DNA from: a virus | Taxonomy: Duplodnaviria; Caudoviricetes | IMG/VR virus record: IMGVR_UViG_3300042935_001404 | Reading direction: 5' to 3' (one strand) | Length of the DNA stretch: 64,000 nucleotides | Part shown: piece by piece, positions 1-64,000 of the stretch | Position numbering within the stretch: position 1 is the first letter of the stretch | Layout of the letters: every line of letters starts with the position of its first letter | The notes under the pieces: generated by a model | What the model was told of the DNA's origin: nothing | Database searches by the model: none | Seen by the model: only the letters and a program-made list of their open reading frames with translations | Made by a program: the position numbers and the translations under genes

Positions 1-17
1 GTGTTACAACAATAGCA

Positions 18-797
18 ATGAATTACCCAGGTGGTGGCGAAGGAAATGTATTGATTGCTGTAGGTAATAACGCAACTACAGTAAACTACTGGCTCTTTGA
101 CAATACCGGTAATTTAAGATTACCGGGCAATACTTTCGCAGTTAACTATGCTAATGGTACAGCAGTTAGTTTAGGTGGTAGTTATGGCAATGCCAATGTG
201 GCCACATTCTTGGCCGCATATGGTAGCAATACAATCAGCACCTCGGGCAATGTTACAGCCGGTAACTTGATTGGCAACATTTCAATCACCGGCAATGTTG
301 TGGGCACACAACCAAATGTGACCTTGGTGGCTGGCAGTTATTCAACTGTGTTTGACAACACAGGCAATCTTACACTACCTGGCAATACATTTGCTGTGAA
401 CTATGCCAACAACACACCAGTGGATGTTGTCACAAGGGCCGAAGGCACTTGGACGGTGACTGCAGGCAACAACAACTACAGTTTCACAGTGCCAATCAAC
501 AACACGTATCAACTATGGATCAACGGCAACATACCCAACGGTATTATAGTCTACAATGCCACGGTCGGTGTGTCCAATACCAACGTGCCAGTGATAGGTC
601 AACAGTTTGCCTGGAACTATGAAGGCGGTGGCAACATACTGATGTTTACCAGCATCCCTGCTCAAATCATAGGCACAGCCGGTGCTATCAGCAATGCCTC
701 TCCTGCTGTGGCCAATACCAATGTGTTCTCTTTTGGTATCAACAACACTTCTGGATCAAATCAAACTGTGAGTTACGGTTGGATCCAAATTAGTTAA
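18..797 (+). CDS. Tail fibre / virion structural protein, C-terminal part (frame is open upstream of the window)
   Basis: G/N/T-rich beta-strand composition; two copies of FDNTGNLxLPGNTFAVNYAN; no stop in frame before position 18. Confidence 0.6.
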   Translation: MNYPGGGEGNVLIAVGNNATTVNYWLFDNTGNLRLPGNTFAVNYANGTAVSLGGSYGNANVATFLAAYGSNTISTSGNVTAGNLIGNISITGNVVGTQPNVTLVAGSYSTVFDNTGNLTLPGNTFAVNYANNTPVDVVTRAEGTWTVTAGNNNYSFTVPINNTYQLWINGNIPNGIIVYNATVGVSNTNVPVIGQQFAWNYEGGGNILMFTSIPAQIIGTAGAISNASPAVANTNVFSFGINNTSGSNQTVSYGWIQIS

Positions 798-807
798 TGA
801 ATCAACC

Positions 808-1533
808 ATGATCATATCGGGTGTAACAATAAAAGGATTTAATGTGTATGACGCATCGTTTAATTCAACGGGTGCGCTACTGTATTTAGATCCAGGAAAC
901 ACTGCCAGTTATCCTGGGTCTGGAACCACATGGACTGACCTGTCAGGCAACAACAACACAGCCACCTTGGTTGGTAGTCCAACTTGGACCAGTGCTGGCG
1001 CAGCCAGTTACTTCAGTCTCAACGGCACCGGGTCACAGTATGCGTCCACTGTCTCTAACAAATACAATCAAACCTACACTGGCAAAACTGTCATGGCGGC
1101 CATAAGAATCAATGCCAGTGCTTGGACTCCCGGAGTTGATTTTTACCGGGGGATATTTGGCACAAACACTGGCCTTAGAAATTTCAACACTTACATACAT
1201 CACGATGTTTCGAACAATTTACAAATACATTACAGTTCAAACACTTTCGGTGGACTCAGTAACAATGTGTCAATTCCCGCAGACACCTGGGCCATTGTTG
1301 CTGTGACACAGACCACTGGCGGTGTAGTGACTTTCTATCTCAACGGACAAGCGGTAGGAACTGTGGCCGGACAGACATTTGCTCAGTATCAAAGTAGTTC
1401 AACTGAAAACGTAGGTCGACTCGACAACTTCTGGTATGGTGACATTGGTGTCACTGCGGTATATGGACGAGCATTAAATGCTGACCAAATAAAACAGAAC
1501 TACAATGCTCTAGCACTTGACTACGGATTATAA
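808..1533 (+). CDS. LamG / concanavalin A-like lectin-domain virion protein
   Basis: LYLDPGNTASYPGSGTTWTDLSG N-terminus, W-x-x-V-A-V-T, FYLNG and YGRALNADQIKQNYNA, typical of T4-like phage LamG proteins. Confidence 0.8.
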   Translation: MIISGVTIKGFNVYDASFNSTGALLYLDPGNTASYPGSGTTWTDLSGNNNTATLVGSPTWTSAGAASYFSLNGTGSQYASTVSNKYNQTYTGKTVMAAIRINASAWTPGVDFYRGIFGTNTGLRNFNTYIHHDVSNNLQIHYSSNTFGGLSNNVSIPADTWAIVAVTQTTGGVVTFYLNGQAVGTVAGQTFAQYQSSSTENVGRLDNFWYGDIGVTAVYGRALNADQIKQNYNALALDYGL

Positions 1534-1542
1534 GCCAAAAGA

Positions 1543-1564
1543 AAAGCCACTGTGAAGTGGCTTT
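1543..1564. terminator. Bidirectional intrinsic terminator between convergent genes
   Basis: Stem AAAGCCACT / loop GTGA / AGTGGCTTT. Confidence 0.75.
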
Positions 1565-1587
1565 CTATTAGATAGACTCAGAGTCTA

Positions 1588-1818
1588 TTAGGCTTTGTTG
1601 AAACTCCAATACAGCACTGCCACTGCAACCAAGCCAACTAGGCCTTGACTACCAAGTGATGCAACTATTTTGGTAATGTTAGTGATCACATCCAATCCCA
1701 AGAATGGTACTGCGGCGCCAAATAAAATTTGGAGAACCACTGTGACTGCAATTAGTTTGATACCAATTGAAGTGATGTTACTAACAAGATTTCCTGCTAC
1801 TGTGAATGCTTTGTCCAT
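1588..1818 (-). CDS. Small membrane protein (2-3 TM)
   Basis: Hydrophobic 76 aa; AAAGGAG RBS and TAAATA late-promoter motif upstream. Confidence 0.7.
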   Translation of the reverse strand: MDKAFTVAGNLVSNITSIGIKLIAVTVVLQILFGAAVPFLGLDVITNITKIVASLGSQGLVGLVAVAVLYWSFNKA

Positions 1819-1909
1819 TTAATAGACTCCTTTAAGTTAACAAGCCTGACGGGCCCGTACATTTATTTAAGGAACGGTCAACAAAACAGGGCCAATTAGG
1901 CCCAGTAAT

Positions 1910-1942
1910 CGGTCACTTTTGTCATTATACAGGGTTATTTCG
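1910..1942. repeat. 33-bp direct repeat, copy 1 (contains TATAAT on minus strand)
   Basis: CGGTCACTTTTGTCATTATACAGGGTTATTTCG; 31/33 identical to 3246-3278. Confidence 0.9.
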
Positions 1943-3169
1943 TCACAAGTACACCCAGTGAGGTTCAAGTATGGTCCACCACTCGGGAAAAGTCTTACTA
2001 AAACTTTGATCCCGCAATTGATCTAGTTTTGTGGTAGCACGGCAAAACTTGGGCCACTCAACGTCGCAACCGGGAATGGTCTTTGATAGGAAACTTTTGA
2101 TCTTTTGATCTTTTATACTATTGATTAACAGAGTCTTAACCGGGACAGGCAGGTGCCTAATATCATATTCAGGTGTGGTCACAATGTTTATGTTCACCGC
2201 AATGCCAAGGATTCGGTTAATGCTTTCCACAATTTGATCCACATAAAATACATTGAGTGGGGTTATGGTCAATGAAATTCTAACAGTAACATTGCTATGT
2301 GGTCGGAACAATTCCACAAATCTTTTTGTATTTGCAATAGTCGACTCAAAATCACCTTTGTGCCTGATGTATTCAAATTGCTCCGATTGCATGCTATCTA
2401 TGCTGATGTTAAATCCCACCTGCTTGTAGTGTGTCAGTATTTTAACGTATTGCTCGTTGAGAATTGACGCATTGGTATGGAGATTCAAGGCCACATTCTT
2501 TGCCACGTCAGTGGTGACACCATGCTCTAGTACATCAAACATGGCCGGAACCAAGAAGGGCTCGCCACCGTAGATGTCGATGTATTCAAAATTTCCAATC
2601 CATTCTTTTAATGTGGGCCAAAATTCTTCATTGTTGCGACCAAAACTGTTGCGTATGGTTTCAAATGTCCGAGTGTATTCATTAAAAGTCAACGTGGTAG
2701 CCTGCCCAGTTTGATCTTCACTGTACCAACTGCTACTGCCAAGATCCGATTTTTCTAATTCATGACCATCACTGTACCAACTGCTACTGGTCATGGGGTT
2801 ACACATTCTGCAGGCAAAGTTACAGGTGTTGCCGGGTTTGATCACCAACACACGAGGTTGTGTTTTTATTGCTTCCAAGTGACCAAACTTTCGGTTGTAT
2901 TCCATTCTTGCCGATGTCCTACCAACGTCTTCTAAATCCCAACACGTCTGGCAACTGGCATGACGGATGCCGTGGTCCAGTGCCGTGGCAATCAATTTGC
3001 GGGTGTAACTTTTGAAGGCTGTTTTTAAAGGATGACTGTAAACACGTATAACTTCGTGGGAGTTATCTTTCCAACTTTCCTTGTTGAGATTACAACAACA
3101 ATAATCTGCGTTGTTTTGCAACGCCATACCCATGTGAGTCATTACGCAATAAGTGTTTGATTTTTCCAT
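1943..3169 (-). CDS. Radical SAM protein with N-terminal Cys-rich (SPASM/twitch-like) region
   Basis: GNTCNFACRMC (CxxxCxxC), YGGEPF, N-terminal CC...CQTC. Confidence 0.9.
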   Translation of the reverse strand: MEKSNTYCVMTHMGMALQNNADYCCCNLNKESWKDNSHEVIRVYSHPLKTAFKSYTRKLIATALDHGIRHASCQTCWDLEDVGRTSARMEYNRKFGHLEAIKTQPRVLVIKPGNTCNFACRMCNPMTSSSWYSDGHELEKSDLGSSSWYSEDQTGQATTLTFNEYTRTFETIRNSFGRNNEEFWPTLKEWIGNFEYIDIYGGEPFLVPAMFDVLEHGVTTDVAKNVALNLHTNASILNEQYVKILTHYKQVGFNISIDSMQSEQFEYIRHKGDFESTIANTKRFVELFRPHSNVTVRISLTITPLNVFYVDQIVESINRILGIAVNINIVTTPEYDIRHLPVPVKTLLINSIKDQKIKSFLSKTIPGCDVEWPKFCRATTKLDQLRDQSFSKTFPEWWTILEPHWVYL

Positions 3170-3184
3170 GCAGTATTTAACGAG

Positions 3185-3206
3185 AAACCACCCGGTGGGG
3201 TGGTTT
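3185..3206. terminator. Intrinsic terminator hairpin upstream of radical SAM gene
   Basis: AAACCACCC / GGTG / GGGTGGTTT. Confidence 0.65.
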
Positions 3207-3245
3207 TATACTAAACCTTTAGTGTGTCGACAATCACCACGGAAC

Positions 3246-3278
3246 CGGTGACTTTTGTCATTATACAGGATTATTTCG
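3246..3278. repeat. 33-bp direct repeat, copy 2
   Basis: CGGTGACTTTTGTCATTATACAGGATTATTTCG; overlaps stop of 3271..3477. Confidence 0.9.
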
Positions 3279-3477
3279 GCATGCTGTTTATAAAAGCATT
3301 CATCATGGCAATGGCCTGTTTCACAGCATCCTCGGTCGACGGCTGTTGAACGCACCCGGCTTTGACACCCTGCACTTGCCATTCTTTGGCAGAGGTTTGG
3401 CAGGCCTGTTGTGTTGCGAATGTCCCAACCGGAGCAGGTGCGGTGTTGATTGCAGTGACCAATAGTAATGTCCACAT
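3271..3477 (-). CDS. Small exported protein with two Cys
   Basis: MWTLLLV hydrophobic start, GTFATQQAC...AGCV; coupled to upstream gene. Confidence 0.6.
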   Translation of the reverse strand: MWTLLLVTAINTAPAPVGTFATQQACQTSAKEWQVQGVKAGCVQQPSTEDAVKQAIAMMNAFINSMPK

Positions 3478-3830
3478 TATGCTGTTTCCTTGATGTGCTT
3501 ACATGCGCCACGATATTTGTGCCCGGGACAGGAGCACGTGACCTGACCATTCAGTTCTGTCACAGTGTATTCAGCACCTTTTGACCCTGCTACAGTCCAT
3601 GAGCGGCCTTCGGGTTCTGCCGCTTGGCCCGGCTCATATCCCCAGGAATTCGGCACTTCCCGAAACTTGCGGCCACGTGTGTAAAAACTGATTGGGTGGG
3701 CAAACTGTTTGATTCGAACAGAACCGTGTTGCAAGTATGCAAACATCTTGTCGCGGCTGTCGTTTAAAAAGTACACATGATTGGGGCTGTCCGTGTTACC
3801 CCAATCTGTAGTTTCCTGCAGAACTTTCAT
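3477..3830 (-). CDS. SWIM zinc-finger protein
   Basis: YTVTE...CSCPGHKYRGACKH (CxC-x7-CxH); start MKVLQ at 3830 overlaps upstream stop (ATGA). Confidence 0.8.
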   Translation of the reverse strand: MKVLQETTDWGNTDSPNHVYFLNDSRDKMFAYLQHGSVRIKQFAHPISFYTRGRKFREVPNSWGYEPGQAAEPEGRSWTVAGSKGAEYTVTELNGQVTCSCPGHKYRGACKHIKETA

Positions 3831-3958
3831 CGTGACCGAATCCACTCGCCTGCACGAGACAGGTCTTGACCTGCACCACTCACAGCGCCACCCATGGTGC
3901 CGCAACCTGACACAGTGATCAGCACCATGCTCAACAAAAGATATTGCAGTTTAGTCAT
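3827..3958 (-). CDS. Entericidin-like small lipoprotein (43 aa, not in ORF track)
   Basis: My translation MTKLQYLLLSMVLITVSGCGTMGGAVSGAGQDLSRAGEWIRSR; lipobox VSGC; AAGGAG RBS. Confidence 0.7.
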   Translation of the reverse strand: MTKLQYLLLSMVLITVSGCGTMGGAVSGAGQDLSRAGEWIRSR

Positions 3959-3968
3959 TGTGTTCTCC

Positions 3969-4130
3969 TTAGGAATTCACAGTTTGGAAAGGGCTGTGTT
4001 CTTCTTCTGGGTCAGCAGTTTCGTAAACCCAGTTCACAGGAATTTCCAACAGTCGAGCCACTGTCACAGGCAAGTAGCCTGCTTCCAGCATGTCAGAAAT
4101 TTCCACAGTTAAATCGCTCATCTTGCTCAT
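3969..4130 (-). CDS. Small hypothetical protein, possible HTH
   Basis: LPVTVARLLEIPVNWVY; start reassigned to MSKMSDL. Confidence 0.55.
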   Translation of the reverse strand: MSKMSDLTVEISDMLEAGYLPVTVARLLEIPVNWVYETADPEEEHSPFQTVNS

Positions 4131-4131
4131 A

Positions 4132-4356
4132 TCAGTTCCAATCTTTCTTATCACCAAACTGTTCATTATCGTTAAAGCCTGCGGTGTAGGCCGCAATCTC
4201 TTCTACTGTCATATCTTTTTTCTCAACACGCAGGCTAGTGCTGGTACCAGCCACATAGTAATGAGGGTTATGGCCTCGGCTATAGTACGAATCGGCTGAG
4301 CCACGGTCGTAAGCACCACCATGGCGTGTGTTGTGTTGTGTTTTTTCTGCAATCAT
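4132..4356 (-). CDS. Conserved phage hypothetical protein (HGGAYDRGSADSYY motif)
   Basis: ORF track; start reassigned to MIAEK after AAGGA RBS. Confidence 0.65.
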   Translation of the reverse strand: MIAEKTQHNTRHGGAYDRGSADSYYSRGHNPHYYVAGTSTSLRVEKKDMTVEEIAAYTAGFNDNEQFGDKKDWN

Positions 4357-4369
4357 TTCTGTGTCCTTG

Positions 4370-4735
4370 TTACGCAAAATATCTGTAGGGCAAGCCCAGG
4401 GTCCAAGCAAGGTAGTCTTCATCACCGTTTGTGTCTTCGGCTTCGTGGATCCAACGCATGGCCATTTCTAAATCTTTGGCACCCAGTGTCAGCATCTCTG
4501 CTACACGACGTTCAAAAGCTTCGGTGGCCTGAGCTTCGGCTGTTTTGCGTTCTTGTTCTGCCGAATCAATTGCTACACCGAGTCCTTCAAACTCTGCATC
4601 AAACTGCTCAAGAGTCCAGGTACTGGTATCAATACCACGGGGACGGAAACCGTAGGCATCCTTGTACATGTCCCAGTAGGTGGCCTGCGCCTGTTCCAAC
4701 TGTGTCAACTCTTCCCAACTTTTAAACTGTTCCAT
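4370..4735 (-). CDS. Early hypothetical protein (YWDMYKDAYGFRPR motif)
   Basis: ORF track; AAGGAG RBS and sigma70 promoter at 4766-4794 place the start at MEQFK. Confidence 0.7.
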   Translation of the reverse strand: MEQFKSWEELTQLEQAQATYWDMYKDAYGFRPRGIDTSTWTLEQFDAEFEGLGVAIDSAEQERKTAEAQATEAFERRVAEMLTLGAKDLEMAMRWIHEAEDTNGDEDYLAWTLGLPYRYFA

Positions 4736-4765
4736 TTCCGTCTCCTTATTTCTTACTATGTTCAT

Positions 4766-4794
4766 ATTATAGCAAATCGGCAATTTCGAGTCAA
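4766..4794 (-). promoter_or_regulatory. Early sigma70-type promoter
   Basis: TTGACT-17-TATAAT. Confidence 0.85.
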
Positions 4795-5066
4795 CCAAAT
4801 TCGTACATGTGTTGAGCCATTGCGGGATCCAATTTAATCAAATCCTTTGCGGCCGCAGTCAACTCACGATAGCGACGGTTGACCACTGCACGAGGCAGTT
4901 CACCATCACAGCTCAAGTTTTCGGGGCTCAAGTCCGAATCAATCATGCCTGCCACACGCAGACGGCCTGCGGCAGTGGTAACTTCGTACAGGGCTTCTGT
5001 GCGTTGGCCGCGGAACAGGGCTTGGTATTTGTTCTTGTTGTCAATGTAGGTTTGCAGTGCTTTCAT
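4791..5066 (-). CDS. Early hypothetical protein
   Basis: ORF with AGGAG RBS and own promoter. Confidence 0.7.
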   Translation of the reverse strand: MKALQTYIDNKNKYQALFRGQRTEALYEVTTAAGRLRVAGMIDSDLSPENLSCDGELPRAVVNRRYRELTAAAKDLIKLDPAMAQHMYEFG

Positions 5067-5097
5067 TTACGACTCCTTTTTTGTTAAACTATGCTAT

Positions 5098-5126
5098 ATT
5101 ATAGCAAATGGGGAATTTTTGGTCAA
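5098..5126 (-). promoter_or_regulatory. Early sigma70-type promoter
   Basis: TTGACC-17-TATAAT. Confidence 0.85.
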
Positions 5127-5142
5127 ATGCCAAGTGTTGCGT

Positions 5143-5481
5143 TTACGCAACACCACGTACATCAGTGTTAAGGTTGGGCTTCATAGTACGGATCAAATCA
5201 CGTTCAAAATTGTGTGCTTCTGTTTTGCCACGCACCACAGCCACAACACGAACAGTGAATGAATCAGTACCACGTTCACGCATGGTCTCATAAAGCATCC
5301 ATGATTTGTCTTCCGAGCGCATGCGGTACATGTGCTTGTTGCAACGAACCAACACGCTCTTCTTCACAGTGCTCATTGTCTTGGCAGTGACGCCAATGTA
5401 GAAGTCTGTGCCGCTTTCAATCATGTAAATGATGTGAGTACGGTCGGTGCGTTTTTTACGTGATTGCTTTTTTAAGTTCAT
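5143..5481 (-). CDS. Stand-alone GIY-YIG endonuclease domain protein
   Basis: HIIYMI...FYIGVT...R..H...E...I...PNLN. Confidence 0.8.
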   Translation of the reverse strand: MNLKKQSRKKRTDRTHIIYMIESGTDFYIGVTAKTMSTVKKSVLVRCNKHMYRMRSEDKSWMLYETMRERGTDSFTVRVVAVVRGKTEAHNFERDLIRTMKPNLNTDVRGVA

Positions 5482-5486
5482 AGTGT

Positions 5487-5515
5487 ATTATAGCAAATCG
5501 GGAATTTTGGGTCAA
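5487..5515 (-). promoter_or_regulatory. Early sigma70-type promoter
   Basis: TTGACC-17-TATAAT, 5 nt from the ATG. Confidence 0.85.
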
Positions 5516-5628
5516 CTGGTATTTTGTGGTAAAAACGCCACAAAAAAAGGTAATACTTGAGTATTACCCGGGGATTATCGATAATATTATTGGTTATTTT
5601 TAATGATTATCTGTCATATTATATTTCT

Positions 5629-6051
5629 TTATTGATAAATCCAACCTAAATTTAGTGTATTGTGCATCCATGTAAACACAGGCACAGAAAACTCCAATTG
5701 ATAAACACCGTTCCACCCCAAGTAACCTTGCCCAGTCAATGGAGATGCTTTATTAGGGTAGTGTGGGGGATAATCGGGATAGTATATTCCTGCCCATATA
5801 AACTTCGGATCCGTTATTCCAAAGAAACCGATTTCTTTAACAATCACCGCAGTAGAAATATCGTTGTCATCTTTTTTAAAGTGTTCAACTTTTAAACAAC
5901 ACTGGCCTGTTTTTGCAACAAAATCAAAATCAAAATCAGTTGTTTCTGTTAACTGTTGGATTCTTCCCCGGCCATCTACATCTACCTCAACCCAGGGCTC
6001 ACCCACAGGTTCAAGTGTCACACGCATTGTTACCGGGTACTCAGTAGCCAT
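5629..6051 (-). CDS. Hypothetical protein coupled to radical SAM gene
   Basis: 140-aa ORF overlapping stop of 6041..7393. Confidence 0.7.
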   Translation of the reverse strand: MATEYPVTMRVTLEPVGEPWVEVDVDGRGRIQQLTETTDFDFDFVAKTGQCCLKVEHFKKDDNDISTAVIVKEIGFFGITDPKFIWAGIYYPDYPPHYPNKASPLTGQGYLGWNGVYQLEFSVPVFTWMHNTLNLGWIYQ

Positions 6052-7393
6052 GCAGATCCAATATATCAGTTAATTCTGGGTACAATGATCTAGCATCGTA
6101 ACCGTATAGATTGTCCCAACGTCGGCACCAGGCAACCATGTCCTTTAAATGCTGTTCACTATTGGGCAACTGATCCTGTGTCAAAATGTTTAAGCATTGA
6201 TCAATCTGACTTAAAATTGTGCGCGGCAATTGGTTGATGTCGCTTTCGTTATAGTCCACAGTATAGTCGTTGGTTAAGTTGTATTCGTGTATTAAGTTTT
6301 TATAATTGTCAATGTACAGATGCCGCACAGCCAATGGCAATATCATTGGATTTAAAAAAATTGGATTTGTTACATTTAAATTTTTTACATTTATTTTATT
6401 GTCAAGGCAGTAACGCAACAAGGTATGATAAGAGCCAATGGTCAATGTACTGATAGCCGGTCTGGCTGTCACAGTTATATTTGATCTGTTGCAATGTGCA
6501 AGATATTGTTGTATATTTTTCAGTACCAACTGAGTATCAGTGCCCTGTCTCTGGTACGAGTTATGTTCGGTAATAGTTTCAATGCTTACTTCAATTCCCA
6601 CACGGTTAAATTTCTTTAACTTGTTGATCAAACTTTCATTGAATATGGTTCCGTTTGATACAAAACTAAAGTTTAAATCCGTGCGGCCATGTAGAATCAT
6701 ATGGTCAACAAACTCTTCAAATCTTGGTGTTAATAATGTCTCGCCGCCCATGAAATGAACATTATTGAGATCTTTTATATTGACCAGTTCGTTGAGCACA
6801 CGAGTCCATACTGCTTTGTCACGAGTCCAGTCTGTTCCTACATATTGCTGTGCATTTGCATTTCCCCATTTAACTTCTTGCGCGGCAATAGTGCTACTGG
6901 CTTGAGGATGGCACATCTTACAAGCCAGGTTGCAATAGTTTCCCAAGTCAATGTGTAAGTCTATGGGCATTCCATCATAATCACCGTTGTTATTTTTACT
7001 AGATTCAAATTTATCGTAGCCAGGACTTTGCTCGTAACTGTTGGAGAAATTTGTTTTGGTAAAAATAACGCTCTTTTGATTGCATTTATGTCTGCGACTG
7101 GTGCCACTGATTCCTTGCTGATAGTAACAACGACTACAAAAACTGACTGGTGAATCACTAAACATTGCCAGTCGAGCTTGCCGCATAGGTTCACTGTTAA
7201 ACCATTCAGCAATGGTCATTTGAGAGACGTTATAAGTTTTGCCTAAATTGTCCGGGTACAGTTTGTGTGATTCTTGGCAACAAAAACCTAGACTACCATC
7301 CCAGTAGATCTGTAGTTCATACCAGGGACTAGTGCAAAAAATATTTTTATTAGGCACGTTTTTCAATAATTTTATCAGCAAGTCCAAAATCAA
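6041..7393 (-). CDS. Radical SAM/SPASM-twitch protein (true start may be GTG at 7357)
   Basis: CTSPW...CC...CSRC; [11 protein letters not shown]; MGGETL. Confidence 0.9.
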
Positions 7394-7973
7394 CTGCTTG
7401 CTGTGCGCTTAAGAATGTATCAAACTTCATAGTTTCATACAGTTCTTCATAGGTCTTGTTGGCGGTGTTGTGCTTGACATACAGTTCGGTTAGACGTTTA
7501 TTTATCCGTACGCTTTCTTCAAACGCACGTTTGCTATCTTCAAACTGCAAGTCCTGCACATGTACAGATCCACGTGTGCCTGGGGTGCCGGAACTCACAC
7601 GATGAATCATTGTACGTGCTTCTGGAAGTACCATGCGTTTGCCAACAGCGCCGGCCTGTGCCAACATTGATCCCATGCTGGCGGCCTGGCCCAATACAAT
7701 GGTCTGCACATCGCATTTGATAAACTGCATGGTATCATAAATGGCCAGGCCTGCTGTAACAGCGCCACCAGGTGAGTTGATATAGAACGAAATATCTTTG
7801 TCAGGGTTTTCACTTTCCAAGAACAGCATCTGCGCCACAATCAAACTGGCTGAATGTTCGCTGACTTCTGTGTCCAACATGATCACACGGTCACGAAGCA
7901 AGCGGCTGTAGATATCGTAACTACGCTCGCCTTTGGCAGTTTGTTCTAGAACAATCGGTACTAAATTAGGCAT
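7350..7973 (-). CDS. clpP: ATP-dependent Clp protease proteolytic subunit, paralog 1
   Basis: [27 protein letters not shown] (Ser), MIHR (His), [16 protein letters not shown]. Confidence 0.95.
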
Positions 7974-8011
7974 GGAATTTCCTTGTTATGCATGGGTGTG
8001 TAATATAAGTA

Positions 8012-8040
8012 AGTATAACACATAAAGTGATTGTATGCAA
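8012..8040 (-). promoter_or_regulatory. sigma70-type promoter for clpP1
   Basis: TTGCAT-17-TATACT, overlapping start of the divergent gene. Confidence 0.55.
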
Positions 8041-8694
8041 GATATTAAGTTTGAAATTTTTCCAGAAGACTATGCCTATTCCCGGGTTCAGACAACTTTT
8101 CCGTGGAGCCGAACAGAGTTAATAGCAGACTTTGAACAGGAGGATTGGAAACCATACGGAGCCGAAACTGCTGTTAAACACGACGCTTGGACTGGCAAAC
8201 GGTTTAAAGTGCATCGTCCCCGAAGCTCTAAGTTGCAACAAATTTCTCAATTCTTCAGGCAGGATTCTGTAAAAGATTACGTCATTGAATGCCTGTATCG
8301 AGACAAACCTATCTTACAAATAAACTGGCAAATGTATCCTTGGCGCATGAGCACCAATACTGTGTTACATGCAGAATTTACAAAAGATTTGCCAGGCTTT
8401 GAAAACGGTATTCACTGCGACATGCGACGACTAGTAGGAACTGGTATGATATATCTGGCCGAGGGTGACGATCCAGCCTCAGCCAGTTGCTTTTATGATC
8501 ATCCAGATCGTCACAACCCTCGTCGTGTCACCACCGGCTACGGCGCAGGGTGGGTACACAGCAACGATTGGAATACCTGGCACGATGGTTGGAATCGCAC
8601 TGACAAAACACGCTATAGTATCTTGTTGGCTCTTACTTTGAAACTGGAGAATCAACCACAAGCAACTGATCAAGCGGTGCAAACCACGGTGTAA
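8035..8694 (+). CDS. Putative 2OG-Fe(II) oxygenase
   Basis: HxD (IHCD), later WHDG and R-x-S (RYSIL) typical of the DSBH fold. Confidence 0.65.
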   Translation: MQDIKFEIFPEDYAYSRVQTTFPWSRTELIADFEQEDWKPYGAETAVKHDAWTGKRFKVHRPRSSKLQQISQFFRQDSVKDYVIECLYRDKPILQINWQMYPWRMSTNTVLHAEFTKDLPGFENGIHCDMRRLVGTGMIYLAEGDDPASASCFYDHPDRHNPRRVTTGYGAGWVHSNDWNTWHDGWNRTDKTRYSILLALTLKLENQPQATDQAVQTTV

Positions 8695-9907
8695 TTAGTT
8701 CTGCAAATTCAGGCACGGCTGTTTCAAAAGTTTGTCCACGGCTACGATCAAGGCCGCGAGTGTAACGATGAAATTCCCGGAAGTGATGCTGTTGTCCTTC
8801 CATTGGTGTATTCAAAAAGTTCAACACAATTTCACAATGGTCTTTCCAGTAGCGTTGATGCCACGGCCCAATATCATCCCCTGTCACATACTTTGACAAT
8901 TTATCAGTAATTGCGATTTTAACAGCATCGGGCAAACTTTTCACACACAGCTGATATGGTAAGTGCAACATGTTAAAGTTAGTGCCCAGCCCTTTCTTTG
9001 CAAAGAAATCAAATATCTCATCCAGATAATACACATTCAAACTGTTGACAGTGATACACACGCTAAATTGAAAGTTTTTGTTTGTGCGTTGTGCCTGTAG
9101 GAATCGTTCAAGATTGGCGGAAACCAGATCCCAGGTACTAGAATAGCGAACATATCCACACCTATCTTCAATGTCATCAATGCTGAGATCAAAATAAACT
9201 CGTTTAAATTGCTTTAACAAATTTTCTAACTCATCATTCCAGACAGTGCCATTGGTGCTAAAATGTAGGTCTATGTTTTTTGCAGTGCCTTGATCCACAG
9301 CAGCCTGTAGCACGTCAAAGTTCTTTTTGATCAGCATGGGCTCTGCACCGTAGTAGTCAATGTACACTGCATTAGGCACCCACTTGCTCATGGTGTTCCA
9401 GAGGTCTTGATTGTTGTCGCTGTAACTGGCAGGAATTCTGCGCCAGCGTTTGAGATACTCTGGGTAAGAAACGCCTTCTGCGGGCTGTGCTGCCAATTCC
9501 CAATCTTCACGATACCATTGACTGGACACTTCTGGGTTACAGGTTCTGCATTTCATGTTGCAGGTGTTGCCCATTTTTAGGTCCAGTATTTGCGGTTGAT
9601 CATCACGGTCAGTCACTGGATGATTCATGCTGTTGTGCCACTGTCTGCGTGACTTTTTGCCGGCGTGTTCATCGTCCCAGCAGGCCTGACAACTGGCATG
9701 CTCTTGATTGTTTTCCAACGATTCTTGTATTTCTCTGCGTGTAGGGCTTGTCCATGCTTGTTCTAACGTGTGGGTGTCTAGATATATCTGCTCACCCTGT
9801 GCATCTTCCAGGTATTTTCTACTGTGACAGCACAGATATGTTCTTCCAGAATTGTGCAGGCCCAGGCCTTTGTCGGCTAAAATACAGTATAAATTACTTT
9901 GTTTCAT
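8633..9907 (-). CDS. Radical SAM/SPASM-twitch protein
   Basis: YLCCH...CQAC; GNTCNMKCRTC; YGAEPM. Confidence 0.9.
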   Translation of the reverse strand: MKQSNLYCILADKGLGLHNSGRTYLCCHSRKYLEDAQGEQIYLDTHTLEQAWTSPTRREIQESLENNQEHASCQACWDDEHAGKKSRRQWHNSMNHPVTDRDDQPQILDLKMGNTCNMKCRTCNPEVSSQWYREDWELAAQPAEGVSYPEYLKRWRRIPASYSDNNQDLWNTMSKWVPNAVYIDYYGAEPMLIKKNFDVLQAAVDQGTAKNIDLHFSTNGTVWNDELENLLKQFKRVYFDLSIDDIEDRCGYVRYSSTWDLVSANLERFLQAQRTNKNFQFSVCITVNSLNVYYLDEIFDFFAKKGLGTNFNMLHLPYQLCVKSLPDAVKIAITDKLSKYVTGDDIGPWHQRYWKDHCEIVLNFLNTPMEGQQHHFREFHRYTRGLDRSRGQTFETAVPEFAELITPWFAPLDQLLVVDSPVSK

Positions 9908-9948
9908 ATATTGATTTATGATAAGTAAACAACAACGGAAAAAGAATC

Positions 9949-11535
9949 ATGCGTGACCTACTTAATTTACTTGACAATGTATTAACTGAAGAAAATCTAG
10001 CGGCTAAGGAAATACCCTCTAGAAAAATGTCTGCATTTATAGATCCCAAAACTAAAAAACAATTGAACCGTTCAGAGTTATTCTTGTGGAAAGTTAAAAA
10101 TGCATCACCTTTTGAACTGGTAGGTGGAGGAACAGTTACCATTAATCCCAAAGAGGCACAAAAAATTGCAACTTGGCTTGCTACCGGTCCTTCTGGTACT
10201 ATAGCAATGGCCACGTCAGATGGCGGTACAGTAAAAAATACTCAACTACAAAAAACTGTAGAATTTGGCAGCAAGGAAGCAGAGAACATCAAAATCAAAC
10301 CCAGTGATATTTTTCAAACAGATGAAAAAACTGAAATTGCTGATTTAGGCAACAATATTGATGCACTATTACAGGCTGGCGGATTTCCAGCATCAGAGAT
10401 GTATGACAAAATTGCCAATAATCCTGCTCTAGTAAAAATGGGAAAAATAGGAGATGCAGTAATTTACATGGCCAATCAGGCCAACAACGGTCAAGTGCCG
10501 ACATTCCCAAACAATCTCAATCAAGATCAAATCAAAGCAATTGAACTGTATGCCAGTGAATATCTTGGTGCGCTAGGACTGGTCACTGGTGGAGTACCAT
10601 TCATGCGTGGATCTCGAGAAGAGTTTGAAGGATTCGTGGGCGGTGATCTCAAAGACATGATTATGTTTTTCCCCAAAGCATCAAACAATCCCTTGGCCGA
10701 CAGTTTTAGTGTAGTTAATGACGAAACTGGTCATGCTGTTAAAATTTCTAGCAAAGCTGCCGGCAAAGGAGCACCCCCGAGCCTAGGCAGTATGAAATTC
10801 CCAGATGATATTAAGAAAAAATATCCGGAGGCTACACAATTTTTGAATAAAGCACAAGATGCATCTTTAAGTGCATTCACTCAACCATTTGCGTTGATGA
10901 ACTATCTGTACGAAATCAACCCTAACAAAATTCCCAAAGCATATCGCGGGTTAATGCCATTTACCCCAGCATTGGTCAGCCAACTTGAAAACAACATGAA
11001 AGGTGGCAAACCTATACCACGATCTATCATGAAACAGTTTGAAAAACAACTAAATCCCAAAGTTCGTGATGGCTCAGCCACTGACGGTGGCAAAGCATGG
11101 TATGCTGTGATTCAAGACATGATGCGAGCAGTTAACGCCGATCGTGCTGTGCCGGAACTACGTGCCGCATTGATTGAAAGTTTAGGTTACAACTTTGTTC
11201 AGTTATATACCAATGCCAAAGGTAACAAATTAGTAACACAAGCGTTTTGGCCTGCAAAAATTTCCGGGCAAGTTAAACTTAAATCTAAGGGATCTGCTGG
11301 AGAACTCAAAGGCAAAATGAGTGTGGAAATATCTCCCGGTGGCGAAGACTTGTACGATCCTTATAATCTTGACGACACACGTGGTGATCTTGGTGGCGTG
11401 ACCTACACTGACGACACTGAAAAACTAGATGATATTGAAAATCAACGTTCCGGAGTCACTGCGGCAGCCGGCGGCATAGAAAAAACTAAACAATTAGGAA
11501 ACGATAAAACGCTGGGACGCAAGCGCCAGCGTTAA
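9949..11535 (+). CDS. Putative PD-(D/E)xK nuclease-like protein, possibly virion-packaged
   Basis: E-YLG...NPLADS...KISSK motif; N-terminus MRDLLNLLDNVLTEE; ATAAGTA late-like motif upstream. Confidence 0.5.
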   Translation: MRDLLNLLDNVLTEENLAAKEIPSRKMSAFIDPKTKKQLNRSELFLWKVKNASPFELVGGGTVTINPKEAQKIATWLATGPSGTIAMATSDGGTVKNTQLQKTVEFGSKEAENIKIKPSDIFQTDEKTEIADLGNNIDALLQAGGFPASEMYDKIANNPALVKMGKIGDAVIYMANQANNGQVPTFPNNLNQDQIKAIELYASEYLGALGLVTGGVPFMRGSREEFEGFVGGDLKDMIMFFPKASNNPLADSFSVVNDETGHAVKISSKAAGKGAPPSLGSMKFPDDIKKKYPEATQFLNKAQDASLSAFTQPFALMNYLYEINPNKIPKAYRGLMPFTPALVSQLENNMKGGKPIPRSIMKQFEKQLNPKVRDGSATDGGKAWYAVIQDMMRAVNADRAVPELRAALIESLGYNFVQLYTNAKGNKLVTQAFWPAKISGQVKLKSKGSAGELKGKMSVEISPGGEDLYDPYNLDDTRGDLGGVTYTDDTEKLDDIENQRSGVTAAAGGIEKTKQLGNDKTLGRKRQR

Positions 11536-12107
11536 CGATTCAGTACGGAGATGTTGTCGCAGATGCCAAGCTTCAAGGCTTCTTCTGCACTGAGATACAC
11601 ATCGTGTGCCGGCAACAAGGTTCGTTTAATTTCTTCTTCTGATAATCCTGTACACTGCACATAGTGTGCAACCATGCGCTTTTGTGTAAGATCAAACTCT
11701 TTCATTGTGGCCATCAACTCATGATGCTTGCCATCATTGCCCCAGGCATACTGATGACTCATGATACTAGTGTTGGGCGTTAGTGTTCTGCGTCCGGGTG
11801 ATCCTGCCAAAAAGATCAACAATCCAGCACTGGCAATCTGACCCAGACCCACAGTCTTAATGAATATGTTGGAACTACGCATCACGTCAATTAGGGCAAA
11901 GGCCGCACTCATGTCCCCGCCCTCTGAACAGATCATCAACAACAGTTCTTTGCGTTTTCTTTTTGTAACAAAGTTCTCGTGCAGAATCCATTCGATCGCA
12001 GGCTTTATACTTTCATGGTCTACTTCTCCCATGAAAACATACATACCATTATCTGCCAACGCTTGTGTGTGGTCTTTTACGGTGTCAAAATCTTGCTGTG
12101 TGGCCAT
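11532..12107 (-). CDS. clpP: ClpP-family protease, divergent paralog 2
   Basis: ICSEGG, GQIASAG (Ser), IMSHQ (His), DVYLSAEEALKLGICD. Confidence 0.85.
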   Translation of the reverse strand: MATQQDFDTVKDHTQALADNGMYVFMGEVDHESIKPAIEWILHENFVTKRKRKELLLMICSEGGDMSAAFALIDVMRSSNIFIKTVGLGQIASAGLLIFLAGSPGRRTLTPNTSIMSHQYAWGNDGKHHELMATMKEFDLTQKRMVAHYVQCTGLSEEEIKRTLLPAHDVYLSAEEALKLGICDNISVLNR

Positions 12108-12198
12108 GTTTAAATCAGTTAATTTGTGTGTGTTCAGTATTATACTACTGAACTGTCAAGATGCACAATTACTTATGGCGCAATGTTGGCGCCAAAAA

Positions 12199-13266
12199 TT
12201 AACAATTTGGACCGCGAACTATGGCTATTTTAACCTGATCTAAGTTGGCTGTGGGCAAACGGCTGAGATCAATAAATGTATTAAATCTTTTGACTGCTCG
12301 GCCATTAATTGCCACTTGGTCATGGGTCTGATTTACATAGTACCAAGCAGAATGATCGCGATGGTCCAGTTCTTTGGCATAAAAACACTGTTTGAATTGC
12401 TCAGTTCCTGCGGTGTCCACAATGGCAACTCGTATAGTAGGCTGGCTTTGGATCATCTCTTTACGTACCATTTGGTCAGCAACTGTATCGTTAAACCAAG
12501 TTTGGGTGGTTGAGCCAAACCCAGGGCGTACAACATCAATCTGGGATGACACACCTCTACATCCAAACAAGCCGCCACAATCGGAACGTTGGTTTATTGC
12601 AGTCAGTGCTTCGGCAACACTTTCAAGGTACTCTTTACTCCATGATAACCAAAACGCCACTTCTAATTGTCCTGTCCTGTTGGCATCAAATAAGACTTGT
12701 GTTTTATCCAATTCGATTACAAACGCTCTTTTGGGATAGTCAGTCAAGACAGATTTAAGCAACCTATCTCCTGAGGTTCTTTCGTGCTGTAGTGTTTGTA
12801 TCTGTGTGCCGATACGCCCACCTTCTACTACACCAACAGCGGCAGATCGATTTAGCAAACGGTTGGCAATTTTACTGGGACGCACCCATACCTTCATGTT
12901 GACCAGCACTCGATTACCTACTCTTTGCTGTTCAACAACTTCGAATCGATCCACATAGCCACTGGCATAGGTAATGATTTCATCTCGGGCAATACGATCG
13001 TTTCGTACTTCTGTTTCGGAAGCAACAACTGTGCCGACTGCATGTTCAACTGCCAATCTGAAACCTTGCTGCCTAGCCTGGTCTATTGTGATGCCTTCGC
13101 CGATCACTTCAACATACAACACCTTTTCAGTGGAGGTTTCATAGATCCAACGGGCCACAGTTATGCCTGTGCCAATGGGACTGCGAAGTACATCTGCAAT
13201 AGTGATACCTTGTGCGGCAGTCACGACCACAACAGTGCTGACTGCGACGAGTAAACGTTTTAGCAT
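12199..13266 (-). CDS. Exported protein with LPP20/FlgT-N-like domain
   Basis: Signal-peptide-like N-terminus; G-G...ARQQGFRLAVEHAVG...SET...I...SGYV. Confidence 0.55.
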   Translation of the reverse strand: MLKRLLVAVSTVVVVTAAQGITIADVLRSPIGTGITVARWIYETSTEKVLYVEVIGEGITIDQARQQGFRLAVEHAVGTVVASETEVRNDRIARDEIITYASGYVDRFEVVEQQRVGNRVLVNMKVWVRPSKIANRLLNRSAAVGVVEGGRIGTQIQTLQHERTSGDRLLKSVLTDYPKRAFVIELDKTQVLFDANRTGQLEVAFWLSWSKEYLESVAEALTAINQRSDCGGLFGCRGVSSQIDVVRPGFGSTTQTWFNDTVADQMVRKEMIQSQPTIRVAIVDTAGTEQFKQCFYAKELDHRDHSAWYYVNQTHDQVAINGRAVKRFNTFIDLSRLPTANLDQVKIAIVRGPNC

Positions 13267-13267
13267 G

Positions 13268-13960
13268 TTATTGCATCATTAGGCCACGTACCACTGGGCG
13301 AACTGCATTGGATTTTTTGTCCCAACGATACACCACCCGGACGTTTTTACCACTGTTGATCACCTCACCTTTGACCAGATACAAGCCTGACAAGATACCT
13401 GCATTTTGTGTGGTGATGGTGTTGTTGACTGTGCTGGCAATTCTCAACGCATCGTTGCGAACAGCAGTATTATCTTCTTTAGAAGTACTGCCGGTATTCC
13501 GTTGCGGATTTAAATCCGCGGCCACGTCTGTGTCATCTGTGGACTTGATAGCATTGGTGGTAAAGTTGTTTTTCTTGTTGTCGTTGGCCTGCTCCAGGTT
13601 GCTACTGATCATACGCACAGATGTCCGACTTGTGATGTTTTCTCGATTGATAAAGTCGTTAAGACTTTTCTTGGCTTCAAGTTCAGCCACACGGAATGAT
13701 TCACGTATGGCGTTTTGACTATTGCCCCACACAGGTGCATAGCCAATGACTTCAATGCTTTCAACGTTGCCCGAGAATGTGCCATACTTGATACTAACAC
13801 CAAGACGAGTAAAGTCGTTAGTAGCTGTTTGCTCACTGATTGGTGCAGTGGCATTGGCACCAGGTGCAACGCCGGAGTTCTGGCTCAGCGGATTGGAACT
13901 ACATCCAGTTAACATTACCAGCACAGCCACGGCTGTGGCAGATAAAATACGATTCTTCAT
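13268..13960 (-). CDS. Lipoprotein (LPP20-like)
   Basis: Lipobox LTGC; G-Y-A...AFRVAELEAKKSL pattern. Confidence 0.7.
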   Translation of the reverse strand: MKNRILSATAVAVLVMLTGCSSNPLSQNSGVAPGANATAPISEQTATNDFTRLGVSIKYGTFSGNVESIEVIGYAPVWGNSQNAIRESFRVAELEAKKSLNDFINRENITSRTSVRMISSNLEQANDNKKNNFTTNAIKSTDDTDVAADLNPQRNTGSTSKEDNTAVRNDALRIASTVNNTITTQNAGILSGLYLVKGEVINSGKNVRVVYRWDKKSNAVRPVVRGLMMQ

Positions 13961-14088
13961 TTCGCTTCCTTTTGTGTCTTTTTCTGGTTAACCGATACGG
14001 TTTGTTTACACCCAAGAAAAATCCAGTTCATGTGTGTATTGTACACGAACTGGATTAATTGGTCAATGCCTTTTGGGCCAAACGGATA

Positions 14089-14367
14089 TTATTTGGCTTT
14101 GGGCTGAGTAGTTTGGTAAGCCTTCATGATGCCTTCACCAAACTTGGTGTAGTCAAATTTCATTGCTTCTTGCATGGCTTTGGTAGATTCGGAAACCAAA
14201 GTAGTTATGGTTTCGGAACCGACTTTGGCGGCTTTTTTGGTATAATTGGCCTGCTCATCAATGAACGTGTTCATTGCGTCTGCTACCTTTTCATTTTGGA
14301 CAAATGTCTTAACGAATTGTTTTTTGCTGTTTTGTACAGCGTCGATTGATGCGTCTAGTGTAAACAT
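14089..14367 (-). CDS. Phasin-like protein (PHA granule-associated)
   Basis: 92-aa amphipathic helical protein (DAVQNSKKQFVKTF...FIDEQANYTK); strong leader and RBS; assignment by resemblance. Confidence 0.55.
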   Translation of the reverse strand: MFTLDASIDAVQNSKKQFVKTFVQNEKVADAMNTFIDEQANYTKKAAKVGSETITTLVSESTKAMQEAMKFDYTKFGEGIMKAYQTTQPKAK

Positions 14368-14422
14368 AATTTTCTCCTATTAAGCGAGTTTACTATAAGG
14401 CCCGACCTATTCAGCACCTTAT
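14368..14422 (-). promoter_or_regulatory. Conserved structured leader (bulged-G hairpin + AACTYGCTTA + SD), copy 1
   Basis: ATAAGG-TGC-TGA ATAGG TCG-GG-CCTTAT ... AAACTCGCTTAATAGGAGAAAA. Confidence 0.7.
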
Positions 14423-14436
14423 GTTCTATTGTAACA

Positions 14437-14456
14437 TTATTTATGTTGCAACGCAA
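14437..14456 (-). promoter_or_regulatory. 20-bp operator plus late promoter, copy 1
   Basis: TTGCGTTGCAACATAAATAA on minus strand, identical to 43909-43928. Confidence 0.85.
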
Positions 14457-14502
14457 CATCATTTGGTATTTTTATTAGTGAATGGTCACTAAATAGTATA
14501 AT

Positions 14503-16155
14503 ATGATTATTTTTACACCAACACGAGCAGACAATAGATCAAATCCGTATCTTTTTCATGTCACATCAGAAATTGGAAAACTTCACGGATTAAAATTTTT
14601 ACCCACAGTGACTTATCCAAATCAAGCATGGACGCAGAAGTCGGCCAAACGAGCCCTGGCTGATCCCAATTCTGTGATTGAATTTAAAGACTGGGCACAC
14701 ATTGATTTTTTTAAGCACAGCAAACGAAAAAAAATAATATTTTTAGATCAATTTTTTATACACAACTACTACAAAAGAGATGTTGGCGGCGTTCATGCAT
14801 TAAATCCAGACCAATACTTTCCAAGACCACGTGATCATGCACCCAGCCCGGCAATTGATCGTTATCCCGATCGGATTGACTACAGCTGGGCCGATCTGAT
14901 AATTTGTGTACAAGAAGAAAATCTATCAGGACCTGAATGGCTTGAGTTTTTCAACAATCCTGGAGCCTATTTTCACACCGACTCGGACCGTGTGATATCC
15001 ATAGTGTCTGGCCTAAACTCTGACCTGTCATATCAAAATGTCTTTCCTCCCAACGTGTTACGTGTGCCGCTGAATTTCTGGTGTGCGTGGGTCACAGCCT
15101 GCAATACACCTGTAGAATACAATGCTGACTATGACAGACCTTACAAATTTGAAGCCTTGTTGGGCGGGTCAAAAGAAAATAGACAATTTGTTTTTCACAA
15201 GCTGAAAAAACACAATCTGCTAGAGCACGGTCTGATCAGTATCAGTGCTCAGACATTCAGATCTCCTACTGACCGCCGTTATCACGATGATTTTTATCGC
15301 AGTCCGGATCTAGATAAGTATGACAACAAAGAAATGTTGGTCCTGCGAAAGGATAGTCGTAAAGGCAATTGGATAGCACACACCACTGGCGCCGCAAGAA
15401 TTTATAACTTTCCACTGGGCAACGAAAAATCTACAACGCATGTTGGTCCGTATGCAAGTTTTTTTATACCACATCGCGTTTACCAAGAATCGTGGTTCAG
15501 CATTGTGGCCGAAAGTATTGTTACAAACTGTGACTTTTATACAGAAAAAACTGCCAAAGCCCTGTTGGGTCGTAGAGTCTTTATTACATTTGGGCCACAG
15601 CACAGCCTGAAAGTGCTCAGAGACAATGGGTTTAAAACTTTTGGTGCGTGGATAGACGAAAGCTATGACGACGAGCCCGACGACGAAATTAGATGGGGTC
15701 TGGCTTTTGAACAGGTTGTTCGATTGATTAATCACCCCAGTTTAAAATCATTACATGTTCAAGCACAAGCAGTGCTTGAACATAATTATCAGTTGGTATC
15801 TGATCAACGATCAATGCTAAAACCCATTGACGACTTTATTCAATCGTTTTTAAATGGTACTGCGCCCAGCTGTGTTGGATCGGTGCCAATGAAACAAAAC
15901 TGGACTCCTGCACAACAGCTGGCAGCAACAAAAAAACATCATCCTGTTCAAATTGAACAGGATTCTCCCGGTGCGGCATTTGCACCCTACTCGCCGGAGA
16001 TACTGCAGGGAACTATTATACGTTCAAAAAATACCACTGTGGTGCAACCTATTGTTATTCAACCAACTCGACGGTTCAATGATCGTGCTATACTACAAGC
16101 TCTGGAGCAGGCACGAGCTGAAACAGCAAAAAAACGGCAAGGATTGGGCCGTTAA
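14503..16155 (+). CDS. Putative glycosyltransferase-like protein (GT10-like C-terminal motif)
   Basis: FSIVAES...FYTEKTAKALL...GFKTF..WIDESYD. Confidence 0.5.
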   Translation: MIIFTPTRADNRSNPYLFHVTSEIGKLHGLKFLPTVTYPNQAWTQKSAKRALADPNSVIEFKDWAHIDFFKHSKRKKIIFLDQFFIHNYYKRDVGGVHALNPDQYFPRPRDHAPSPAIDRYPDRIDYSWADLIICVQEENLSGPEWLEFFNNPGAYFHTDSDRVISIVSGLNSDLSYQNVFPPNVLRVPLNFWCAWVTACNTPVEYNADYDRPYKFEALLGGSKENRQFVFHKLKKHNLLEHGLISISAQTFRSPTDRRYHDDFYRSPDLDKYDNKEMLVLRKDSRKGNWIAHTTGAARIYNFPLGNEKSTTHVGPYASFFIPHRVYQESWFSIVAESIVTNCDFYTEKTAKALLGRRVFITFGPQHSLKVLRDNGFKTFGAWIDESYDDEPDDEIRWGLAFEQVVRLINHPSLKSLHVQAQAVLEHNYQLVSDQRSMLKPIDDFIQSFLNGTAPSCVGSVPMKQNWTPAQQLAATKKHHPVQIEQDSPGAAFAPYSPEILQGTIIRSKNTTVVQPIVIQPTRRFNDRAILQALEQARAETAKKRQGLGR

Positions 16156-16179
16156 CTAAATACTTGATAGGAGAACATT

Positions 16180-16389
16180 ATGTTTACAAAAATCAAAGAA
16201 TTCTTGTTTGGCAAACCTTCTGAATTAGAAGCACCATACAAGGTTGAGGCACCAGCACCTGCGGTAGAAACTAAACCTGCTCCTGTAGCAGAAACTAAGC
16301 CTGCTCCAGTTGCCAAGCCCAAGGCAACACCCAAGCCCAAACCGGCAGTCAGGCCAAAGGCACCTGCTAAACCTCGAGCACTAAAATAA
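16180..16389 (+). CDS. Small Pro/Ala/Lys-rich protein
   Basis: AGGAG RBS, CTAAATA late motif, PAPVAETK repeats. Confidence 0.75.
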   Translation: MFTKIKEFLFGKPSELEAPYKVEAPAPAVETKPAPVAETKPAPVAKPKATPKPKPAVRPKAPAKPRALK

Positions 16390-16412
16390 AAAGTCCCGAA
16401 AGGGACTTTTTT
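16389..16412. terminator. Bidirectional terminator
   Basis: AAAAGTCCC GAAA GGGACTTTT. Confidence 0.85.
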
Positions 16413-16566
16413 ATTGATGTGTTTTTTTGGGTAACTTTGGCCTGGCCTTTGGGCCAGTTTCTTTGGCCTTTTCTTGTGCATGTTCGGCAGCTGGACTAGT
16501 TTTATAAGGTGCTGGAACAGGTGCAACTGGTGGATGTCTGTGCGGTATTCGTTTAAACCAACTCAT
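16411..16566 (-). CDS. Small Pro/Lys-rich protein (51 aa, not in ORF track)
   Basis: My translation MSWFKRIPHRHPPVAPVPAPYKTSPAAEHAQEKAKETGPKARPKLPKKTHQ; GTAAATA late motif just upstream. Confidence 0.6.
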   Translation of the reverse strand: MSWFKRIPHRHPPVAPVPAPYKTSPAAEHAQEKAKETGPKARPKLPKKTHQ

Positions 16567-16609
16567 ACTGATATTTACGACCGTACGCAAATCATAATAG
16601 ACAAATAGA

Positions 16610-16627
16610 AAGCCCCTTCCGGGGCTT
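16610..16627 (-). terminator. pstS terminator
   Basis: AAGCCCC-4 nt loop-GGGGCTT. Confidence 0.7.
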
Positions 16628-16635
16628 GTTGTTGA

Positions 16636-17637
16636 TTACTTGATCTGTGTCCAAACACGTTCACGAATCTGTTTTGTCAGTGCATCTGGCAATGGTACAT
16701 AGTCCAAATCTACAGCATCTTTCTTGCCGTTCTTAAATGCCCAATCAAAGAACTTTAGCACTTCATCACTGGTAGCTTTGTTGGCAGGGTTCTTGTACAT
16801 GATGATGAAACTGGCTGAGCTTACTGGCCAAGCCGCAGGATTCTTTTGATCCACAATACTCAGGCCCATACCCGGAACACTGAACCAATCAGCACCATCT
16901 GCGGCAGCGGCAAATGTTAAGTCATCTGGACTGACATACCGGCCTGATTTATTTTGTAGTTGTAGGAATACCATGTTGTTCTTTTTAACATAAGCATACT
17001 CTACATAACCGATTGAACCTCGGATACGGTTCACATTGGCTGCAACACCTTCGTTGCCTTTGCCACCTACCGAGTTTGCCGCTGGCCATTTAACTGCGGC
17101 ACCGCGACCCACACGCTGGAGCCACTCAGGACTAACAGTAGCAAGATAGTCTGTCCAGTTGAATGTTGTTCCTGATCCATCAGCACGGTGTACAATGGTG
17201 ATAGGCTGATCTGGTAATTGTTTGCCTGGATTCAATGCTACAAGGCGAGGATCATTCCATTTAGAGATGTTGCCCATGAATACATCTGCCATAACAGGGC
17301 CAGTAATGCGTAGTTCACCTGGCTTAATGCCATCCAAGTTAACAACAGGAACTGTGCCGCCAATGATGGCAGGGAATTGAACTTGAGCATTCTTATCTAA
17401 GTTCTCCCCGCTTACCGGAGCATCGGTTGCACCAAAGTCTACAGTCTTTGCGTTGATTTGTCTAATGCCACCTGAACTACCAATACTCTGATAGTTTAAG
17501 CTGACCCCTGTGGCTTTCTTATATCCTTCGGCCCATTTAGAATAGATAGGCATTGGAAATGTAGCACCAGCACCTGTAATGTCTGCGTGTGCTGATACGG
17601 TTACCGCGGCTAATAAAATTGCTAATAGTTTGTTCAC
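16636..17637 (-). CDS. pstS: Phosphate ABC transporter substrate-binding protein
   Basis: ITGAGATFP, YQSIGSSGG, DFGATD, HRADGSGTT, GKGNEG. Confidence 0.97.
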   Translation of the reverse strand: MNKLLAILLAAVTVSAHADITGAGATFPMPIYSKWAEGYKKATGVSLNYQSIGSSGGIRQINAKTVDFGATDAPVSGENLDKNAQVQFPAIIGGTVPVVNLDGIKPGELRITGPVMADVFMGNISKWNDPRLVALNPGKQLPDQPITIVHRADGSGTTFNWTDYLATVSPEWLQRVGRGAAVKWPAANSVGGKGNEGVAANVNRIRGSIGYVEYAYVKKNNMVFLQLQNKSGRYVSPDDLTFAAAADGADWFSVPGMGLSIVDQKNPAAWPVSSASFIIMYKNPANKATSDEVLKFFDWAFKNGKKDAVDLDYVPLPDALTKQIRERVWTQIK

Positions 17638-17679
17638 TGTGTTCTCCTTGTTGTGACAAATTTATTTAAGGAGAATCAT

Positions 17680-17697
17680 GTTACAGTTTTGTTACAA
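17680..17697 (-). promoter_or_regulatory. Pho box upstream of pstS
   Basis: TTGTAAC-AAAA-CTGTAAC, 11-bp periodic direct repeat matching the PhoB consensus. Confidence 0.75.
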
Positions 17698-17979
17698 AAT
17701 CATGCGTAGCAAACCCACTGTGTCAATTGTGGTCAACAGTATATAGTTAGCCAGCATGCCAAAAGATTTCCTAGTATAACTAGCCCAAGCATAGAGGGCG
17801 CAACCAAGGATCCAAATAGGATACAACGTAAGTAAAGGGGGGTTGGGGACGGTAACTGCCATACTAATACTACACCCAATACTAATAGCCCAAGCAAGCA
17901 ACTCAATAGCAAAGCGAATCCTGTTAGACTTAAAATCATCTCGTATCCAGTCAAATGTGTTAAGCAATATATCGTTCAT
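17692..17979 (-). CDS. Small multi-TM membrane protein
   Basis: Three hydrophobic segments; start reassigned to MNDIL. Confidence 0.65.
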   Translation of the reverse strand: MNDILLNTFDWIRDDFKSNRIRFAIELLAWAISIGCSISMAVTVPNPPLLTLYPIWILGCALYAWASYTRKSFGMLANYILLTTIDTVGLLRMIL

Positions 17980-18973
17980 AAACCTGTTCACTGGCCAAAT
18001 TTTTGCCTTTGGCTTCGCATTGGATATCAAATTGATCAGCAAAGGTCAATGCCCAATCAGTCACAGCGGAATTCCAATAAAAGTCACTGTGGGCTCGCAG
18101 TTTTTGTTTTTTAAAGCCCTGTGCCAACAATGCAGCCATGTCCGGCAACACCGTGGCGTCATGCCCCACCAGATAGTCTTCTCTACTGACTGAATAATGG
18201 AGTGCAGGCCTTACTCCACGCCAGGAATCAATCACACGCGAAACTCTATCGTCGGAGGGTTGAATGTAGTCTCCTGTACGGATCCAGTGATGGTGTATAT
18301 CAAGCACGAGGGCACAGTCTTTGGCAAGTTCAAGACTTGAGTCGATTCCCCAGGCATTTTCGTCGTTTTCGATGGTGATGCAGTTTCTTGCTTCGGGGCT
18401 AAGACGCTGGAGGGCAGAGCGAATACCCTCGGGGCCTTGTTTACCCGAGATGTGTACATTGATTTTAAAGTCTTGAAAAGTTTTGCCGTAGCCCATCCAC
18501 CTGACCATATCTGCATGATATTCAAACTCCTGTATGCTTCTATTTACGATGCCAGGATTCTCACTGGCCAACACACAGAACTGTCCAGGGTGAAAACTCA
18601 ATCTAACATCCAGTCTACGAGCAGTTTCACCAATGGGTGCAAAGATCTTGGCACAATGGTCTTGAATCTCCGGACGTTGCCACCAGTCAATCCAACTGGG
18701 CTCAGTGTAGCCTTGTAGCATTTCGCTACCTAATCGTACCATACGTCGGCCTTCGGGCAAGGTAGCCACACGTTCAATCATCCGCACAGCCGCTGAGGTG
18801 TTGTGATTCATGATATCCCACTGGCGTTGTTCAGCTTCGTCAGCGTGTTCACGAAGCCATCGCATGGTGGTTGATCTGCCGTTTAGGTCACGGTCCACTG
18901 CATTGACTTTCATGCCGCCACATTCTGAGGGGTCATTAAGCCACTTGCAACAAAAGCCAATTCGTTTATTCAT
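17960..18973 (-). CDS. uvsE: UV damage repair endonuclease (UvsE/UVDE)
   Basis: RLSFHPGQFCVLAS, NVHISG, TIENDE, VLDIHHHW, HYSVS, LRAHSD, EAKGK. Confidence 0.93.
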   Translation of the reverse strand: MNKRIGFCCKWLNDPSECGGMKVNAVDRDLNGRSTTMRWLREHADEAEQRQWDIMNHNTSAAVRMIERVATLPEGRRMVRLGSEMLQGYTEPSWIDWWQRPEIQDHCAKIFAPIGETARRLDVRLSFHPGQFCVLASENPGIVNRSIQEFEYHADMVRWMGYGKTFQDFKINVHISGKQGPEGIRSALQRLSPEARNCITIENDENAWGIDSSLELAKDCALVLDIHHHWIRTGDYIQPSDDRVSRVIDSWRGVRPALHYSVSREDYLVGHDATVLPDMAALLAQGFKKQKLRAHSDFYWNSAVTDWALTFADQFDIQCEAKGKNLASEQVYERYIA

Positions 18974-18979
18974 GCTAGT

Positions 18980-19008
18980 ATTATAGCAATAAATCTATTT
19001 GTTGTCAA
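18980..19008 (-). promoter_or_regulatory. sigma70-type promoter of uvsE
   Basis: TTGACA-17-TATAAT, 6 nt before ATG. Confidence 0.85.
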
Positions 19009-19562
19009 GGCTTTAGCAGTTCGATTACATTTTCTAATGTGTCTTTGGTAAGATTTTCAAATTCAGCCAATTCGGGATGGACGTCACCTTCGTGATCAAC
19101 CAACACCCATTGTACTGCCGGATTGCTTGAGATGGCATCTCGGATAAAACGCTGGTAATTTGTTGCTCGATGTGCTGTTAACCGATCTGCACTCTTGGGT
19201 CTTTCGGTCCAGTTGAATCCCAATAGTAGCACAACATCGCTTTGTCCAGACACTAGGTGTATGCTGATCAATTCGTCTTTGTTGTCTATTTCAAAAGTAA
19301 AACTACCTTCATACAGTCGTACCCCTCGGGGGCGATCTAGCTCGGCATAGATTGATGCTGGAACATACATATTGCACATTTCATTCATTTTGCGTTTTAA
19401 CAACTCACGTGCTTTGCCTGCATCATTGCAAACAACATTGTCAGTGCTACACCCACGCCAGGTGCGCCAGCCACCCCAGATGGCAGCAATGTCTTTGAGC
19501 ACAGTGACATCAACGTCTGGTGGTAACGCAGTGGAGTCTGCTACAACCCAATTGATTCTCAT
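19005..19562 (-). CDS. Rossmann-like protein resembling MptE/Maf (DUF115) transferase-fold proteins
   Basis: WVVA...IWG...DNVVCND...VVLLLGFN pattern; weak. Confidence 0.4.
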   Translation of the reverse strand: MRINWVVADSTALPPDVDVTVLKDIAAIWGGWRTWRGCSTDNVVCNDAGKARELLKRKMNEMCNMYVPASIYAELDRPRGVRLYEGSFTFEIDNKDELISIHLVSGQSDVVLLLGFNWTERPKSADRLTAHRATNYQRFIRDAISSNPAVQWVLVDHEGDVHPELAEFENLTKDTLENVIELLKP

Positions 19563-20854
19563 TCAACAGCCTTTAGTGTTTTCCATTTGTAGTTGCCCAG
19601 ACACACCCAGGCAAAGGCACCATTGGGCATAGGATCAGCATTGAACACAATGTCGCCCTTGGTTCCGGAATAGTTGGGAACTGTTGTTCCGTGTCCTATC
19701 ATGTACTGTGCCACACGCAATTTTTTAACAGCAGTTATGCCATCTGTTCCAATGGTCAGTTGAGGTAATTTATTAACACCAATGTTCAGTGCTTGGTCGC
19801 GACTGGTGCCAATGTAGGCTTCTTGATTTTTGTACTTGCCCGCAGATATACTAATTTCTTCGTCCCAGACATTCAGAGCAGAGTCTGGATGTTCTGTATT
19901 AATGCCCAGCCGCTTTTTAACCACCACGACAGTTTCGTTTAAACTGGTTTCGCCTTCGACTATTAGGTCTCGAAGGCGACCTACTTTTTGCAAGTTACTT
20001 TGTGTGATAGTTCGTGCCAACTGATTGCCAGCAACCAATGGGTGATCATCCACTGTGACATTGTCAAATTTAATACCGGTCTTTTTAATTTCTTCCGCGA
20101 CCTGCTCGACCAACCGATCTTTCCAGTCTTGATCCAGTTGTTTCAATGTCTTGGCACTTATGTCAGCTGCCAACACATTCCAACTTTGATTGTCTGTGTT
20201 GATAGATCCTGTGACTGCCAGGTCCTTGACTGTGACTGAATCTACAAACTTGGCAGCACGAGCAGTCAATGTGTTTTCAACCACTGTTGTTTCGTCTAAA
20301 ATTGTCAACTGGCAAGATGTAGCACGATCATCAATGCCTGTACTGGAAAAATTGTTTAACAATTCAATTTTTAATTTGGCCATATTTTCATCTACACGCT
20401 GATGAATAACAGTATTGATATCAATCGACCCAATGGTTGCTACTGTGCGGTGCACTACCATTTGATTAAGCGTTTTTTCAATCTTTTCTAACCATACCAC
20501 GTCCGTGAACAATTCTGTAACTGCGATTCGTGTGATACGATCTACTTCTTGGTCAACAGTGGTCTTAATGAGATTGTTGTTGACAAACTGTGCAACGCCA
20601 GGAACTGTGCCTGCGGCAAATAACTCAGCAACCGTGGTTTTAACAGCTTCAAGGATTTCAGGCATGGTTGTTGAGTTGGCAAATTTTGAAAGTATACGAT
20701 CTTGTGTGTACTTTAATATCTTATCTTCAAGGGGTTTGGACCACTCAGTTGATGTAAGCACTCCGTACACATGATCATTGACTGTTTCAGCAATTTGCTG
20801 TTCTATCATGCGTGTTATTACATCAGTATCAATCATGTTTTCTCCGTGTGTCAA
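19559..20854 (-). CDS. Probable virion fibre protein (coiled-coil N-terminus, fibre-like C-terminus)
   Basis: SNLQKVGRL, RLGINTEHP, GTKGDIVFN...AWVC fibre-type motifs. Confidence 0.55.
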   Translation of the reverse strand: MTHGENMIDTDVITRMIEQQIAETVNDHVYGVLTSTEWSKPLEDKILKYTQDRILSKFANSTTMPEILEAVKTTVAELFAAGTVPGVAQFVNNNLIKTTVDQEVDRITRIAVTELFTDVVWLEKIEKTLNQMVVHRTVATIGSIDINTVIHQRVDENMAKLKIELLNNFSSTGIDDRATSCQLTILDETTVVENTLTARAAKFVDSVTVKDLAVTGSINTDNQSWNVLAADISAKTLKQLDQDWKDRLVEQVAEEIKKTGIKFDNVTVDDHPLVAGNQLARTITQSNLQKVGRLRDLIVEGETSLNETVVVVKKRLGINTEHPDSALNVWDEEISISAGKYKNQEAYIGTSRDQALNIGVNKLPQLTIGTDGITAVKKLRVAQYMIGHGTTVPNYSGTKGDIVFNADPMPNGAFAWVCLGNYKWKTLKAVE

Positions 20855-21746
20855 GTGTTACACAATGAAACCCACCGCCCAATGTACGGCTATGGCTTAG
20901 CGTATGAGGTATAGCATCAATGCCTTTTGACTTTAATATAGTAATTAGTGCTGTTTGTGCGGCATCTACAATAACTGTTTCAGGATCCAGCACCAACATA
21001 TTCATGGCAATCCATTTGGACGCATACGGATATTGATAAAATCCTTGCGGCACTACGTCGTTGATGTAGATCTTTTCCCAGGAATCAAACGCCGCTGGGC
21101 AGTTTGATTCAGTTACACGACTGGCGTTCAACAATACCAATCCTTCCCGCACAGGCACAATAGTACTGTCAATGTGTACGCCTGAATAAAAATTGCACAA
21201 CTCAATGTCAATGTCAGGGAATTGATTGCACAACCAATCATATGCGGCCATGTTGCCACTGTGACTTTGTAGGTACAACCAAGTGTCCCCTAGTCTACAC
21301 ACGTTGGCAGCATCTAAAATCATGTCTTGATCCCGGGGCATTGTTAACACTTTTTTAGCTTGGCGTATGATTTGTTGCAGTGCTTCGGTTTCTTGATTGC
21401 GGCAAGGATACATCATGTTTACATCAACCACAGTGTCGCCTGCCACCAATAATCTATCACGTGGACAATAGTTGTACATTCCATCTAGTTCAACAAAGTC
21501 CATTGGTTTAGGTCTGTAAACCACTGCACCATAATCAACCAGTATCTCTGTTAACTGATCAAGTTCCGCATTGGCTTCTTCAACAATCCATTCGGGCACA
21601 GACCCAGCTGGCACAGGTGTTTCGGTCCAGGATGTTTTAGACGATTCTATAGCAAACACAGGATCATTGCTGGGCCAATTGGCGTTGGTTGCACTGCCAA
21701 CCACTATGGCTTCCAGTGGATCCCATTCGTTACGACTGTCTATCAT
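20829..21746 (-). CDS. Amidinotransferase (StrB1 / glycine amidinotransferase family)
   Basis: NEWDPLEAIVVG, CPRD, DAAN, HIDST, GGGFHCVTLD catalytic motifs. Confidence 0.9.
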   Translation of the reverse strand: MIDSRNEWDPLEAIVVGSATNANWPSNDPVFAIESSKTSWTETPVPAGSVPEWIVEEANAELDQLTEILVDYGAVVYRPKPMDFVELDGMYNYCPRDRLLVAGDTVVDVNMMYPCRNQETEALQQIIRQAKKVLTMPRDQDMILDAANVCRLGDTWLYLQSHSGNMAAYDWLCNQFPDIDIELCNFYSGVHIDSTIVPVREGLVLLNASRVTESNCPAAFDSWEKIYINDVVPQGFYQYPYASKWIAMNMLVLDPETVIVDAAQTALITILKSKGIDAIPHTLSHSRTLGGGFHCVTLDTRRKHD

Positions 21747-22258
21747 AGGTGCCCTGTTATTTGCAAGGTATACCGATCTTCAAGTCCAATATTGGCAGCC
21801 ATGTGCGGTGCATCATACACCCACTCTGACGTTTGTCCTGCTTTCCAGTTAACATACGGAACACCATCTACTTCCAGATAGTGCCCAGGCTTCCAGTCTT
21901 CTAACAACACCAATGCTCGACGTATCGACTTCTCGCGACCTTGCAAATTAAACAGTTCAATATAACGTTTATACAGGTCTCTATGTACCGGCATAACTGT
22001 GCCTGTGGGCATACGATAAAATGCCAGACCAATATCTTGCCATCCTTGTGCTCGATACATATCTATAAACTTTGGTGCCCAGTCTGGAAGTCTATGCCGC
22101 ATGTCACATAGTTCGCCACAAATTTTACTTTGGTATCCCTGGGTTTGCCACAATTCTAAACTTGCAGGATCATTGAAAGGCTCTCGAATGTAATCTAGTG
22201 TTTTAAATTCTTCGTCCCAGAATTTATATAACTGGTATTTCCGTGGATTGTATATCAT
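21743..22258 (-). CDS. Cupin/2OG-Fe(II) oxygenase (Asp/Asn hydroxylase-like)
   Basis: MPVHRD (HxD), PHMAANIG...RYTLQI. Confidence 0.7.
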   Translation of the reverse strand: MIYNPRKYQLYKFWDEEFKTLDYIREPFNDPASLELWQTQGYQSKICGELCDMRHRLPDWAPKFIDMYRAQGWQDIGLAFYRMPTGTVMPVHRDLYKRYIELFNLQGREKSIRRALVLLEDWKPGHYLEVDGVPYVNWKAGQTSEWVYDAPHMAANIGLEDRYTLQITGHL

Positions 22259-23499
22259 TTTGTATTGCGTGTGTTTCCGTAGTGTATCACTTTGATGTCA
22301 GGTGTTGTTTCTACTAACGTGCGCCACGGATCAACAACAACACTGCCTTTGGGTATGTTGCAATAGAATCCATCCTTGACTGCGTTTCCGGTGTAGCCGT
22401 ATGTTACCTGTCGATTGTGGGCCAGCAACAGCACACAAGGACCAATCAACTCCGACACTACTTCTGCTGGATCATCTGCTAGAGGATCAACATATCTAAC
22501 ATTAAATCCAGATTCTTTTACAAAATGCCCAATCAACGTTGAGTATGATCCGATGCAGTAGGCAACATCTGGCTTGTAGGCTTTGCCATGAATTACAATG
22601 CTCATGCCGCGTTCTTTTGCTGTGTCTGCTAAAAACTTAGCAAGATTTTTTGCTTGTATTTCTCGAGCATGCATGATGGTATCAAACATGTCATAGCCAA
22701 GATCATATTCTTCCGCCAACCAACGTAGTGCAATGTTGTCTCTGGGATGACAAGCACCTGCATCGCCCATGCCTGCTGTCATGTATTTGGGACCCATGAT
22801 ACGCATGGTTGAACGAGCCAATGCATTTGTGACCACATCCACATTGATGTTGCCAATCTTCATGGCAAAGTCCTGTATCATGTTTGCCAGTCCAATCTTG
22901 GCCGAAATAAATGTGTTGTAAAAGATCTTAATTGCTTCGCATTCGTCCCAGGTGCCAATTTCGTAGCGTGGGTTGTTTTGCATAACTTGATTGTAGATAT
23001 CTACCAACTCACTGGCCAGGGCGTTTGGATTGCCGTCTTCGGTGCCAATCATGATCATTTCTGGGTTGACCATATCCCATTTAACTGATCCCATGGCAAT
23101 CAAGTAAGGGTTATATAAGAACTGATGCTGTTTATCCAGCAATGGTACAAAGTATTTGCGAGTGGTACCGGGTAATACTGTGGAAATCAACACAACTTTC
23201 TTAGGTGATGTGGCATACCGGTTGATGTTTGTAATGGCTTCCTTGACTGCATCATGTCCAAAATCTCGTGGAGTCAAATGACTGGAGGGAGTGCTGCCGT
23301 CATAACCCTCGGCGTGTGGGGTAGGCACAGCAACAAAAATCCACTCACTTTTGTTTATGGTTTCTTCAATCGTGCAAACTTGTACCAGGTCACTGGTTCT
23401 TGGGCTTATGTCGTAGCCTCGCACTGTAAACTTTTCTGCCAGCACTTCTGCACATTCCAGACCTAATTTTCCAATGCCAATGAAGCCTATATTTTTCAT
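22255..23499 (-). CDS. UDP-glucose/GDP-mannose 6-dehydrogenase family protein
   Basis: GFIGIGKLG, FVAVPTP, STVLPGTT, YNPY, EAIKIFYNTF, GACHPRD, GKAYKP. Confidence 0.92.
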   Translation of the reverse strand: MKNIGFIGIGKLGLECAEVLAEKFTVRGYDISPRTSDLVQVCTIEETINKSEWIFVAVPTPHAEGYDGSTPSSHLTPRDFGHDAVKEAITNINRYATSPKKVVLISTVLPGTTRKYFVPLLDKQHQFLYNPYLIAMGSVKWDMVNPEMIMIGTEDGNPNALASELVDIYNQVMQNNPRYEIGTWDECEAIKIFYNTFISAKIGLANMIQDFAMKIGNINVDVVTNALARSTMRIMGPKYMTAGMGDAGACHPRDNIALRWLAEEYDLGYDMFDTIMHAREIQAKNLAKFLADTAKERGMSIVIHGKAYKPDVAYCIGSYSTLIGHFVKESGFNVRYVDPLADDPAEVVSELIGPCVLLLAHNRQVTYGYTGNAVKDGFYCNIPKGSVVVDPWRTLVETTPDIKVIHYGNTRNTK

Positions 23500-23690
23500 A
23501 TTATGAGTATTCTTTCGGATAGATTGTGTTCTTATGTTCTTTATACAGAACAATTTTATTGATTGTGTATTAATTTATCGGCTTACAGTACCATGCCCAA
23601 AAAAAAGTAAACGAGTTTATCTATACCTACTGAATTTTATTGCTGTAGAGCAATAAATATTCGGATAATAATAACTATAAAGGTGATAGC

Positions 23691-24806
23691 ATGAGTAAGA
23701 GACTAATTATGGGCCTAGCCAGCCTTGTTTTAGTAATGTCTGCAACGGCACAAACAACCACTACGTCTGGCACAACCGGTGGAACAACCACAGGCACAAG
23801 TACACTGATCAATCAAGGTACCTACGACTCCAAGACTTTGGTTGATACCAACAGCACCAGCAATAGTACCAGCACAGTTACTTCAAATAGCAATACTAAT
23901 AGCAACAGCAACAGCACCAGCACAGCCGCGGTCAACAGTACCAGCAACAATACCAACACCAACACCAGTGTAAACACAAATAACAACATCAACTCTGGTA
24001 CCAGTACAGTTAACAACAACAACGTTAACTCAGGCACAATGACCTACAACAACAACAATGTCAACTCGGGCACAATGACCTATAACAACAACAATGTCAA
24101 CGCCAGTACAAGTACCAATGTAAACACAAACAATAATATTAACTCAGGCACAATGACCTACAACAACAACAACGTCAGCACTGCCACTAACAACAACAAC
24201 AATGTCAGCACCAGCACAGCCACCAACAACAACATCAACACTGGCGACATGACCAACCGCAATATCAACACGTCAACCAGTACCAGCAACAATGTCAACA
24301 ACAATGTGAACTCTAGCACCGCAGTCAATCAAAATGTACAAACAGGTGATATGACCAACCGCAATATCAACGAAAGCACAATCACACAACGAGTGATTCA
24401 ACCCCCTCCGACTGCTGTAGCACCTGCCATGCTGAGCGGCGGCAATGCTGACCTATGTAGTACTGGTAGTTCCGGATCGGTACAAACACAAGTGTTTGGT
24501 GTTAGTTCGGGCGGCACAGTGCGTGACATGAATTGCGAACGATTAAAGTTATCTAAAACACTATATGACATGGGTATGAAGGTTGCGGCAGTTGCTACTA
24601 TGTGTCAAGACCGTCGTGTGTTTGATGCCATGCTGGCAGCTGGTACACCTTGCCCTTATGAAGGCAAAATTGGTGAACAAGCCAAAGCAAGTTGGGAAGC
24701 TAATCCGCATAAGATTCCAAAGTTGGATGAGGTAAAATTAGATGACACTTATAAGAAAGTTGGCATTGGCGCTATCCTTGGCGTTCTTGTCCACAAATTA
24801 TTCTAA
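23691..24806 (+). CDS. Exported Asn/Thr-repeat protein with Cys-rich C-terminal domain
   Basis: Signal peptide; NNNNVNSGTMTY repeats; C...CERLKLS...MCQD...TPCP. Confidence 0.8.
   Translation: MSKRLIMGLASLVLVMSATAQTTTTSGTTGGTTTGTSTLINQGTYDSKTLVDTNSTSNSTSTVTSNSNTNSNSNSTSTAAVNSTSNNTNTNTSVNTNNNINSGTSTVNNNNVNSGTMTYNNNNVNSGTMTYNNNNVNASTSTNVNTNNNINSGTMTYNNNNVSTATNNNNNVSTSTATNNNINTGDMTNRNINTSTSTSNNVNNNVNSSTAVNQNVQTGDMTNRNINESTITQRVIQPPPTAVAPAMLSGGNADLCSTGSSGSVQTQVFGVSSGGTVRDMNCERLKLSKTLYDMGMKVAAVATMCQDRRVFDAMLAAGTPCPYEGKIGEQAKASWEANPHKIPKLDEVKLDDTYKKVGIGAILGVLVHKLF
23980..24370 (+). repeat. In-frame tandem repeats (36-nt unit, poly-AAC)
   Basis: AACTCAGGCACAATGACCTACAACAACAAC-like units; second family GACATGACCAACCGCAATATCAAC x2. 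Confidence 0.85.
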
Positions 24807-26970
24807 CGCACAAGACATATCCACTACCGGTAATTTAATAAATTACGGTACTGCACCTACGAGTACAACCAGTACCTGGAACAATGGTGTGTATGTCAAT
24901 CAACTGTGCTTTTATGCCGGCGAGCCAGGCAACTGCGGACCTAACCCTAGTATTATCCCTGGAGGTCGCATTCACTTCAGTTACGGAACCGCCGACCTTA
25001 ATCAAGTTATCAACATAAACACAGCACTGTCTGCAGGAGGTACAGGTGTACAACTTGCTGGATTTACCTACAGCCTTTGGGCCAAGAACGGCAATGGATG
25101 GGATGATGCTAGACAAGATTATCTAGCCGCTTATGTAAAACTATACGGTTCAGGCGGCAACCTGATAGCAAACTATGATTACTCTGCGGCAACCAATAAC
25201 AAATACAACTGGACTAACTTTACATTTTCTGAAACATTTGCTAGTCCCTATATTGCGTCAACACTAAGCACAGCACAGGTGGGCATGATAGGTAGAGATA
25301 ATAATTTTTGGGCAGGCAACTATGGTCCAGAAGTTTTTGATGTGGATTTTCGTTTAAAATACAAAGTTGATCCTTGTGCAACAAATCCAGCATACAGTTC
25401 AACTTGTGCAGGATTTGGTAGCATTCTTAACACCAACAACTTATTGGATTCAACTAAAGGTGGTAGTTCTCTAAATCAAGCATTTGCTATTAACACCGCA
25501 TTACAAAGTGCCGGAGTTGGTGCAATGATTCATGGATTCAACTACGGATTCAATTGGAGAGTTGGGCAAGGTTTTTCTGGATGTACTGCTTGGAATCAAG
25601 ATGGGTCATGTAGTTGGACCATGAACATACCTGCGTATGCCAATGCCACAGTGTCACTTACAAACAGTAGCAACCAGTCTATACATTCAAAGAGTTATAG
25701 TTTTACAGGTGATGGTACTAGTGGTTCAGTGAGTGACAAGTTTTTGTTACCATCTAGCATGAATCAATCCATGTTGGGCACAGGTAGAATTGTAGGGTCA
25801 GCATCAGGCACAGGTTCTTCCGTAGAAGGTGCCTGGGCAACAATGATTTATACTGCTGATCCTTGTGTGGCCAATCCTTTATACAGTTCAAATTGTAAGG
25901 GGTTTGCATTTGCTATGGCCAAGCAAGCGTCGGCAGCAAACAATACCGCACCAGTTGCACCTGATGGCACACAGATGCAGGATGCTCCGCCTCCGAGCGG
26001 ACCACCTCCTCCACCACCGGGTAGTCCTTCCCCGCCACCACCGGGTTCAGAGCCACCACCGGGTAGTCCACCTCCTCCGCAAGGTGCACAACAACCTGCT
26101 GCCGGCAATCCCAATGGCACACCAGCAAATCAACCTCCTCCGCCGGGCGGCGGCAGTAGTCAACCACGAGCAGGCGAAGTTAAAACAGCCAGCGATAGCA
26201 ACAGCAAGTCGGCTCCCAGTCTAGGCAGTGTTATGAGCATGATCAGCACCAATCAAGCCAGAATAGGCAACGAAGCAAAGTCTGTTGTGCAAGCCGCAGA
26301 AACAGCCGCTGCCAAAGATGCACAACAAGCACAACAACAAGCAGAGACCGTAGCTGGCGCACTCACTGCTCAAAGCATTGCTGGTAGCATGACACAGGCC
26401 AGCACAGGCACAGGGCTAGTGGTATCCAGCAGTCAATCACAAATGTCCGTGGTAAATGTGACCAGTGTGTCGCAAACCAGTGTGGTCACCATTGGCGGCT
26501 TACGCCCAGCAACAACAAGTATATTTGCTGATCCTAACATTTCTTTGTCATCAAGCATGATACCGAGCCAATTTGATATGTACAGTTTGCAATCAGCACT
26601 GGGGCGCAACAACACACAACCAGAAACAGAAACACCACAGATTGAAGGTATCAAAATTGGCGGCCGTTCTGCACTAAATGATGCCATGGAACAGCGTCCG
26701 ATATTACCAAGTGCTACTGCACAAGAACAGCGTACAGACTCGGTAAACAAAAATGTACAGTCAAATGAACTAGCCGGCGGGGTTGACCTAAGTAGAATGG
26801 CTATCCAGCCTGCAGGTTATCAAGCATACTCAATGATCATGCCTGATGTGGCGTTTTATGCACCACGAGAAATATACCGGAATCAAGTCAATGTTGACAA
26901 TACAAGATTATTGCGTCAATTGTCAAGTGATCGATTACACCAAGACCTGGTAAATCTACAATACAAATAA
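24742..26970 (+). CDS. Large exported protein with Pro-rich linker
   Basis: Signal peptide; two DPCxxNPxYSxxC repeats; PPPPPPGS tract. Confidence 0.8.
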   Translation: MTLIRKLALALSLAFLSTNYSNAQDISTTGNLINYGTAPTSTTSTWNNGVYVNQLCFYAGEPGNCGPNPSIIPGGRIHFSYGTADLNQVININTALSAGGTGVQLAGFTYSLWAKNGNGWDDARQDYLAAYVKLYGSGGNLIANYDYSAATNNKYNWTNFTFSETFASPYIASTLSTAQVGMIGRDNNFWAGNYGPEVFDVDFRLKYKVDPCATNPAYSSTCAGFGSILNTNNLLDSTKGGSSLNQAFAINTALQSAGVGAMIHGFNYGFNWRVGQGFSGCTAWNQDGSCSWTMNIPAYANATVSLTNSSNQSIHSKSYSFTGDGTSGSVSDKFLLPSSMNQSMLGTGRIVGSASGTGSSVEGAWATMIYTADPCVANPLYSSNCKGFAFAMAKQASAANNTAPVAPDGTQMQDAPPPSGPPPPPPGSPSPPPPGSEPPPGSPPPPQGAQQPAAGNPNGTPANQPPPPGGGSSQPRAGEVKTASDSNSKSAPSLGSVMSMISTNQARIGNEAKSVVQAAETAAAKDAQQAQQQAETVAGALTAQSIAGSMTQASTGTGLVVSSSQSQMSVVNVTSVSQTSVVTIGGLRPATTSIFADPNISLSSSMIPSQFDMYSLQSALGRNNTQPETETPQIEGIKIGGRSALNDAMEQRPILPSATAQEQRTDSVNKNVQSNELAGGVDLSRMAIQPAGYQAYSMIMPDVAFYAPREIYRNQVNVDNTRLLRQLSSDRLHQDLVNLQYK

Positions 26971-26980
26971 GGAGAAAAAA

Positions 26981-27568
26981 ATGGCAGAAGAAATAAAAAA
27001 CGTAAATGCAAAGGTTGACGAACTAGAAGCAGCCGCTAAAAAGTACGCATCAAAAGATACTGTTATCAGTATTGGTGGCTATGAATTTACACCAGCCAAA
27101 CTGATGGTAGCATTTACCATTGTGAGTAGTATACTGGGCGGACTTTATGGTTCGTTTGAAGTGTACAAAGACTATGTGGGCATGAAGAAAAAGATTGCCG
27201 AATATTCTGCGCCAGACTTGAGTGGCTTTGACAAACGACTGGCAGTGATCGAAGAGAATAGTGCCAAGACTAGTGACTATACTCGCGATATCAAAACTGA
27301 TTTGAAGAATGATCTACGTCGTAATGAGTCTGTGACTGAACAGGTAGAACGCAGTGTTAAAACAGCACAGCGTGAAACGGAAGCAGAAATGCGTGACATG
27401 CGCAAGGCAGTGCGTGAGGACCTAGAAAAAGCACGTAACGAAGCCAGTGTTATTCGTAGAGAAATGGCCGATGCACGTAGAGAGATTGAACGTGAAGTTG
27501 TTCAGTTGAAAAAAGAAGTTGATAGCAAAATACAAAAGGCCATTGATAATCCATTGGCCAACAAGTAA
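26981..27568 (+). CDS. Single-TM coiled-coil protein
   Basis: One TM then long heptad-rich region; AGGAG RBS. Confidence 0.75.
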   Translation: MAEEIKNVNAKVDELEAAAKKYASKDTVISIGGYEFTPAKLMVAFTIVSSILGGLYGSFEVYKDYVGMKKKIAEYSAPDLSGFDKRLAVIEENSAKTSDYTRDIKTDLKNDLRRNESVTEQVERSVKTAQRETEAEMRDMRKAVREDLEKARNEASVIRREMADARREIEREVVQLKKEVDSKIQKAIDNPLANK

Positions 27569-27569
27569 C

Positions 27570-27731
27570 ATGTTCAACGCCATTGGCTCATTGATGTTGG
27601 CAGGCATGCTGGCTCAAGAGCCAAGGTGCGTAAAATGGACCTGGTCCGGTGATGTGTACAATCGCCGAGTTGTGTGCTTGGAATGGTCCAAGCCTCCTCT
27701 TAAAGATAAAAAGGATCCAAAAAAAACATGA
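27570..27731 (+). CDS. Small exported protein with two Cys
   Basis: MFNAIGSLMLAGMLAQEPRCVKWTW...VCLEW. Confidence 0.55.
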   Translation: MFNAIGSLMLAGMLAQEPRCVKWTWSGDVYNRRVVCLEWSKPPLKDKKDPKKT

Positions 27732-28213
27732 TTGATCCTATCACCATTGGTCTTGCTTTTACGGCTGCTCAACAATCGGTTGGGTATATTAAAAAAGCCA
27801 TTGCCTTGGGGAAAGATGTCAACAGTCTCTACGGACAGTTTGCCCGGTTCTTTGAAAACAGTGACGCAATTCACAGTGCTAATATAACAGCACAGACCAG
27901 CAACAGCATTCTCACTGACGGTCAGATTAGATCAATGTCAATACAAATTGCCATGCAGAGTAAGGCCCTACGTGATGCCGAAAAAGATCTTAAAGAAATG
28001 TTGATATATTCAGGTAATGGGGATGTGTGGGATCAAATGATGGCCGAACGTGTTCGCTTATATAAGGAACGTGCCAAAATACAAGCAGACTTAAAAAACG
28101 CCAAGATCAAAGCACAGGCCGACATGATAGACAGAGTACTTATAGGTATAAGTTTCATGGCAATATCTGTTCCTGTTGTGCTTTTCAGTTTTGCTATGAT
28201 GGTTCGATCTTAA
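27728..28213 (+). CDS. Coiled-coil protein with C-terminal TM
   Basis: MIDPITIG start; hydrophobic C-terminus; ATGA coupling. Confidence 0.75.
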   Translation: MIDPITIGLAFTAAQQSVGYIKKAIALGKDVNSLYGQFARFFENSDAIHSANITAQTSNSILTDGQIRSMSIQIAMQSKALRDAEKDLKEMLIYSGNGDVWDQMMAERVRLYKERAKIQADLKNAKIKAQADMIDRVLIGISFMAISVPVVLFSFAMMVRS

Positions 28214-28267
28214 AGAAAAGAAGTTGATATCAACATACAAAAGACCATTACCAATACATTTGTAAAA

Positions 28268-29383
28268 CTAATTAGCAGGGTCAAATGTTAAATTATAGTT
28301 GTTACCCCTAATGCCGTCAATCATGTTGGTATATCGGCGAAATTTATCATTTAGTTCAGAATCATACTGGTAGTCTTTGATTACATTAAGCACGTATGAT
28401 TTAACATCAGGCCTAACCGTCAAAGACTGCTCAATTTGATCCTTGAACCGAGCCATGTCAGCAGGTGGCACAGAATTTATTCTCATGTATTCTTCGCCGC
28501 CATGAAGAGAAAAGTGTAATTCAATATTTTGAATACAGCACCAATCTATCAGTGCAGGAAGAGAATAAATGCTGGTGTGCTGAAATGTATGATTAACCCC
28601 TAGTTCTAACTTTTCATTTAACACACTTTTTACTTTTTTTAAATTATTTTCAATGGTTAAAAAATCACTGCCAAATCGAATATAATCATTTTGTTTGCCT
28701 GTGCCTTCAAGGCTGATGACAAAATTAACAGACTTAAACTTTTTTAACAACAATAATGTTGCATCATTGATTGTTGTCATGTTTGTTACAAACAACAGTT
28801 CTACTGCGGGTGGGTCTGGTACACTGGATAGGATATCAACTAGTCCGGGCACCATAAAAGGTTCACCACCAGTGAAATGCAAGTATGTGACTGTGGGCAG
28901 AACTTTAAGATAAAACTCTTTAAATGCGTCGGAGTCCCACCACTTGTGCTCACTTGATGTCACACTCCAATTGACCCCAACCGAGTTATATTCTGCTTTA
29001 TTTTGTATGAACTCTGACCAAATGCTAGAACTCGAGTATGGACTGCACATGATACAGCGAAGATTGCAAAAATTTCCCAATTTAAATTCTACATGCCACG
29101 GATCTGTATTGGCAGCGTCGCCGTGACGTTTATTGGATGTTGTTCGCAAACTGCTGTATCCTAGGTTCTCGTCATACCAGCATTGATAACATCTAGGATC
29201 TTCTATGCCTGCATCAAGATCTGCTGCCAGGCTGTCCATTTCTACACGCCATTGTGAGTAATCACGAATGGTGTAGGATTTATGTCCATCGTGAGGTCTT
29301 TCACGGAATTGACAACATGGCAGTAGATTACCGCTGGTCTCTATACTCAATCCGTGTCGTGCTAATACACATGATTTAGTCAT
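28268..29383 (-). CDS. Radical SAM/SPASM-twitch protein
   Basis: PCCQF...CYQC; GNFCNLRCIMC; TGGEPF; start reassigned to MTKSC. Confidence 0.9.
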   Translation of the reverse strand: MTKSCVLARHGLSIETSGNLLPCCQFRERPHDGHKSYTIRDYSQWRVEMDSLAADLDAGIEDPRCYQCWYDENLGYSSLRTTSNKRHGDAANTDPWHVEFKLGNFCNLRCIMCSPYSSSSIWSEFIQNKAEYNSVGVNWSVTSSEHKWWDSDAFKEFYLKVLPTVTYLHFTGGEPFMVPGLVDILSSVPDPPAVELLFVTNMTTINDATLLLLKKFKSVNFVISLEGTGKQNDYIRFGSDFLTIENNLKKVKSVLNEKLELGVNHTFQHTSIYSLPALIDWCCIQNIELHFSLHGGEEYMRINSVPPADMARFKDQIEQSLTVRPDVKSYVLNVIKDYQYDSELNDKFRRYTNMIDGIRGNNYNLTFDPAN

Positions 29384-29384
29384 A

Positions 29385-29747
29385 TTATGCTGTGTGCTTT
29401 TCGATAACTCCATCCCACTCAGGGCCCGGATCCGTTTCCATATATGTGTTAACACGATTACGGATGTCGTCGTAGAAACTGTCTAGTTCTTTATTCCAAC
29501 TACCAATTAAATGTTCCAGTGCTTGATGGCAATAGTTCCAATCACGCTTTCGGTAATTTATTAACAAATTGTTATGAAGATTTGTTTTGCTTTCAGTCAG
29601 CGGCAACTCCATAATTGGAATCGTTTCAACCACACAGTATGCAGTTACCTCTGTATTTCCCGGGATGACGCGAATGGTATCCAATTCCAATACTGTATAC
29701 TTTTCTCGATAACTTTCAATTTGATCAGGGTCAATAATAATGTTCAC
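29385..29747 (-). CDS. Protein resembling the C-terminal tail/TPR-like extension of class III nucleotide cyclases
   Basis: LELDTIRV...VTAY, YRKRDWN, PGPEWDGVIEK; no catalytic core. Confidence 0.5.
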   Translation of the reverse strand: MNIIIDPDQIESYREKYTVLELDTIRVIPGNTEVTAYCVVETIPIMELPLTESKTNLHNNLLINYRKRDWNYCHQALEHLIGSWNKELDSFYDDIRNRVNTYMETDPGPEWDGVIEKHTA

Positions 29748-29773
29748 GGTGTGTTTCCTTTTAAATATGTATC

Positions 29774-30565
29774 ATGCAAATGACATTTGATTTAATTTCT
29801 GACTTACATCTAGGCCCTACGGACACATTTGATTGGACTGGATTGGCCACTAGTCCATTTTGCGTTGTTGCTGGTGATATTTCCATGGATGTTGAAATAG
29901 TGAAAGAAACGTTGGAGCATCTTGGCCAATGTTATCAAGCAGTATTTTATATCGACGGCAACAACGAGCATAGATATAGTTTAGATTCAATTTCGGGCAG
30001 TTATAACATATTAGAAGAAGCCGTTGCTGGAATAGAAAATGTAGTGTTTTTGCAAGACAATTGTGTGATTGTTAATAATGTTGCATTTGTTGGCACCAAT
30101 GGTTGGTGGACATATGATTTAGATCCGAGTATTGATGATGAACAATGCAGATTATGGTATTGCGATATTATGGATGTCAGCATGCCTGTTACCAGTGCTA
30201 TATACAGTATGGCGTATAACGATGTCGCTTACTTGAGAAACAGTATTAAAACCCTTCAAACACATCCAGATGTTACGTCCATTGTTCTTGTCACACACAC
30301 TGTTCCAACTGTAGATTTAATCGATCATGACATGGAAATTACGTCAACTTATAAGTTTAATGTAATGGGAAATTCTCTAATGCAATTGGCACTGGATGGC
30401 GATACAGAAAACAAAGTTAAAACATGGTGCTTTGGACATTACCACAATCCCATTGATCAGCATCAAAATGGCATTAGATACGTGAACAATTGCCGAGGCA
30501 GAGTTGAAGATTCTACAGAATGGACTCCAACATATTACCCCAAGCGCATTGTTATTGATCTTTAA
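29774..30565 (+). CDS. Calcineurin-like metallophosphoesterase
   Basis: SDLH, AGD, GNNEH, VTH, FGHYH. Confidence 0.9.
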   Translation: MQMTFDLISDLHLGPTDTFDWTGLATSPFCVVAGDISMDVEIVKETLEHLGQCYQAVFYIDGNNEHRYSLDSISGSYNILEEAVAGIENVVFLQDNCVIVNNVAFVGTNGWWTYDLDPSIDDEQCRLWYCDIMDVSMPVTSAIYSMAYNDVAYLRNSIKTLQTHPDVTSIVLVTHTVPTVDLIDHDMEITSTYKFNVMGNSLMQLALDGDTENKVKTWCFGHYHNPIDQHQNGIRYVNNCRGRVEDSTEWTPTYYPKRIVIDL

Positions 30566-30867
30566 CGCAAAGTTTCAGGTTCTAGTTTAATCTGCAACGG
30601 ATAATCGTTACTGCGAGCATCCAGTGTGACTTCGATGCCTTTTTGTTCGGCAATTTCATACGGCAAGATTGCAACAACTGCAGACCCAGAATTATGAATA
30701 TCTTCTGTAATTGTTACAGCAGTTTCTGCGGTGTATTCAAAGTGTTGTATCAAACTTTCAACTACAAAATCCACAGATGTTTTGTTGTCATTCAAGTAGA
30801 TAATTTTGAATAATGGTGGCTCACGCAATTCTACTTTTGATTTTGACACTGTATTTGTATCTGCCAT
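30562..30867 (-). CDS. clpS: Clp protease adaptor ClpS
   Basis: PPLFKIIYLNDNKTSVDFV...IHNSGSAVV...YEIAEQK...YPLQ. Confidence 0.92.
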   Translation of the reverse strand: MADTNTVSKSKVELREPPLFKIIYLNDNKTSVDFVVESLIQHFEYTAETAVTITEDIHNSGSAVVAILPYEIAEQKGIEVTLDARSNDYPLQIKLEPETLR

Positions 30868-30883
30868 TTTATATCCTTTATTA

Positions 30884-30906
30884 TGTGGGGGCACCGCGCC
30901 CCCACA
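30884..30906 (-). promoter_or_regulatory. GC-rich hairpin in clpS leader, downstream of TAAATA motif
   Basis: TGTGGGGGC-ACCGC-GCCCCCACA. Confidence 0.6.
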
Positions 30907-30921
30907 GTATTTACTATTATA

Positions 30922-31380
30922 TTAAGAAGTGTAAGTGATTGCAATAGCCTTTGGCCGGGCTTCTTCAGGAACTTCACGTCGTAGGTGAATGCTCAAGATA
31001 CCAAGTTCAAGATGTGCATTGCTGATTTCCACATGATCTGCCAGCTGGAATTCTCTGCGGAAACTACGCTCACTAATGCCTTTGTGTAAAAATGTATAAG
31101 AGGCATCAGGTGATTCTACAGTTTCGGCACTGTGTTTGCCTTCAATGATCAAGAACTTTTTGTCCTTGGTAACTGAAAGGTTGTCAGGGCCAAAGCCAGC
31201 CACAGCCACACTGATCATGTACTCGTCTTCATTCACTTGTACAATGTTATAAGGTGGATAGTTAGTGGTGGATTGTTGAGCACTCACACGCATGAGTTCA
31301 TCAAACATGTTGTCAAATCCGATACCAAATTTGTGAATTGCGGGAATATCAAAACTGCGAAGTGTTAATGTTTTAGTCAT
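30922..31380 (-). CDS. Small heat-shock protein (IbpA/Hsp20)
   Basis: NYPPYNI, AVAGF, LHKGISERSFRREFQLA, GILSI. Confidence 0.95.
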   Translation of the reverse strand: MTKTLTLRSFDIPAIHKFGIGFDNMFDELMRVSAQQSTTNYPPYNIVQVNEDEYMISVAVAGFGPDNLSVTKDKKFLIIEGKHSAETVESPDASYTFLHKGISERSFRREFQLADHVEISNAHLELGILSIHLRREVPEEARPKAIAITYTS

Positions 31381-31443
31381 TTGTTTTCTCCTTTATTAAG
31401 CAAGTTGACTATACTGTGTGGACCCGACCATCGGCATCCACAC
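31381..31443 (-). promoter_or_regulatory. Conserved structured leader, copy 2
   Basis: GTGTGGA-TGC-CGA TGG TCG-GG-TCCACAC ... CAACTTGCTTAATAAAGGAGAAAA. Confidence 0.75.
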
Positions 31444-31449
31444 GTATTT

Positions 31450-31478
31450 ATTATAACAAGATCAAATTATCTTGTCAA
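31450..31478 (-). promoter_or_regulatory. sigma70 promoter overlapping late TAAATA for hsp20
   Basis: TTGACA-17-TATAAT followed directly by AAATA. Confidence 0.75.
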
Positions 31479-33125
<1,647 letters not shown>

Positions 33126-33422
33126 TTATTCTCCTTTATTTACAATTGCCATTACATCGGTTTCGTACACGATGTTAAATTCTTCGTTGTCGACTTTGAC
33201 TTTTTGCACAGCAGTCTTGCTGAACAAAACACGATCGCCAACTTTAACTACCATTGGTACCAGTTTGCCATCTTCGGCAATACGGCCAAGGCCAACAGCA
33301 AGCACATCACCCTGGCTGGGTTTTTCTGCTGCCGCATCTGGAATAATTAGACCACTGGCAGTTTTAGTTTCTGCCTCGATCAAACGCACAACAATGCGAT
33401 CACGGATAGGGATTAATTTCAT
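33126..33422 (-). CDS. groS: Co-chaperonin GroES
   Basis: [33 protein letters not shown]. Confidence 0.97.
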
Positions 33423-33455
33423 AGTTTTTCCTTATAATAAATGAATCAATAGAAT

Positions 33456-33484
33456 AGTATAACATAGGCCGATGGCTATGTCAA
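33456..33484 (-). promoter_or_regulatory. sigma70 promoter of groES-groEL
   Basis: TTGACA-17-TATACT; spacer is an imperfect palindrome. Confidence 0.75.
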
Positions 33485-33503
33485 CTGAACTGGGTTAAAA
33501 AGG

Positions 33504-33548
33504 TTATGTGCTGATGCTGTGATCAGGTGGTGACAGGTTTTTGATCAT
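33504..33548 (-). CDS. 14-codon micro-ORF MIKNLSPPDHSIST (not in ORF track)
   Basis: Perfect TATAAATA (33605-33612), leader hairpin and AAAGGAGA RBS directly upstream. Confidence 0.5.
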   Translation of the reverse strand: MIKNLSPPDHSIST

Positions 33549-33612
33549 TTTTTCTCCTTTAATAAGCAAGTTAATGTGATGTAGCCCCGAAGGCACTACA
33601 AAGATATTTATA
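33549..33612 (-). promoter_or_regulatory. Late promoter plus conserved structured leader, copy 3
   Basis: TATAAATA...TGTAG-TGC-C TTCG G-GG-CTACA...TAACTTGCTTATTAAAGGAGAAAA. Confidence 0.75.
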
Positions 33613-33630
33613 CCAAGAAATCAGAAACCG

Positions 33631-34830
33631 TTAAGAATTTTGTTGTTCTAGGTTAATGGGTGTAGCGACTTGTGTTTTATCAATGGCAATTTTTAAAATA
33701 TTTCGTGATTGATAATCTTTTAAGTTGTACATATGGGGTAGTAGTACTCGTTCAAGTTCTGTGTGCAATCCGCGAGCACCTGTTTTTGTGGTAATTGTAC
33801 GTTCTGCAATCAAGTCTATACTGTCGGCATCAAAGTCCAGGGCCACACCATCCTGGTTAAACAACCATCTGTACTGACTGACCAAGTTGTTTTTTACTTC
33901 TGTTAAAATAGTAATAAGTTGAGATTTGGTCAGTTCTTCCAACTGTATAATAGATGGGAACCGTCCCACAAACTCTGGAATCATTCCGTAACGTACCAGA
34001 TCGTCGGGTGTGATTGCTTCGGATACAGTTTCTTTGACAGTGCTGGCGCCAAACCCAATCGACGTGCCTTGTGTACGTGCTTTAATCACTTTGTCTAGTC
34101 CAACAAATGCACCACCTACAATAAACAGTATGTTGGCAGTGTCAATGTCAATTGTTTCACTGCTGGATGTTTTGCGCACTCCTTGATTTGGCACTTTACA
34201 ACGTGTGCCTTCGATCAGTTTAAGCAGTGCTTGTTGAACACCTTCGCCACTCACATCACGTGATACAGTACTGCTTTCACCTTTGCGAGCAATCTTATCT
34301 ACTTCGTCAAGAAAGACGATTCCACGTTGTGTGCGTTCAACATCGTTGCCGCTGGCGTGATACAATCTAGCAATCAAACTGTCAACATCGTCACCTACAT
34401 AGCCTGCTTCTGTCAGCGTTGTGGCATCTGCAATGACAAAAGGCACATCCAGGTATTTGGCCACTGTGCGAGCCATCAATGTTTTACCTGTGCCGGTTGG
34501 GCCGGTCATCAAGATGTTGGCTTTTTGTATTTCGTTTTCAGGATCTGCATTGCCAATACGTTTGTAGTGATTGGCAATTGCTACACTTAACACAATCTTG
34601 GCAGTGGTCTGGCCAATCACATATTGGTCCAGATACCGGTGTATTTCACGTGGATCTAACACTGACTCTGTTGTGGGTTTCTTGTCATGTTCTTTTGACA
34701 ACAGCAGTCCGTGACAGAATTCCACGCACTCGTTGCATATGCCAACATTGTGTCCTACAATTAGTTTGCCCACTTGATCTTTGTGCTTGTTACAAAAATT
34801 ACAATGCGTGGGTGTTGTTTTAGCGATCAT
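33631..34830 (-). CDS. clpX: ClpX ATPase
   Basis: C4 zinc finger CNFC...CNEC, GPTGTGKT, EAGYVGDDV, DEVDK, GVQQALL, IGF loop. Confidence 0.96.
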   Translation of the reverse strand: MIAKTTPTHCNFCNKHKDQVGKLIVGHNVGICNECVEFCHGLLLSKEHDKKPTTESVLDPREIHRYLDQYVIGQTTAKIVLSVAIANHYKRIGNADPENEIQKANILMTGPTGTGKTLMARTVAKYLDVPFVIADATTLTEAGYVGDDVDSLIARLYHASGNDVERTQRGIVFLDEVDKIARKGESSTVSRDVSGEGVQQALLKLIEGTRCKVPNQGVRKTSSSETIDIDTANILFIVGGAFVGLDKVIKARTQGTSIGFGASTVKETVSEAITPDDLVRYGMIPEFVGRFPSIIQLEELTKSQLITILTEVKNNLVSQYRWLFNQDGVALDFDADSIDLIAERTITTKTGARGLHTELERVLLPHMYNLKDYQSRNILKIAIDKTQVATPINLEQQNS

Positions 34831-34831
34831 T

Positions 34832-36427
34832 TTATTGTCCGGTCAAACGGCGTTCAATTTGTTCTTGTTCTGCTTCGCTCAACAGATCTGGATCGTATTC
34901 TCCCGAATCAATTTTCACAATCAAGTGATCAATGTAGGCTTCATTGTACGCATAGCGATTGTTTAATTGCTTGTCTACCTCTATCCAATTATTTCCATTG
35001 TACTTGTACAGTACACTTGGCAACCGATCAACACGCAAGAAAGTATCGCCTTTCTTTGGACTCAACGGAAATGACGTCCCGAATCCAGTGGTGTTTTCTT
35101 TTGCAGGTGCGTTGTCAGGAGTTGGTCCTAGGTAGTATTTGGAAGACATCCAAGGTAGCGTATCAATCTTACCAATTTCGTACAAACGTTGCTGAGTTTT
35201 TAATGTTTGTCCAGGATTTTCTTCTTTCCATCGACGTGCGGCTGTTTTGGCTTCAGCATCCATTCCGTCCAGGTGATCATCTTCTGTATCGAGTGCTTGA
35301 ATATCGGTGGCAACGACATTCGTGTTGACTTCTTCTGTTTTAACAATCCTGTCAGTAGGAACTTCTGCCACGGGTAAATCTTCGTTTGCGTCATGTTGCT
35401 CTCCATTTGTGTTACAATCTTTGTTGGGACAAAATAGTCCAATGCCTGGTGCGTCTACTAGTGTGGTGCCACATTTGGCACAGTCAATAGCAGTGTCTTC
35501 TGGAAACAAGGTGCTTTTAACAACCAGGTCTCCAGTTGGTAAATCTTTTACTAGGTCTTGTAGCTGTTCAATTTGTTCATCACTGAGTGGACCGTCATCT
35601 GCTTTGTACTTTTTTTCTCTGTTCCACTTTAGACTCTCAGTGGCAGCCAACAGCATCATGATGGCCAATGGATCAAACACTGTGACCAATATTATAATAA
35701 CCCAACGAACTGCTTTTTCTAATAGATTAGTGTCAGGGTTGTCACCATAGATAAGTGCGGCTATGTATTTGATAGGGCCAACTTCGGCTTCTACTTTGCG
35801 CACTTCAGCCGCGATGGGCGCACGTTGTTCGTTGAGTGCTGTGATTTTTTGTTGTGCTGTTGCAATGTCTGCAAGGAGGCGAGCACGTTCTTTCTGCTGG
35901 GTTCTGCGTATGCTGACAGCTTTGTCTGCCCCTTTTTCGTCCTGACTGCGACCCATAACTTGGTCCACAGCCTCATCCATCTGTTTGAGAGCTTTGCGAT
36001 TAGCATCTATGTTTTCTTTTTCGACCTTGATCTTCTCGTCATACAAAGCAATTTTGGCTTGTACATCACCGGATACCATACCTTGGTCCATGTGTGCCTT
36101 TGAAAGGAATCCAAAGATGCCCATACTAGTGATGACCATAAGCATAAACACTGCTGGCACCAGGTAAACCTTCATTAACCAGCGGCATTGACGCCAGTAT
36201 TCATGCAGCCACAGTGTGACTACAATTTTTGCCAGTTCCAGGATGCCGCCCATGATTATAATAGGCACCACAGCGGCAGCAAATATGGCCGCAAGCCCTG
36301 CAATAGAATACCAAGCCGCAATAACCGACAGGCTCAATGCTACTGCTAACGTAATCAAACTTAGAAACATAATGTAATATTTATCTATGTTAGTTCCATG
36401 TCCGGTGTACTTCGGCAATCCACTCAC
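34832..36427 (-). CDS. Membrane protein with coiled coil, CxxC...CxxxxC zinc ribbon and C-terminal repeat-like domain (likely start 36370)
   Basis: 3 N-terminal TM, FDPLAI motif, CAKC...CPNKDC. Confidence 0.75.
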   Translation of the reverse strand: MSGLPKYTGHGTNIDKYYIMFLSLITLAVALSLSVIAAWYSIAGLAAIFAAAVVPIIIMGGILELAKIVVTLWLHEYWRQCRWLMKVYLVPAVFMLMVITSMGIFGFLSKAHMDQGMVSGDVQAKIALYDEKIKVEKENIDANRKALKQMDEAVDQVMGRSQDEKGADKAVSIRRTQQKERARLLADIATAQQKITALNEQRAPIAAEVRKVEAEVGPIKYIAALIYGDNPDTNLLEKAVRWVIIILVTVFDPLAIMMLLAATESLKWNREKKYKADDGPLSDEQIEQLQDLVKDLPTGDLVVKSTLFPEDTAIDCAKCGTTLVDAPGIGLFCPNKDCNTNGEQHDANEDLPVAEVPTDRIVKTEEVNTNVVATDIQALDTEDDHLDGMDAEAKTAARRWKEENPGQTLKTQQRLYEIGKIDTLPWMSSKYYLGPTPDNAPAKENTTGFGTSFPLSPKKGDTFLRVDRLPSVLYKYNGNNWIEVDKQLNNRYAYNEAYIDHLIVKIDSGEYDPDLLSEAEQEQIERRLTGQ

Positions 36428-36788
36428 GGCCGTCGTATTCGTCTATTTGCCAGTCTACAGAGGCAGGAATCTCTACAATTTTTAATTCAGCAAAATTACC
36501 ATTGGCTCGGGCTCCCAATTCACGCACCACAGACACCAGCACCGGATCATCACGTGGAATATCACTGCTGTACCAGATTTTTCCATTGACCAGAATTAGC
36601 GGACCATATCGTTCAGTGTCAAATCGACTTTCACGATCTTGTGTTGTATAGTCAGTCAGTGATCGTTTTAGATACAACAACTCGGCTTCTTGACTTAGTC
36701 CATACCCACCGTGGCATGAGTTAATGACCACATACCGAACGCCTTTGAGATAGCGTATGAGTCGTTCTTGTTCGGTTTCTTGTATCAT
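36390..36788 (-). CDS. Conserved phage hypothetical protein
   Basis: VVINSCHGGYGLS...RDDPVLV...WQIDEYDGREW. Confidence 0.75.
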   Translation of the reverse strand: MIQETEQERLIRYLKGVRYVVINSCHGGYGLSQEAELLYLKRSLTDYTTQDRESRFDTERYGPLILVNGKIWYSSDIPRDDPVLVSVVRELGARANGNFAELKIVEIPASVDWQIDEYDGREWIAEVHRTWN

Positions 36789-37249
36789 TCATCGAATAGA
36801 TATTCGTAATTGACCGATGTTGTGTTAACTTGTAATACCACTGCACCATTACGCAAATGAAAACGTCGAGCCATTTCTGTTTGCGGGCTCAATGTTATAA
36901 ATCGTTTAACTGGCATTGTATCTTTGATCAGTTTGGCAGCACCCAACACAAGTTCACGACCAGCACCAGGCCGGTAACTCCATACTGTATAAAATACTGC
37001 AATGTCGCCAATGGGTTCGTTGGGTGTGGCAGGAGTAGAAAACTTTTCCAGTTCACCTTCGTCAGTTGGCACTTGATTACAAAATGCCGCACAGATTACG
37101 GCCAGTACTTCATTTGTGCTGTCATCTTCTAATACAAATACTTCTCTATTGGGATCCACACGCCAAAAGGTCGGCAGATGTGGACGAACAGGGTCGTCCT
37201 TGATAAAATTTAAATAATAATCTGTTCGTACACTTTTTATTACGGCCAT
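36785..37249 (-). CDS. Hypothetical protein, possible GNAT fold
   Basis: FYTVWSY..GAGREL...LSP.TEMARRFHLRNGA. Confidence 0.5.
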   Translation of the reverse strand: MAVIKSVRTDYYLNFIKDDPVRPHLPTFWRVDPNREVFVLEDDSTNEVLAVICAAFCNQVPTDEGELEKFSTPATPNEPIGDIAVFYTVWSYRPGAGRELVLGAAKLIKDTMPVKRFITLSPQTEMARRFHLRNGAVVLQVNTTSVNYEYLFDE

Positions 37250-37250
37250 A

Positions 37251-37802
37251 TTATCCTAAATCTTGTGCGTAGTCATCTGCAAACTTATCTAACTTGTGTT
37301 GCTCGATTGCGGCTCTCAGTGCTTGTTCAACAAATTCATTAAATGTCATGTCCTGGTCATGAGCCATTTTCATGTATGTCAACAGTTCTTCGTCGCTAAA
37401 GTCCACTTGCATTTGTACACGAGTGTCGTAGACCTCGCCGGCCACAATGGCTTCTAGCTTTTCTAAAAAGTCTTGTTCGACGTCCAAATCAATGTAATCA
37501 ACATCGTCCCAGGCTTGATTGGCCGACTCGCCGCGTCGAATCGCCTCGGCCGCATTCTTGTCTTGGTACTTGAGGTTGATCAAGCGATATGCACGTTCGT
37601 GTGTATAGTCACACACTGTTACTTCATATACCTTTTGACTTTTGGTACTAAACACAATATTGGCACTCCAGCCGCCCGAACCGTGAACACCGTTCCACGC
37701 ACTCAGTTGATGCGAATTAGAACCGTAACAATTCCATCCGTAATCGCCGCCTTCGGTAACACGGTAATTAATAGCTTCCATATATTGTTGCATTGTGATC
37801 AT
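37251..37802 (-). CDS. Hypothetical protein
   Basis: 183-aa ORF with RBS; RHH-like C-terminus. Confidence 0.7.
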   Translation of the reverse strand: MITMQQYMEAINYRVTEGGDYGWNCYGSNSHQLSAWNGVHGSGGWSANIVFSTKSQKVYEVTVCDYTHERAYRLINLKYQDKNAAEAIRRGESANQAWDDVDYIDLDVEQDFLEKLEAIVAGEVYDTRVQMQVDFSDEELLTYMKMAHDQDMTFNEFVEQALRAAIEQHKLDKFADDYAQDLG

Positions 37803-37979
37803 TTAAACTCCCTTGTAGGCATCAAAAATAAGAGCTCCGCCGATTGTAAATCCCACTATAGCAAGTGCATAGTTACCTGTGACCAATGAACTTATTCCAG
37901 ATAGTACATTTACTCCGCCAATTGTAAGACTGATTTCTCTTCTATTGCGGCCAACCCATATAAAAAATTTATCTAACAT
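37803..37979 (-). CDS. Small membrane protein (58 aa, not in ORF track)
   Basis: My translation MLDKFFIWVGRNRREISLTIGG...FDAYKGV; fills gap, AAGGA RBS. Confidence 0.6.
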   Translation of the reverse strand: MLDKFFIWVGRNRREISLTIGGVNVLSGISSLVTGNYALAIVGFTIGGALIFDAYKGV

Positions 37980-38209
37980 TATTCTTCCTTTACAAAGTCG
38001 TATGATCGTTCAAATATAGGACCATCACAAATATATAACTCACCATCGATTCCACGCATTAGGTAATCACCAGGCTTGCCCTGTTTGTAGTTGCCTTCTA
38101 ACGTGTTCACTCGAAATTCTTCGTTGATTTGTTTGGCATGCACCACAATAGGCCGCTTGACACACGCACCCATAGATTCTACTTGCTCAAATGTGTCAAA
38201 AGTTTTCAT
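37979..38209 (-). CDS. PGDYG-like small protein
   Basis: TLEG...GKPGDYLMRGIDGELY. Confidence 0.7.
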   Translation of the reverse strand: MKTFDTFEQVESMGACVKRPIVVHAKQINEEFRVNTLEGNYKQGKPGDYLMRGIDGELYICDGPIFERSYDFVKEE

Positions 38210-38619
38210 TCTTCTTCTCCAGAATATACTACATTGCCTTCTTCGTCAGTTAGTTCCAGCGGACCTTGCAAGATATAATCTGTGTCATCATTGCGCCAAC
38301 CTAGTTCTTCCATACCGTCAAAGTAATCTTCGTTCCAGGCTGCTTCAATCTCTGCTTGTTCTTGTTCTGTCATGCCCTCAGGAAATGTCCAATCAGCCCA
38401 GCATCCATCGTCAAGGCTTGACAGTTCCCAATCGTAGTCGCTTTCGCTTAGATTGTATTCACCATCTTCTGGTTCAATTACAGGTTGGTCGTCACTTTCG
38501 CAATAGAATTCGCCCCAGCGCCAACCTTCTTCGCGAATGATTGTTTTGCCGTCTTTGCACCAGAACTGCTTTTCAACAGCACTTTTTTTGTGTAGGGTTT
38601 TGAGTGTCCAGGTTGCCAT
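38206..38619 (-). CDS. Acidic hypothetical protein
   Basis: D/E/W-rich ORF in operon. Confidence 0.7.
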   Translation of the reverse strand: MATWTLKTLHKKSAVEKQFWCKDGKTIIREEGWRWGEFYCESDDQPVIEPEDGEYNLSESDYDWELSSLDDGCWADWTFPEGMTEQEQAEIEAAWNEDYFDGMEELGWRNDDTDYILQGPLELTDEEGNVVYSGEEE

Positions 38620-38621
38620 GA

Positions 38622-38834
38622 TTAGTCATCCCGATCCATCTCTGTAGTTTCTTTGATCAGGGCCTGCAATTGATCCAATGCAGGAACCATGAGCTTGACT
38701 GTTTTGTAGTCGCCCTCACTGTCACGCCCGCCCACTTCAATCATGTATGCATTGTCATACATGTATACTTGAAACGATTCGCTGACCTTGACCAACTTGT
38801 CACTGATTTTGTTTACTGTTTTAGTTTTTGCCAT
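38622..38834 (-). CDS. Small hypothetical protein
   Basis: AAGGA RBS and promoter at 38857-38885. Confidence 0.7.
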   Translation of the reverse strand: MAKTKTVNKISDKLVKVSESFQVYMYDNAYMIEVGGRDSEGDYKTVKLMVPALDQLQALIKETTEMDRDD

Positions 38835-38856
38835 GATGTTTTCCTTAATAACATGT

Positions 38857-38885
38857 AGTATATAACAATCTGTTTAATGTGTCAA
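38857..38885 (-). promoter_or_regulatory. sigma70-type promoter
   Basis: TTGACA-17-TATACT. Confidence 0.7.
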
Positions 38886-38901
38886 TACGTTAGGTGTATC
38901 A

Positions 38902-40275
38902 TCACAATTTCTCTCCTGGTTCAAATCCACGGAATCGCACAAAGCGAGGGAATCTCAAACTGTATGATCCGTCTTGGTTTTGAGTAACTGCGTCCGCTTC
39001 AACCTCAACCACCCGATCAAGAAGCTCATTGCGAGCGGTCCAATACTCATCGCGATTGCTATCAGACAAACCGCTACCAACATTAACACGAATATTTCTG
39101 TCATTATCGACTCCTTCACATATTATAGCACCCAACCGGCCTAGATTGCGACCAGTTCCTTCTTCAAAACCCACAATATTGAGATCAACTGTGATTGTGG
39201 GTTTCCATTTCATCCACGAGTCCGAACGTTTGCACTCATATGGCGCATCCATGCTCTTGATCATAATGCCTTCATAGCCTTCTTCTACTGACGCTTCGGC
39301 AAACCTACGCATGACGTCATGACCTTCGGCTGTGTCCAAGTCCACATCCATACCTGGCATCACACGCACACAACCATTTTCTGGCAGGTGTGCTTGTGTA
39401 CGTTTCAACAAGTCAATGCGTTTGTGTTGCTGTAGATTACAGAAGCCTTCGCGGAACTCACTCAGCGGCATGATATCAAACACATGGTACACCATGTTTT
39501 CTGTTCGAGCATTGCTCTTACGCTGTGCCTGCTTCATCAAGTCCTGAAAGTTCTTACCCACAATCTCGCCATCCAACACAAACTGTCCACCAAAAGCAGA
39601 ATCACGCTGAAATGCTTTGCGATGTTCTTCAATAAAGTCTGCAATCTGTGGAAAGTTCTCAAACTCTTTGCCATTGCGGCTGTACAATGTACAAGCAGAT
39701 CCATTTACAACTGCCAACACACGTACACCATCCAGTTTGACTTCCAGTCGTTTGATACCTTTCAACTTCTTGGGGTGGTCTGTAGAATCCTGTGCCAGTT
39801 GGCAACTGAATACAGGAATCTTCCATTCAGTTCGGCCCAACACCTTGTTTAGTGTTTTTTCTGATATACCACAACGCAGGTCTTTGATCAACACACGCCG
39901 GGCCACGTTGTTCCATTCATCTGAATCAAACTGTTGGCTACATTCATCAATGGCCTCACGTGCTCGATTACCTGTGACGCTACGGGTACGCAGACTTTCC
40001 AACAACGCCCAAAACTTAGGCCACGGATTTGATTGACTGGTTAAGCCCTCAGTCTCGGGCACTTGCCGGATGCCAAACACATAAAAAGGATTGTAGGCTT
40101 GATAACAATTGAACAAGAAGGCCTGCGCATCAGAACTGCCCAACTGGGAAGCTACCAATGCCTTTTCAATAGTTTTTTCTTTATGTATTCGACTGTCCGA
40201 GCTTTCCAGGTCAAGAATCCAACCTGCTACCATTGTGCCCGCAAACCTTGGGTCTGAGAAGTTTGTTTCATTCAT
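38902..40275 (-). CDS. ATP-dependent DNA ligase
   Basis: EVKLDGVR (motif I), LDGEI, YHVFD, YEGIMIK, KWK, LRFPRF. Confidence 0.95.
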   Translation of the reverse strand: MNETNFSDPRFAGTMVAGWILDLESSDSRIHKEKTIEKALVASQLGSSDAQAFLFNCYQAYNPFYVFGIRQVPETEGLTSQSNPWPKFWALLESLRTRSVTGNRAREAIDECSQQFDSDEWNNVARRVLIKDLRCGISEKTLNKVLGRTEWKIPVFSCQLAQDSTDHPKKLKGIKRLEVKLDGVRVLAVVNGSACTLYSRNGKEFENFPQIADFIEEHRKAFQRDSAFGGQFVLDGEIVGKNFQDLMKQAQRKSNARTENMVYHVFDIMPLSEFREGFCNLQQHKRIDLLKRTQAHLPENGCVRVMPGMDVDLDTAEGHDVMRRFAEASVEEGYEGIMIKSMDAPYECKRSDSWMKWKPTITVDLNIVGFEEGTGRNLGRLGAIICEGVDNDRNIRVNVGSGLSDSNRDEYWTARNELLDRVVEVEADAVTQNQDGSYSLRFPRFVRFRGFEPGEKL

Positions 40276-40287
40276 ATATTTACTCCG

Positions 40288-40710
40288 TTACCACGAACTG
40301 TTATAGAACACTTTTAATCCACAAAACAATTCTGCACGAGCGTCGCGAACAAACTTGAGATCTTGTTCTTTATAGTGCGCATCTGCTTCATTACCAAAAA
40401 AGAAACCTGACGTACTGGGCAGTGTACCACTCATAATATCCAGTTCAAGGATTTCAAGATCCTCCCATGTAATTTCTAACTCAATGCCATTGAAGTTGGC
40501 GCTGTCACCTTTGCCGCCGTTGCGACTTTTCCAAAGCTGTTCCATCCAGCCATGCAGATTAGGATGCTTGCGCCAGTAGGCAATCTCACGCGGCTGTTCT
40601 ACTGTCTTGTTAACAAAATCTTTGGCATCATCGTCAAATTCGGCACTCTCATAAAACTCACGTTGTTGGCCTTCCTTTGCGGCCACGTATGCATACATGT
40701 CAAGTCCCAT
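40288..40710 (-). CDS. Conserved phage hypothetical protein (MGLDMY / YWRKHPNLHGW family)
   Basis: Motifs; AGGAG RBS before MGLDMY. Confidence 0.75.
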   Translation of the reverse strand: MGLDMYAYVAAKEGQQREFYESAEFDDDAKDFVNKTVEQPREIAYWRKHPNLHGWMEQLWKSRNGGKGDSANFNGIELEITWEDLEILELDIMSGTLPSTSGFFFGNEADAHYKEQDLKFVRDARAELFCGLKVFYNSSW

Positions 40711-40752
40711 TATCTTTCTCCTGGTTTGTTGACGGAAACTAGGTGCAGGCAC

Positions 40753-40932
40753 TTACCTGTTCCGAACACGATTGATCACTTCATTGGCAGCTTGGAAGCC
40801 ATTGTGCTGTTCTGTTTCTAAGAATATTTCTGTTACTTCATTTTGTAACTCGGCAAAAGCGGCACGGAACTGGGCCAGCTCTTGTTCGGTCAAATGCATC
40901 TGCATTTTGTAGTTAAAGGAGTTGTTGTTCAT
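40753..40932 (-). CDS. Small hypothetical protein (59 aa, not in ORF track)
   Basis: My translation MNNNSFNYKMQMHLTEQEL...VRNR; ATGA overlap with upstream gene. Confidence 0.55.
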   Translation of the reverse strand: MNNNSFNYKMQMHLTEQELAQFRAAFAELQNEVTEIFLETEQHNGFQAANEVINRVRNR

Positions 40933-41201
40933 GCCACTTCCAACATGTTGGCAGGTACATTGAATAGGCCGCCTGGAGTCTTGACCAGCACAAATTTGAT
41001 TTTGACTTTTTGAACATCGCCAACGTAGGTCAAGCCATTGCGGTTGCTGGTAAACTTTACCCGGTCACCAATGCCGAACGCACGGGTCTTTTGTTTGGTC
41101 AATTGCATACGAGCAAACTTCACTGCATCGATCACACTAGACAACTGATCATTGGTTAAGTTACCAAACATAATTGCAGAGTTAATTTCTTTGACGTTCA
41201 T
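40929..41201 (-). CDS. Hypothetical protein with SH3/KOW-like C-terminus
   Basis: FGIGDRVKF...GDVQKVKIKFVLV. Confidence 0.7.
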   Translation of the reverse strand: MNVKEINSAIMFGNLTNDQLSSVIDAVKFARMQLTKQKTRAFGIGDRVKFTSNRNGLTYVGDVQKVKIKFVLVKTPGGLFNVPANMLEVA

Positions 41202-41232
41202 TACAGGCTCCTGTTTTGTTTACTGTATCTAT

Positions 41233-41261
41233 ATTATACTACCAAAATCAATTTGTGTCAA
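41233..41261 (-). promoter_or_regulatory. Early sigma70-type promoter
   Basis: TTGACA-17-TATAAT. Confidence 0.85.
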
Positions 41262-41590
41262 TTAAACATACACGGAGTAGGATCACAAATTTCGCCGTGT
41301 CGTCGTAATTGTATCTGCTCATAATCTGTAAGAAAGTCGTTGTCAACTAATTCATGCCACGAGATTATTTCTCCATACCGGTTGGGATTCTCTTGTATTT
41401 TTTTATTATTCAATCGTATTCGGGGACCCAACTCGGTCATAACAAATTCCATTAATTTCCAATCTTTCCGAAAATGTTTTTTATATGTTTTCTCATCGGG
41501 AATATAAAAGTAGTTGTTATTACGTTTACCAAAAGCAAGGTGTCCGTCAAGATGAGTGACAAAAAAATATGTGTGAATATGTAGTTTCAT
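41258..41590 (-). CDS. Early hypothetical protein
   Basis: ORF with GGAG RBS and own promoter. Confidence 0.6.
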   Translation of the reverse strand: MKLHIHTYFFVTHLDGHLAFGKRNNNYFYIPDEKTYKKHFRKDWKLMEFVMTELGPRIRLNNKKIQENPNRYGEIISWHELVDNDFLTDYEQIQLRRHGEICDPTPCMFN

Positions 41591-41617
41591 TCCCGCTCCG
41601 TTGTTGTGTATGTGTGT

Positions 41618-41646
41618 ATTATAGCAGTTTGGGAATTACAGGTCAA
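41618..41646 (-). promoter_or_regulatory. Early sigma70-type promoter
   Basis: TTGACC-tgtAATTCCCAAACTGC-TATAAT. Confidence 0.85.
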
Positions 41647-42112
41647 CTGTGTCCCAGGTCTTGCTCACTTCCATTTCGTCAACTAGCGCCTTCAATAACA
41701 ATACCAACTTGCGGTAATACTTGGCATCATTTTCGTGTGTGTTACCCACGTACCAGACACCGTCACGCATGATGTAGTACCATTCTGCGCCGCAGTCGTT
41801 GGCACGATCAAAGAACGTTTCAAAGGTATGATCTGTTGCAAACTCTGCACCTGTCTCGTCACGGTCACGACCGTAAAACACAGTTACATTTTCCATGGGT
41901 GAACCAAAAGTATGGAACTCGCCATCTGGAAAATCAACATCGCGTTTCAAAGAAGACACATCGCCCAGTGACACCAGGTGGTTGGCCTTGGCACTGTCAT
42001 AATAGTGCTCTTGCAATATCACACCATTGTGTTCCAGATAACCGTCCCAGTGACAGTAGACTGATTTGCAAACGTCACCATGCATGACACCAATTCTTGA
42101 ACGTGTACCCAT
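41636..42112 (-). CDS. Conserved phage hypothetical protein (MGTRS...YCHWDGY family)
   Basis: Motifs. Confidence 0.75.
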   Translation of the reverse strand: MGTRSRIGVMHGDVCKSVYCHWDGYLEHNGVILQEHYYDSAKANHLVSLGDVSSLKRDVDFPDGEFHTFGSPMENVTVFYGRDRDETGAEFATDHTFETFFDRANDCGAEWYYIMRDGVWYVGNTHENDAKYYRKLVLLLKALVDEMEVSKTWDTVDL

Positions 42113-42113
42113 T

Positions 42114-42314
42114 TTATGCTACCTCTTTCTGTTGTTGCAACCAAAAATATTCATTAATCAAATCTGAGGGGAAATCCTCATGGTACCAAAAATAGTACCG
42201 AGCAGATTTCAATCCCAGTGCTTTTTTTACAACATCAAATCCCACGTCAAGAACATCATTCTCTGCTGTGATATTGGGATTGATTGCAAATACATCTTCG
42301 GCAAAACTTGACAT
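42114..42314 (-). CDS. Small early hypothetical protein
   Basis: ORF with RBS and own promoter. Confidence 0.65.
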   Translation of the reverse strand: MSSFAEDVFAINPNITAENDVLDVGFDVVKKALGLKSARYYFWYHEDFPSDLINEYFWLQQQKEVA

Positions 42315-42344
42315 CTTTTTTCCTTTTTTTCTTACTATGTTTAT

Positions 42345-42373
42345 ATTATAGCAGTTTGGGAATTATCAGTCAA
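42345..42373 (-). promoter_or_regulatory. Early sigma70-type promoter
   Basis: TTGACT-gatAATTCCCAAACTGC-TATAAT. Confidence 0.85.
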
Positions 42374-42727
42374 TCAATCTAATCTGCTTCCAGCGTAGAC
42401 CTGTGTTAGGCCCAACTTGGTCTTCAGTACCTCAGCGTAGGCCTCGGCACCTGCTTCTAAAATGCTGATTGATTGGGTTGGGAAACCGCTGGGGTTCCAC
42501 AGTTGAAGACTGCCAGTGTAGTCCTTACGGAAGCCCGCGGCCTGTAGCCACTTGCCCAACTTTGAGTTAGACCGTACGCCAAACACGTTGACCCAAGCAA
42601 AGCCACAAGCATCACGATCGCCATGCTTGGCGTGGAATGCTTTGGCCGCTGAGCGGGCTTGGATACCTGCTTCGTTGGTTGCGTCTTGTACCAACTGCTC
42701 TGTGATCTGTGTTGCTATTGCTGTCAT
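42374..42727 (-). CDS. Early hypothetical protein (ACGFAWV family)
   Basis: Start reassigned to MTAIAT, downstream of promoter 42758-42786. Confidence 0.7.
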   Translation of the reverse strand: MTAIATQITEQLVQDATNEAGIQARSAAKAFHAKHGDRDACGFAWVNVFGVRSNSKLGKWLQAAGFRKDYTGSLQLWNPSGFPTQSISILEAGAEAYAEVLKTKLGLTQVYAGSRLD

Positions 42728-42757
42728 TTCGGAATCCTTTTTAGTTTCTATACAAGT

Positions 42758-42786
42758 ATTATAACAGTTTGGGAATTTCGGGTCAA
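42758..42786 (-). promoter_or_regulatory. Early sigma70-type promoter
   Basis: TTGACC-cgaAATTCCCAAACTGT-TATAAT. Confidence 0.85.
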
Positions 42787-43073
42787 CCGTTTTGTTTGTC
42801 CATGATGTACTCAAACAAGACAAATTTAGCACGATTCAGCAGTTGACGCTGATCTTCAATGGTGTTAAAGTCCGGTTGCTCGTAGGCCATCAGTTCTTGT
42901 GCATCACTCATCATGCTGGCCACAACCATTGCAGGGCCAGAGAATTTAAAAGTGCTGGACGATTCCACTGCTTCACGCATTTCGGACTCGGTGCAACCAT
43001 ACATGCCAACTTGGCGTTTTTCTTGCTCGTTTAACGTAATCATTTCGCCTAGTATATCGTATCTTAAACCCAT
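42783..43073 (-). CDS. Early hypothetical protein
   Basis: AGGAG RBS, own promoter. Confidence 0.7.
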   Translation of the reverse strand: MGLRYDILGEMITLNEQEKRQVGMYGCTESEMREAVESSSTFKFSGPAMVVASMMSDAQELMAYEQPDFNTIEDQRQLLNRAKFVLFEYIMDKQNG

Positions 43074-43104
43074 TTTTGAACTCCTTTTTGTTAAACTATG
43101 CTAT

Positions 43105-43133
43105 ATTATAGCAAATTGGGAATATTCGGTCAA
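43105..43133 (-). promoter_or_regulatory. Early sigma70-type promoter
   Basis: TTGACC-17-TATAAT. Confidence 0.85.
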
Positions 43134-43363
43134 CCAAAGGCTTTTACCAGCCCGATTAGCCCAATTGCTACACTTACAAGATTCACAAACATCTGTGGTT
43201 TATTTGCAACACGCACAGTCCAAATCAGGAACAAAATAGTCCCAATAAAAAATGTAAGAATGTTGTAAGGATGAGCTGTTGGCCCCACTGCATTGAGGCT
43301 ATGCCCTGCTACTATAAAAATAGCCCCGGTCCACTGCAAAATTTCATTTGTATCTAATTTCAT
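43130..43363 (-). CDS. Small 3-TM membrane protein
   Basis: Three hydrophobic segments. Confidence 0.7.
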   Translation of the reverse strand: MKLDTNEILQWTGAIFIVAGHSLNAVGPTAHPYNILTFFIGTILFLIWTVRVANKPQMFVNLVSVAIGLIGLVKAFG

Positions 43364-43369
43364 ACCTTA

Positions 43370-43398
43370 ATTATAGCAGTTTGGGAATTATTGGTCAA
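43370..43398 (-). promoter_or_regulatory. Early sigma70-type promoter
   Basis: TTGACC-aatAATTCCCAAACTGC-TATAAT. Confidence 0.85.
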
Positions 43399-43404
43399 CC
43401 GAAA

Positions 43405-43806
43405 TCACAACTCAATTGCCCTGCGAAACACAATTTCTTGCCGGGCAAAGGCATCTAATTCCCAGGGCTGTTGCAAATATGCCACATTACGACCGTAGTA
43501 TTTGCCGTTCCATTTTTTGCCTTTGGGCATGATTTTTAGGATGCCTCGTGCCATTTGTCGCACATGCACCAACTCGTGTGCCAGGGTCACGCCCAGTGCA
43601 TACAAATTTCTAGTGGGTTTTAATACCACCAAGTAAGTGTCAAGTCCTGTCAACGGCACAGTGGTGCCCATTTCCTCTAAATCTGAGTCCACTTTGATCA
43701 TAAGCAATTTTTGATTTTTAGCAAGCCCAAGTTGGGTCAACATGCTAGGAACCAGTGCTTCAATGTACCGTTTGGTTTTGGGTCCGGCTTCAACGTGCAA
43801 TTCCAT
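43405..43806 (-). CDS. Zincin metallopeptidase-like protein
   Basis: TLAHELVHVRQ (HExxH) and downstream PWELDA. Confidence 0.8.
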   Translation of the reverse strand: MELHVEAGPKTKRYIEALVPSMLTQLGLAKNQKLLMIKVDSDLEEMGTTVPLTGLDTYLVVLKPTRNLYALGVTLAHELVHVRQMARGILKIMPKGKKWNGKYYGRNVAYLQQPWELDAFARQEIVFRRAIEL

Positions 43807-43833
43807 ATGTGCCTTTTTTTACTATATGCCCAA

Positions 43834-43862
43834 ATTATAACAAAATACCAATTTTGTGTCAA
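43834..43862 (-). promoter_or_regulatory. Early sigma70-type promoter
   Basis: TTGACA-17-TATAAT. Confidence 0.85.
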
Positions 43863-43908
43863 CCGATGCATGTTTTGTTTATTTTATTAGTAGAAACCAT
43901 TGGGTGTA

Positions 43909-43928
43909 TTGCGTTGCAACATAAATAA
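43909..43928 (+). promoter_or_regulatory. 20-bp operator plus late promoter, copy 2
   Basis: TTGCGTTGCAACATAAATAA, identical to reverse complement of 14437-14456. Confidence 0.85.
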
Positions 43929-43971
43929 CTCAGTAGAAACCACGAGTTTCTCGTTACTAAAGGAAAAAGCA

Positions 43972-44136
43972 ATGACAGCAACAATAGCAAAACTAATTGA
44001 GCGTCTAGCCGAAATGTTCCCACGACAGAACTATCAAAGCAAATTAGACGCTTATCTCGCAAGTAAAAACGTACAAGACATCTGTGATGTAGAACACTGG
44101 ACCAAACAGTTTGACCGTAAAGGAAGTTATCTATGA
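43972..44136 (+). CDS. Small protein resembling DUF3563
   Basis: KLDAYLASKNVQDICDVEHWTKQFDR; AAGGA RBS. Confidence 0.6.
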   Translation: MTATIAKLIERLAEMFPRQNYQSKLDAYLASKNVQDICDVEHWTKQFDRKGSYL

Positions 44137-44237
44137 AAAACTTTATCAACACAGTGTATAACGGTCTAATTGCCTGGGCAGAAATGATTCACGAATATCG
44201 TCAAAGTTCTGCTAACAAATTTCATTATTGGAAGTAA
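44133..44237 (+). CDS. Micro-protein, 34 aa (not in ORF track)
   Basis: MKNFINTVYNGLIAWAEMIHEYRQSSANKFHYWK; ATGA coupling. Confidence 0.55.
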   Translation: MKNFINTVYNGLIAWAEMIHEYRQSSANKFHYWK

Positions 44238-44239
44238 TC

Positions 44240-44323
44240 ATGGACATAGGATTAGTCGCGGTTCAAATCATAATATTCGGGGCAATAATTCTCGTATATC
44301 TAGTGCAGGAGTTTAATAAATGA
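44240..44323 (+). CDS. Single-TM micro-protein, 27 aa (not in ORF track)
   Basis: MDIGLVAVQIIIFGAIILVYLVQEFNK. Confidence 0.5.
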   Translation: MDIGLVAVQIIIFGAIILVYLVQEFNK

Positions 44324-44421
44324 ACTATCTAAACACATTATTGATGTTACTACGTTGGTCAAAAGACGGATGGGAAGTTCATCCTATTGACTTATCTACC
44401 GACTTTAGCGGATGGGTTTAA
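44320..44421 (+). CDS. Micro-protein, 33 aa (not in ORF track)
   Basis: MNYLNTLLMLLRWSKDGWEVHPIDLSTDFSGWV; AGGAG RBS, ATGA coupling. Confidence 0.55.
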   Translation: MNYLNTLLMLLRWSKDGWEVHPIDLSTDFSGWV

Positions 44422-46487
44422 TAAACCACTTGCAAACGTGCTTCTTGTTCACTGAACTTAGATGAACTTAACACTGCCTGAGGCGGCGGGGTTGATGGTA
44501 TTGGATCCACTGTAGTAGCCGCTGTTCCAACACCTGCAACATTAAGTCCAGTTGTGGTGCGTCCTTCACGCAGTACTGCCACAGTAGATTGCCCTGCACT
44601 TGTTGCGTTACTACTTGCAGTAGTGGATGTGTCAATATTAGCTACCAGTTCTAAATATTGTGCAGACCCTCCAACTTTGGTTTCAAGGCCAAATCCCGGC
44701 AATGCCGACACAAAACTCATAATGGCTGGTTGACTGTTGCCTTGTACATTGCCAATGTCTATACCTGCTTTGACTTGTAATTCAGTTTCTTTTGTTATTT
44801 GTGCGCTGATTGCTGAAAAGTATATGTTAAGATTGGCAGTTTCCGCAGGGTTGGCAGCAATAATATTTCCAATCTCAACTTGTGCAGCCGTAATCAGGTT
44901 TCCAACGTTTCCTTCGTCTGACACAATTGTGTTTGCGTATATGCCATTGTATATGGTAATTAAATTAGCCAGTGCGTTGTTTATGTTGCCATTATCATAT
45001 AATGTATTAATGATAGTAACGCTGTTTTCAAGATTAACAGTGATATTAGTTCCTACGGCAGTTCCAAGAATATCAGTTAACAATATAGTACCATTTACGC
45101 CAGATCCTGTTGCTATACTATTTGCATAATAACTTACATCCGCAGTGGGCAACGGTTGTGTTTGCGATTCAATGGCCGTCAGCCCCTTGTTGGTTTCTGC
45201 TGACAAGAATGCCACAGCCAACTGTGGCAAGGTCATACGACTGACATTTGTAACCTGATCCAATGCGCAGGACAATGCTTTGTTGGCCAGTGCCAGCCCC
45301 GGGGTCGTCATAACGCTTAGTCGTTCATAACTTATTCCAGCCTGGTCAGCGGCCACTATAGGTTCTAACAAACTATTCGGTGTGTATTGATTGCCAGAAC
45401 CTGTGTTGCCAGAAGTATCTCCTGTTATGGGGCTGGCAGTTGATCCAGCAGTGACTGGATTTTCGCTTTGACGTATTTCACACGCTAAAGGTCGATCAAT
45501 GGCTCTTGCGGCAGCTTCTTCATCAAGTATAGCCTGACTTTGTTCCGCAGTTAAGTTATCCTCCAGTGGCAGCGGATCTGGTGTGATGTAAATAGCACGT
45601 GGACCATCTGCAGTTGGCATTGTTAAGGATGGGTAACTGTTAGGCAGCATCACAGCAGGATTCAACAAGTCTGCCAATGTGTTGATGTTTGGTGTCCATA
45701 CATCTAGTATTCTTAATATATTTGCAAGCTCATCGCCTGTGACGCCAAGCAATGCGTTATACATAAGTTTCTGTATGGTGTCAGTCACCACTACAGCAGG
45801 ATCATTGAGATTGAGAATAATGTTATCAGGCACGCCGGCCACGCTGAGTGTTGCTATCAAAGGACTGATTGTTCCAGCACGGCGTGATATCTGTTGTATC
45901 AGTGCCAATGGAGTTCCGTAATTGTCAAGATTCCCTAGATCTATGTAGTGGCCAGCATTGAACAAGTCATCACCCATTGCAGCCGTAGCAAGATTAATTT
46001 CAGTAAGACCACTGGCAATAAGATTGTCCTGGCCAGTGAATGTTGGGCCCAAATAGCTGTTAGCGTTTACTGCACTGTTGATAAAACTATTCACAGTTGA
46101 ACAATAACTATTTGTTTGAACAAAAGTTTGTGTAAATTTACTAAGATCGCCATTGCCCATATATGCATCTGCAGTCAATGTAATCACGCCCGACATGCCT
46201 GGAGAAGTATTGCTGAATGGAACAATGTCAACTGTTCCAAGTACAATTGAATCGGCCAATGCCGGGCAACTATTCCCAACATTTCCTGCAAATGTCTGAA
46301 GAAGCACTTGTGTATTTGCAGTTAAATTTCCAGGAGCTGCCAACATGGCATTTATCAACGGAGTCAACAATGCAGTTGAGGTATATGCAGTGACATTTGC
46401 AGTTAAATTTGCATTAACAATATAGCCTTGATTTTGAAATAAACCGGCAGCTGCCTGTAGTTGTAGCGCAGATAATGATCCAGCCAT
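44418..46487 (-). CDS. Probable baseplate/tail-associated structural protein
   Basis: 689 aa A/G/T/N-rich; translationally coupled to PAAR gene. Confidence 0.55.
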   Translation of the reverse strand: MAGSLSALQLQAAAGLFQNQGYIVNANLTANVTAYTSTALLTPLINAMLAAPGNLTANTQVLLQTFAGNVGNSCPALADSIVLGTVDIVPFSNTSPGMSGVITLTADAYMGNGDLSKFTQTFVQTNSYCSTVNSFINSAVNANSYLGPTFTGQDNLIASGLTEINLATAAMGDDLFNAGHYIDLGNLDNYGTPLALIQQISRRAGTISPLIATLSVAGVPDNIILNLNDPAVVVTDTIQKLMYNALLGVTGDELANILRILDVWTPNINTLADLLNPAVMLPNSYPSLTMPTADGPRAIYITPDPLPLEDNLTAEQSQAILDEEAAARAIDRPLACEIRQSENPVTAGSTASPITGDTSGNTGSGNQYTPNSLLEPIVAADQAGISYERLSVMTTPGLALANKALSCALDQVTNVSRMTLPQLAVAFLSAETNKGLTAIESQTQPLPTADVSYYANSIATGSGVNGTILLTDILGTAVGTNITVNLENSVTIINTLYDNGNINNALANLITIYNGIYANTIVSDEGNVGNLITAAQVEIGNIIAANPAETANLNIYFSAISAQITKETELQVKAGIDIGNVQGNSQPAIMSFVSALPGFGLETKVGGSAQYLELVANIDTSTTASSNATSAGQSTVAVLREGRTTTGLNVAGVGTAATTVDPIPSTPPPQAVLSSSKFSEQEARLQVVY

Positions 46488-46780
46488 TATCCTGCCCTTA
46501 CATCTGGACTGCCGCCTGTTCGTGCATGTCCGCAGGTGTCAACATTGCCAGTTCTAACAACAGGTTTTCCACCAGCACGTACTGTGCCACTACCACCAGC
46601 AGTGCTTGCGGCAGCATGTGGTGGATGCGGGTTATTTCTACGTTGAGGCCACGGTGCGTGTGCTGACACGGTTACACCATCAACTACAACAGGCTTGCCA
46701 TTGACTCGTACTGAGGCCACACCTGATGTGGCTGCACCGCCTTCAGAGTTTGTATCACCTTGTCTTTGTACTGCTGGCAT
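46487..46780 (-). CDS. PAAR-domain spike tip protein
   Basis: MPAVQRQGD, VRVNGKPVVVDG..VSAH, PH, VRAGGKPVVRTG...CGH. Confidence 0.9.
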   Translation of the reverse strand: MPAVQRQGDTNSEGGAATSGVASVRVNGKPVVVDGVTVSAHAPWPQRRNNPHPPHAAASTAGGSGTVRAGGKPVVRTGNVDTCGHARTGGSPDVRAG

Positions 46781-46815
46781 GTTGTTCCGTTCTTGTCAAT
46801 TATTTATCCAGCAAT

Positions 46816-47106
46816 TTACACCAGTTTGATGCCAGTGGTGCTTTGTATAAACTGATCAGCAAACATTTTGTCTGTGACCGCAACCACTGTAACTGTGCTT
46901 TTTGACAATTTAATATCTTTGTCTGGGCTCACTGTGAACAAGTAGGGCATTAGACCTGGGCCTTGAGCACCCATGGCAATCACCATTGGGCGTGATAGCT
47001 TGTAGTGTGCATCAGTTTCTTCCACTAATTTTCCAATTAGCTCTTCGCCAGACGTTAGTTTTAGTGTCACCACTTCACCTACTGAGGCACCTTTGTCAAT
47101 TAACAT
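46816..47106 (-). CDS. Sm/Hfq-like fold protein
   Basis: VVTLKLTSGEELIGKL...YKLSRP; start reassigned to MLIDK. Confidence 0.6.
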   Translation of the reverse strand: MLIDKGASVGEVVTLKLTSGEELIGKLVEETDAHYKLSRPMVIAMGAQGPGLMPYLFTVSPDKDIKLSKSTVTVVAVTDKMFADQFIQSTTGIKLV

Positions 47107-47107
47107 A

Positions 47108-47365
47108 TTATAATACTCCATCGCCGTAGCCAACAGCGTTTTCCTGTTCAAATAACTTTTTAAGTTCTGTAAATCCGCCAACAAGTCTATCATCTAAAAA
47201 TATTTGCGGCACGGTTCTGGCAGTTGGTACTGCTTCTAATAGTTGTTCTCGGGTCCAATCTTTACTTACATTACGTTCTTCAAACTCAATGCCGTTTTTC
47301 TTTAACAATGCTTTTGCTTGGTCGCAATAGGGGCACTGATCTTTACTCCATACAGTTGCTTTCAT
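47108..47365 (-). CDS. Glutaredoxin
   Basis: CPYC, TVPQIF, VGGF. Confidence 0.95.
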   Translation of the reverse strand: MKATVWSKDQCPYCDQAKALLKKNGIEFEERNVSKDWTREQLLEAVPTARTVPQIFLDDRLVGGFTELKKLFEQENAVGYGDGVL

Positions 47366-47380
47366 ATTTTTCCTTTTATT

Positions 47381-48481
47381 TTATAAATTTGGCAGTTCAT
47401 CGTAATCTAACGTGTCACTCATGATGCCAATAACATAGTTAGTCGACTCGTTCTCCTGCAGTGCAGTTTGTTTGTTCGATGTGTTGACGTGTTTGTTAAA
47501 CCAAGGAATCGGTGTGCTCTTGGGAGCAGGTGCTAGATATTTAATACCAATTTCTTTCAATGCGGCAGCGGCAGTGTAGTCCACAAAATCACGCAGGATG
47601 TTGGCATTGAGTCCAATCACCGGACCATGTTTGAACAGGTATTCTGCCCATTCTTTTTCTTCACGAATAACATCCATGTACAGTTGATACACTTCTGCTT
47701 CGCATTCACCTTTGATGGCTGCAAAGCGTGGATCTTCTTTTACCACTTGATTGATCATCCAACCAGTCCACTCTTTGTGTAGTATTTCATCTTGCAGGAT
47801 CAACTGAATGATGTTGCCGTTGCCAATGAAGATCTTGTTCTCTACCATGGCCAAACTTGTGGCAAATGATACCATGAAGCGGAATGCTTCCAATGCGTAT
47901 GACGCATGCAGTGCCATCCAAATTGCTTTGATATGTTCACGCTCGGGAAAGTCTTCTAACAGTTCTTTACGGCAGTTGATCATGTGTAGTCGATCATAGT
48001 ACATGCCTACACTCGAAGCCATATCAACAATTTCTTTGGTGTCGTGGATTGTGTTGAACATTTCCTTGGGCACATTGTAGATGTTGCGAATGATGTGGCT
48101 GTAACTGCGACTATGGATATTGGTTTCAAAAAATGTCCAGTTATAGACCAATGCTTCTAGTTCAGGCAATGATACCACTGGTGTAAAGATTTGACTTGGA
48201 CCACGACCTTGTAAACTATCTAGTGCTGTTTGACGTAACAAGTTTGATGTAAAGATGTGCTTGACAGTATCCGACGCATCTTTAAAGTCTTGTGAGTCTT
48301 TGGTCAGGGAAATTTCTTCTGGTACCCAAAAAAATCCACGTGCTTCTTGCTCGTACTTGGCAATCTTGTTGTACTTGACTTCTTCAAAGCGTTGGATGGT
48401 AACCGGACCTGCTGGGTCCAGGAACATCTTACGATTGAGGTAGTCTGTTTTTGTTTTTAAATTGTATTGTGCTTGGCTCAT
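47381..48481 (-). CDS. nrdB: Ribonucleotide reductase class Ia beta subunit
   Basis: FFWVPEEI, ETIHSRSY-like ETNIHSRSY, LEAFRF, DEILH. Confidence 0.96.
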   Translation of the reverse strand: MSQAQYNLKTKTDYLNRKMFLDPAGPVTIQRFEEVKYNKIAKYEQEARGFFWVPEEISLTKDSQDFKDASDTVKHIFTSNLLRQTALDSLQGRGPSQIFTPVVSLPELEALVYNWTFFETNIHSRSYSHIIRNIYNVPKEMFNTIHDTKEIVDMASSVGMYYDRLHMINCRKELLEDFPEREHIKAIWMALHASYALEAFRFMVSFATSLAMVENKIFIGNGNIIQLILQDEILHKEWTGWMINQVVKEDPRFAAIKGECEAEVYQLYMDVIREEKEWAEYLFKHGPVIGLNANILRDFVDYTAAAALKEIGIKYLAPAPKSTPIPWFNKHVNTSNKQTALQENESTNYVIGIMSDTLDYDELPNL

Positions 48482-48485
48482 TGTA

Positions 48486-48686
48486 TTACCAGTGTCTAAT
48501 TGTGTTGGCTATAATAAAGCCACAAGTTATAATATGTATTATAACCCAAAACGTTTTGAAGAACAAGGCTATTCGGGCTTCTTGCAGTGTCAAGATAGGC
48601 ACATCAGGGCGATCATGATCTGATTCTCCCATCAAGTGTCCTGTAGCCCGGGCCCAGATTTTTTCAACGCTGTTCATAGTTTGCAT
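48486..48686 (-). CDS. Small membrane protein between nrdA and nrdB
   Basis: 66 aa with C-terminal TM, overlaps nrdA stop. Confidence 0.6.
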   Translation of the reverse strand: MQTMNSVEKIWARATGHLMGESDHDRPDVPILTLQEARIALFFKTFWVIIHIITCGFIIANTIRHW

Positions 48687-50998
48687 GATTCGCAGTCTTC
48701 ATCGAGATCAAAATCAATTTCATCCAATGGTGCAACTGCTTCATCTTCGGCCTTCATCTTACTGCCTGCTTTGTTGATCAGGCTGTAGTAGAATGTCTTC
48801 AGTCCCCAGTAATGTGCCTGCATCAAGTTCCGAGCAATCAGGGTTGTAGGAACTTTGCGATCAGCAAAGTGTGCCGGATTGTAAAATGTGTTTGTGCTGA
48901 TACTTTGGTCAACATAGGCTGCCAACACCGCCGCTGTTTTCAAGTAACCATCGCAGTCTTTTTGTGCCCACATCTGTTGATACTTGTTTTTCAACTTGTG
49001 ATACTCGGGCACAACCTGTGTTAATGATCCTGCTTTGCTTTCCTTAACTGAGATTAAACTCATGGGCATTTCAATCCCATTGGTTGAATTGATCACAACT
49101 GAGCTTGACTCCACAGGAGCAATGGCCATTGATGTTGCATTGCGAACACCATAACTGCGCATTTCTGCACGTAGGCTTTCCCAGTTCAGTTCTGGTGTAA
49201 AGTCTGCAAGTTCGTTCACACCTTTGGCACGTAGTTCCCAAGGAAACACACCTTGGCCGTAGCGTGTTCGGTCTGAGTCTACACAACGACCACGTTCTTT
49301 AGCCAGTTCTACTGACATTTCTGTCAGGTAGTAGGCTTGATGTTCCATCCACGTCTTGACTTCAGCCAAGGAGTCTCGCTCTCCGTAGTTGAATCCACGT
49401 TTGGCGTGCCAGTAGGCAAGGTTGGTGACTCCGATTCCCAGTGGTCTGATTTCGTCGTTGGATAGTTTAGACTGGATGGAAAGAAAGTCTTGATAATCAA
49501 GAATGTTGTTGAGGCTACGATGCAGTATACGGCAAGCACGGCGCATGTCTTCTGGATTGCGGAACGCACCCCAATTGATTGAGCCCAGGGTGCAAAGTGC
49601 GATACGACCGCTATCGTCATCCAGACGTTTAAAGGACTTAGTAGGTAAAAGTATTTCACAGCAAAGATTACTCTGGTAAATGGTATGATATTCAGGATCA
49701 AACGGTCCTTGCTTCATCACGTTGTCAATGAACACAAGATAGATACGTCCTGTGTCTGTACGCTCTTTTAGTATGCCCGACTTGAATACTTCTTCTGCTG
49801 CCATAGTTTTTGTACGCAAGTCCTTGCGTTTTTCGTACTTGACATACAGTTCTTCAAACAGTTCTGTGTTAGAATAAAACGCTTCGTATAAGTCTGGCAC
49901 TTCGTTGGGATCAAAGAATGTTATTTGTTCTTTGTTTTTAAATCGTCTCCAGAAGAAAGCACTAAGCACAACCCCATAATCCATATGACGGACTCGGGTT
50001 TCTTCTGTTCCTTGGTTGTTCTTAAGTACAATAAGATCATCAAACTGATGATGCCAAATAGGATAAAAAACAGTAGCACTTGCATTGCGGATACCTCCTT
50101 GACTGCATGAACGTAGGTCACCAAACCATTTTTTCAGGAATGGTATCATACCTGTGTGCATGATCTCACCACCTCGGATGGGACTACCTAACGGACGTAG
50201 TCGTCCAATCTCTAAACCAATGCCAGCACGTTTGCTGGCATACTTAGCCATCATTTCACCTGAAGCAAATATACTGTCCAGATCATCGTCACTGCGGATA
50301 AGTACGCAACTACTAAACTGTTTAGTAGGAGTCCCAAGACCAGCGAGCACAGGAGTAGCAAGAGTGAACAAGCCATCGCTGGCTGCGTTATAATATTCTT
50401 TGATATAACGCATACGGGCACTATTAGGTTCTTCTTTATGAAAGACTGTGGCGGCTGCCACCATGTATCTAACTTGTGGAGTTTCATATATTTCCTTTGT
50501 ACTTCTATTTTTTACCAAGTACTTCTCTATCAGTTGTTCAATGGCAGCATAACTGTACTGTTCGTCTTTGGAATGATCAATAATGTCATTCATTCGATTC
50601 CAGTCATCTTCAGTGTACCACTCCAGCAGTTCCGGAGTATATAACCCTGTGGCCACATTGGTTTTTACTATTTCGTATAGATGTGGCGGAGTGTAACTTC
50701 CGTATACATCTTTACGCAACATGCTTAGTCGTTGCTTGCCGGCCACAAACTGATAGTTGGTATGTCCTACATCAGGATTAGATTCAACATCAATTAAATC
50801 TACTATGGCCCGGAGGGTGATACCATCAATTTCTTTGGTTGTGATGCCGTCATAAAAGTGCAGTTGAGCTTTGATCTCCACCATACTCTGACTGACATCT
50901 GCTATACCTTGACATATTTTTGCTATTTGTGATTGCCACTTTTCGATAGCAATGGGTTCACGGCGCCCACTGCGCTTTACTACTGTTATTGTTGACAT
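48674..50998 (-). CDS. nrdA: Ribonucleotide reductase class Ia alpha subunit
   Basis: ATP cone, QFSSC, SNLCCEI, GVRNA, C-terminal CESC. Confidence 0.97.
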   Translation of the reverse strand: MSTITVVKRSGRREPIAIEKWQSQIAKICQGIADVSQSMVEIKAQLHFYDGITTKEIDGITLRAIVDLIDVESNPDVGHTNYQFVAGKQRLSMLRKDVYGSYTPPHLYEIVKTNVATGLYTPELLEWYTEDDWNRMNDIIDHSKDEQYSYAAIEQLIEKYLVKNRSTKEIYETPQVRYMVAAATVFHKEEPNSARMRYIKEYYNAASDGLFTLATPVLAGLGTPTKQFSSCVLIRSDDDLDSIFASGEMMAKYASKRAGIGLEIGRLRPLGSPIRGGEIMHTGMIPFLKKWFGDLRSCSQGGIRNASATVFYPIWHHQFDDLIVLKNNQGTEETRVRHMDYGVVLSAFFWRRFKNKEQITFFDPNEVPDLYEAFYSNTELFEELYVKYEKRKDLRTKTMAAEEVFKSGILKERTDTGRIYLVFIDNVMKQGPFDPEYHTIYQSNLCCEILLPTKSFKRLDDDSGRIALCTLGSINWGAFRNPEDMRRACRILHRSLNNILDYQDFLSIQSKLSNDEIRPLGIGVTNLAYWHAKRGFNYGERDSLAEVKTWMEHQAYYLTEMSVELAKERGRCVDSDRTRYGQGVFPWELRAKGVNELADFTPELNWESLRAEMRSYGVRNATSMAIAPVESSSVVINSTNGIEMPMSLISVKESKAGSLTQVVPEYHKLKNKYQQMWAQKDCDGYLKTAAVLAAYVDQSISTNTFYNPAHFADRKVPTTLIARNLMQAHYWGLKTFYYSLINKAGSKMKAEDEAVAPLDEIDFDLDEDCESCKL

Positions 50999-51019
50999 CT
51001 GCTTCTCTTGTTATTTTTG

Positions 51020-51448
51020 TTACTGGTACTTCTCACTAACCTGTAATTGGGTTAATTTTTTTACTATTTTTGCTTCTGGATTGATATTTACGACAGTTGA
51101 CTTATCCCAATTCAGTATATATTTTGATTTGTCGACCAGGACTAAATTATGACCCGTTTTTGTTAAAATCAGTTCTGCTGAGTGTATATCTGCACGTTCC
51201 AACAAAGTTATAGTATACAGGATTCCTAGCCCGCGAGCAACCTCGCAGAATATATTGTCATCCAATAGTTGCCAGGGATCGGGCCAATCTGTTTGATCAT
51301 CCCAGTGCAGGTGATATCCAGTCCAGGGAGATGAGAACCACCAGGTGTTGATGTCTTCCAGTGCCGCATCAATGGGCAGAGTTTTGGCTCGAGTGCGTAG
51401 TTGTGTCCAACTATCCAGCCGGGATTCAAATGTTGCAGGCCAGACCAC
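51020..51448 (-). CDS. Hypothetical protein, possible transglutaminase-like fold
   Basis: WPDPWQLL...FCEVA...GHNLVLV (Cys, His). Confidence 0.5.
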   Translation of the reverse strand: MVWPATFESRLDSWTQLRTRAKTLPIDAALEDINTWWFSSPWTGYHLHWDDQTDWPDPWQLLDDNIFCEVARGLGILYTITLLERADIHSAELILTKTGHNLVLVDKSKYILNWDKSTVVNINPEAKIVKKLTQLQVSEKYQ

Positions 51449-51449
51449 G

Positions 51450-53030
51450 TTAGGCCAAATGTGTTATACTATAAGTTAGTGTAGCGGCCAAGCCGGTGTT
51501 GGTACTAATGTACTTTACAAAAACCGTGCTGCCAGTCTGAGTCACAGTGAGAGTAATGCCAGTACTGGCATTTTCTGTGTAGTCATCTGTGTAGTTTAAA
51601 CTGCCGCTTCCTGTGGTAGTTATGTTAATAATACCAGTTCGGTACGCTGTACCTCTCACAATGGTATAATTGATGCTGAGTGCAACAACACTGCCAAGGC
51701 TGTATGCGATTGCATTGGTGGGAGTAATGACGTTGTTTGTTAATGAAACTGCGAGTCCGGAGTCTCGAACATAGGTGCCCATGGCCAACTGTTGACCGTT
51801 TGTAAATGCAATACTTGCTTCGCCATTTAAATCAATTCTTGGATGCACAACAGCATAGGCATCTGCCCGTTCGAACATGTCACCAACACTTATGTTGTTG
51901 GCAGACAAGAAATCTATGATTGTGGTGTAGGGTTGTGTTATGCCACCAAAGTGGTTGCCAACATCGCCAAATGTGTTTTGTGCTGTGGCATTGCGATCAG
52001 AATAAAATATAATACCTTGTGCATATACAGTATCAAAATCGCAACTGGTAATTCCAAATCCTTGTGGATTGAATTCAGCACCATCAGGATTGACTTCTAA
52101 TAGAACGCCGTTGAACAAGGTTGAAAAATGTGCGCCTGTGATACCTACTCCGCGAACATGTCGATCTGTTCTAACTCCGTATGTTGTTCCAGTGAATCCG
52201 CAGTTGTCAAATTTAATTTGATGTACATCTAACGCATCACTATTGTCAAATCTAACACAAGCAGTGTTGTCGGTATCCACTGTGAGATCTGCTGTGGTCA
52301 ATGGTCCAACAAATTGCACTTGATTGAAAATACAGTCGGATGCTCGATCAATGAATGCAATATCCATTGGATCAACGGATTGGAAACACATGTTTTCAAT
52401 TGTAATACTTGTGGGCGGTGTTGCACTGTTTGTGCCAATGTTGGCACCTGTTTGTTGTAAACTGTCGCTGGTCTGTACCACGTATGATGCTGCCGAGCCG
52501 GCAGCCATTTGAATGATACTGTTCAGAGGACCTTCACCTTGTAATGTAGCATAAGGAGGAACATTAATTGTGCCAGTGACAAGATATACGCCGGCTGGAA
52601 AGAATAAACTTCTGCGAATTGCAGGATTTACTTCTCTGCAATAAAGTTGATAAAGTGCGCGGTTAATGGCCGCAGTGTCATCTGTAATACCATCGCCCAC
52701 TGCACCAAAGTCTTTGACAGTGGCAAACTGATCCATCCAATTTTGGAGAGATAGTTGTACTGGAGTTCCGGGTGATGGGCCAGTTTGTACTGTGTATCCC
52801 GTGGCTTCTTCGCCGCTGTAAGTGTAATCCTGTACCAGCGGAATAATTTCAGAAAATTCTGTTAAGATTTCAGTGTTGCCGATAACTGGAGCGCCGTCTT
52901 GAAGAGTTCCGTTGCCAATGAACAATCTGCGTTCGTCAATGCTCCATCCGAATTCAGCACCGGCCAGTTGCGGTAGATTTTCCTGTAACCCTTTACGCTG
53001 GGTAATTCGCGAAATTTGTACAATAGCCAA
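51450..53030 (-). CDS. Tail fibre/spike with pectate-lyase-like beta-helix
   Basis: GAEFGWSIDERRLFIGNG N-terminus; VKDFGAVGDGITDDTAAI...FFPAGVY. Confidence 0.85.
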   Translation of the reverse strand: MAIVQISRITQRKGLQENLPQLAGAEFGWSIDERRLFIGNGTLQDGAPVIGNTEILTEFSEIIPLVQDYTYSGEEATGYTVQTGPSPGTPVQLSLQNWMDQFATVKDFGAVGDGITDDTAAINRALYQLYCREVNPAIRRSLFFPAGVYLVTGTINVPPYATLQGEGPLNSIIQMAAGSAASYVVQTSDSLQQTGANIGTNSATPPTSITIENMCFQSVDPMDIAFIDRASDCIFNQVQFVGPLTTADLTVDTDNTACVRFDNSDALDVHQIKFDNCGFTGTTYGVRTDRHVRGVGITGAHFSTLFNGVLLEVNPDGAEFNPQGFGITSCDFDTVYAQGIIFYSDRNATAQNTFGDVGNHFGGITQPYTTIIDFLSANNISVGDMFERADAYAVVHPRIDLNGEASIAFTNGQQLAMGTYVRDSGLAVSLTNNVITPTNAIAYSLGSVVALSINYTIVRGTAYRTGIINITTTGSGSLNYTDDYTENASTGITLTVTQTGSTVFVKYISTNTGLAATLTYSITHLA

Positions 53031-53048
53031 TTTAGTTGTCCTCTGTGA

Positions 53049-53768
53049 TTAACTATTTAGCATATAATACTGCTCTACTCGTTTCCACCAAAGACCGCAG
53101 TATTTTTCAAACTCGTTGCCCTCTAGTACAAATTCCTGGTATTCAGGTGTGGTAAGCACATTGCCCATGTCATCAGTTGTGGGTTTGACACACATTAAAA
53201 TAACACCTTTTTTAATCTTTGTTCCGTGCAGTTCGTTATGTGCTTCTGCATAGGCGCAAAGTTGTAAAAAGTAATCGTCGATCCATTCACGTTTTTTGGG
53301 CTTGTTGGTTTGTTTGTAGTCTATGATGGCTTCTTCGTTTAAGTGCAGGCCGGCAGCATCTGTTGTGCCTGCATACACCTTGGGAAAATATAGTGGAACT
53401 TCGTAGCCCCAAAACTCATTCACCCGATTGGTAATTCCTTCATTAATCACTGTTTCTGCCATGGCATGACTTGCCCACCCAAACGGGTTTGTACCACGGT
53501 CTTTTAGTTCGCCATTCTTGACATAGTGTTCCAGGTAGGTGTGCATACGTGTGCCGCGGTTAGCAGCCTCAGTGGTAATCTGTTGTGCCTTTTCGTAGCC
53601 AACACGTCGGCGCCATTGTTCAAGAATTAACTTTTTTTCTTCAGGCTTGGTTTTGTCAAGGATAGTCGTGACACTGGGTAACTTGTTGCCGTCAGGAGTG
53701 GCATAAAAACGTTTGCCATTTACTTCTACACGCGGCACCGGTGTGTAATTAAATTTTGGATTGTACAT
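53049..53768 (-). CDS. PD-(D/E)xK exonuclease (RecB/Cas4-like phage family)
   Basis: LPSVTTIL, GTRMH, AGTTD...IIDYKQT, QLCAYA. Confidence 0.88.
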   Translation of the reverse strand: MYNPKFNYTPVPRVEVNGKRFYATPDGNKLPSVTTILDKTKPEEKKLILEQWRRRVGYEKAQQITTEAANRGTRMHTYLEHYVKNGELKDRGTNPFGWASHAMAETVINEGITNRVNEFWGYEVPLYFPKVYAGTTDAAGLHLNEEAIIDYKQTNKPKKREWIDDYFLQLCAYAEAHNELHGTKIKKGVILMCVKPTTDDMGNVLTTPEYQEFVLEGNEFEKYCGLWWKRVEQYYMLNS

Positions 53769-55029
53769 GTTGCAAATGAGAGTTGTATATATGTTTATGG
53801 GCGTCTGACAGTTTGTCAAACAGTTTGGAATTTAGGGTGTAGCTATCAGTATCGGTGCGATTGTCGTAATCTGCGGTAAATTTTAAATATTCTGTAAATG
53901 TTGGTTCTGTGTTTCGTTTATTATTCATAACAGTGGACAACATTGACGTGAAATATCCTTTGAGTACATCGGTGCGTTTGTATTTTTTAAACACTGTGTG
54001 GTTTACGCATTGCTCTAACAGTTCAATCAGTTGCGGGTAGTATTGCAATGATAAACTTTCTACCATCAATGGCTCAGGATTATACAAGTGTATGTTTGAC
54101 ATCCATAAATCTGTTTGTGTTTGATCTGCCCAGCGTTCCCACCAATCAAGATAATCTGTTGCATAAAAAATATTGTTCAATGAAAATACAGGACTAACCG
54201 ACAACGAAAATTTTCCTGGATATTGTTGACTCAACGAATTGAATGTTTTTAAGTTGTCTTCAATTTTGTTAAATTTAGCAGGCCATCTCACATAATGATA
54301 ATTTTCCCCAACGCTGTCGATGCTTGAAAGAAATTCTATGCGTTTGAACAATGCAAATTTTTCAGAAAATTTTTCAGATATGCTAGGCACAAGACTGGTA
54401 GTAATACGCAGTGTAGTTGTCCCTGCTAAGTTTTCTGCAATCAACCAATCAACTAATTTTAAAAATCCAGGTTGCACCATTGTTTCGCCACCAATTGGAT
54501 GTACAATGAAGTTATCAGTTTCGTTATGTTTGCAAAGAATCATGTCAACTAGTGCATTCCAATGGTTCTCGTTTGTTGAAATATCAATTTCGTATTCAGT
54601 CTCAGCCGGGCGACCCATCAGCTTGGACCATAAACTGCTGTCAGTTTCGTTGCAACTGCGACAGGCTAAATTACATAAATTGCTGAATTTCATTCCAACT
54701 TGGAATTCAGTTGTTTTTCTGGACTGCTTAAACTGTTCTAGTTCGTCGGCCGAGTAACCCAGCATGTATTTTACACGTTCTGACTGTGCTTGATTTTGTT
54801 CATCGTGTGTGCATCGCCAGCAATGCTCTGACACAATGTTCTTTGACATGTCTTGCTTGACATTTTCTATAAAACTAAAATCCAGATCTTTATTTGTTTT
54901 AGATATGTCTAAATTACAACAAGTTGTAACTTTAAATTTGTCAAATTGAAATCTGAAATCGTATGCAGAATAAGGTGCTGTGCAAAATTCAGGATTATTT
55001 TTAATCCATTGAATTGTTTGTGAGGTCAT
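53749..55029 (-). CDS. Radical SAM/SPASM-twitch protein
   Basis: CTAPY...TCC...CWRC; SNLCNLACRSC; IGGETM; ATGA overlap with iscA. Confidence 0.9.
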   Translation of the reverse strand: MTSQTIQWIKNNPEFCTAPYSAYDFRFQFDKFKVTTCCNLDISKTNKDLDFSFIENVKQDMSKNIVSEHCWRCTHDEQNQAQSERVKYMLGYSADELEQFKQSRKTTEFQVGMKFSNLCNLACRSCNETDSSLWSKLMGRPAETEYEIDISTNENHWNALVDMILCKHNETDNFIVHPIGGETMVQPGFLKLVDWLIAENLAGTTTLRITTSLVPSISEKFSEKFALFKRIEFLSSIDSVGENYHYVRWPAKFNKIEDNLKTFNSLSQQYPGKFSLSVSPVFSLNNIFYATDYLDWWERWADQTQTDLWMSNIHLYNPEPLMVESLSLQYYPQLIELLEQCVNHTVFKKYKRTDVLKGYFTSMLSTVMNNKRNTEPTFTEYLKFTADYDNRTDTDSYTLNSKLFDKLSDAHKHIYNSHLQHVQSKI

Positions 55030-55346
55030 ATTCTGAATGATTCTCCACAGCCACAACGATCACGCTCATTTGGATTGCGAAATTCAAACCCTTCATTGAG
55101 TCCTTGTCGAACATAGTCAACTGTGATGCCTTGCAAATACGCACCAGATTTAGGATCTACAAATACTCGACAGTTGGCACAGTCAAAACACTGATCCTCG
55201 GGTTGTGGATTGTCTACATATTCTAACACATAGGCAAGTCCAGAGCAACCAGTGGTTCTGACTCCAAGTCTGATTCCTTCACCGTGTCCACGGCGAGTTA
55301 ATGTTTGTTGAATTTTTCGAGCGGCAGCATCAGTTAACGAGATCAT
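55026..55346 (-). CDS. iscA: Fe-S cluster assembly A-type carrier IscA
   Basis: TTGCSGLAY, NPNE...CGCGESF. Confidence 0.95.
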   Translation of the reverse strand: MISLTDAAARKIQQTLTRRGHGEGIRLGVRTTGCSGLAYVLEYVDNPQPEDQCFDCANCRVFVDPKSGAYLQGITVDYVRQGLNEGFEFRNPNERDRCGCGESFRI

Positions 55347-55722
55347 GCTTCTTACGATAGTCGTCTACAGCCGCTTTGATTGCGTCTTCGGCTAGAATGC
55401 TACAATGGATCTTCACGGGGGGTAAGGCCAATTCTTCAGCGATGTCGGAGTTTTTGATTGCTCCTGCTTGGTCGATGTGCATGCCTTTGACCCACTCGGT
55501 AATAAGGCTCGAGCTCGCAATAGCCGATCCGCAGCCATACGTTTTAAAACGTGCATCTGTAATAATACCTGTATCATTATCGACCTTTATTTGTAATTTC
55601 ATGACATCCCCGCAAGCAGGTGCGCCAACCATACCAGTGCCAATATCAGTATCAGTCTTGTCAAAAGATCCGACATTCCTGGGATTTTCATAGTGATCAA
55701 CTACCTTTTTGGAGTATGCCAT
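55330..55722 (-). CDS. iscU: Fe-S cluster scaffold IscU
   Basis: DHYENPRNVG, APACGDVM, YGCGSA, LPPVKIHC. Confidence 0.97.
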   Translation of the reverse strand: MAYSKKVVDHYENPRNVGSFDKTDTDIGTGMVGAPACGDVMKLQIKVDNDTGIITDARFKTYGCGSAIASSSLITEWVKGMHIDQAGAIKNSDIAEELALPPVKIHCSILAEDAIKAAVDDYRKKHDLVN

Positions 55723-55728
55723 GTGTGT

Positions 55729-55932
55729 TTACTCTGGTTTAATGTTGGATGCCTGCAGGCCTTTTTGTCCTTGAACCACATCGTATGTCACACGTTGATT
55801 TTCCTTGAGGACTTTAAAGCCTTGCGTCTGAATTGCTGAATAGTGTGCAAACAATTCTTCGCCACCTTCGTCTGGAGTAATAAACCCAAAACCTTTGGTT
55901 TCATTAAACCACTTTACTTTACCTAATGCCAT
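55729..55932 (-). CDS. cspA: Cold-shock domain protein
   Basis: [21 protein letters not shown]. Confidence 0.9.
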
Positions 55933-56041
55933 ATACTGCTACTACTTTCTGTTTTAATTTACTAATTTACAATTACTTTGTACACGTTCTTGTGTCTACC
56001 TACCTCAAATGTATTATACTACATTCTGTGTGTATTTACTA

Positions 56042-56965
56042 TCATTTTGGTTCTTTTATCCAGGACTTTTTACGATCACTGAAAGTAATTGGTTTGTATT
56101 CGTATGATTCTGGGCAGAACTTACATTGATCAATTTGATTGTCAATCGTGTCAATAAATTCTTTGCCCCGGATGTCAAATTCATCAATGGTCAACGGCTT
56201 ATAGCCGTGTAGCATAGCACGATCCTCATCGCTTATTTCAAAATGGTATTGATCATCAAATTCGGGCATTAATGCAGCCGGTCCGCATTTATAAATCTTA
56301 CCATTGATCATGTGATAATTTTTAAATCTGCGAAAAGTGCAGTTTTCGTGTGCCCGTGCAGGATCACTTTGATACAGTGTGTACTTGTTATCTGGCAGTT
56401 CAATGATATTGCTTTGAACAAACTTGTTGCTCATCCAGGCGTGAATTTTTAATTTTTTATCATTAATAAATTGATAATCGCTACCAATTGGATCATCCTT
56501 GTGTTGTGTTTCTATTACAGTGGGTCCCAAGAAGTTTCGTACACGAGCAAATATTTCTTCTCGGTCATTGGGATTGTGTATGCTAATGCCTAGCCAATTG
56601 CCTACCTTAGGATCAAGTGCTTCTTCAAGTCCTTTGACACAATCAATTCTAGTGCCGTTGCTTTGGACTTGGGTTCCTGAATGATTGGGCCATAGTTTAT
56701 TAACGCCAGTGATCCACTTGACAATGTCAGGATTAAGCAGTGGTTCGCCGCCAAGGATTACAGGATGTCGTATATCTATTTTTTCTGCCCAGCGTGTGAG
56801 AACAGGTTCGGCTTCTGCCCAACTTTGCCAACCGCTGAATTTATAATTGTTATATCGGTTACAACCATTGCAGGTTAGGTTACACACGTTGGTGATGTAG
56901 AATTCTAACTTGTCAATCAAGATTTTTTGTGTCATGTAACGATATTTAATGCCATTAACTGGCAA
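56042..56965 (-). CDS. Radical SAM protein, second subfamily (C-terminal Cys cluster)
   Basis: ITNVCNLTCNGC, LGGEPLL, C...KCG...CKFC. Confidence 0.88.
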   Translation of the reverse strand: MPVNGIKYRYMTQKILIDKLEFYITNVCNLTCNGCNRYNNYKFSGWQSWAEAEPVLTRWAEKIDIRHPVILGGEPLLNPDIVKWITGVNKLWPNHSGTQVQSNGTRIDCVKGLEEALDPKVGNWLGISIHNPNDREEIFARVRNFLGPTVIETQHKDDPIGSDYQFINDKKLKIHAWMSNKFVQSNIIELPDNKYTLYQSDPARAHENCTFRRFKNYHMINGKIYKCGPAALMPEFDDQYHFEISDEDRAMLHGYKPLTIDEFDIRGKEFIDTIDNQIDQCKFCPESYEYKPITFSDRKKSWIKEPK

Positions 56966-56972
56966 GAGTGTT

Positions 56973-57314
56973 TTATTGGCGACGCTTCAAGGCTGCTTTG
57001 GCATTGCTGTCAACAACTTCACGTGCTTGGTCAACACTCATGCCTGTGGTGGCTTCGGTGTTGCCTTTGAATCTAACTATGCCTGAATTTGGTTCAAGTG
57101 GTTCAAGCAAGTTGCTCAATGGTTCACGGCTGATCATGTCACCAAGATTTTGTTCAGTTACGTTAACGCCCATTGACTGAGCTAAATCAATAAATGCTGC
57201 TTGACTAATTTGTTTTGAGGCTGCTTCGTCATCGGCTCTGTCGCTGAGAAACTGAGTCAGCGCCGCTAGTTTAAGAGCGCTGTTGGCAGTTTCATTAAAC
57301 TCACGTAGACGCAT
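56973..57314 (-). CDS. Late hypothetical protein, MRLREF N-terminus
   Basis: ORF in late operon. Confidence 0.7.
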   Translation of the reverse strand: MRLREFNETANSALKLAALTQFLSDRADDEAASKQISQAAFIDLAQSMGVNVTEQNLGDMISREPLSNLLEPLEPNSGIVRFKGNTEATTGMSVDQAREVVDSNAKAALKRRQ

Positions 57315-58204
57315 TATCTGCGCTCGCGACCTAGTCCAGTTTTAACGGGCTCTTCAAGGTCTGCTTCTGCATCGGCAGCAAGTGCATCTAGTTCTGCACC
57401 AGGTTCGGCAGGCATTTCGGCACCAGCATCCATGGCTGGCATTTCTGCGCCAACATCAGGAGCTGTTTCGCCTGGCACTATAGGTGCTTGACCTGTCACT
57501 GTGCCCATGGCAGTTTCTAATTGAATCTTGGATTGCTGTAGGTTCTGTACCATTCCGCCCAGTGCGGCAGTGGCATCTGCATTGAATTTTGTAGCTTGGT
57601 CATAGCCAATTTCGTTACGGATCTGGTCAACCAATGCTGGCAAATCTTTGAACTGTATAGAAGTAACCTGTTCAATCATGCGCTGAACTTGATCAACCAT
57701 GTCTTGGCTGGCCAAGATAACCTGTGCTTGTTGTACTTCGCTCTCGGCTAATCGACGTCCTGTTTTACGACGACTTTCAGCGGCCATTGCGGCAGACAAG
57801 GCAGCGCCTTGTACCATCTTTTGTTCGTCTGGTGACAGTGTTTGACCGGCAGCACTTTTGGTCATTGCTGACTTGAGTTTAGGATCAGAAATTTTACTGA
57901 GAGCCTGTTTTGTTTTGTTAGGGTCTGGCATTCCCATTGTTGTGTCTGCCGGAATCTCTTCTTTGATTTTTTTAGCCAACACCTGCTCTAGCATTACTAG
58001 TTTTAGGTATGCCGAATCCTGTTCGCTCTTATGGAATGCAGGTGTGCGGCGATGCTCACCCAGTAAACCACGCACCCGGCCTAACATAGCATGTGCTTGA
58101 CGCTTTGAAATTGATTCAAAGGTAATGCTTTTACCAAAGTAACTTTCGAATACTTTAGCGACTTGTTTTGTTTGCGGCAGCACGGCCAATTCTTGCAGTT
58201 TCAT
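57314..58204 (-). CDS. Late helical protein, possible head core/scaffold-type
   Basis: MKLQEL start, internal LAESE, acidic A/P-rich tail; CTAAATA motif upstream. Confidence 0.6.
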   Translation of the reverse strand: MKLQELAVLPQTKQVAKVFESYFGKSITFESISKRQAHAMLGRVRGLLGEHRRTPAFHKSEQDSAYLKLVMLEQVLAKKIKEEIPADTTMGMPDPNKTKQALSKISDPKLKSAMTKSAAGQTLSPDEQKMVQGAALSAAMAAESRRKTGRRLAESEVQQAQVILASQDMVDQVQRMIEQVTSIQFKDLPALVDQIRNEIGYDQATKFNADATAALGGMVQNLQQSKIQLETAMGTVTGQAPIVPGETAPDVGAEMPAMDAGAEMPAEPGAELDALAADAEADLEEPVKTGLGRERR

Positions 58205-58652
58205 TATCGAATCCTCGTTGTTGATAATATTTAGCCCAATTCACACATTTGGCTAATCTATTTTCTATTTCTTTTTTCTTTAAAATCTTGTTTTCTAACT
58301 TAGTCAGAATGATTTCACGTTGATCGGCATTTTTAGTACGATCGCCAATGGCAGCTCTGGTACTGATATCTACAGTCAAATGGTGTAAATTGTTGTCTAA
58401 CTGTATTAAATCTCGGGCTACATTGTACTGCTTAAACTTGTCAGCAATGCACCAACTCAATGCTGATTTAGTAGTGTGAAAAACGCCAACATCAGTTAAG
58501 GCACAGTGTACTCTGTAGCCTAAACTTTCTTTAACAATGCTGTATTTTCCAAATACTGTATAGTCTCCATCAGAATTTTTCCAGATGCTGTTGTGTTCTA
58601 GAGTGGGGAATTCTTTAAGTATTTCTCGGGAAATTTCTTTATCTATTTTCAT
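58155..58652 (-). CDS. Hypothetical protein
   Basis: 165-aa ORF coupled to upstream gene. Confidence 0.7.
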   Translation of the reverse strand: MKIDKEISREILKEFPTLEHNSIWKNSDGDYTVFGKYSIVKESLGYRVHCALTDVGVFHTTKSALSWCIADKFKQYNVARDLIQLDNNLHHLTVDISTRAAIGDRTKNADQREIILTKLENKILKKKEIENRLAKCVNWAKYYQQRGFDNETARIGRAAANKTSR

Positions 58653-58912
58653 TTAAAAACATAAGTTACAAGCAGCCAACCAATGACCGCGGCCATAGAG
58701 CCCATTGCACCCAGACCCCATGAAATCAGTTGGTCGTTGCGTTTGGCGGCCATGTCTCTGACCATATCACGTATCTGAGCCACCATCTGCTCTAGACTGG
58801 CAATTTTAGCATCTACGTTATCTAAACGCAGTTCTAATTGACTATAGCGTTCTGCACACAGTTCTACGTGTGCTTCTAGACTTTTTTTCTCAATAGCAGT
58901 GGTATCAACCAT
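58649..58912 (-). CDS. Coiled-coil protein with C-terminal TM (XhlA/holin-like topology)
   Basis: AHVELCAERY coiled coil then one TM; CATAAATA motif upstream. Confidence 0.6.
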   Translation of the reverse strand: MVDTTAIEKKSLEAHVELCAERYSQLELRLDNVDAKIASLEQMVAQIRDMVRDMAAKRNDQLISWGLGAMGSMAAVIGWLLVTYVFK

Positions 58913-58913
58913 G

Positions 58914-59354
58914 TTAGGTCTCCAATGCATTATTTATGGCTATCGGAGCGAACCATATGTTCTGTTGGTGGCCGTGAGTAACCAACACAGAAGACATTTC
59001 AGGTCTATTGTCCAGGCCTAACAACATGGGCACACCTTCTGCATCTGCACGTAGCACAGCGGTTAAATCATCATCAGTTCCGTAAATGTTATCAGTTTCT
59101 GTTTCAAATTCAAACATCCAGGCACGATTTAATTGGTCCACAGTGGGTTCTTGTATACGGAACAACTGTGTGCGGAGTCCTAGTATTTGTGTGAGTGTTT
59201 CCCAGTTGCGCTGTTGATTTCTAGCACGACCCCAGTCGGCCTCGTCGGTTATGACATTGCCTGCGTGATCACGGAACGGCACACGGGCAGGTTTGTAGTG
59301 CCCAGTAACTCCTGTGGCAGTGATGTCAAAGAAAGTTTGTACTACAAATCTCAT
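58914..59354 (-). CDS. Hypothetical protein
   Basis: TFFDITATG...QQRNWET motif. Confidence 0.7.
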   Translation of the reverse strand: MRFVVQTFFDITATGVTGHYKPARVPFRDHAGNVITDEADWGRARNQQRNWETLTQILGLRTQLFRIQEPTVDQLNRAWMFEFETETDNIYGTDDDLTAVLRADAEGVPMLLGLDNRPEMSSVLVTHGHQQNIWFAPIAINNALET

Positions 59355-59605
59355 GAGGTCTTTTTGCTTAGTTCGTACAAGACTTCAACCTTGTTGCACA
59401 ATTCATCCAGTGCTACATTGTTGTGGCGTGATTCAAATATTTCTGCCCAGCGACGTTTGTTTTCAAGTTCTTCAAGTTCTTGTTTTAATTTAGGGTCTTG
59501 GTAGTGCAAGGATTTTGAACTGTTTCCGGGTTGGCGAGCATACACTGTGCGCCCGCCGTCGGGACTTTCAAATATTGTTACTTCAGTTATTTTGCTTACC
59601 ATCAT
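59351..59605 (-). CDS. Hypothetical protein (FESPDGGRTVYAR motif)
   Basis: ORF with late motif upstream. Confidence 0.7.
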   Translation of the reverse strand: MMVSKITEVTIFESPDGGRTVYARQPGNSSKSLHYQDPKLKQELEELENKRRWAEIFESRHNNVALDELCNKVEVLYELSKKTS

Positions 59606-59628
59606 GATGAAGTATTTAATGTCAAAAG

Positions 59629-59656
59629 AAAACCCTGGGTTTTATTCCAGGGTTTT
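59629..59656. terminator. Intrinsic terminator
   Basis: AAAACCCTGG-loop-CCAGGGTTTT. Confidence 0.8.
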
Positions 59657-59676
59657 TGCGTCAAAAACTATTTAGA

Positions 59677-60087
59677 TTAGTTTGTGAATGTTGCTGTAGC
59701 GGCTGTGGTAACAGCGTAGCCTAGTGAAGCAGTCAATGCCACATCTAGATCTTCACCGTTGGCATAGTTCCATGCACCAGTTGGGTATGTGGCCAAGGCC
59801 AATGTAGCTTGGTTAGAACCCACTGTGGTGAATTCATACATAGCGATTGTGCATTTAGTTTGAATAGTCAAGAATGCAATGCCCAATGAAGTAGCACTTA
59901 CAGTAGCGTTACCAGTGAAAGTAACTGTACCGAAGTCTAACTTAGGACCTGCAACGTTAACTGTTGCGCCACTGGTTACTGTGTTAGCACCACTGTTCCA
60001 GCCTGCGCCAGGTGACGAAGGAACTGTACCAGCATCCATGTTGACAACTGGTTCAAAGTTGCCGTTTACTTGTGTAATATAAGCCAT
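59677..60087 (-). CDS. Probable virion structural protein (head decoration-like)
   Basis: A/T/G-rich 136 aa; late promoter, AAGGAG RBS, own terminator. Confidence 0.55.
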   Translation of the reverse strand: MAYITQVNGNFEPVVNMDAGTVPSSPGAGWNSGANTVTSGATVNVAGPKLDFGTVTFTGNATVSATSLGIAFLTIQTKCTIAMYEFTTVGSNQATLALATYPTGAWNYANGEDLDVALTASLGYAVTTAATATFTN

Positions 60088-60156
60088 TTAAAATCTCCTT
60101 AGTGTATGGTCGCTTTGGACCTGCATTTATTTATGCCGTAAGGAAAAAAACTCCGG

Positions 60157-62025
60157 TTAGGCTGTTTGATCTGGGTTGTTTAGAGCACGATTTCCGGCAC
60201 TAAACCCGAATCGATTTACCAGTTTAGCACGGCCTGCAGGGGTGGCCAACACCCAGCCTTCTTGTCCGGGCTGTTGACGATCTAGCTGTGCCAACATGTC
60301 TGTTTTGATATCATGCAACAACAAGAATGCAGTGAATGCCGCAGTGATACCTGCCATGTTTGTGCGTGGGCTTTGCAGGTATTCCACAATGTTATTGAAC
60401 TTGCGTGGTGTTACATTGGTTTTTAGCCAGTCTCCAAATCCGTGCAACAAGTTGTCGTAGTTGCTGGTGATTCTAGAATTGATGTAGCGTTTGCACAACT
60501 GTGGCAAATCAGTAATGCCGGCAGCACGTAGATCAGCAGGATTAAACAAACTGTCAATGGCAGCACCTTGTGTAGACACAATCTGACTCAACTGTTTAAC
60601 TAGGCCACTGTTTAACTCAACGTTGCGAATGTCTTTGACACTGGGCTCAATCAGCAACAGTCCAGGAACTTCATTCAGTGTGACCTGCTTGATTGCTTCA
60701 GGAGCGGCATCAACATCACGATAACGTGTGTGTACAGCAACACCTACTTCGCTGTTGCCAATGCGCTGTCCTAGCTTACTGCTGGCTGGAATCTTGTATT
60801 CAACAAAGTTTGGACGGAACACATAAGCGCCGGCCTGTTCAGGAGGTGTGTTGGTATACAGTAAATCGCCCTGTACAAATCCACGCATGCTGTCAGGCAC
60901 GGCAGCACGTAGCAAGGGAAACAACTTTTGATAAAGCCCAATCAACTCTGTACGATCTCCAGAACGCATGGCCATCATTCTAGCAATATGCTCCGGCGAT
61001 GTTGCCAAGCCGTCATAGCCTTTGGCACCAAATCCGCTTTTGTCTGTGAGCACAAACGTGCCATCTGGCTTGCGGCCAAATATGATAGCAGGCTTGCCAT
61101 CCCATTTGACTGTGGTTGTGCCACGTGTGTCTTCTGCGGCGTGGCGCATGATTTCAACTGCATCGCGAATGCCACGTGTGCCTTTTTCAAACACTAGATC
61201 TTCTAGGTGTTCGATACGTGCATCCTTAGCACCTTCCACAATCACTGCCATACCTTGATTCACAATGCGATCACGCAGTCTGCCCAAGAAGTTTACTTCG
61301 TTGTATTCTTTGTATACGGGCTCTTCGCTTTCCATAAATGGTACACCAATTTTGGCAAAGTGTTCACGTGCATCTGCCAGCTTGGCATCACGCTTGGGAT
61401 CACCTTCCAGTGCGGCCACAATGGTTTCTACACTGTGTAGATCTTTGCTGGTTGCTTGTTTATTCAACAACAGTCGGGCAATTTTATCTGGATCATCGCT
61501 GATAACCTTGTTGGTAGCGCGGTCAGCAATGCCTGCATTTTGATTCAACTTGTAACCCATGCTCTTGGCAATGCTGTTCATCAGCACGTTACGTGCCGAT
61601 CCACTGTAGTTGCTGTCAGGTGCCGCACTTAGCACAAACTTTGAAAATGGCACATTGGTCAAGAACATAAAGTCAGACTGCACATAACCTGAATTGGGAT
61701 TGCCTTTGATAGGTGTTTTAAAGTGTACACTGATGCCAGACTTTTTGATGTAGTCTTCCGGTTTGAAACCATGGCTTTGACACCATTGTGTTAGTCGTGC
61801 AACCAATTGTTCTTTGCTGACTTGATTGGCATCCACTGCCAGATCCAAATCGCCTGACGTGGGTTTTCTACCTGTGGAGCCCAGTGTGTTGTTTTGCAAA
61901 TCCAGTCCCGGTAACATTAGATCAAGCCAGGCCAAGGTGGGAGCAACGTCTGCTTGGTTAATGCGCTGTGTTAGTATGCGGCCACTTGCGTCTTTAAAAA
62001 CATTGCCGCCTTCTTTTAATATCAT
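60157..62025 (-). CDS. Fusion of Pol-beta nucleotidyltransferase and KxDG ligase-like domain
   Basis: LGSTG...SGDLDLAVD...VQSDF; IEHLED...TVKWDGKPA...QGDLLY...EGWV...KLVNR. Confidence 0.75.
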   Translation of the reverse strand: MILKEGGNVFKDASGRILTQRINQADVAPTLAWLDLMLPGLDLQNNTLGSTGRKPTSGDLDLAVDANQVSKEQLVARLTQWCQSHGFKPEDYIKKSGISVHFKTPIKGNPNSGYVQSDFMFLTNVPFSKFVLSAAPDSNYSGSARNVLMNSIAKSMGYKLNQNAGIADRATNKVISDDPDKIARLLLNKQATSKDLHSVETIVAALEGDPKRDAKLADAREHFAKIGVPFMESEEPVYKEYNEVNFLGRLRDRIVNQGMAVIVEGAKDARIEHLEDLVFEKGTRGIRDAVEIMRHAAEDTRGTTTVKWDGKPAIIFGRKPDGTFVLTDKSGFGAKGYDGLATSPEHIARMMAMRSGDRTELIGLYQKLFPLLRAAVPDSMRGFVQGDLLYTNTPPEQAGAYVFRPNFVEYKIPASSKLGQRIGNSEVGVAVHTRYRDVDAAPEAIKQVTLNEVPGLLLIEPSVKDIRNVELNSGLVKQLSQIVSTQGAAIDSLFNPADLRAAGITDLPQLCKRYINSRITSNYDNLLHGFGDWLKTNVTPRKFNNIVEYLQSPRTNMAGITAAFTAFLLLHDIKTDMLAQLDRQQPGQEGWVLATPAGRAKLVNRFGFSAGNRALNNPDQTA

Positions 62026-63470
62026 GGTATTGTGTACCCCATACCTTCTAGCATGGTGTCAATTACTGAATCACCTGTGGTAGATAGTTGTTTGTTGCCA
62101 GTTGCAGTCTGAATTGCTTGTCCTGCACTACCCAATACCTGGGCAGTTAGCCCGGACTTGTTTAGCAATGCCACTGCATTGGATCCCATCAATTGACCCG
62201 TGGCCGGTGCAGTACCAGCGGCGGTGCCAGCGGCTCCAGGTTGCCCTGTTTTTCCAGTTTGTCCGGCCGGTGCTGGTTGCTGTCCATATGCAGGCGCTTC
62301 CGGTGATGCGGCTTTCACAGTATTTTGTGATGCCACCAGTTGCAGTGCGGCCATGGCAGTTAAAATATAACTTTTAACTGCTTCTTTAGTTTTTGCAGGA
62401 TCGCCCTGGGCACCGATAACTTCTTGTTTGGCTGCGTCCAACTCTGCCTTTAAATCAGAGTTTTCGGCGGCTGTTAATCCCAGCATTTTGTATGTGGCCG
62501 AATCGCGCATGGCAATTTTTTCATTTGCCCACTTTAAAAAGTCTGTGGCATACGCAGATGAGGGCGCTGCCGCTGCTTTATACCCTATAGGATTTGTTGG
62601 AGTTGGGTTGGTTCCTGCTCCAGGTACCTGGAATGGTTTCAATGGCATTGCTGTGCCTGTTGATTTTGCAGGTGCCGTTGTAGTTGTTGCAGTTTGACCG
62701 GGTTTTGTTACGGCTGGGTTAGGATTGGTTCCTGCTCCAGGTACCTGGTACGGCGCAGTTGGCATTGCTGTGCCTGTTGATTTTGCAGGTGCTGCCGGCT
62801 GTTGTGCAGCCACGCCACCTCTTACCATGTCGTTTATACCTTGCCCAGCATTGGCCACAGCAGATGTTGCTGGATCATATTTTGCAAACTTGGTTGCATC
62901 ACCGCCTGTGCCACTGCCTGCACGACCTTGAACGTACCGGGTTTGATCTTTGATGTTGGGATTGTTAGGGTCGGCCTTGTTTACCTGACTGCCTGTGACA
63001 GGAGGCGTTTGTGCGGCCGCAGTGGTATTGGCCACACCGGGCATTTTTGCCACGTTGTTGTAATTAAATCTTTGTGCGTTAACAGTTGCAGGCGCTTTGG
63101 GCTGTTGTGCGGCCAGTGACATGTACGGATTAGGCCGACCGGTTTGTTTTTCTAATTCCTGTTGCGTAGATACCGCTGTGTCTTCTGGAACTGGTTGTGC
63201 TTGTTTTTTTACCCATTCATCAGCATACGTTGTTGCCAGTTTGACCATTTGTGAATTTGCCTTCACAGCGGCTAATTTTTTTACAGGATCAAGGATACCT
63301 GAACTTGATGCCCTGAAGTTTTGTGTTGTTCCTGTCCCAGGAGATACAGATTGTGCAACCGCAGTTTTGGTTGCGTCGTAAGCACCTTTAGCCACATTAC
63401 CAACGCCTTTTACCACGTCCATAATGCCTTCGTCAGTGCGACGTGAACGATTTAACTCATGAATTTGCAT
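62022..63470 (-). CDS. Low-complexity A/P/T/G/Q-rich late protein, probably capsid-internal
   Basis: MQIHEL...DEGIMD N-terminus; internal 39-aa duplication. Confidence 0.65.
   Translation of the reverse strand: MQIHELNRSRRTDEGIMDVVKGVGNVAKGAYDATKTAVAQSVSPGTGTTQNFRASSSGILDPVKKLAAVKANSQMVKLATTYADEWVKKQAQPVPEDTAVSTQQELEKQTGRPNPYMSLAAQQPKAPATVNAQRFNYNNVAKMPGVANTTAAAQTPPVTGSQVNKADPNNPNIKDQTRYVQGRAGSGTGGDATKFAKYDPATSAVANAGQGINDMVRGGVAAQQPAAPAKSTGTAMPTAPYQVPGAGTNPNPAVTKPGQTATTTTAPAKSTGTAMPLKPFQVPGAGTNPTPTNPIGYKAAAAPSSAYATDFLKWANEKIAMRDSATYKMLGLTAAENSDLKAELDAAKQEVIGAQGDPAKTKEAVKSYILTAMAALQLVASQNTVKAASPEAPAYGQQPAPAGQTGKTGQPGAAGTAAGTAPATGQLMGSNAVALLNKSGLTAQVLGSAGQAIQTATGNKQLSTTGDSVIDTMLEGMGYTIP
62608..62792. 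repeat. In-frame duplication with 117-nt period
   Basis: TTGGTTCCTGCTCCAGGTACCTGG at 62608 and 62725; GGCATTGCTGTGCCTGTTGATTTTGCAGGTGC at 62644 and 62761. Confidence 0.9.
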
Positions 63471-63705
63471 CAGTTTTTCTCACGGTTCTTGTAAATTTGC
63501 CGGGGTCGCGCAGGTTGATGGCATTGATCAACTTGCGTTGCAAATTTTTAGCTGCCTCGGGCTCATAACTGGAGTCAATCTGCTCTAGTAGGCGTATAGC
63601 ACTGGCAATGATGTTACCAGCACGATTTTCGATAACATAGCGGGAGTCACGCTCCACATACATGCTGTCTAATTCTTCTAATAAACTACGAGTTTTCTTC
63701 TGCAT
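63457..63705 (-). CDS. Hypothetical protein
   Basis: 82-aa ORF, AATAAATA late motif upstream. Confidence 0.7.
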   Translation of the reverse strand: MQKKTRSLLEELDSMYVERDSRYVIENRAGNIIASAIRLLEQIDSSYEPEAAKNLQRKLINAINLRDPGKFTRTVRKTDANS

Positions 63706-63744
63706 TTTGGTCCCAAACCCTTTGTGTTATTTATTGTTTTTTAG

Positions 63745-63975
63745 TTACAATGTAGATAACAAAGATTCCCAGAGTGCATCACGATCCCAATAAAAAGGAG
63801 TCCACTCGGTATCAGATATTAATTTTTTTAATTTAGATACTCGTTGAGCGTCCCAGGTAAGTGGTAATTTATGTAATAGACATTCAATTATCCAATCGAG
63901 TTGAACATTAGGCGAAGGTTGCACTTCATTTTGCCGGATGTTTTTATATTTTGATTGGAAACTATATTCGTTCAT
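63745..63975 (-). CDS. Hypothetical protein
   Basis: 76-aa ORF at window end. Confidence 0.5.
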   Translation of the reverse strand: MNEYSFQSKYKNIRQNEVQPSPNVQLDWIIECLLHKLPLTWDAQRVSKLKKLISDTEWTPFYWDRDALWESLLSTL

Positions 63976-64000
63976 TCCTTGCCAAGTATTGTGCCAGCTC

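Follow-up and report, generated by a model that had tools for sequence, protein, structure and literature searches.

What do the radical SAM gene arrays of phages make? The question dates from 2010, and it is raised again by a 64,000-nucleotide stretch of DNA (64 kb, hereafter the window) from a giant uncultured lake phage. The window holds six intact radical SAM open reading frames (ORFs), all on the minus strand:

1943..3169, minus strand: rSAM1, N_Twi_rSAM, a single-gene cassette (NF033640 232.6 bits, full length)
6041..7357, minus strand: rSAM2, N_Twi_rSAM, whose GTG start overlaps the ClpP1 stop (NF033640 241.8 bits)
8633..9907, minus strand: rSAM3, N_Twi_rSAM, the conserved core copy (NF033640 292.4 bits)
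28268..29383, minus strand: rSAM4, N_Twi_rSAM, whose start is coupled (TAATG) to a 120-aa ORF (NF033640 223.0 bits)
53749..55029, minus strand: rSAM5, the most divergent N_Twi_rSAM, whose ATG overlaps the iscA stop (ATGA) (NF033640 171.6 bits)
56042..56935, minus strand: rSAM6, a second type with a radical SAM core and a C-terminal twitch-like Cys motif (PF04055 42.8 bits)

An earlier note had described six such genes, often overlapping their neighbours, five of them sharing an N-terminal Cys-rich module and the one at 56042 carrying its extra cysteines at the C-terminus, and we recovered each of these features. Four of the starts as listed are upstream in-frame extensions, and the likely starts are 7357 (GTG), 29383 (TAATG), 55029 (ATGA) and 56935. 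The CX3CX2C motif is found in no other real gene of the window; all six carry both it and the GGE SAM-binding motif without variation. A five-way alignment of rSAM1-5 agrees with the motifs listed earlier, with invariant residues at the N-terminus (C8, C26, C27, C73, C76, S86, R88), in the core (N114, C116, N117, C120, C123, S128, S129) and beyond (G187, E189, R254, D387). The canonical CX12-13GX4C is present in rSAM2, rSAM3 and rSAM4; its glycine is lost in rSAM1 and rSAM5, the latter retaining its cysteines. In rSAM6 the auxiliary motif lies at the opposite end of the protein, as C-X12-G-X4-C at ORF residue 209 followed by CxxC. Among Pfam profiles, PF13186 (SPASM) passes its cut-off at the rSAM2 N-terminus (32.8 bits, residues 20-90 of the ORF listed from 7393) and falls just short at that of rSAM3 (20.4 vs 21.5). 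PF04055 is above cut-off in four of the six and just below it in rSAM3 (28.2 vs 29.5); rSAM5 has no Pfam match, and for rSAM6, which is unrelated to rSAM1-5, PF04055 is the only one. Judging from sequence, the five conserved cysteines of the N-terminal twitch-type domain should hold a second [4Fe-4S] cluster in rSAM1-5.

All five belong to NCBIfam NF033640 (N_Twi_rSAM), annotated as 'twitch domain-containing radical SAM protein' with the extra Fe-S twitch domain N-terminal, and match it end to end (model positions ~1-397 of 398). Because the curated cut-off is 170 bits, rSAM5 is only just a member; rSAM6, at 19.9 bits, is not one. We found no paper on NF033640 and no characterised member in the literature, and membership therefore tells us the domain layout but not the chemistry. 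The family comprises ~6,600 clusters at 50% identity, usually arrayed in aquatic phages and Bdellovibrionota, with 12-16 copies per Bdellovibrionota genome. Among the best 150 family representatives, about 26 are of double length and show two matched stretches; we read them as fusions of two modules, a design that would point to paralogs acting together. In a tree, none of rSAM1-5 is another's nearest relative, and we therefore regard them as distinct lineages within a very large family whose members are exchanged. The nearest relative of rSAM1, in locus L017, is 49% identical, and the nearest tree neighbours of rSAM4 are Pseudobdellovibrionaceae sequences on long branches. The copies are old and diverged, neither recent duplicates nor the product of a local expansion, and the term 'paralogs' originally applied to the five is misleading.

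The set differs between near-identical phages through gain, loss or replacement of one- or two-gene cassettes in repeat-bounded slots. We could show this for two of the five copies, rSAM1 and rSAM2, while rSAM3 and rSAM6 are conserved. The rSAM1 cassette lies between two direct repeats:

1907..1945, unstranded: direct repeat, downstream copy, 90% identical to 3243-3281
3243..3281, unstranded: direct repeat, upstream copy, containing TATAAT and followed by a hairpin with a T-run

The repeats are 39 nt long with 90% identity and a hairpin beside each copy, and their 19-nt core occurs at just two sites in 64 kb (0.04 expected by chance). In the closest relative, L159, rSAM1 is missing along with a 1.3-kb interval, and the junction keeps one repeat copy (16714-16744). 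The locus fits the definition of a PeSL-type cassette, a repeat- and stem-loop-bounded gene present or absent between close relatives, and the repeat resembles a promoter (TATAAT) by sequence.

The second variable slot holds rSAM2 together with a small protein:

5629..6051, minus strand: 140-aa rSAM2 partner with a predicted CBM60-like beta-sandwich fold (AF2 model, structure comparison)

Both genes swap between relatives as one unit with sharp breakpoints, the module being replaced in L159 and inverted in L161, L162 and L166. The partner accompanies just one of the five N_Twi copies in the window, and its homologs form 389 clusters. Across 170 sources it was detected as seven genes, or five distinct module variants (those of L161 and L162 are near-identical), and in all seven cases, from phages, a Flavobacterium MAG and a Pacearchaeota MAG, it abuts a family member. 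Its AF2 model (pLDDT 87.8) aligned to PDB 2xhh by VIA-align with Z 11.0 (rmsd 3.0 A, 111/119 residues; next match Z 4.8), and Foldseek returned 2xhh (E 8.5e-5) and 2xfd (E 1.8e-4) with target-normalised TM-scores of 0.63-0.70. The partner is thus predicted to be a CBM60-like beta-sandwich, a shared fold that by itself does not show function.

The conserved copy rSAM3 is accompanied by a gene on the opposite strand:

8035..8694, plus strand: 219-aa protein, possible 2OG-Fe(II) oxygenase, convergent with and overlapping rSAM3

Orthologs of rSAM3 occur in 10 metagenome loci (68-96% identity), and rSAM3 is the one N_Twi copy with close orthologs. Its dN/dS of 0.05-0.08, similar to that of ClpP, indicates strong purifying selection, and rSAM3 is therefore not a passenger copy; the outcome that would have undone the original proposal, unselected passengers from a characterised host family, is not what we see. 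The AF2 model of rSAM3 (pLDDT 94.7) has the radical SAM core fold, with Z ~11 to many radical SAM structures, and its N-terminal secondary structure, considered without coordinates, is consistent with a beta-hairpin-plus-helix twitch module. The 219-aa protein is kept beside rSAM3 in all eight relatives that reach it (72-95% identity; dN/dS 0.03-0.06). That it may be a 2OG-Fe(II) oxygenase is suggested by an HxD...H motif and by an atlas lead (0.94) to 2OG-FeII_Oxy_3/4 clusters; searches of Pfam and of PDB sequences returned no match.

The remaining copies adjoin a further small ORF and a pair of genes that we take, from established knowledge of A-type carriers and scaffolds, to encode IscA and IscU:

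29385..29747, minus strand: 120-aa ORF upstream of rSAM4
55026..55346, minus strand: presumed IscA-type Fe-S carrier, 106 aa (CGCGESF motif at its end)
55330..55722, minus strand: presumed IscU Fe-S scaffold with three cysteines (GAPACGD, GCGSAIAS and HCS motifs)

The IscA and IscU motifs were read from sequence. The iscU-iscA pair, flanked by rSAM6 and rSAM5, has overlapping stop and start codons, and a PD-(D/E)XK-like gene follows rSAM5. Homologs of rSAM6 number 1,835, of which the best 120 listed are 65-93% identical and lie on contigs of up to 320 kb.

Elsewhere in the window, three consecutive genes bear on possible substrates:

20829..21746, minus strand: StrB1-type amidinotransferase (profile vs PDB 1bwd, E 4.6e-111, full length)
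21743..22258, minus strand: small cupin-like protein, weakly Asp/Asn-hydroxylase-like (Asp_Arg_Hydrox E 0.096; PDB beta-hydroxylase E 0.012)
22255..23553, minus strand: UDP-glucose/GDP-mannose dehydrogenase family protein (Pfam PF00984, PF03721)

PDB 1bwd is an inosamine-phosphate amidinotransferase. Homologs of the window's enzyme occur in 15 sources (the window and 14 fetched loci), six of 16 lying within 200 bp of an N_Twi member, and the dehydrogenase family (cluster 17) recurs in 11 viral loci that also carry N_Twi arrays. Across 80 viral loci, these two families recur near arrays together with carbamoyltransferase, aminotransferase, Asp/Asn-hydroxylase-type cupins and other radical SAM enzymes. 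Amidinotransferase, carbamoyltransferase, aminotransferase and radical SAM proteins are enzyme classes of aminoglycoside pathways. In bacteria the genes next to family members are of mixed types, with only ~4 glycosyltransferases and 2 sulfotransferases in a total of 139, and five ABC-transporter neighbours are uninformative. Of the gene types that the note had placed beside the radical SAM genes, the 2OG oxygenases have weak support, from the 219-aa candidate and the marginal matches of the cupin-like protein, whereas no glycosyltransferase was detected by Pfam or PHROGs in any window ORF tested.

Together, these results suggest that rSAM1-5 are two-cluster radical enzymes tailoring a variable sugar or aminosugar structure, a reading whose substrate comes from context and to which we give an even chance of being right. 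A sugar structure is the most likely target of the set because the slots of two copies vary between near-identical phages and because rSAM2 has a sugar-binding-like partner. The 'modification toolkit' first proposed, shorn of its paralogs, fits this evidence, and its four candidate substrates can be narrowed: a glycan or sugar is favoured because the CBM60-like partner is joined by co-occurring amidinotransferase, carbamoyltransferase, aminotransferase and UDP-sugar dehydrogenase-like genes. By established radical SAM chemistry, each enzyme would reductively cleave SAM and take a hydrogen atom from its substrate, and the auxiliary cluster would complete an oxidation, epimerisation, dehydration or cross-link. 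Substrates may be a nucleotide-sugar, an aminosugar or aminocyclitol-like unit, or a finished glycan, which the CBM60-like partner would hold or select, at least for rSAM2; the phage's own IscU and IscA could load the many clusters. The likely outcome is a carbohydrate structure that varies from strain to strain and probably sits on the virion, as fibre-like, lectin-like and pectate-lyase-like genes are adjacent. Counting against this reading are the failure to detect a glycosyltransferase in the ORFs tested, the mixed neighbourhoods in bacteria, a CBM60-like partner beside one copy of five, and the weak sequence matches to the peptide-modifying SkfB and CteB.

Alternatively, the enzymes could be protein or peptide maturases that introduce a cross-link, epimerisation or oxidation into a phage or host protein or a small peptide; the small proteins linked to rSAM2 and to rSAM4 would then serve as substrates or chaperones. 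Most SPASM/twitch enzymes work in this way, the best PDB sequence matches, though weak, are the sactipeptide synthases SkfB (1.5e-8) and CteB (5e-7), and rSAM2 co-varies with its small protein. A conserved peptide whose C-terminus reads ...RKRDPF(I/V)Y(K/R) also lies 0.6-7 kb from arrays in nine of 170 sources; it is, however, missing from the window and its close relatives. Neither the adjacent precursor peptide nor the RRE domain of SkfB/CteB-type RiPP maturases was found in the window: no copy matches an RRE or PqqD-like domain, no conserved small ORF lies beside the copies, nor did we see a leader-peptide protease or any further RiPP marker. Moreover, the predicted fold of the rSAM2 partner is that of a carbohydrate-binding module, not peptide- or RRE-like, and the rSAM3 model ties between peptide-modifying (SkfB, CteB) and sugar- or nucleotide-acting enzymes (Z ~11), scoring no higher against the maturases than against anSME, BlsE, MoaA or viperin. 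We consider maturation unlikely.

A role in counter-defence or host takeover, acting on nucleotides, nucleic acids or a small molecule such as a diffusible aminoglycoside-like compound, would explain swappable copies by differing host defences, and both the PD-(D/E)XK-like gene and the aminoglycoside-type classes of array neighbours accord with it. Cassette turnover in repeat-bounded slots near sigma-70-type promoters is likewise typical of T4-type hyperplastic regions (PMC4122927, PMC2839356). Against this, the five copies lack linked DNA-modification genes and an anti-defence role leaves the 12-16 copies in Bdellovibrionota chromosomes unexplained, making it improbable. That the genes are unselected, decaying passengers from hosts is highly implausible, and for rSAM3 largely refuted already: rSAM1 is dispensable in a close relative and rSAM5 barely reaches the family cut-off, yet none of the six reading frames is broken and each keeps its cluster motifs in full, the dN/dS of rSAM3 is similar to that of ClpP, rSAM6 and the rSAM2 partner each have hundreds of conserved homologs, and several copies are joined to adjacent genes through coupled stop and start codons.

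We speculate further, with considerable doubt, that N_Twi enzymes edit a carbohydrate directly by radical chemistry while a CBM-like partner holds it, and that panels of such enzymes, exchanged as cassettes in phages and predatory Bdellovibrionota, give each strain its own glycan 'serotype' on the surface of the particle or cell, much as O-antigen diversification does by other chemistry. If sugar is the substrate, the radical chemistry would be new to carbohydrates and phages would have a hitherto undescribed way of varying their surface, in a family that makes up a large share of the accessory genome in many aquatic jumbo phages and predatory bacteria. The rSAM2-partner pair offers a minimal two-gene unit for expression and assay, and KVP40-type Vibrio phages, Halobacteriovorax marinus and Poseidonocella sedimentorum KMM 9023 are carriers suited to genetics.

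Among solved enzymes, BtrN is the twitch prototype. Like SPASM/twitch enzymes (anSME 4k36, SkfB 6efn, CteB 5wgg, BlsE 7vob, MoaA 1tv7), the window's proteins have the same core (Z 10.9-11.6 over ~210-230 residues) and the auxiliary-cluster signature CX9-15GX4C...CxxC. Unlike them, N_Twi proteins carry the auxiliary domain before the core, in permuted order, with a whole-chain TM-score of ~0.33 and marginal sequence similarity (E 1e-8 at best); since no solved enzyme stands out, no reaction can be transferred to N_Twi_rSAM. The rSAM2 partner's predicted fold similarly matches nearly the whole of the Ca-dependent CBM60/CBM36 modules (2xhh, 2xfd), far above other PDB folds, but at only 14-16% identity, and it is a free-standing, cytoplasmic-looking protein of 140 aa, unlike the CBM60/CBM36 domains of secreted glycoside hydrolases.

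Phage radical SAM arrays and their link to IscU are already published. The T4-like Campylobacter phages CP220 and CPt10 carry an 'interchangeable module' of five radical SAM genes (Timms 2010, PMC2853527), and T4-like marine environmental viral genomes link viral IscU/ATC to many radical SAM genes (Nishimura 2017, PMC5332604). The present set resembles these in combining many radical SAM genes with viral IscU, an A-type carrier and ClpP. Because tblastn of rSAM2 and rSAM3 against Campylobacter phages gave no match, the enzymes of those phages are not detectably N_Twi_rSAM; both reports name no family, partner protein or substrate. The window adds evidence that copies, although under selection, are exchanged between near-identical phages in cassette form. 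The nearest parallel to that exchange is the PeSL promoter-terminator cassette of T4-type phages (Arbiol 2010, PMC2839356; Comeau 2014, PMC4122927). The rSAM1 repeat differs from it in sharing no sequence with nearby promoter repeats and in having two copies in 64 kb. As in PeSL cassettes, repeated TTGACC-17-TATAAT promoters with a conserved spacer lie near the rSAM1 region, and one gene stands between short direct repeats with a TATAAT box beside a stem-loop, present in one phage and precisely missing from a close relative.

The CX3CX2C motif occurs in six minus-strand ORFs and is absent from every other real gene of the window.

Radical SAM genes of the window and two adjoining ORFs
1943-3169, minus strand, rSAM1
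5629-6051, minus strand, 140-aa ORF, partner of rSAM2
6041-7357, minus strand, rSAM2
8035-8694, plus strand, convergent neighbour of rSAM3
8633-9907, minus strand, rSAM3
28268-29383, minus strand, rSAM4
53749-55029, minus strand, rSAM5
56042-56935, minus strand, rSAM6, of a second type

The first five (rSAM1-5) share 18-33% pairwise identity, align end to end, and have in common five invariant N-terminal cysteines (C8, C26, C27, C73, C76), the N-x-C-N-x-x-C-x-x-C cluster loop, SS, G-x-E, R254 and D387. All are full-length matches to NF033640 (N_Twi_rSAM), scoring 232.6, 241.8, 292.4, 223.0 and 171.6 bits in gene order against a curated cut-off of 170 bits; rSAM6 scores 19.9 bits and lies outside the family. 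The twitch/SPASM signature, CX9-15GX4C followed by CxxC, is N-terminal in rSAM2, 3 and 4, rSAM1 and rSAM5 keep its cysteines and lack the glycine, and in rSAM6 it sits at the C-terminus, so the same auxiliary module lies at opposite ends of the two types. In Pfam, the N-termini of rSAM2 and rSAM3 match a SPASM-type domain, the former above the cut-off and the latter just under it; matches of the radical SAM proteins to I-set, TcdB_N and Fer4_12 fell below cut-offs and were taken as chance. The real starts of rSAM2, 4, 5 and 6 follow from stop/start codon overlaps: rSAM2 begins at 7357 with a GTG within the ClpP1 stop, and is translationally coupled to that gene; rSAM4 at 29383, in a TAATG overlap with a 120-aa ORF; rSAM5 at 55029, in an ATGA overlap with the iscA stop; and rSAM6 at 56935. 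Our literature search found no publication on N_Twi_rSAM by name or on an N-terminal twitch/SPASM.

The rSAM3 structure model is very confident (pLDDT 94.7, pTM 0.90) and runs from an N-terminal beta-hairpin and helices with the five cysteines, through the radical SAM barrel, to a helical C-terminal region. Its best PDB matches span the core only (model residues ~97-369), with anSME, SkfB, CteB, viperin, BlsE and MoaA tied at Z 10.9-11.6; Foldseek whole-chain TM-scores are ~0.33, and profile-to-sequence matches are weak (SkfB at 1.5e-8). Because all matches are radical SAM cores at Z ~11 and no PDB structure stands out, an assignment of function from structure was rejected. As modelled, the structure confirms both the class of enzyme and the permuted order of its domains, and points to no substrate.

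Among 1.84 billion proteins, a profile of rSAM3 and 70 relatives matched 6,615 cluster representatives (50% identity, E ≤ 1e-30). About 26 of the best 150 representatives (~17%) reach ~800 aa or more and match the profile in two stretches (P0361-P0368 and some 18 more; L054:3004-5553 and L074:11603-14155 in the retrieved loci), which we read as two complete N_Twi modules fused. The family matches more than 586 stretches in IMG/VR and has at least 250 matches in GTDB species genomes; of 78 retained cellular loci, 41 come from Bdellovibrionota. In three Bdellovibrionota genomes we counted 16, 12 and 13 matches (16, 11 and 13 above the curated cut-off), in Halobacteriovorax marinus 7 (5 above it), in Poseidonocella sedimentorum 2, and in 14 control genomes none. 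Cultured phages gave weak matches (~21% identity) only in KVP40-type Vibrio phages and Ralstonia phage RsoM2USA; Campylobacter phages gave none. Using an HMM of the five window copies, we found two to seven full-length members inside ~20 kb in 114 of 159 sources (158 retrieved loci and the window). Multi-copy arrays are the normal state of the family, which makes the single, dispersed copies of the window unusual.

Clustering covered 547 family members from 157 sources. In a FastTree phylogeny of 260 sequences, the five window copies require five separate origins, and viral and cellular labels are intermixed across the tree, which forces at least 26 changes. One small viral clade contains rSAM1 and rSAM3 (a viral contig, 49% identical, is the nearest relative of rSAM1), rSAM4 clusters with Pseudobdellovibrionaceae sequences, and rSAM2 and rSAM5 sit on long branches. 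Such branches leave individual placements unsure, and the non-monophyly of the five copies is robust to that: they are old lineages, not a local expansion.

We read the window (G+C ~43%) as a section of a large T4-like phage. Among its genes are those for two ClpP proteins, ClpX, GroEL, Hsp20, UvdE, PstS, a class I ribonucleotide reductase, an ATP-dependent DNA ligase, and proteins of the UDP-sugar dehydrogenase family and of DUF6267. In a megablast search with 20 kb of the window, none of 50,697 phage genomes proved near-identical. PHROGs and lenient Pfam searches gave no informative match for the large ORFs or for 8035-8694, 5629-6051 and 29385-29747, and a profile of 8035-8694 matched nothing in the PDB. 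A ClpS-like adaptor gene, recognized by sequence reading only, lies at 30562-30894; with the two ClpP, ClpX, GroEL and Hsp20 genes it would make the phage protein-quality-control set nearly complete.

The 140-aa partner of rSAM2 belongs to no Pfam or PHROG family. Its AlphaFold2 model, built on 48 sequences, is confident (pLDDT 87.8), and against 48,161 PDB representatives the sole standout was 2xhh, a calcium-dependent carbohydrate-binding module of the CBM60/CBM36 group (Z 11.0, rmsd 3.0 Å, 111 of 119 residues; runner-up Z 4.8). Foldseek independently placed 2xhh and 2xfd (vCBM60 with cellobiose) on top, at E 8.5e-5 and 1.8e-4. A partner profile found seven genes in 170 sources (the window, four close relatives, a Flavobacterium MAG and a Pacearchaeota MAG), and since all seven abut or overlap an N_Twi family member, enzyme and partner form a conserved two-gene module whose non-enzyme half has, by its predicted structure, a sugar-binding fold.

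From reading their sequences, we take the genes between rSAM6 and rSAM5, on the same strand, to be csp, iscU (with three Cys) and iscA. A link to Fe-S supply is not new: for marine viral genomes of the T4-like kind, a published study describes viral IscU and A-type carriers together with ClpP and as many as 12 radical SAM genes (PMC5332604). The gene at 20829-21746, whose profile matches PDB 1bwd over its full length (E 4.6e-111), encodes an inosamine-phosphate amidinotransferase of the StrB1 type, a family present in 15 sources including the window, with 6 of 16 homologs no more than 200 bp from an N_Twi gene. The UDP-sugar dehydrogenase-family gene (22255-23553) has relatives in 11 viral loci with N_Twi arrays, and viral loci recurrently carry a carbamoyltransferase, an aminotransferase, Asp/Asn-hydroxylase-type cupins, a nitroreductase, DUF6071 and two further radical SAM types. 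A lectin-like (Laminin_G_3) gene stands beside rSAM1, preceded by a repeat-rich and possibly fibre-like ORF (18-797), and a pectate-lyase-like gene is the second gene downstream of rSAM5. Two results speak against a straightforward sugar reading: searches of the 64-kb window detected no glycosyltransferase, and nearest neighbours in bacteria (n=139) are heterogeneous with no dominant partner family (14 radical SAM, 5 ABC transporters, ~4 glycosyltransferases, 3 GDSL hydrolases, 2 sulfotransferases).

We give about an even chance to the reading that N_Twi enzymes are two-cluster radical enzymes acting on a sugar-type substrate, with roles for the partner and for IscU/IscA. The data show the architecture and family of the enzymes, selection on rSAM3, variation of the cassettes, the predicted fold and adjacent position of the partner, and which genes occur together; that clusters are bound, which chemistry follows, that the substrate is a sugar and where the product goes are what we infer here. 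Each enzyme would bind two [4Fe-4S] clusters, cleave SAM and abstract a hydrogen atom, and the auxiliary cluster would complete the reaction on the substrate, be it an oxidation, epimerisation, dehydration or cross-link. The CBM60-like partner would hand the substrate to rSAM2, or target rSAM2, and phage IscU and IscA would load the clusters.

Maturation of a protein or peptide is a clearly less probable alternative. A search for RiPP precursors found a conserved peptide in 9 of 170 sources, and none in the window or its close relatives. This small ORF, variable in its N-terminal part, ends in ...KKL(K/E)ELRKRDPF(I/V)Y(K/R) and lies 0.6-7 kb from N_Twi arrays; its nine sources include a Haliscomenobacter MAG.

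ORFs of the RKRDPF-type peptide in the retrieved loci
L009:7634-7759
L010:18590-18760
L020:12872-13018
L023:19182-19301
L025:7667-7831
L052:13048-13212
L053:3-302
L071:16139-16333
L082:12396-12506

For some arrays it could be a peptide substrate or a cofactor precursor. Counter-defence, or small-molecule or nucleotide chemistry, is a little less probable again.

Selection bears on one more alternative, that of unselected passenger genes. rSAM3 orthologs (68-96% identity) occur in ten loci from one metagenome scan, and rSAM3 and the 8035-8694 gene are present in every relative that reaches them. For rSAM3 and its neighbours, which the dN/dS analysis covers, Nei-Gojobori values are 0.05-0.08 for rSAM3, over the four comparisons in which dS is unsaturated; both ClpP genes have 0.02-0.05 in the comparisons with L159 and L160, the two closest, and ORF 8035-8694 has 0.03-0.06. 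The earlier note had proposed a modification toolkit, as opposed to passenger copies with dN/dS near 1, and for rSAM3 that proposal survives; that the genes are unselected passengers is very improbable. rSAM6 has 1,835 homologs (65-93% identity among the best 120 listed), and the rSAM2 partner 389 homolog clusters, many 60-89% identical. We also considered rSAM6 as the 332-aa radical SAM type frequent beside arrays elsewhere; it is not the same type. One rSAM3 ortholog (L167:3603-5351; also P0048, 583 aa) has a ~160-aa in-frame insert past residue ~305, with internal repeats of PDKLxFxDWL and W(I/V)EYANAVP and without intein-like ends; the 583-aa form represents 32 member sequences.

Comparison with the closest relative, L159 (the end of a 346,856-bp contig), revealed flanking genes 93-99% identical in protein and two radical SAM slots that differ. 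rSAM1 and its leader (1946-3250) are a clean insertion, L159 16714-16744 aligning with both edges. The insertion is bounded by 39-nt direct repeats (1907-1945 and 3243-3281, 90% identical). Each repeat contains a TATAAT box, and a G+C-rich hairpin with a T-run comes after the repeat; the 19-nt core of the two has no further occurrence in the window (0.04 chance matches expected). At the second slot, 5622-7348, exactly rSAM2 and its partner, is swapped in L159 for a homologous pair (26% and 24% identical), with nucleotide identity of ~90% up to both edges. L161, L162 and L166 hold a third, inverted pair (37% and 35% identity), and in L160, L163 and L167 the slot lacks any N_Twi gene. Immediately beyond the rSAM2 module, a TTGACC-17-TATAAT repeat with a conserved spacer occurs in three copies, each directly upstream of a small ORF (4370-4798, 4791-5066, 5143-5481).

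Copies of the 33-nt repeat
4765-4797, read on the minus strand
5097-5129, read on the minus strand
5486-5518, read on the minus strand

These repeats are candidate PeSL-like early promoter cassettes. Under the sugar-type reading, the conserved rSAM3 and rSAM6 would carry out common steps and the cassette copies rSAM1 and rSAM2 strain-specific ones.

Further differences surround these slots. A 528-aa protein (9949-11535) is 31% identical to its positional counterpart in L159, between flanking genes at 96-99%, and is a third fast-swapping slot within the same 12 kb. PstS (16636-17637) and the preceding 550-aa ORF (14503-16155) are without counterpart at the corresponding place in L159, and are thus further presence/absence differences between close relatives. 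A perfect T4-type late promoter, TATAAATA, occurs once in the window, not above chance, and beside none of the six genes. TAAATA or TAAATC lies 4-5 nt ahead of the ATG in rSAM1 (3170-3185) and rSAM3 (9908-9925), neither ATG being preceded by a Shine-Dalgarno sequence; these motifs could mark leaderless transcripts from late-type promoters, or be coincidence.

NF033640 is already catalogued, and phage radical SAM arrays and the link to viral Fe-S assembly are published; we file the six genes as additions to a catalogued, biochemically unstudied kind. Apparently new are the module of enzyme and CBM60-like protein, the exactly delimited gain and exchange of cassettes among near-identical phages, and the measurement of selection. 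Five radical SAM genes are reported to form an 'interchangeable module' in Campylobacter phages CP220 and CPt10 (PMC2853527), and the pattern of the rSAM1 and rSAM2 slots matches the PeSL promoter/stem-loop cassettes of T4-type hyperplastic regions (PMC2839356, PMC4122927).

What the first reader, a model, noticed from the sequence alone, without database searches (positions are those of the whole stretch)
14089..44421. Candidate host-PhaR-controlled carbon-storage regulon: identical 20-bp operator/late-promoter upstream of a phasin-like gene and a micro-protein operon
Seen: TTGCGTTGCAACATAAATAA occurs exactly at 14437-14456 (minus, upstream of the phasin-like gene) and 43909-43928 (plus, upstream of the DUF3563-like gene and three micro-ORFs), 29 kb apart. 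It is a TGC-N3-GCA box butted against an ATAAATA late promoter. Recalled knowledge, to be verified: PhaR represses phasin genes until PHA granules titrate it, and its alphaproteobacterial sites are TGC-N3-GCA type. Inference: late expression of these genes is gated by the host's PHA reserves, so the phage may sense and manipulate carbon storage granules.
Basis: partly seen in the sequence, partly recalled or inferred. Interest (0 to 1): 0.85.

Follow-up and report, generated by a model that had tools for sequence, protein, structure and literature searches.

The report
PhaR-type operators on two phage promoters
An uncultured freshwater jumbo phage carries, in just two promoters, a DNA palindrome matching the binding site of PhaR, the bacterial repressor that senses bioplastic (PHB) granules, so the phage may time a small granule-coat-like protein and a set of micro-proteins to its host's carbon stores.

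Summary
The 20-mer occurs exactly twice in the window, upstream of a 92-aa helical gene (P locus) and of a 54-aa gene plus three conserved micro-ORFs (D locus).

Its core is a 15-bp palindrome, TGTTGC-N3-GCAACA. It fits the published PhaR/PhbF sites of Burkholderiales (Herbaspirillum, Ralstonia eutropha), including positions I did not select for: an R-N-Y centre and A/T at +/-7.

It is not a generic late promoter. ATAAATA marks about ten promoter positions in the window, and only these two carry the box. In five near-complete relatives (320-353 kb), the only promoter-placed copies sit at the same two orthologous loci.

The box recurs upstream of many orthologs of both genes, with a freely varying spacer. 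The two genes are adjacent in 36 related contigs, so they form one old module.

No PhaR, PhaC or PhaZ is encoded in the five relatives, so any PhaR must come from the host. The host is unidentified; a PHB-making betaproteobacterium is a weak guess.

Phasin identity of the 92-aa protein is suggestive only: the Pfam Phasin_2 hits are recurrent and share one register, but all fall below threshold, and hhalign was negative.

First-reader notes elsewhere in this scan describe the same pattern in four related phage genomes.

Verdict: a likely host-PhaR operator, a new variant of a known circuit, with binding untested.

The parts
14444..14458 (.). Site 1: perfect 15-bp palindrome TGTTGC-GTT-GCAACA (PhaR-type operator), upstream of the 92-aa gene
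   Evidence: ortholog conservation
14438..14444 (-). ATAAATA (T4-type late-promoter core) abutting site 1
   Evidence: 8 of 11 ATAAATA copies are intergenic against an 8.7% intergenic fraction
14428..14436 (-). TGT-TACAAT, an extended -10-like element 17 nt downstream of TTGCGT; this is the positionally conserved -10 across orthologs (TACAAT, TATAAT or TAAATA)
   Evidence: sequence; alignments; not called by the consensus scan because the -35 matches only 3 of 6
14475..14492 (.). Second palindrome TTAGTGA-N4-TCACTAA, about 20 nt upstream of site 1; conserved in orthologs, function unknown
14362..14423 (-). Structured 5' leader: long hairpin plus a U(C/U)GCU/AGGAG helix that sequesters the Shine-Dalgarno sequence (ROSE-like)
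   Evidence: Rfam ROSE_3 22.8 bits, E 0.021, full-length but below the gathering score of 43; fold; covariation over 16 orthologs
14089..14367 (-). 92-aa three-helix protein P0001 (phasin-like, unproven)
14013..14053 (-). Hairpin CCAGTTC...GAACTGG followed by a T-run after the stop codon: probable terminator, making the gene monocistronic
   Evidence: read; not called by the scan, whose loop limit it exceeds
43907..43921 (.). Site 2: palindrome TATTGC-GTT-GCAACA (one arm mismatch), upstream of the 54-aa gene
   Evidence: ortholog conservation
43921..43927 (+). ATAAATA late-promoter core abutting site 2; TAAATA is kept 4-5 nt before CAGTAGAAAC in most orthologs
43889..43942 (+). Two exact AGTAGAAACCA direct repeats (43889-43899, 43932-43942) flanking site 2; the downstream copy begins the mRNA leader
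43972..44136 (+). 54-aa protein with the invariant core ERLAEMFP..YQ..L (weakly DUF3563-like)
44133..44237 (+). Micro-ORF m1, 34 aa
   Evidence: syntenic, 32-91% aa identity in relatives
44240..44323 (+). Micro-ORF m2, 27 aa, hydrophobic (single transmembrane-like segment)
44320..44421 (+). Micro-ORF m3, 33 aa
43834..43862 (-). Divergent consensus sigma70 early promoter (TTGACA-N17-TATAAT, 12 of 12) for gene 43405-43806; member of a repeated early-promoter family

Best explanation
The shared 20-mer contains an operator for a PhaR-family regulator supplied by the host. PhaR is the PHB-granule-binding repressor of phasin genes. The operator is embedded in the promoter cores of two phage transcription units: (i) a monocistronic 92-aa helical, possibly phasin-like gene, and (ii) a 54-aa gene followed by three micro-protein genes.

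Shown: the palindrome exists; it is specific to these two promoters; it is conserved across a large family of freshwater T4-like jumbo phages while its central spacer varies; it fits published PhaR site rules; the two gene families are genetically linked; and five near-complete relatives encode no PhaR.

Inferred: in a host without free PHB surface, PhaR dimers sit on the box (about -13 to -27 of the ATAAATA start, or over the -35 of the TTGCGT-N17-TACAAT promoter) and block RNA polymerase. When PHB granules titrate PhaR, the genes are released. Expression would then need both the phage late programme and PHB-loaded cells. The 92-aa protein would act at the granule surface, with the 54-aa protein and micro-proteins as partners. 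A ROSE-like leader adds translational control.
For: - The 20-mer is exact at two sites; chance expectation is 0.02.
- Site 1 equals TG[N]TGC[N]3GCAA, the DNase-footprinted PhbF site of Herbaspirillum seropedicae (PMC3206438).
- Both sites satisfy the positions reported as conserved in R. eutropha PhaR sites, YTKNTGCRNYGCANMAR, positions 1-4 and 7 from the centre (PMC12849132). They also fit the S. meliloti core YGC-RNY-GCR, where mutating the palindromes abolished the EMSA shifts (PMC12542648).
- Of 34 distinct TGC-N3-GCA boxes upstream of orthologs, 29 have an R-N-Y spacer (binomial p 2e-13 against 0.25). Half-sites read Y-G-C-A-A-M-A-W, with A at +7 in 65 of 68. Neither feature was used to select the boxes.
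- The canonical box is present in 16 of 29 distinct P upstream regions and 18 of 53 distinct D upstream regions, against 0.9% of random 162-nt windows.
- Only 2 of the roughly 10 ATAAATA promoter positions in the window carry the box.
- In five 320-353 kb relatives, the only promoter-placed copies are at the two orthologous loci; all other matches lie inside ORFs.
- The 92-aa and 54-aa genes are adjacent on one strand in 36 fetched loci, in two gene orders.
- No PHB_acc_N, PHB_acc, PhaC_N or PHB_depo_C match in the five relatives.
- Phasin_2 is the only recurrent Pfam hit of the 92-aa family: 10 of 40 distant and 3 of 19 close members, best E 1.2e-4, with three tested members aligned in one register to model positions 34-99.
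- ESM feature neighbours include Phasin_2, PHB_acc and PHA_synth_III_E clusters; all score under 0.9, so they are leads only.
Against: - No host is identified and no PhaR sequence could be tested; binding is not shown.
- No member of the 92-aa family reaches the Phasin_2 threshold. hhalign against a Paraburkholderia phasin subfamily gave 0.6-2.6% probability. Homologs of the most phasin-like member carry no Pfam phasin domain. Fold searches were uninformative.
- A sizeable minority of orthologous promoters carry a TGC-N4-GCA palindrome, a degenerate box, or no box. N4 sites do not fit the published PhaR spacing.
- Three Burkholderia/Paraburkholderia DUF3563 genes have no such box.
- Each locus has further conserved elements (the TTAGTGA-N4-TCACTAA palindrome and the AGTAGAAACCA repeats) that could belong to a phage regulator.
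Confidence: 0.58

Rival explanations
1. The palindrome is the operator of an unidentified phage-encoded dimeric regulator. It controls a small phage module for reasons unrelated to PHB, and the resemblance to PhaR sites is coincidental.
For: - Phages commonly carry their own repressors with short palindromic operators.
- Additional conserved locus-specific elements lie next to the box.
- N4 variants that do not fit PhaR spacing occur in distant relatives.
- The phasin identity of the target gene is unproven.
Against: - The fit to PhaR rules holds at unselected positions: R-N-Y in 29 of 34 boxes and A at +7 in 65 of 68 half-sites (PMC12849132).
- Phasin_2 is the only recurrent Pfam signal of the target gene.
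- No candidate regulator was seen next to either locus; the neighbours are unrelated.
Confidence: 0.2
2. The box is part of the promoter itself: a -35-like or upstream recognition element for a particular RNA polymerase holoenzyme or phage transcription factor (a special middle or late class), not a repressor site.
For: - At the 92-aa gene, TTGCNN sits 17-18 nt before a TAnAAT(A) hexamer in many orthologs, the geometry of a -35 element.
- The box abuts ATAAATA at both window sites.
Against: - Only two such promoters exist per roughly 350-kb genome.
- Both half-sites are conserved symmetrically while the centre varies, which is typical of a dimeric DNA-binding protein.
- At the 54-aa gene, the distance between box and TAAATA varies from 0 to about 12 nt among orthologs.
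- Some orthologs keep the promoter without the box (L067, L085, L086).
- A sigma54 reading fails on -24/-12 spacing at site 2, and site 1 has no GG (sequence).
Confidence: 0.12
3. The repeat is a chance or structural coincidence, for example a DNA or RNA hairpin with no regulatory role.
For: The palindrome can form a 7-bp hairpin and was flagged as terminator-like on the plus strand.
Against: - Exact 20-nt identity, with 0 of 100 shuffles giving two hits.
- Conservation upstream of orthologs of two different genes across highly diverged phages.
- The position is upstream of, not after, the genes.
Confidence: 0.03

Closest known systems
PhaR/PhbF-phaP circuit of Burkholderiales (Ralstonia eutropha/Cupriavidus necator PhaR; Herbaspirillum seropedicae PhbF)
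   Same: A palindromic TGC-RNY-GCA operator with T/A at +/-7, and TG-N-TGC-N3-GCAA, overlapping the -35/-10 of the promoter of a small helical protein gene.
   Different: Here the operators sit in a virus that encodes no PhaR. They are combined with a T4-type ATAAATA late-promoter core, and also control a 54-aa gene plus three micro-protein genes. The target protein is 92 aa and below the Phasin_2 threshold.
AniA/PhaR regulon of Sinorhizobium meliloti and PhaR of Rhodobacter sphaeroides / Bradyrhizobium
   Same: The same YGC-RNY-GCR core, with sites flanking or overlapping promoter elements (PMC12542648; CTGC-N3-GCAG as cited in PMC3206438).
   Different: The alphaproteobacterial arms differ (CTGC...GCAG; AT-rich extended arms). 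The phage arms TGTTGC...GCAACA are closer to the Burkholderiales consensus.
Host PhoB control of cyanophage pstS/phoA
   Same: A host nutrient-sensing transcription factor is used by a T4-like phage to gate auxiliary genes. This window's own pstS has Pho-box-like TTGTAAC-AAAA-CTGTAAC repeats before TTAAATAA.
   Different: A different regulator and signal: carbon-storage granules rather than phosphate. PhaR is a repressor titrated by a polymer surface, not a phosphorylated activator.
ROSE RNA thermometers (Rfam RF02523 ROSE_3)
   Same: The leader of the 92-aa gene ends in a U(C/U)GCU stretch paired with AGGAG. It matches the ROSE_3 model over its full length and shows covariation.
   Different: The score of 22.8 bits is below the gathering score of 43, and the downstream gene is not a small heat-shock protein.

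Membership tests
PhaR (PhbF/AniA) binding site | Palindrome with TGC and GCA triplets separated by 3 nt | tested here: met
   Both window sites; 34 distinct boxes in orthologs
PhaR (PhbF/AniA) binding site | Central spacer R-N-Y, and conserved T/A at position +/-7 (R. eutropha logo, PMC12849132) | tested here: met
   GTT in both window sites; 29 of 34 spacers R-N-Y; A at +7 in 65 of 68 half-sites
PhaR (PhbF/AniA) binding site | Site overlaps or abuts the core promoter of the regulated gene | tested here: met
   The box abuts ATAAATA at both sites and provides TTGCGT 17 nt before TACAAT at site 1. Transcription start sites are not mapped.
PhaR (PhbF/AniA) binding site | A cognate PhaR protein is present in the cell and binds the site | not testable with these tools
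   No PhaR domains in five near-complete relatives. Host genome not identified; Burkholderiales genomes could not be reached.
Phasin_2 (PF09361 / TIGR01841) | Score at or above the curated threshold (24.9 bits) | tested here: not met
   P0001 has no hit. Best family member scores 20.7 bits; 13 of 59 members hit below threshold, and three tested members align in one register to model positions 34-99.
Phasin_2 (PF09361 / TIGR01841) | Profile-profile similarity to bona fide phasins | tested here: not met
   hhalign of A5 and A3 against a 19-member Paraburkholderia phasin alignment: probability 0.6-2.6%. Only one narrow subfamily was tested.
Phasin_2 (PF09361 / TIGR01841) | Small amphipathic all-helical protein that binds PHA granules | tested here: inconclusive
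   AF2 model has three helices, pLDDT 83. Hydrophobic moment 0.41-0.47, not significant against shuffles, p 0.12. Granule binding is not testable here.
DUF3563 (PF12086) | Score at or above the curated threshold (26.9 bits) | tested here: not met
   14.9 bits, E 0.028, near full-length alignment; 4 of 24 family members hit below threshold, best E 0.0088
T4-type late promoter (TATAAATA, gp55-dependent) | (T)ATAAATA core about 10 nt before the start site, no -35, enriched before late genes | tested here: met
8 of 11 ATAAATA copies are intergenic against an 8.7% intergenic fraction, p 4e-7. A window protein has its only cultured-phage relatives in T4-like cyanophages and pelagiphages.
ROSE RNA thermometer (RF02523) | Rfam gathering score; U(U/C)GCU pairing with the Shine-Dalgarno sequence | tested here: inconclusive
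   22.8 bits against a gathering score of 43. The SD helix is 95% paired over 16 orthologs, and the whole structure 85% paired against about 50% in slid controls.

The most novel reading that the evidence does not exclude
A widespread family of freshwater T4-like jumbo phages reads the host's PHB-granule status through the host repressor PhaR. Two late transcription units fire only in PHB-loaded cells. One encodes a minimal virus-borne phasin-like granule protein; the other encodes a conserved 54-aa protein with three micro-proteins. The phage thereby senses, and probably manipulates, carbon-storage granules. This would be the first viral use of the PhaR switch and the first viral granule-coat protein.
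Probability: 0.4. Interest if true: 0.85.

Novelty: new variant of a known kind. Interest (0 to 1): 0.72.

Why it matters
PhaR is a rare kind of sensor: a repressor titrated by the surface of a storage polymer. If phages have wired it into their late programme, infection outcome would depend on host carbon reserves. That would link viral lysis to PHB cycling in lakes, where this phage is common: near-identical DNA is found in at least 23 lake metagenome studies.

It would extend the cyanophage PhoB-pstS paradigm from phosphate to carbon storage. It would also assign a testable role to two abundant families of unknown phage proteins: 402 clusters at 50% identity for the 92-aa family and 283 IMG/VR relatives for the 54-aa family. 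Finally, it offers compact PHB-responsive promoter cassettes.

In the full-text library searched, I found no paper describing phage-borne phasins or PhaR operators. This is weak evidence of absence, because the term 'phasin' also matches 'phasing'.

Tried and rejected
- Megablast of both loci against cultured phages: no match.
- tblastn of P0001 and of two 54-aa family members against cultured phages: no match. No cultured relative or known host is available.
- Foldseek (AFDB clusters, PDB) and the ESM Atlas shape search of the AF2 model: only generic helical hits. One 'Phasin domain' cluster had TM 0.71 but E 3.3.
- PDB sequence-profile search: only designed helical bundles.
- hhalign against single phasins and against a Paraburkholderia phasin alignment: negative.
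- Homologs of the most phasin-like member (P0160): none carries a Pfam phasin domain.
- The single genome-contig scan, run with the 54-aa alignment, found only one contig of a Haliscomenobacter MAG. I take this as a mis-binned phage contig, because the phage uses strong Shine-Dalgarno sites and TTGACA-N17-TATAAT promoters.
- Secondary replicons of Burkholderia, Paraburkholderia, Ralstonia and Variovorax hold no PhaR. Their three atypical phasin genes and three DUF3563 genes show no box.
- A third TTGCGTTGCAA at 63533 lies inside ORF 63457-63705 and is taken as chance.
- A sigma54 promoter reading was rejected on spacing.
- RNAalifold on the default alignment found only 4 pairs. The structure was instead tested explicitly.
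- The leader of the 54-aa gene is not significantly structured on its own, z -0.01, and has no Rfam hit.
- No RNA-seq run holds the locus, so start sites could not be mapped.

Full report
**1. Observation**

The 20-mer TTGCGTTGCAACATAAATAA is present exactly at 14437-14456 (minus) and 43909-43928 (plus). No other copy exists in the window with up to three mismatches. Shuffles expect 0.02, and none of 100 gave two hits. The flanks are otherwise unrelated.

Both copies are upstream of genes:
- 70 nt before the ATG of a 92-aa ORF, 14089-14367(-), here P0001 or the 'P locus'.
- 43 nt before the ATG of a 54-aa ORF, 43972-44136(+), the 'D locus'. Three tightly packed small ORFs of 34, 27 and 33 aa follow it.

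**2. What kind of genome**

The window has no close relative among cultured phages. It encodes PstS, GroEL, four radical-SAM proteins, a UvdE-like endonuclease, ribonucleotide reductase, a DNA ligase and tail-fibre-like proteins. One large protein has its only cultured-phage relatives in T4-like cyanophages, pelagiphages and similar myoviruses.

Orthologous contigs in IMG/VR reach 320-353 kb, two of them with terminal repeats. This is therefore an uncultured freshwater T4-like jumbo phage. Near-identical DNA occurs in at least 23 lake-metagenome studies.

Early genes use a repeated consensus sigma70 promoter. One such promoter, a 12-of-12 match, fires divergently from the D-locus intergenic region.

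ATAAATA occurs 11 times in the window. Eight copies are intergenic although only 8.7% of the window is intergenic (p 4e-7), and two more sit just before start codons. It behaves as a T4-type late-promoter core.

**3. The box is not part of the generic late promoter**

Of the roughly ten ATAAATA promoter positions, only the two finding sites carry TTGCGTTGCAAC. The other upstream sequences are unrelated.

Extending by two bases shows the real unit, a 15-bp palindrome TGTTGC-N3-GCAACA. It is perfect at site 1 and has one arm mismatch at site 2.

I searched five near-complete relatives with TGNTGCNNNGCAA and TNNTGCRNYGCANNA. The only promoter-placed copies in each genome are at the orthologs of the P and D loci. 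Every additional match lies inside an ORF.

**4. Conservation**

P0001 has 683 close homologs in metagenomes, 402 clusters at 50% identity, and 35 IMG/VR loci. The 54-aa protein has 283 IMG/VR relatives.

Upstream of distinct P orthologs, the canonical TGC-RNY-GCA box occurs in 16 of 29. Upstream of distinct D orthologs it occurs in 18 of 53. Random 162-nt windows of the same loci show it in 0.9%.

The three central bases vary freely (GTT, ACT, GCC, AGT, GGT, AAT, ATT, GAC, AAC and others) while the arms are kept.

Some lineages differ:
- Some carry a TGC-N4-GCA palindrome, for example TGTGCGATCGCACA.
- Some carry a one-mismatch box, TGC-RNY-GCC.
- Some carry no box.

The element is therefore frequent but dispensable.

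**5. Match to PhaR sites**

Published sites:
- Herbaspirillum seropedicae PhbF: TG[N]TGC[N]3GCAA, DNase-footprinted, repressing phaP1 and phbF (PMC3206438).
- Ralstonia eutropha PhaR: YTKNTGCRNYGCANMAR, with positions 1-4 and 7 from the centre almost perfectly conserved. The sites lie at the -35 and -10 of phaP1 (PMC12849132).
- Sinorhizobium meliloti AniA/PhaR: NYGCRNYGCRN with AT-rich arms; mutating the palindromes abolished the EMSA shifts (PMC12542648).

Site 1 (TG-T-TGC-GTT-GCAA) matches the Herbaspirillum consensus exactly. Both sites satisfy all conserved R. eutropha positions.

In 34 distinct phage boxes selected only for TGC-N3-GCA, the spacer is R-N-Y in 29 (p 2e-13 against 0.25; the sequences are related, so this overstates independence). 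The half-site reads Y(63/68)-G-C-A-A(50)-M(54)-A(65/68)-W. The agreement at unselected positions is the strongest argument that this is a PhaR-type site.

**6. Promoter geometry**

This part is inference, because start sites are not mapped.

At the D locus, TAAATA sits 4-5 nt before a conserved CAGTAGAAAC in nearly all orthologs. The box either abuts TAAATA or lies 10-12 nt further upstream.

At the P locus, the aligned conserved -10 is TACAAT, TATAAT or TAAATA, 17-18 nt after TTGCNN of the box. In the window this reads TTGCGT-N17-(TGT)TACAAT. The abutting ATAAATA is clade-specific.

In both cases a bound dimer would overlap the RNA polymerase contact region. This is the arrangement described for repression at phaP1.

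**7. The two units form one module**

In 36 fetched loci the two gene families are adjacent on the same strand, in two orders:
- 92-aa gene directly followed by the 54-aa gene (L028, L029, L032, L036).
- 54-aa gene followed about 200 nt later by the 92-aa-like gene (L073-L125 group).

In the window's lineage they are 29 kb apart, yet both keep the operator. The three micro-ORFs are syntenic and conserved at the protein level.

**8. The regulator**

No PHB_acc_N, PHB_acc, PhaC_N or PHB_depo_C match exists in the five near-complete relatives. If the regulator is a PhaR, it comes from the host.

The host is not identified. GroEL is marginally closest to betaproteobacterial GroELs, 70-71.5%. The box arms fit the Burkholderiales consensus best. 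G+C is about 43%. A PHB-making freshwater betaproteobacterium is my guess, not a result.

**9. Is P0001 a phasin?**

It fails every curated threshold.

Points in favour:
- Phasin_2 is the only Pfam family that recurs among family members: 3 of 19 close and 10 of 40 distant members, best E 1.2e-4.
- Three members tested singly align in the same register to model positions 34-99.
- The AF2 model is three helices, pLDDT 83.
- Language-model neighbours include Phasin_2, PHB_acc and PHA_synth_III_E clusters, all under 0.9 and so leads only.

Points against:
- hhalign against a Paraburkholderia phasin subfamily is negative.
- No bridging homolog carries the domain.
- Fold searches are uninformative.
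- The hydrophobic moment is not significant.

I put homology to phasins at about 0.4. The 54-aa protein is only weakly DUF3563-like, and three bacterial DUF3563 genes lack the box.

**10. Additional layer**

The P0001 leader matches Rfam ROSE_3 over the full model length but below threshold: 22.8 against 43 bits, E 0.021.

I tested an explicit structure, a long hairpin plus a U(C/U)GCU/AGGAG helix. Over 16 orthologs it is 85% paired, against about 50% in slid controls. It has 20 double-change cells against 7.4 in shuffles (0 of 500 shuffles reach this). The Shine-Dalgarno helix is 95% paired. The structure was derived from one of the sequences, which favours it somewhat.

**11. Verdict**

The best-supported reading is a host-PhaR operator on two linked phage transcription units (confidence about 0.58).

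Rivals are a phage-encoded regulator (0.2), a specialised promoter element (0.12) and coincidence (0.03).

The PhaR-phasin circuit and the use of host regulators by phages are both known. Their combination in a virus, with a late-promoter core and a micro-protein operon, is a new variant.

First-reader notes elsewhere in this scan describe the same pattern in four related phage genomes. I used them as leads, and independently verified the gene adjacency and the ROSE-like leader.

Noticed in passing
window 14362-14423 (-): The 5' leader of the 92-aa gene is a conserved structured RNA resembling a ROSE thermometer, with U(C/U)GCU pairing to the Shine-Dalgarno sequence. Rfam ROSE_3 scores 22.8 bits against a gathering score of 43. 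Covariation is seen over 16 orthologs.
   Followed up: yes
window 43889-43899 and 43932-43942 (+): Exact AGTAGAAACCA direct repeats, 43 nt apart, flank the D-locus operator. The same arrangement occurs in complete relatives, with only one other copy per roughly 350-kb genome. Function unknown: possibly a second factor site, or the start of the leader.
   Followed up: partly
window 14475-14492: Palindrome TTAGTGA-N4-TCACTAA about 20 nt upstream of the P-locus operator, conserved in orthologs. A similar TTAGTAC-N4-GTACTAA lies upstream of some D-locus orthologs (L061, L068, L069, L085, L086). Candidate second operator.
   Followed up: partly
window 17660-17700 (-), upstream of pstS 16636-17637: Pho-box-like direct repeats TTGTAAC-AAAA-CTGTAAC followed by TTAAATAA before the phage pstS. 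This suggests control by host PhoB, as reported for cyanophage pstS.
   Followed up: partly
window 4766-5516 and 41618-43862 (-): A family of at least nine near-identical early promoters (GTTGAC-N17-TATAAT with conserved spacer AATTCCC..TGC) in front of small minus-strand genes.
   Followed up: no
window 16163-16188 (+) vs 14359-14384: The ribosome-binding site and first three codons (MFT) of the 92-aa gene are repeated, inverted, at gene 16180-16389. That gene encodes a 69-aa Pro/Ala/Lys-rich protein followed by a clear terminator hairpin.
   Followed up: no
window 23691-24806 (+): A 371-aa protein with a long, imperfect 30-48-nt tandem repeat (Asn/Thr/Ser-rich), preceded by ATAAATA at 23653.
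   Followed up: no
L145 (NZ_JBBAKG010000036.1, 'Haliscomenobacter sp.' MAG contig, 62.5 kb): The only hit of the 54-aa family in the species-genome collection. It is probably a phage contig mis-binned into a Bacteroidota MAG.
   Followed up: no

What the first reader, a model, noticed from the sequence alone, without database searches (positions are those of the whole stretch)
19005..23499. Amidinotransferase, oxygenase and nucleotide-sugar dehydrogenase operon running into a fibre gene and a Maf-like gene
Seen: five tightly overlapping genes in the order UDP-glucose/GDP-mannose dehydrogenase family, 2OG/cupin oxygenase, StrB1-type amidinotransferase with intact Asp/His/Cys motifs, fibre-like protein, Rossmann-like protein. 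Established: StrB1-type enzymes move an amidino group from Arg to amino-cyclitol or amine acceptors. Inference: a pathway making a guanidino-bearing uronic sugar or residue to decorate the virion fibre, host surface or DNA; I do not know of a characterised phage equivalent.
Basis: partly seen in the sequence, partly recalled or inferred. Interest (0 to 1): 0.7.

Follow-up and report, generated by a model that had tools for sequence, protein, structure and literature searches.

The report
Phage arginine-amidinotransferase sugar-tailoring operon
A giant lake-water phage carries a tightly coupled operon (a sugar dehydrogenase, a small iron/2-oxoglutarate oxygenase and a streptomycin-type amidinotransferase, followed by a fibre-like protein and a Maf-like protein) that most likely puts a positively charged guanidino group on a sugar-like molecule; the product is not shown and I found no phage equivalent that has been characterised.

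Summary
Five minus-strand genes (23499..19005) overlap by 4-8 nt. They are a divergent UDP-glucose/GDP-mannose-family dehydrogenase, a 171-aa Fe(II)/2OG-oxygenase-fold protein of a family absent from Pfam, a StrB1-type amidinotransferase (PDB 1bwd, E 2e-64, catalytic Asp/His/Cys aligned), a protein modelled as an intertwined homotrimer (fibre-like), and a 185-aa protein with a Maf/MptE-like fold.

In 80 related IMG/VR phage loci the oxygenase abuts the amidinotransferase in 74 and the dehydrogenase lies upstream in 68. The fibre-like gene (42) and the Maf-like gene (35) are variable cargo.

The oxygenase-amidinotransferase pair recurs in cyanophage S-SCSM2R among glycosyltransferases. The oxygenase domain also occurs fused to a mini DegT sugar aminotransferase.

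Best reading (about 0.5): a nucleotide-sugar or aminocyclitol-like tailoring module that makes a guanidino sugar, perhaps a uronic one, for a glycan. The acceptor, the source of the amine and the target are unknown. Rivals are a small guanidino metabolite, protein modification, DNA modification and an antibiotic.

This scan has noted the same amidinotransferase module on other phage genomes. The papers I found only annotate such genes. I rate it a new variant of a known kind, interest 0.6.

The parts
22255..23499 (-). ugd: divergent UDP-glucose/GDP-mannose-family (NDP-sugar 6-) dehydrogenase, 414 aa
   Evidence: Pfam PF03721 and PF00984; phrog_9148 3e-88. TIGR03026 scores 137 bits, below its 189.8 cut-off. 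The catalytic Cys motif GDAGACHPRD aligns with GFGGSCFPKD of 3vtf, while the C-terminal TDDxRES motif is not kept. It is 55% and 46% identical to the ugd genes of Synechococcus phage Bellamy and pelagiphage HTVC008M. Present in 68 of 80 related loci.
21743..22258 (-). g171: small Fe(II)/2-oxoglutarate oxygenase-fold protein, a family not in Pfam
   Evidence: AF2 pLDDT 93.6. Foldseek gives P. putida P4H 4j25 at E 2e-5. VIA gives Z 13.2 (9qn0), 12.6 and 12.3 (prolyl hydroxylases), 11.9 (PolD), 11.6 (PasI) and 9.3 (KanJ). H92, D94, H152 and R162 are invariant in 26 sequences. Homologous to S-SCSM2R ORF308 (hhalign 99.6%). Abuts amid in 74 of 80 loci.
20829..21746 (-). amid: StrB1-type L-arginine amidinotransferase, 305 aa
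   Evidence: PDB 1bwd 2e-64; AGAT 3e-30; HsvA 1e-28; SxtG 4e-26. Catalytic residues align. D145, H191, D193, H294 and C295 are invariant in 22 sequences including two paralogues. More than 7,500 90%-identity clusters exist in metagenomes.
19559..20836 (-). g431: fibre-like protein, variable cargo
   Evidence: No Pfam, PHROG or PDB sequence hit. Residues 150-425 are modelled as an intertwined homotrimer: ipSAE 0.88, best of 3 controls 0.00, about 1000 contacts. Language-model leads to PTL_trimer, Mtd_N, DUF2793 and T4 gp9/10 score 0.90 or less. Present in 42 of 80 loci; median identity 47%, the most divergent gene after g185.
19005..19562 (-). g185: minimal Maf/MptE-like (sialyltransferase-like) fold protein, variable cargo
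   Evidence: AF2 pLDDT 91.7. VIA gives Maf glycosyltransferase 5mu5 Z 10.5 (167 aligned), SteA 9.2, MptE HPPK 8.2 and CstII 7.9. The Atlas shape search gives TM 0.68 to a viral cluster with PF01973 in 47% of members. No Pfam hit and Foldseek finds nothing below 1e-3. Present in 35 of 80 loci, in 8 of them without g431.
18980..19008 (-). consensus sigma-70-type promoter (TTGACA-17-TATAAT, with TG) in front of uvdE; marks the downstream end of the operon
   Evidence: 12 of 12 matches. uvdE (17960..18973, Pfam UvdE 1.6e-31) is therefore a separate unit, although it is syntenic in 68 of 80 loci.

Best explanation
This is a translationally coupled operon of a roughly 340-kb lake-water jumbo phage. 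Its conserved core is a carbohydrate-tailoring module.

Shown by sequence or fold:
- a phage-type NDP-sugar 6-dehydrogenase homologue;
- a small Fe(II)/2OG oxygenase;
- a StrB1-type amidinotransferase with a complete Cys-His-Asp catalytic set.

Inferred mechanism: the amidinotransferase takes the amidino group of L-arginine onto its active-site Cys295, releasing ornithine. It then passes the group to a primary amine on a sugar-phosphate, nucleotide-sugar or aminocyclitol-like acceptor, making a guanidino sugar. The oxygenase oxidises or hydroxylates the same scaffold. It may create the keto group that an aminotransferase encoded elsewhere converts to the amine, or it may hydroxylate the product. 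The dehydrogenase oxidises C6 to a carboxylate, which would give a zwitterionic guanidino-uronic sugar.

The product is then probably built into a glycan. In this phage and about half of its relatives, the two downstream genes offer a candidate target and a candidate transferase: a fast-evolving trimeric fibre-like protein and a minimal Maf/MptE-like protein. They are accessory, not part of the conserved module.
For: Enzyme identities.

Co-conservation and order ugd->g171->amid in IMG/VR relatives: amid 80/80, g171 78/80 (abutting in 74), ugd 68/80 (abutting g171 in 62).

Links to sugars:
1. ugd is adjacent to the pair.
2. P0369 is a fusion of a mini DegT aminotransferase (Pfam 9.7e-16) with a g171-type domain, and it is followed by an NDP-sugar epimerase/dehydratase.
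3. The homologous pair ORF308/ORF309 of the cultured cyanophage S-SCSM2R sits among five glycosyltransferases, a mini DegT-like gene and a radical SAM gene.
4. In the complete relative G001 an amidinotransferase paralogue lies about 5 kb from an NDP-sugar epimerase/dehydratase plus a DegT aminotransferase.
5. The nearest characterised enzyme, StrB1, acts on a phosphorylated aminocyclitol, and it scores twice as high as the amidinotransferases that act on glycine or polyamines.
6. g185 has the fold of Maf and sialyl-type transferases.
7. Structural neighbours of g171 include oxygenases that act on sugars: PolD, PasI, KanJ, EvdO2 and HygX.
Against: The operon and the 64-kb window hold no aminotransferase. 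They also hold no Pfam-recognisable glycosyltransferase: the GT2 gene found near the module in some relatives is missing here. The amine acceptor and the transfer step therefore have no assigned gene nearby.

The dehydrogenase falls below the TIGR03026 cut-off and its C-terminal nucleotide-binding motif is not kept, so even a nucleotide-sugar substrate is an assumption.

Twelve relatives show no ugd in the DNA held (one has too little upstream flank), and two lack g171.

The best structural neighbours of g171 are protein prolyl hydroxylases. No cellular gene cluster with this trio was found that could anchor the chemistry. No product, expression or virion data exist for this phage.
Confidence: 0.5

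Rival explanations
1. A small-molecule guanidino metabolite. The amidinotransferase amidinates a free amine (glycine to guanidinoacetate, lysine to homoarginine, or putrescine/spermidine to agmatine- or hirudonine-like polyamines). The purpose would be to rewire host nitrogen metabolism or to make stronger DNA counter-ions for packaging a 340-kb genome. The oxygenase would act on arginine or on the product.
For: AGAT, HsvA (polyamine-specific) and SxtG are all significant relatives (E 3e-30 to 4e-26). No aminotransferase or glycosyltransferase lies in the operon. Ocean AMG surveys read viral genes of this pathway as creatine metabolism (PMC11360552). The pair survives without ugd in eleven to twelve relatives.
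Against: The match to StrB1 is twice as strong as the match to AGAT or HsvA (221 against 108 and 103 bits). This reading does not explain the conserved ugd, the DegT fusion of the oxygenase family, or the glycosyltransferase-rich context in S-SCSM2R.
Confidence: 0.2
2. Post-translational modification of a phage or host protein. The P4H-like oxygenase hydroxylates Pro, Lys or Asp residues of the fibre-like protein or another virion protein. The amidinotransferase converts lysine or hydroxylysine side chains into homoarginine-like residues. The dehydrogenase supplies UDP-glucuronate for glycosylating the hydroxylated residue.
For: The top structural neighbours of g171 are protein prolyl hydroxylases (Z 12.6 and 12.3). 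Viral collagen prolyl and lysyl hydroxylases are also listed (Z 11.3 and 9.5). A fibre-like gene follows the enzymes here. In S-SCSM2R a 'glycine amidinotransferase' and an ofd1-like prolyl dihydroxylase were detected in purified virions (PMC12801897). Maf proteins glycosylate a protein directly (my own knowledge of the family; fold match).
Against: I know of no amidinotransferase of the StrB1/AGAT family that acts on protein side chains. The fibre-like gene is absent from about half of the relatives that keep the enzymes. The S-SCSM2R proteins found in virions are ORF266 and ORF269, not the ORF308/309 pair that matches this operon.
Confidence: 0.1
3. DNA hypermodification. The enzymes build a guanidino-bearing or sugar-bearing group that ends up on a base of the phage genome as protection against restriction.
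For: Jumbo phages often modify their DNA. The window is rich in radical SAM genes, as are some thymidine-hypermodification clusters (my own knowledge). uvdE, a DNA enzyme, is a conserved neighbour.
Against: uvdE has its own consensus promoter. The operon holds no DNA glycosylase or transglycosylase, no base hydroxymethylase and no DNA-binding domain. A literature search found no guanidino DNA modification in phages.
Confidence: 0.07
4. A secreted aminoglycoside-like antibiotic made by the infected cell to inhibit competitors, as proposed for S-SCSM2R.
For: The nearest characterised enzyme is from streptomycin biosynthesis. The authors of PMC12801897 list the amidinotransferase under 'antibiotic synthesis genes'.
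Against: No cyclitol synthase, kinase, resistance gene or exporter is present. The context is glycosyltransferases and structural-type genes. An antibiotic gives little benefit in a lytic cycle lasting hours.
Confidence: 0.05

Closest known systems
StrB1, L-arginine:inosamine-phosphate amidinotransferase of Streptomyces griseus (PDB 1bwd), streptidine branch of streptomycin biosynthesis
   Same: The alignment covers the whole length (E 2e-64). It includes the residues I recall as catalytic (Asp179/His227/Cys332) and as guanidino-binding (Asp108/Asp229), and the C-terminal GGGFHC(V/A)TLD motif. Both presumably use arginine as the amidino donor.
   Different: The phage enzyme is about 40 residues shorter: it lacks roughly StrB1 138-171. 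It has no inositol dehydrogenase, StsC-type aminotransferase or kinase beside it. Its partners are a UGD-family dehydrogenase and a small 2OG oxygenase. The acceptor is unknown.
ORF308 (2OG-Fe(II) oxygenase family) and ORF309 (inosamine amidinotransferase) of Synechococcus phage S-SCSM2R (PQ898602; PMC12801897)
   Same: The same oxygenase-then-amidinotransferase pair with overlapping genes. g171 against ORF308 gives hhalign 99.6% (31% identity). amid against ORF309 gives 33% identity over 99% of the length.
   Different: In S-SCSM2R the pair lies in a T4-like cyanophage, flanked by glycosyltransferases, a mini DegT-like gene and a radical SAM gene, with no ugd, fibre-like or Maf-like gene. Its function is only annotated there (as 'antibiotic synthesis'), not tested.
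Radical-SAM plus 'glycine amidinotransferase' cluster of Campylobacter phages CP220/CPt10 (PMC2853527)
   Same: A phage amidinotransferase (25% identity, E 2e-16) preceded by a roughly 173-aa ORF and surrounded by radical SAM genes and nucleotide-sugar transferase-like genes. The window also holds six radical SAM genes.
   Different: The 173-aa upstream ORF shows no detectable homology to g171. There is no ugd. The relation is distant.
ugd-centred sugar clusters of marine T4-like phages (Synechococcus phage Bellamy gp227; Pelagibacter phage HTVC008M gp162)
   Same: The same phage subfamily of UGD-like dehydrogenase (55% and 46% identity over the whole length), in tightly packed tailoring operons.
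   Different: Their partners there are a NadE-like amidotransferase, a carbamoyltransferase, a methyltransferase and glycosyltransferases. There is no amidinotransferase.
Maf flagellin glycosyltransferase (PDB 5mu5) and the MptE-like family PF01973
   Same: g185 matches the central domain in fold: Z 10.5, 167 of 185 residues aligned. It also matches a viral MptE-like cluster at TM 0.68.
   Different: g185 is only 185 aa against 632 aa. It has no sequence-level membership. No donor pathway for CMP-ulosonic acids was found in five related genomes (NeuB and CTP_transf_3 absent).

Membership tests
Amidinotransferase family (StrB1/AGAT) of the guanidino-group-modifying (pentein) superfamily | Full-length sequence similarity to a characterised amidinotransferase | tested here: met
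   1bwd E 2e-64 over residues 2-126 and 138-302; AGAT 3e-30; HsvA 1.4e-28; SxtG 3.6e-26. Hydrolases of the superfamily (ADI, DDAH) score only E 0.2-0.8.
Amidinotransferase family (StrB1/AGAT) of the guanidino-group-modifying (pentein) superfamily | Catalytic Cys-His-Asp set and the two guanidino-binding Asp residues | tested here: met
   C295, H191 and D145 align with StrB1 C332, H227 and D179. D97 and D193 align with D108 and D229. D145, H191, D193, H294 and C295 are invariant and D97 is kept in at least 90% of 22 sequences. The roles of these residues are from my recall of the StrB1 and AGAT structure papers.
Amidinotransferase family (StrB1/AGAT) of the guanidino-group-modifying (pentein) superfamily | Transfer of the amidino group from L-arginine to an amine acceptor; identity of the acceptor | not testable with these tools
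   Needs an enzyme assay.
UDP-glucose/GDP-mannose dehydrogenase family | N-terminal NAD-binding domain and central dimerisation domain | tested here: met
   PF03721 2.5e-14 and PF00984 2.4e-15, both above the Pfam cut-offs.
UDP-glucose/GDP-mannose dehydrogenase family | Catalytic cysteine in the GGxCxxKD-type motif | tested here: met
   GDAGACHPRD aligns with GFGGSCFPKD of 3vtf.
UDP-glucose/GDP-mannose dehydrogenase family | C-terminal UDP/GDP-binding domain (PF03720) and the score cut-off of TIGR03026 | tested here: inconclusive
   PF03720 is not reported at E <= 0.01. TIGR03026 scores 137 bits against a cut-off of 189.8. The alignment to 3vtf runs into the C-terminal domain (AYKPD against AFKPN), but the TDDxRES motif is replaced.
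Fe(II)/2-oxoglutarate-dependent oxygenase superfamily | Double-stranded beta-helix fold | tested here: met
   The model has pLDDT 93.6. VIA gives Z 13.2 to 9.2 over residues 1-171, and all 50 listed chains are 2OG oxygenases. Foldseek against PDB gives E 2e-5, and BFVD hits are viral 2OG oxygenases.
Fe(II)/2-oxoglutarate-dependent oxygenase superfamily | HxD/E...H iron triad and a basic residue about 10 positions after the distal His that binds 2OG | tested here: met
   H92, D94, H152 and R162 (in an RYT motif) are invariant in 26 sequences of 39-81% identity. They sit at strand ends as expected. I did not inspect the geometry in the model.
Fe(II)/2-oxoglutarate-dependent oxygenase superfamily | Membership of a curated sequence family (Pfam, NCBIfam or PHROG) | tested here: not met
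   No hit in Pfam, PHROGs or NCBIfam. g171 is therefore a separate, unnamed family, with 931 representatives at E <= 1e-3.
Maf / MptE-like family (PF01973) | Fold of the central Maf/MptE domain | tested here: met
   5mu5 Z 10.5 (rmsd 4.0, 167 aligned), 9hmy Z 9.2, 8sd5 Z 8.2, 2p56 Z 7.9, against a background of about Z 5-6. The Atlas gives TM 0.68 to a viral cluster with PF01973 in 47% of members.
Maf / MptE-like family (PF01973) | Sequence membership | tested here: not met
   No Pfam hit for any of 17 members at E <= 0.05. hhalign to a phage ORF that weakly hits PF01973 gives only 34% probability.
Phage tail fibre / receptor-binding protein | Elongated intertwined homotrimer | tested here: inconclusive
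   This is a model only. ipSAE is 0.88 in three runs against 0.00 for the best of 3 controls, with about 1000 contacts and pLDDT 87. The mark was reached by 20 of 30 proteins solved as pairs of one chain and by 1 of 23 solved as single chains. The calibration used two copies, whereas this job used three.
Phage tail fibre / receptor-binding protein | Sequence or profile membership in a fibre family; presence in virions | tested here: inconclusive
   No Pfam, PHROG or PDB hit. Language-model leads to PTL_trimer, Mtd_N, DUF2793 and gp9/10 score 0.90 or less. Presence in virions is not testable here.

The most novel reading that the evidence does not exclude
Abundant freshwater and marine phages make a guanidino (arginine-derived amidino) sugar, here probably a guanidino-uronic acid, and attach it to their own receptor-binding fibres with a minimal Maf-like transferase. 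That would be a virus-encoded, positively charged glycan modification of a kind I found described for no virus. The new small 2OG-oxygenase family would provide the oxidation step that replaces the dehydrogenase of the streptidine pathway.
Probability: 0.25. Interest if true: 0.8.

Novelty: new variant of a known kind. Interest (0 to 1): 0.6.

Why it matters
The amidinotransferase and its partner oxygenase are very common in aquatic viromes: more than 7,500 and more than 2,000 clusters at 90% identity, respectively. This phage itself recurs in lake-water metagenomes of 24 studies from 2017 to 2024. Yet no phage member has been assayed, and published genomes label such genes 'glycine amidinotransferase', creatine metabolism or 'antibiotic synthesis'.

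If the product is a guanidino sugar on virions or on the infected cell surface, it would be a new glycan chemistry in viruses. It could bear on host recognition, superinfection exclusion and the arginine/nitrogen budget of infected cells. It would also give a function to an unnamed 2OG-oxygenase family and to the recurrent g550-type domain. A cultured carrier of the homologous gene pair (S-SCSM2R on Synechococcus WH7803) makes the question directly testable.

Tried and rejected
- Sequence families for g171, g431 and g185 in Pfam, PHROGs, NCBIfam and PDB (single sequences and profiles) gave nothing usable.
- Foldseek against PDB for g185 gave nothing below 1e-3. The Maf match came only from the exhaustive VIA search.
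- The scan of bacterial and archaeal genomes for cellular relatives of amid returned phage contigs binned into MAGs, one lone gene in a deltaproteobacterial MAG, and a broken copy in a Blastocatellia genome. No cellular trio was found.
- CP220 gp085 and HTVC008M gp163 (ORFs of similar size in similar positions) are not detectably homologous to g171.
- I suspected that the g550-type domain is a GT10-like glycosyltransferase, from a motif I recalled. Nothing supported this: no Pfam hit, no PDB profile hit, no PF00852 match (that search also rang in no control genome), and only 'hypothetical' relatives. It stays a lead.
- A CMP-ulosonic-acid donor for the Maf-like protein: NeuB and CTP_transf_3 were not found in five related, at least 98% complete genomes.
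- No RNA holder was listed among the sequencing runs, so nothing can be said about expression. I did not lay reads.
- No whole genome is held for the window. I used a complete relative (G001, 94% identical amid) instead.
- I could not obtain a Streptomyces str cluster to test the StrG lead.

Full report
**What is there**

On the minus strand of the window, five ORFs run head to tail from 23499 to 19005:
- ugd, 22255..23499;
- g171, 21743..22258;
- amid, 20829..21746;
- g431, 19559..20836;
- g185, 19005..19562.

Each stop overlaps the next start by 4 nt, and amid/g431 overlap by 8 nt if the ATG at 20836 is used. A 12-of-12 sigma-70-type promoter with an extended -10 lies at 19008->18980, just in front of the next gene, uvdE. 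The five genes are therefore one unit and uvdE is a separate one.

The window belongs to a large phage. It holds GroEL, ClpP, a ClpX-like ATPase, ribonucleotide reductase, DNA ligase, pstS, tail-fibre-like genes and six radical SAM genes. Its relatives in IMG/VR are contigs of about 340 kb, one of them complete with terminal repeats. The DNA of this stretch is held by lake-water metagenomes of 24 studies.

**The enzymes**

*ugd.* It matches the NAD-binding and central domains of the UDP-glucose/GDP-mannose dehydrogenase family and PHROG 9148 (3e-88). The catalytic cysteine motif is kept. It nevertheless falls below the NCBIfam subfamily cut-off, and the C-terminal nucleotide-binding motif is not conserved. 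It is 55% and 46% identical to the dehydrogenases of cyanophage Bellamy and pelagiphage HTVC008M. Those sit in other sugar-tailoring clusters, with glycosyltransferases, a NadE-like amidotransferase, a carbamoyltransferase and a methyltransferase.

*amid.* It has no Pfam hit, but it matches StrB1 (PDB 1bwd) at E 2e-64 over its whole length. That score is twice the score against Arg:Gly amidinotransferase, HsvA or SxtG. D97, D145, H191, D193, H294 and C295 align with StrB1 D108, D179, H227, D229, H331 and C332. These positions are invariant or nearly so in 22 sequences that include two distant paralogues.

*g171.* It hits no curated family. A 26-sequence alignment has invariant H92-x-D94, H152 and R162, and the AlphaFold model is confident (pLDDT 93.6). 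The model matches only Fe(II)/2OG oxygenases: Foldseek E 2e-5 to a bacterial prolyl hydroxylase, and VIA Z 13.2 to 9.2 for 50 of 50 listed chains. Those chains include prolyl hydroxylases and also oxygenases that act on sugars, namely PolD, PasI, KanJ, EvdO2 and HygX. The viral library gives phage 2OG oxygenases.

**The two downstream genes**

*g185.* It folds confidently (pLDDT 91.7). An exhaustive structure comparison puts the Maf flagellin glycosyltransferase first (5mu5, Z 10.5, 167 residues aligned). SteA, the MptE pyrophosphokinase and the CstII sialyltransferase follow, well above a background of Z 5-6. A shape search of the ESM Atlas finds a viral cluster carrying PF01973 at TM 0.68, and the language-model search gave the same lead. 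Sequence methods do not see the relation.

*g431.* It has no family. Residues 150-425 are modelled as a heavily interdigitated homotrimer: score 0.88 in three runs, best of three controls 0.00, about 1000 contacts, partner pLDDT 87. The mark was reached by 20 of 30 proteins solved as pairs of one chain and by 1 of 23 solved as single chains, and that calibration used two copies, not three. Together with weak leads to fibre families and its fast divergence (median identity 47%), 'fibre-like' is plausible but not proven.

**Conservation**

I examined 80 of the 198 IMG/VR loci that encode a relative of amid (62-95% identity).
- g171 is present in 78 and abuts amid in 74.
- ugd is present in 68 and abuts g171 in 62.
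- uvdE follows in 68.
- g431 is found in only 42 and g185 in only 35. Each occurs without the other, and many loci go straight from amid to uvdE.
- One subclade of twelve loci shows no ugd in the DNA held, although one of those has too little upstream flank to tell.

Other inserts at the variable site include a 245-aa ORF, radical SAM genes, a SAM synthetase and a further 2OG oxygenase. The conserved unit is therefore ugd-g171-amid, and within it the g171-amid pair. The fibre-like and Maf-like genes are cargo of a variable slot.

**Context elsewhere**

The g171-amid pair also occurs in the cultured T4-like cyanophage S-SCSM2R as ORF308/ORF309. The hhalign probability is 99.6% for the oxygenase, and the amidinotransferase is 33% identical. 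There the pair sits inside a run of five glycosyltransferases with a mini DegT-like gene and a radical SAM gene. The authors list it under antibiotic synthesis, without a test (PMC12801897).

Campylobacter phages CP220 and CPt10 carry a distant amidinotransferase among radical SAM genes and sugar-transferase-like genes (PMC2853527). Their upstream ORF is not detectably related to g171.

A profile search of 1.84 billion representatives found 931 relatives of g171, some of them fused.
- P0369 joins a mini DegT aminotransferase to a g171-type domain and is followed by an NDP-sugar epimerase/dehydratase.
- Six proteins of about 590 aa join g171 to a domain that also occurs in window gene g550 (14503..16155). 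One of them directly follows an amidinotransferase.

In the complete relative G001, a second amidinotransferase paralogue is preceded by two genes with this g550-type domain. It lies about 5 kb from an NDP-sugar epimerase/dehydratase and a full-length DegT aminotransferase.

No trio was found in cellular genomes.

**Interpretation**

The families are secure. The pathway is inferred. The simplest reading that uses all three conserved enzymes and the recurring partners (DegT, dehydratase, glycosyltransferases) is a carbohydrate-tailoring module. In it an amine on a sugar-phosphate, nucleotide sugar or cyclitol-like scaffold is amidinated from arginine, the scaffold is oxidised by the 2OG enzyme, and C6 is oxidised to a carboxylate.

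What speaks against it:
- the operon has no aminotransferase and no recognisable glycosyltransferase;
- the nucleotide-binding part of ugd is divergent;
- the nearest folds to g171 are protein hydroxylases.

I put this reading at about 0.5. The rivals are a small guanidino metabolite (0.2), protein modification (0.1), DNA modification (0.07) and an antibiotic (0.05).

Attachment to the g431 fibre by g185 is an attractive local hypothesis for this phage. It cannot be the general role of the module, because half of the relatives lack both genes.

**Novelty**

I found no paper that characterises a phage amidinotransferase. Published genomes only annotate them. Earlier notes of this scan describe the same amidinotransferase module on other phage genomes, with mini-DegT, radical SAM and glycosyltransferase partners, and read it as a guanidino-sugar pathway. 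My results agree.

What this report adds:
- the ugd-g171-amid variant of the module;
- the fold-level identification of g171 and g185;
- the Rosetta-stone fusions of the g171 family;
- the finding that the fibre-like and Maf-like genes are variable cargo.

The enzymes belong to known kinds, and the combination is an uncharacterised variant.

Noticed in passing
window 14503..16155 (+); L099 12279-14565; proteins P0269, P0275, P0277, P0286, P0317, P0339: Residues about 320-435 of g550 form an uncharacterised domain (motif ES/T-x6-Y-S/T-EK ... PFV..PP.TL ... GFKTF ... DESYD). It recurs beside amidinotransferases, lies opposite ugd in 43 of 80 relatives, and is fused to g171-type oxygenases. The motif reminds me of GT10 fucosyltransferases, but no tool supported that.
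   Followed up: partly
L007 339-1199 and L008 2308-3168: In two relatives the ugd gene is split into two pieces by a 286-aa ORF with weak Phage_endo_I/DUF7487 matches. This looks like the insertion of a homing endonuclease or mobile intron.
   Followed up: no
window 1943..3169, 6041..7393, 8633..9907, 28268..29455, 53749..55056, 56042..56965 (all -): Six radical SAM genes lie in one 64-kb window. At least two carry the SPASM/twitch domain at the N-terminus rather than the usual C-terminus. The same kind of gene follows the amidinotransferase paralogue in G001.
   Followed up: partly
G001 (record of L006) 129-139 kb = L099: The complete relative has a second amidinotransferase module: ThyX, an NDP-sugar epimerase/dehydratase, a DegT aminotransferase, a 943-aa gene on the other strand, two genes with the g550-type domain, an amidinotransferase paralogue and radical SAM genes. 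It also has a mini-DegT at 82.6 kb and a second g171-like ORF at 38 kb.
   Followed up: partly
window 18980..19008 (-): A perfect TTGACA-17-TATAAT promoter with an extended -10 TG lies directly in front of uvdE, overlapping the end of g185.
   Followed up: no
L023 9493-10590; L018 4194-4790; L006 14297-15013: The slot between amid and uvdE, and the region just beyond it, is variable cargo space. It holds a SAM synthetase in L023, a second 2OG-FeII_Oxy_3 oxygenase in L018, and a GT2 glycosyltransferase 5-8 kb downstream in some relatives that is absent from the window.
   Followed up: partly
window 18900..23700: Near-identical DNA (at least 72% of the sampled words) is held by 24 lake-water or freshwater metagenome runs from 24 studies, 2017-2024. 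This is a recurrent freshwater phage population.
   Followed up: no
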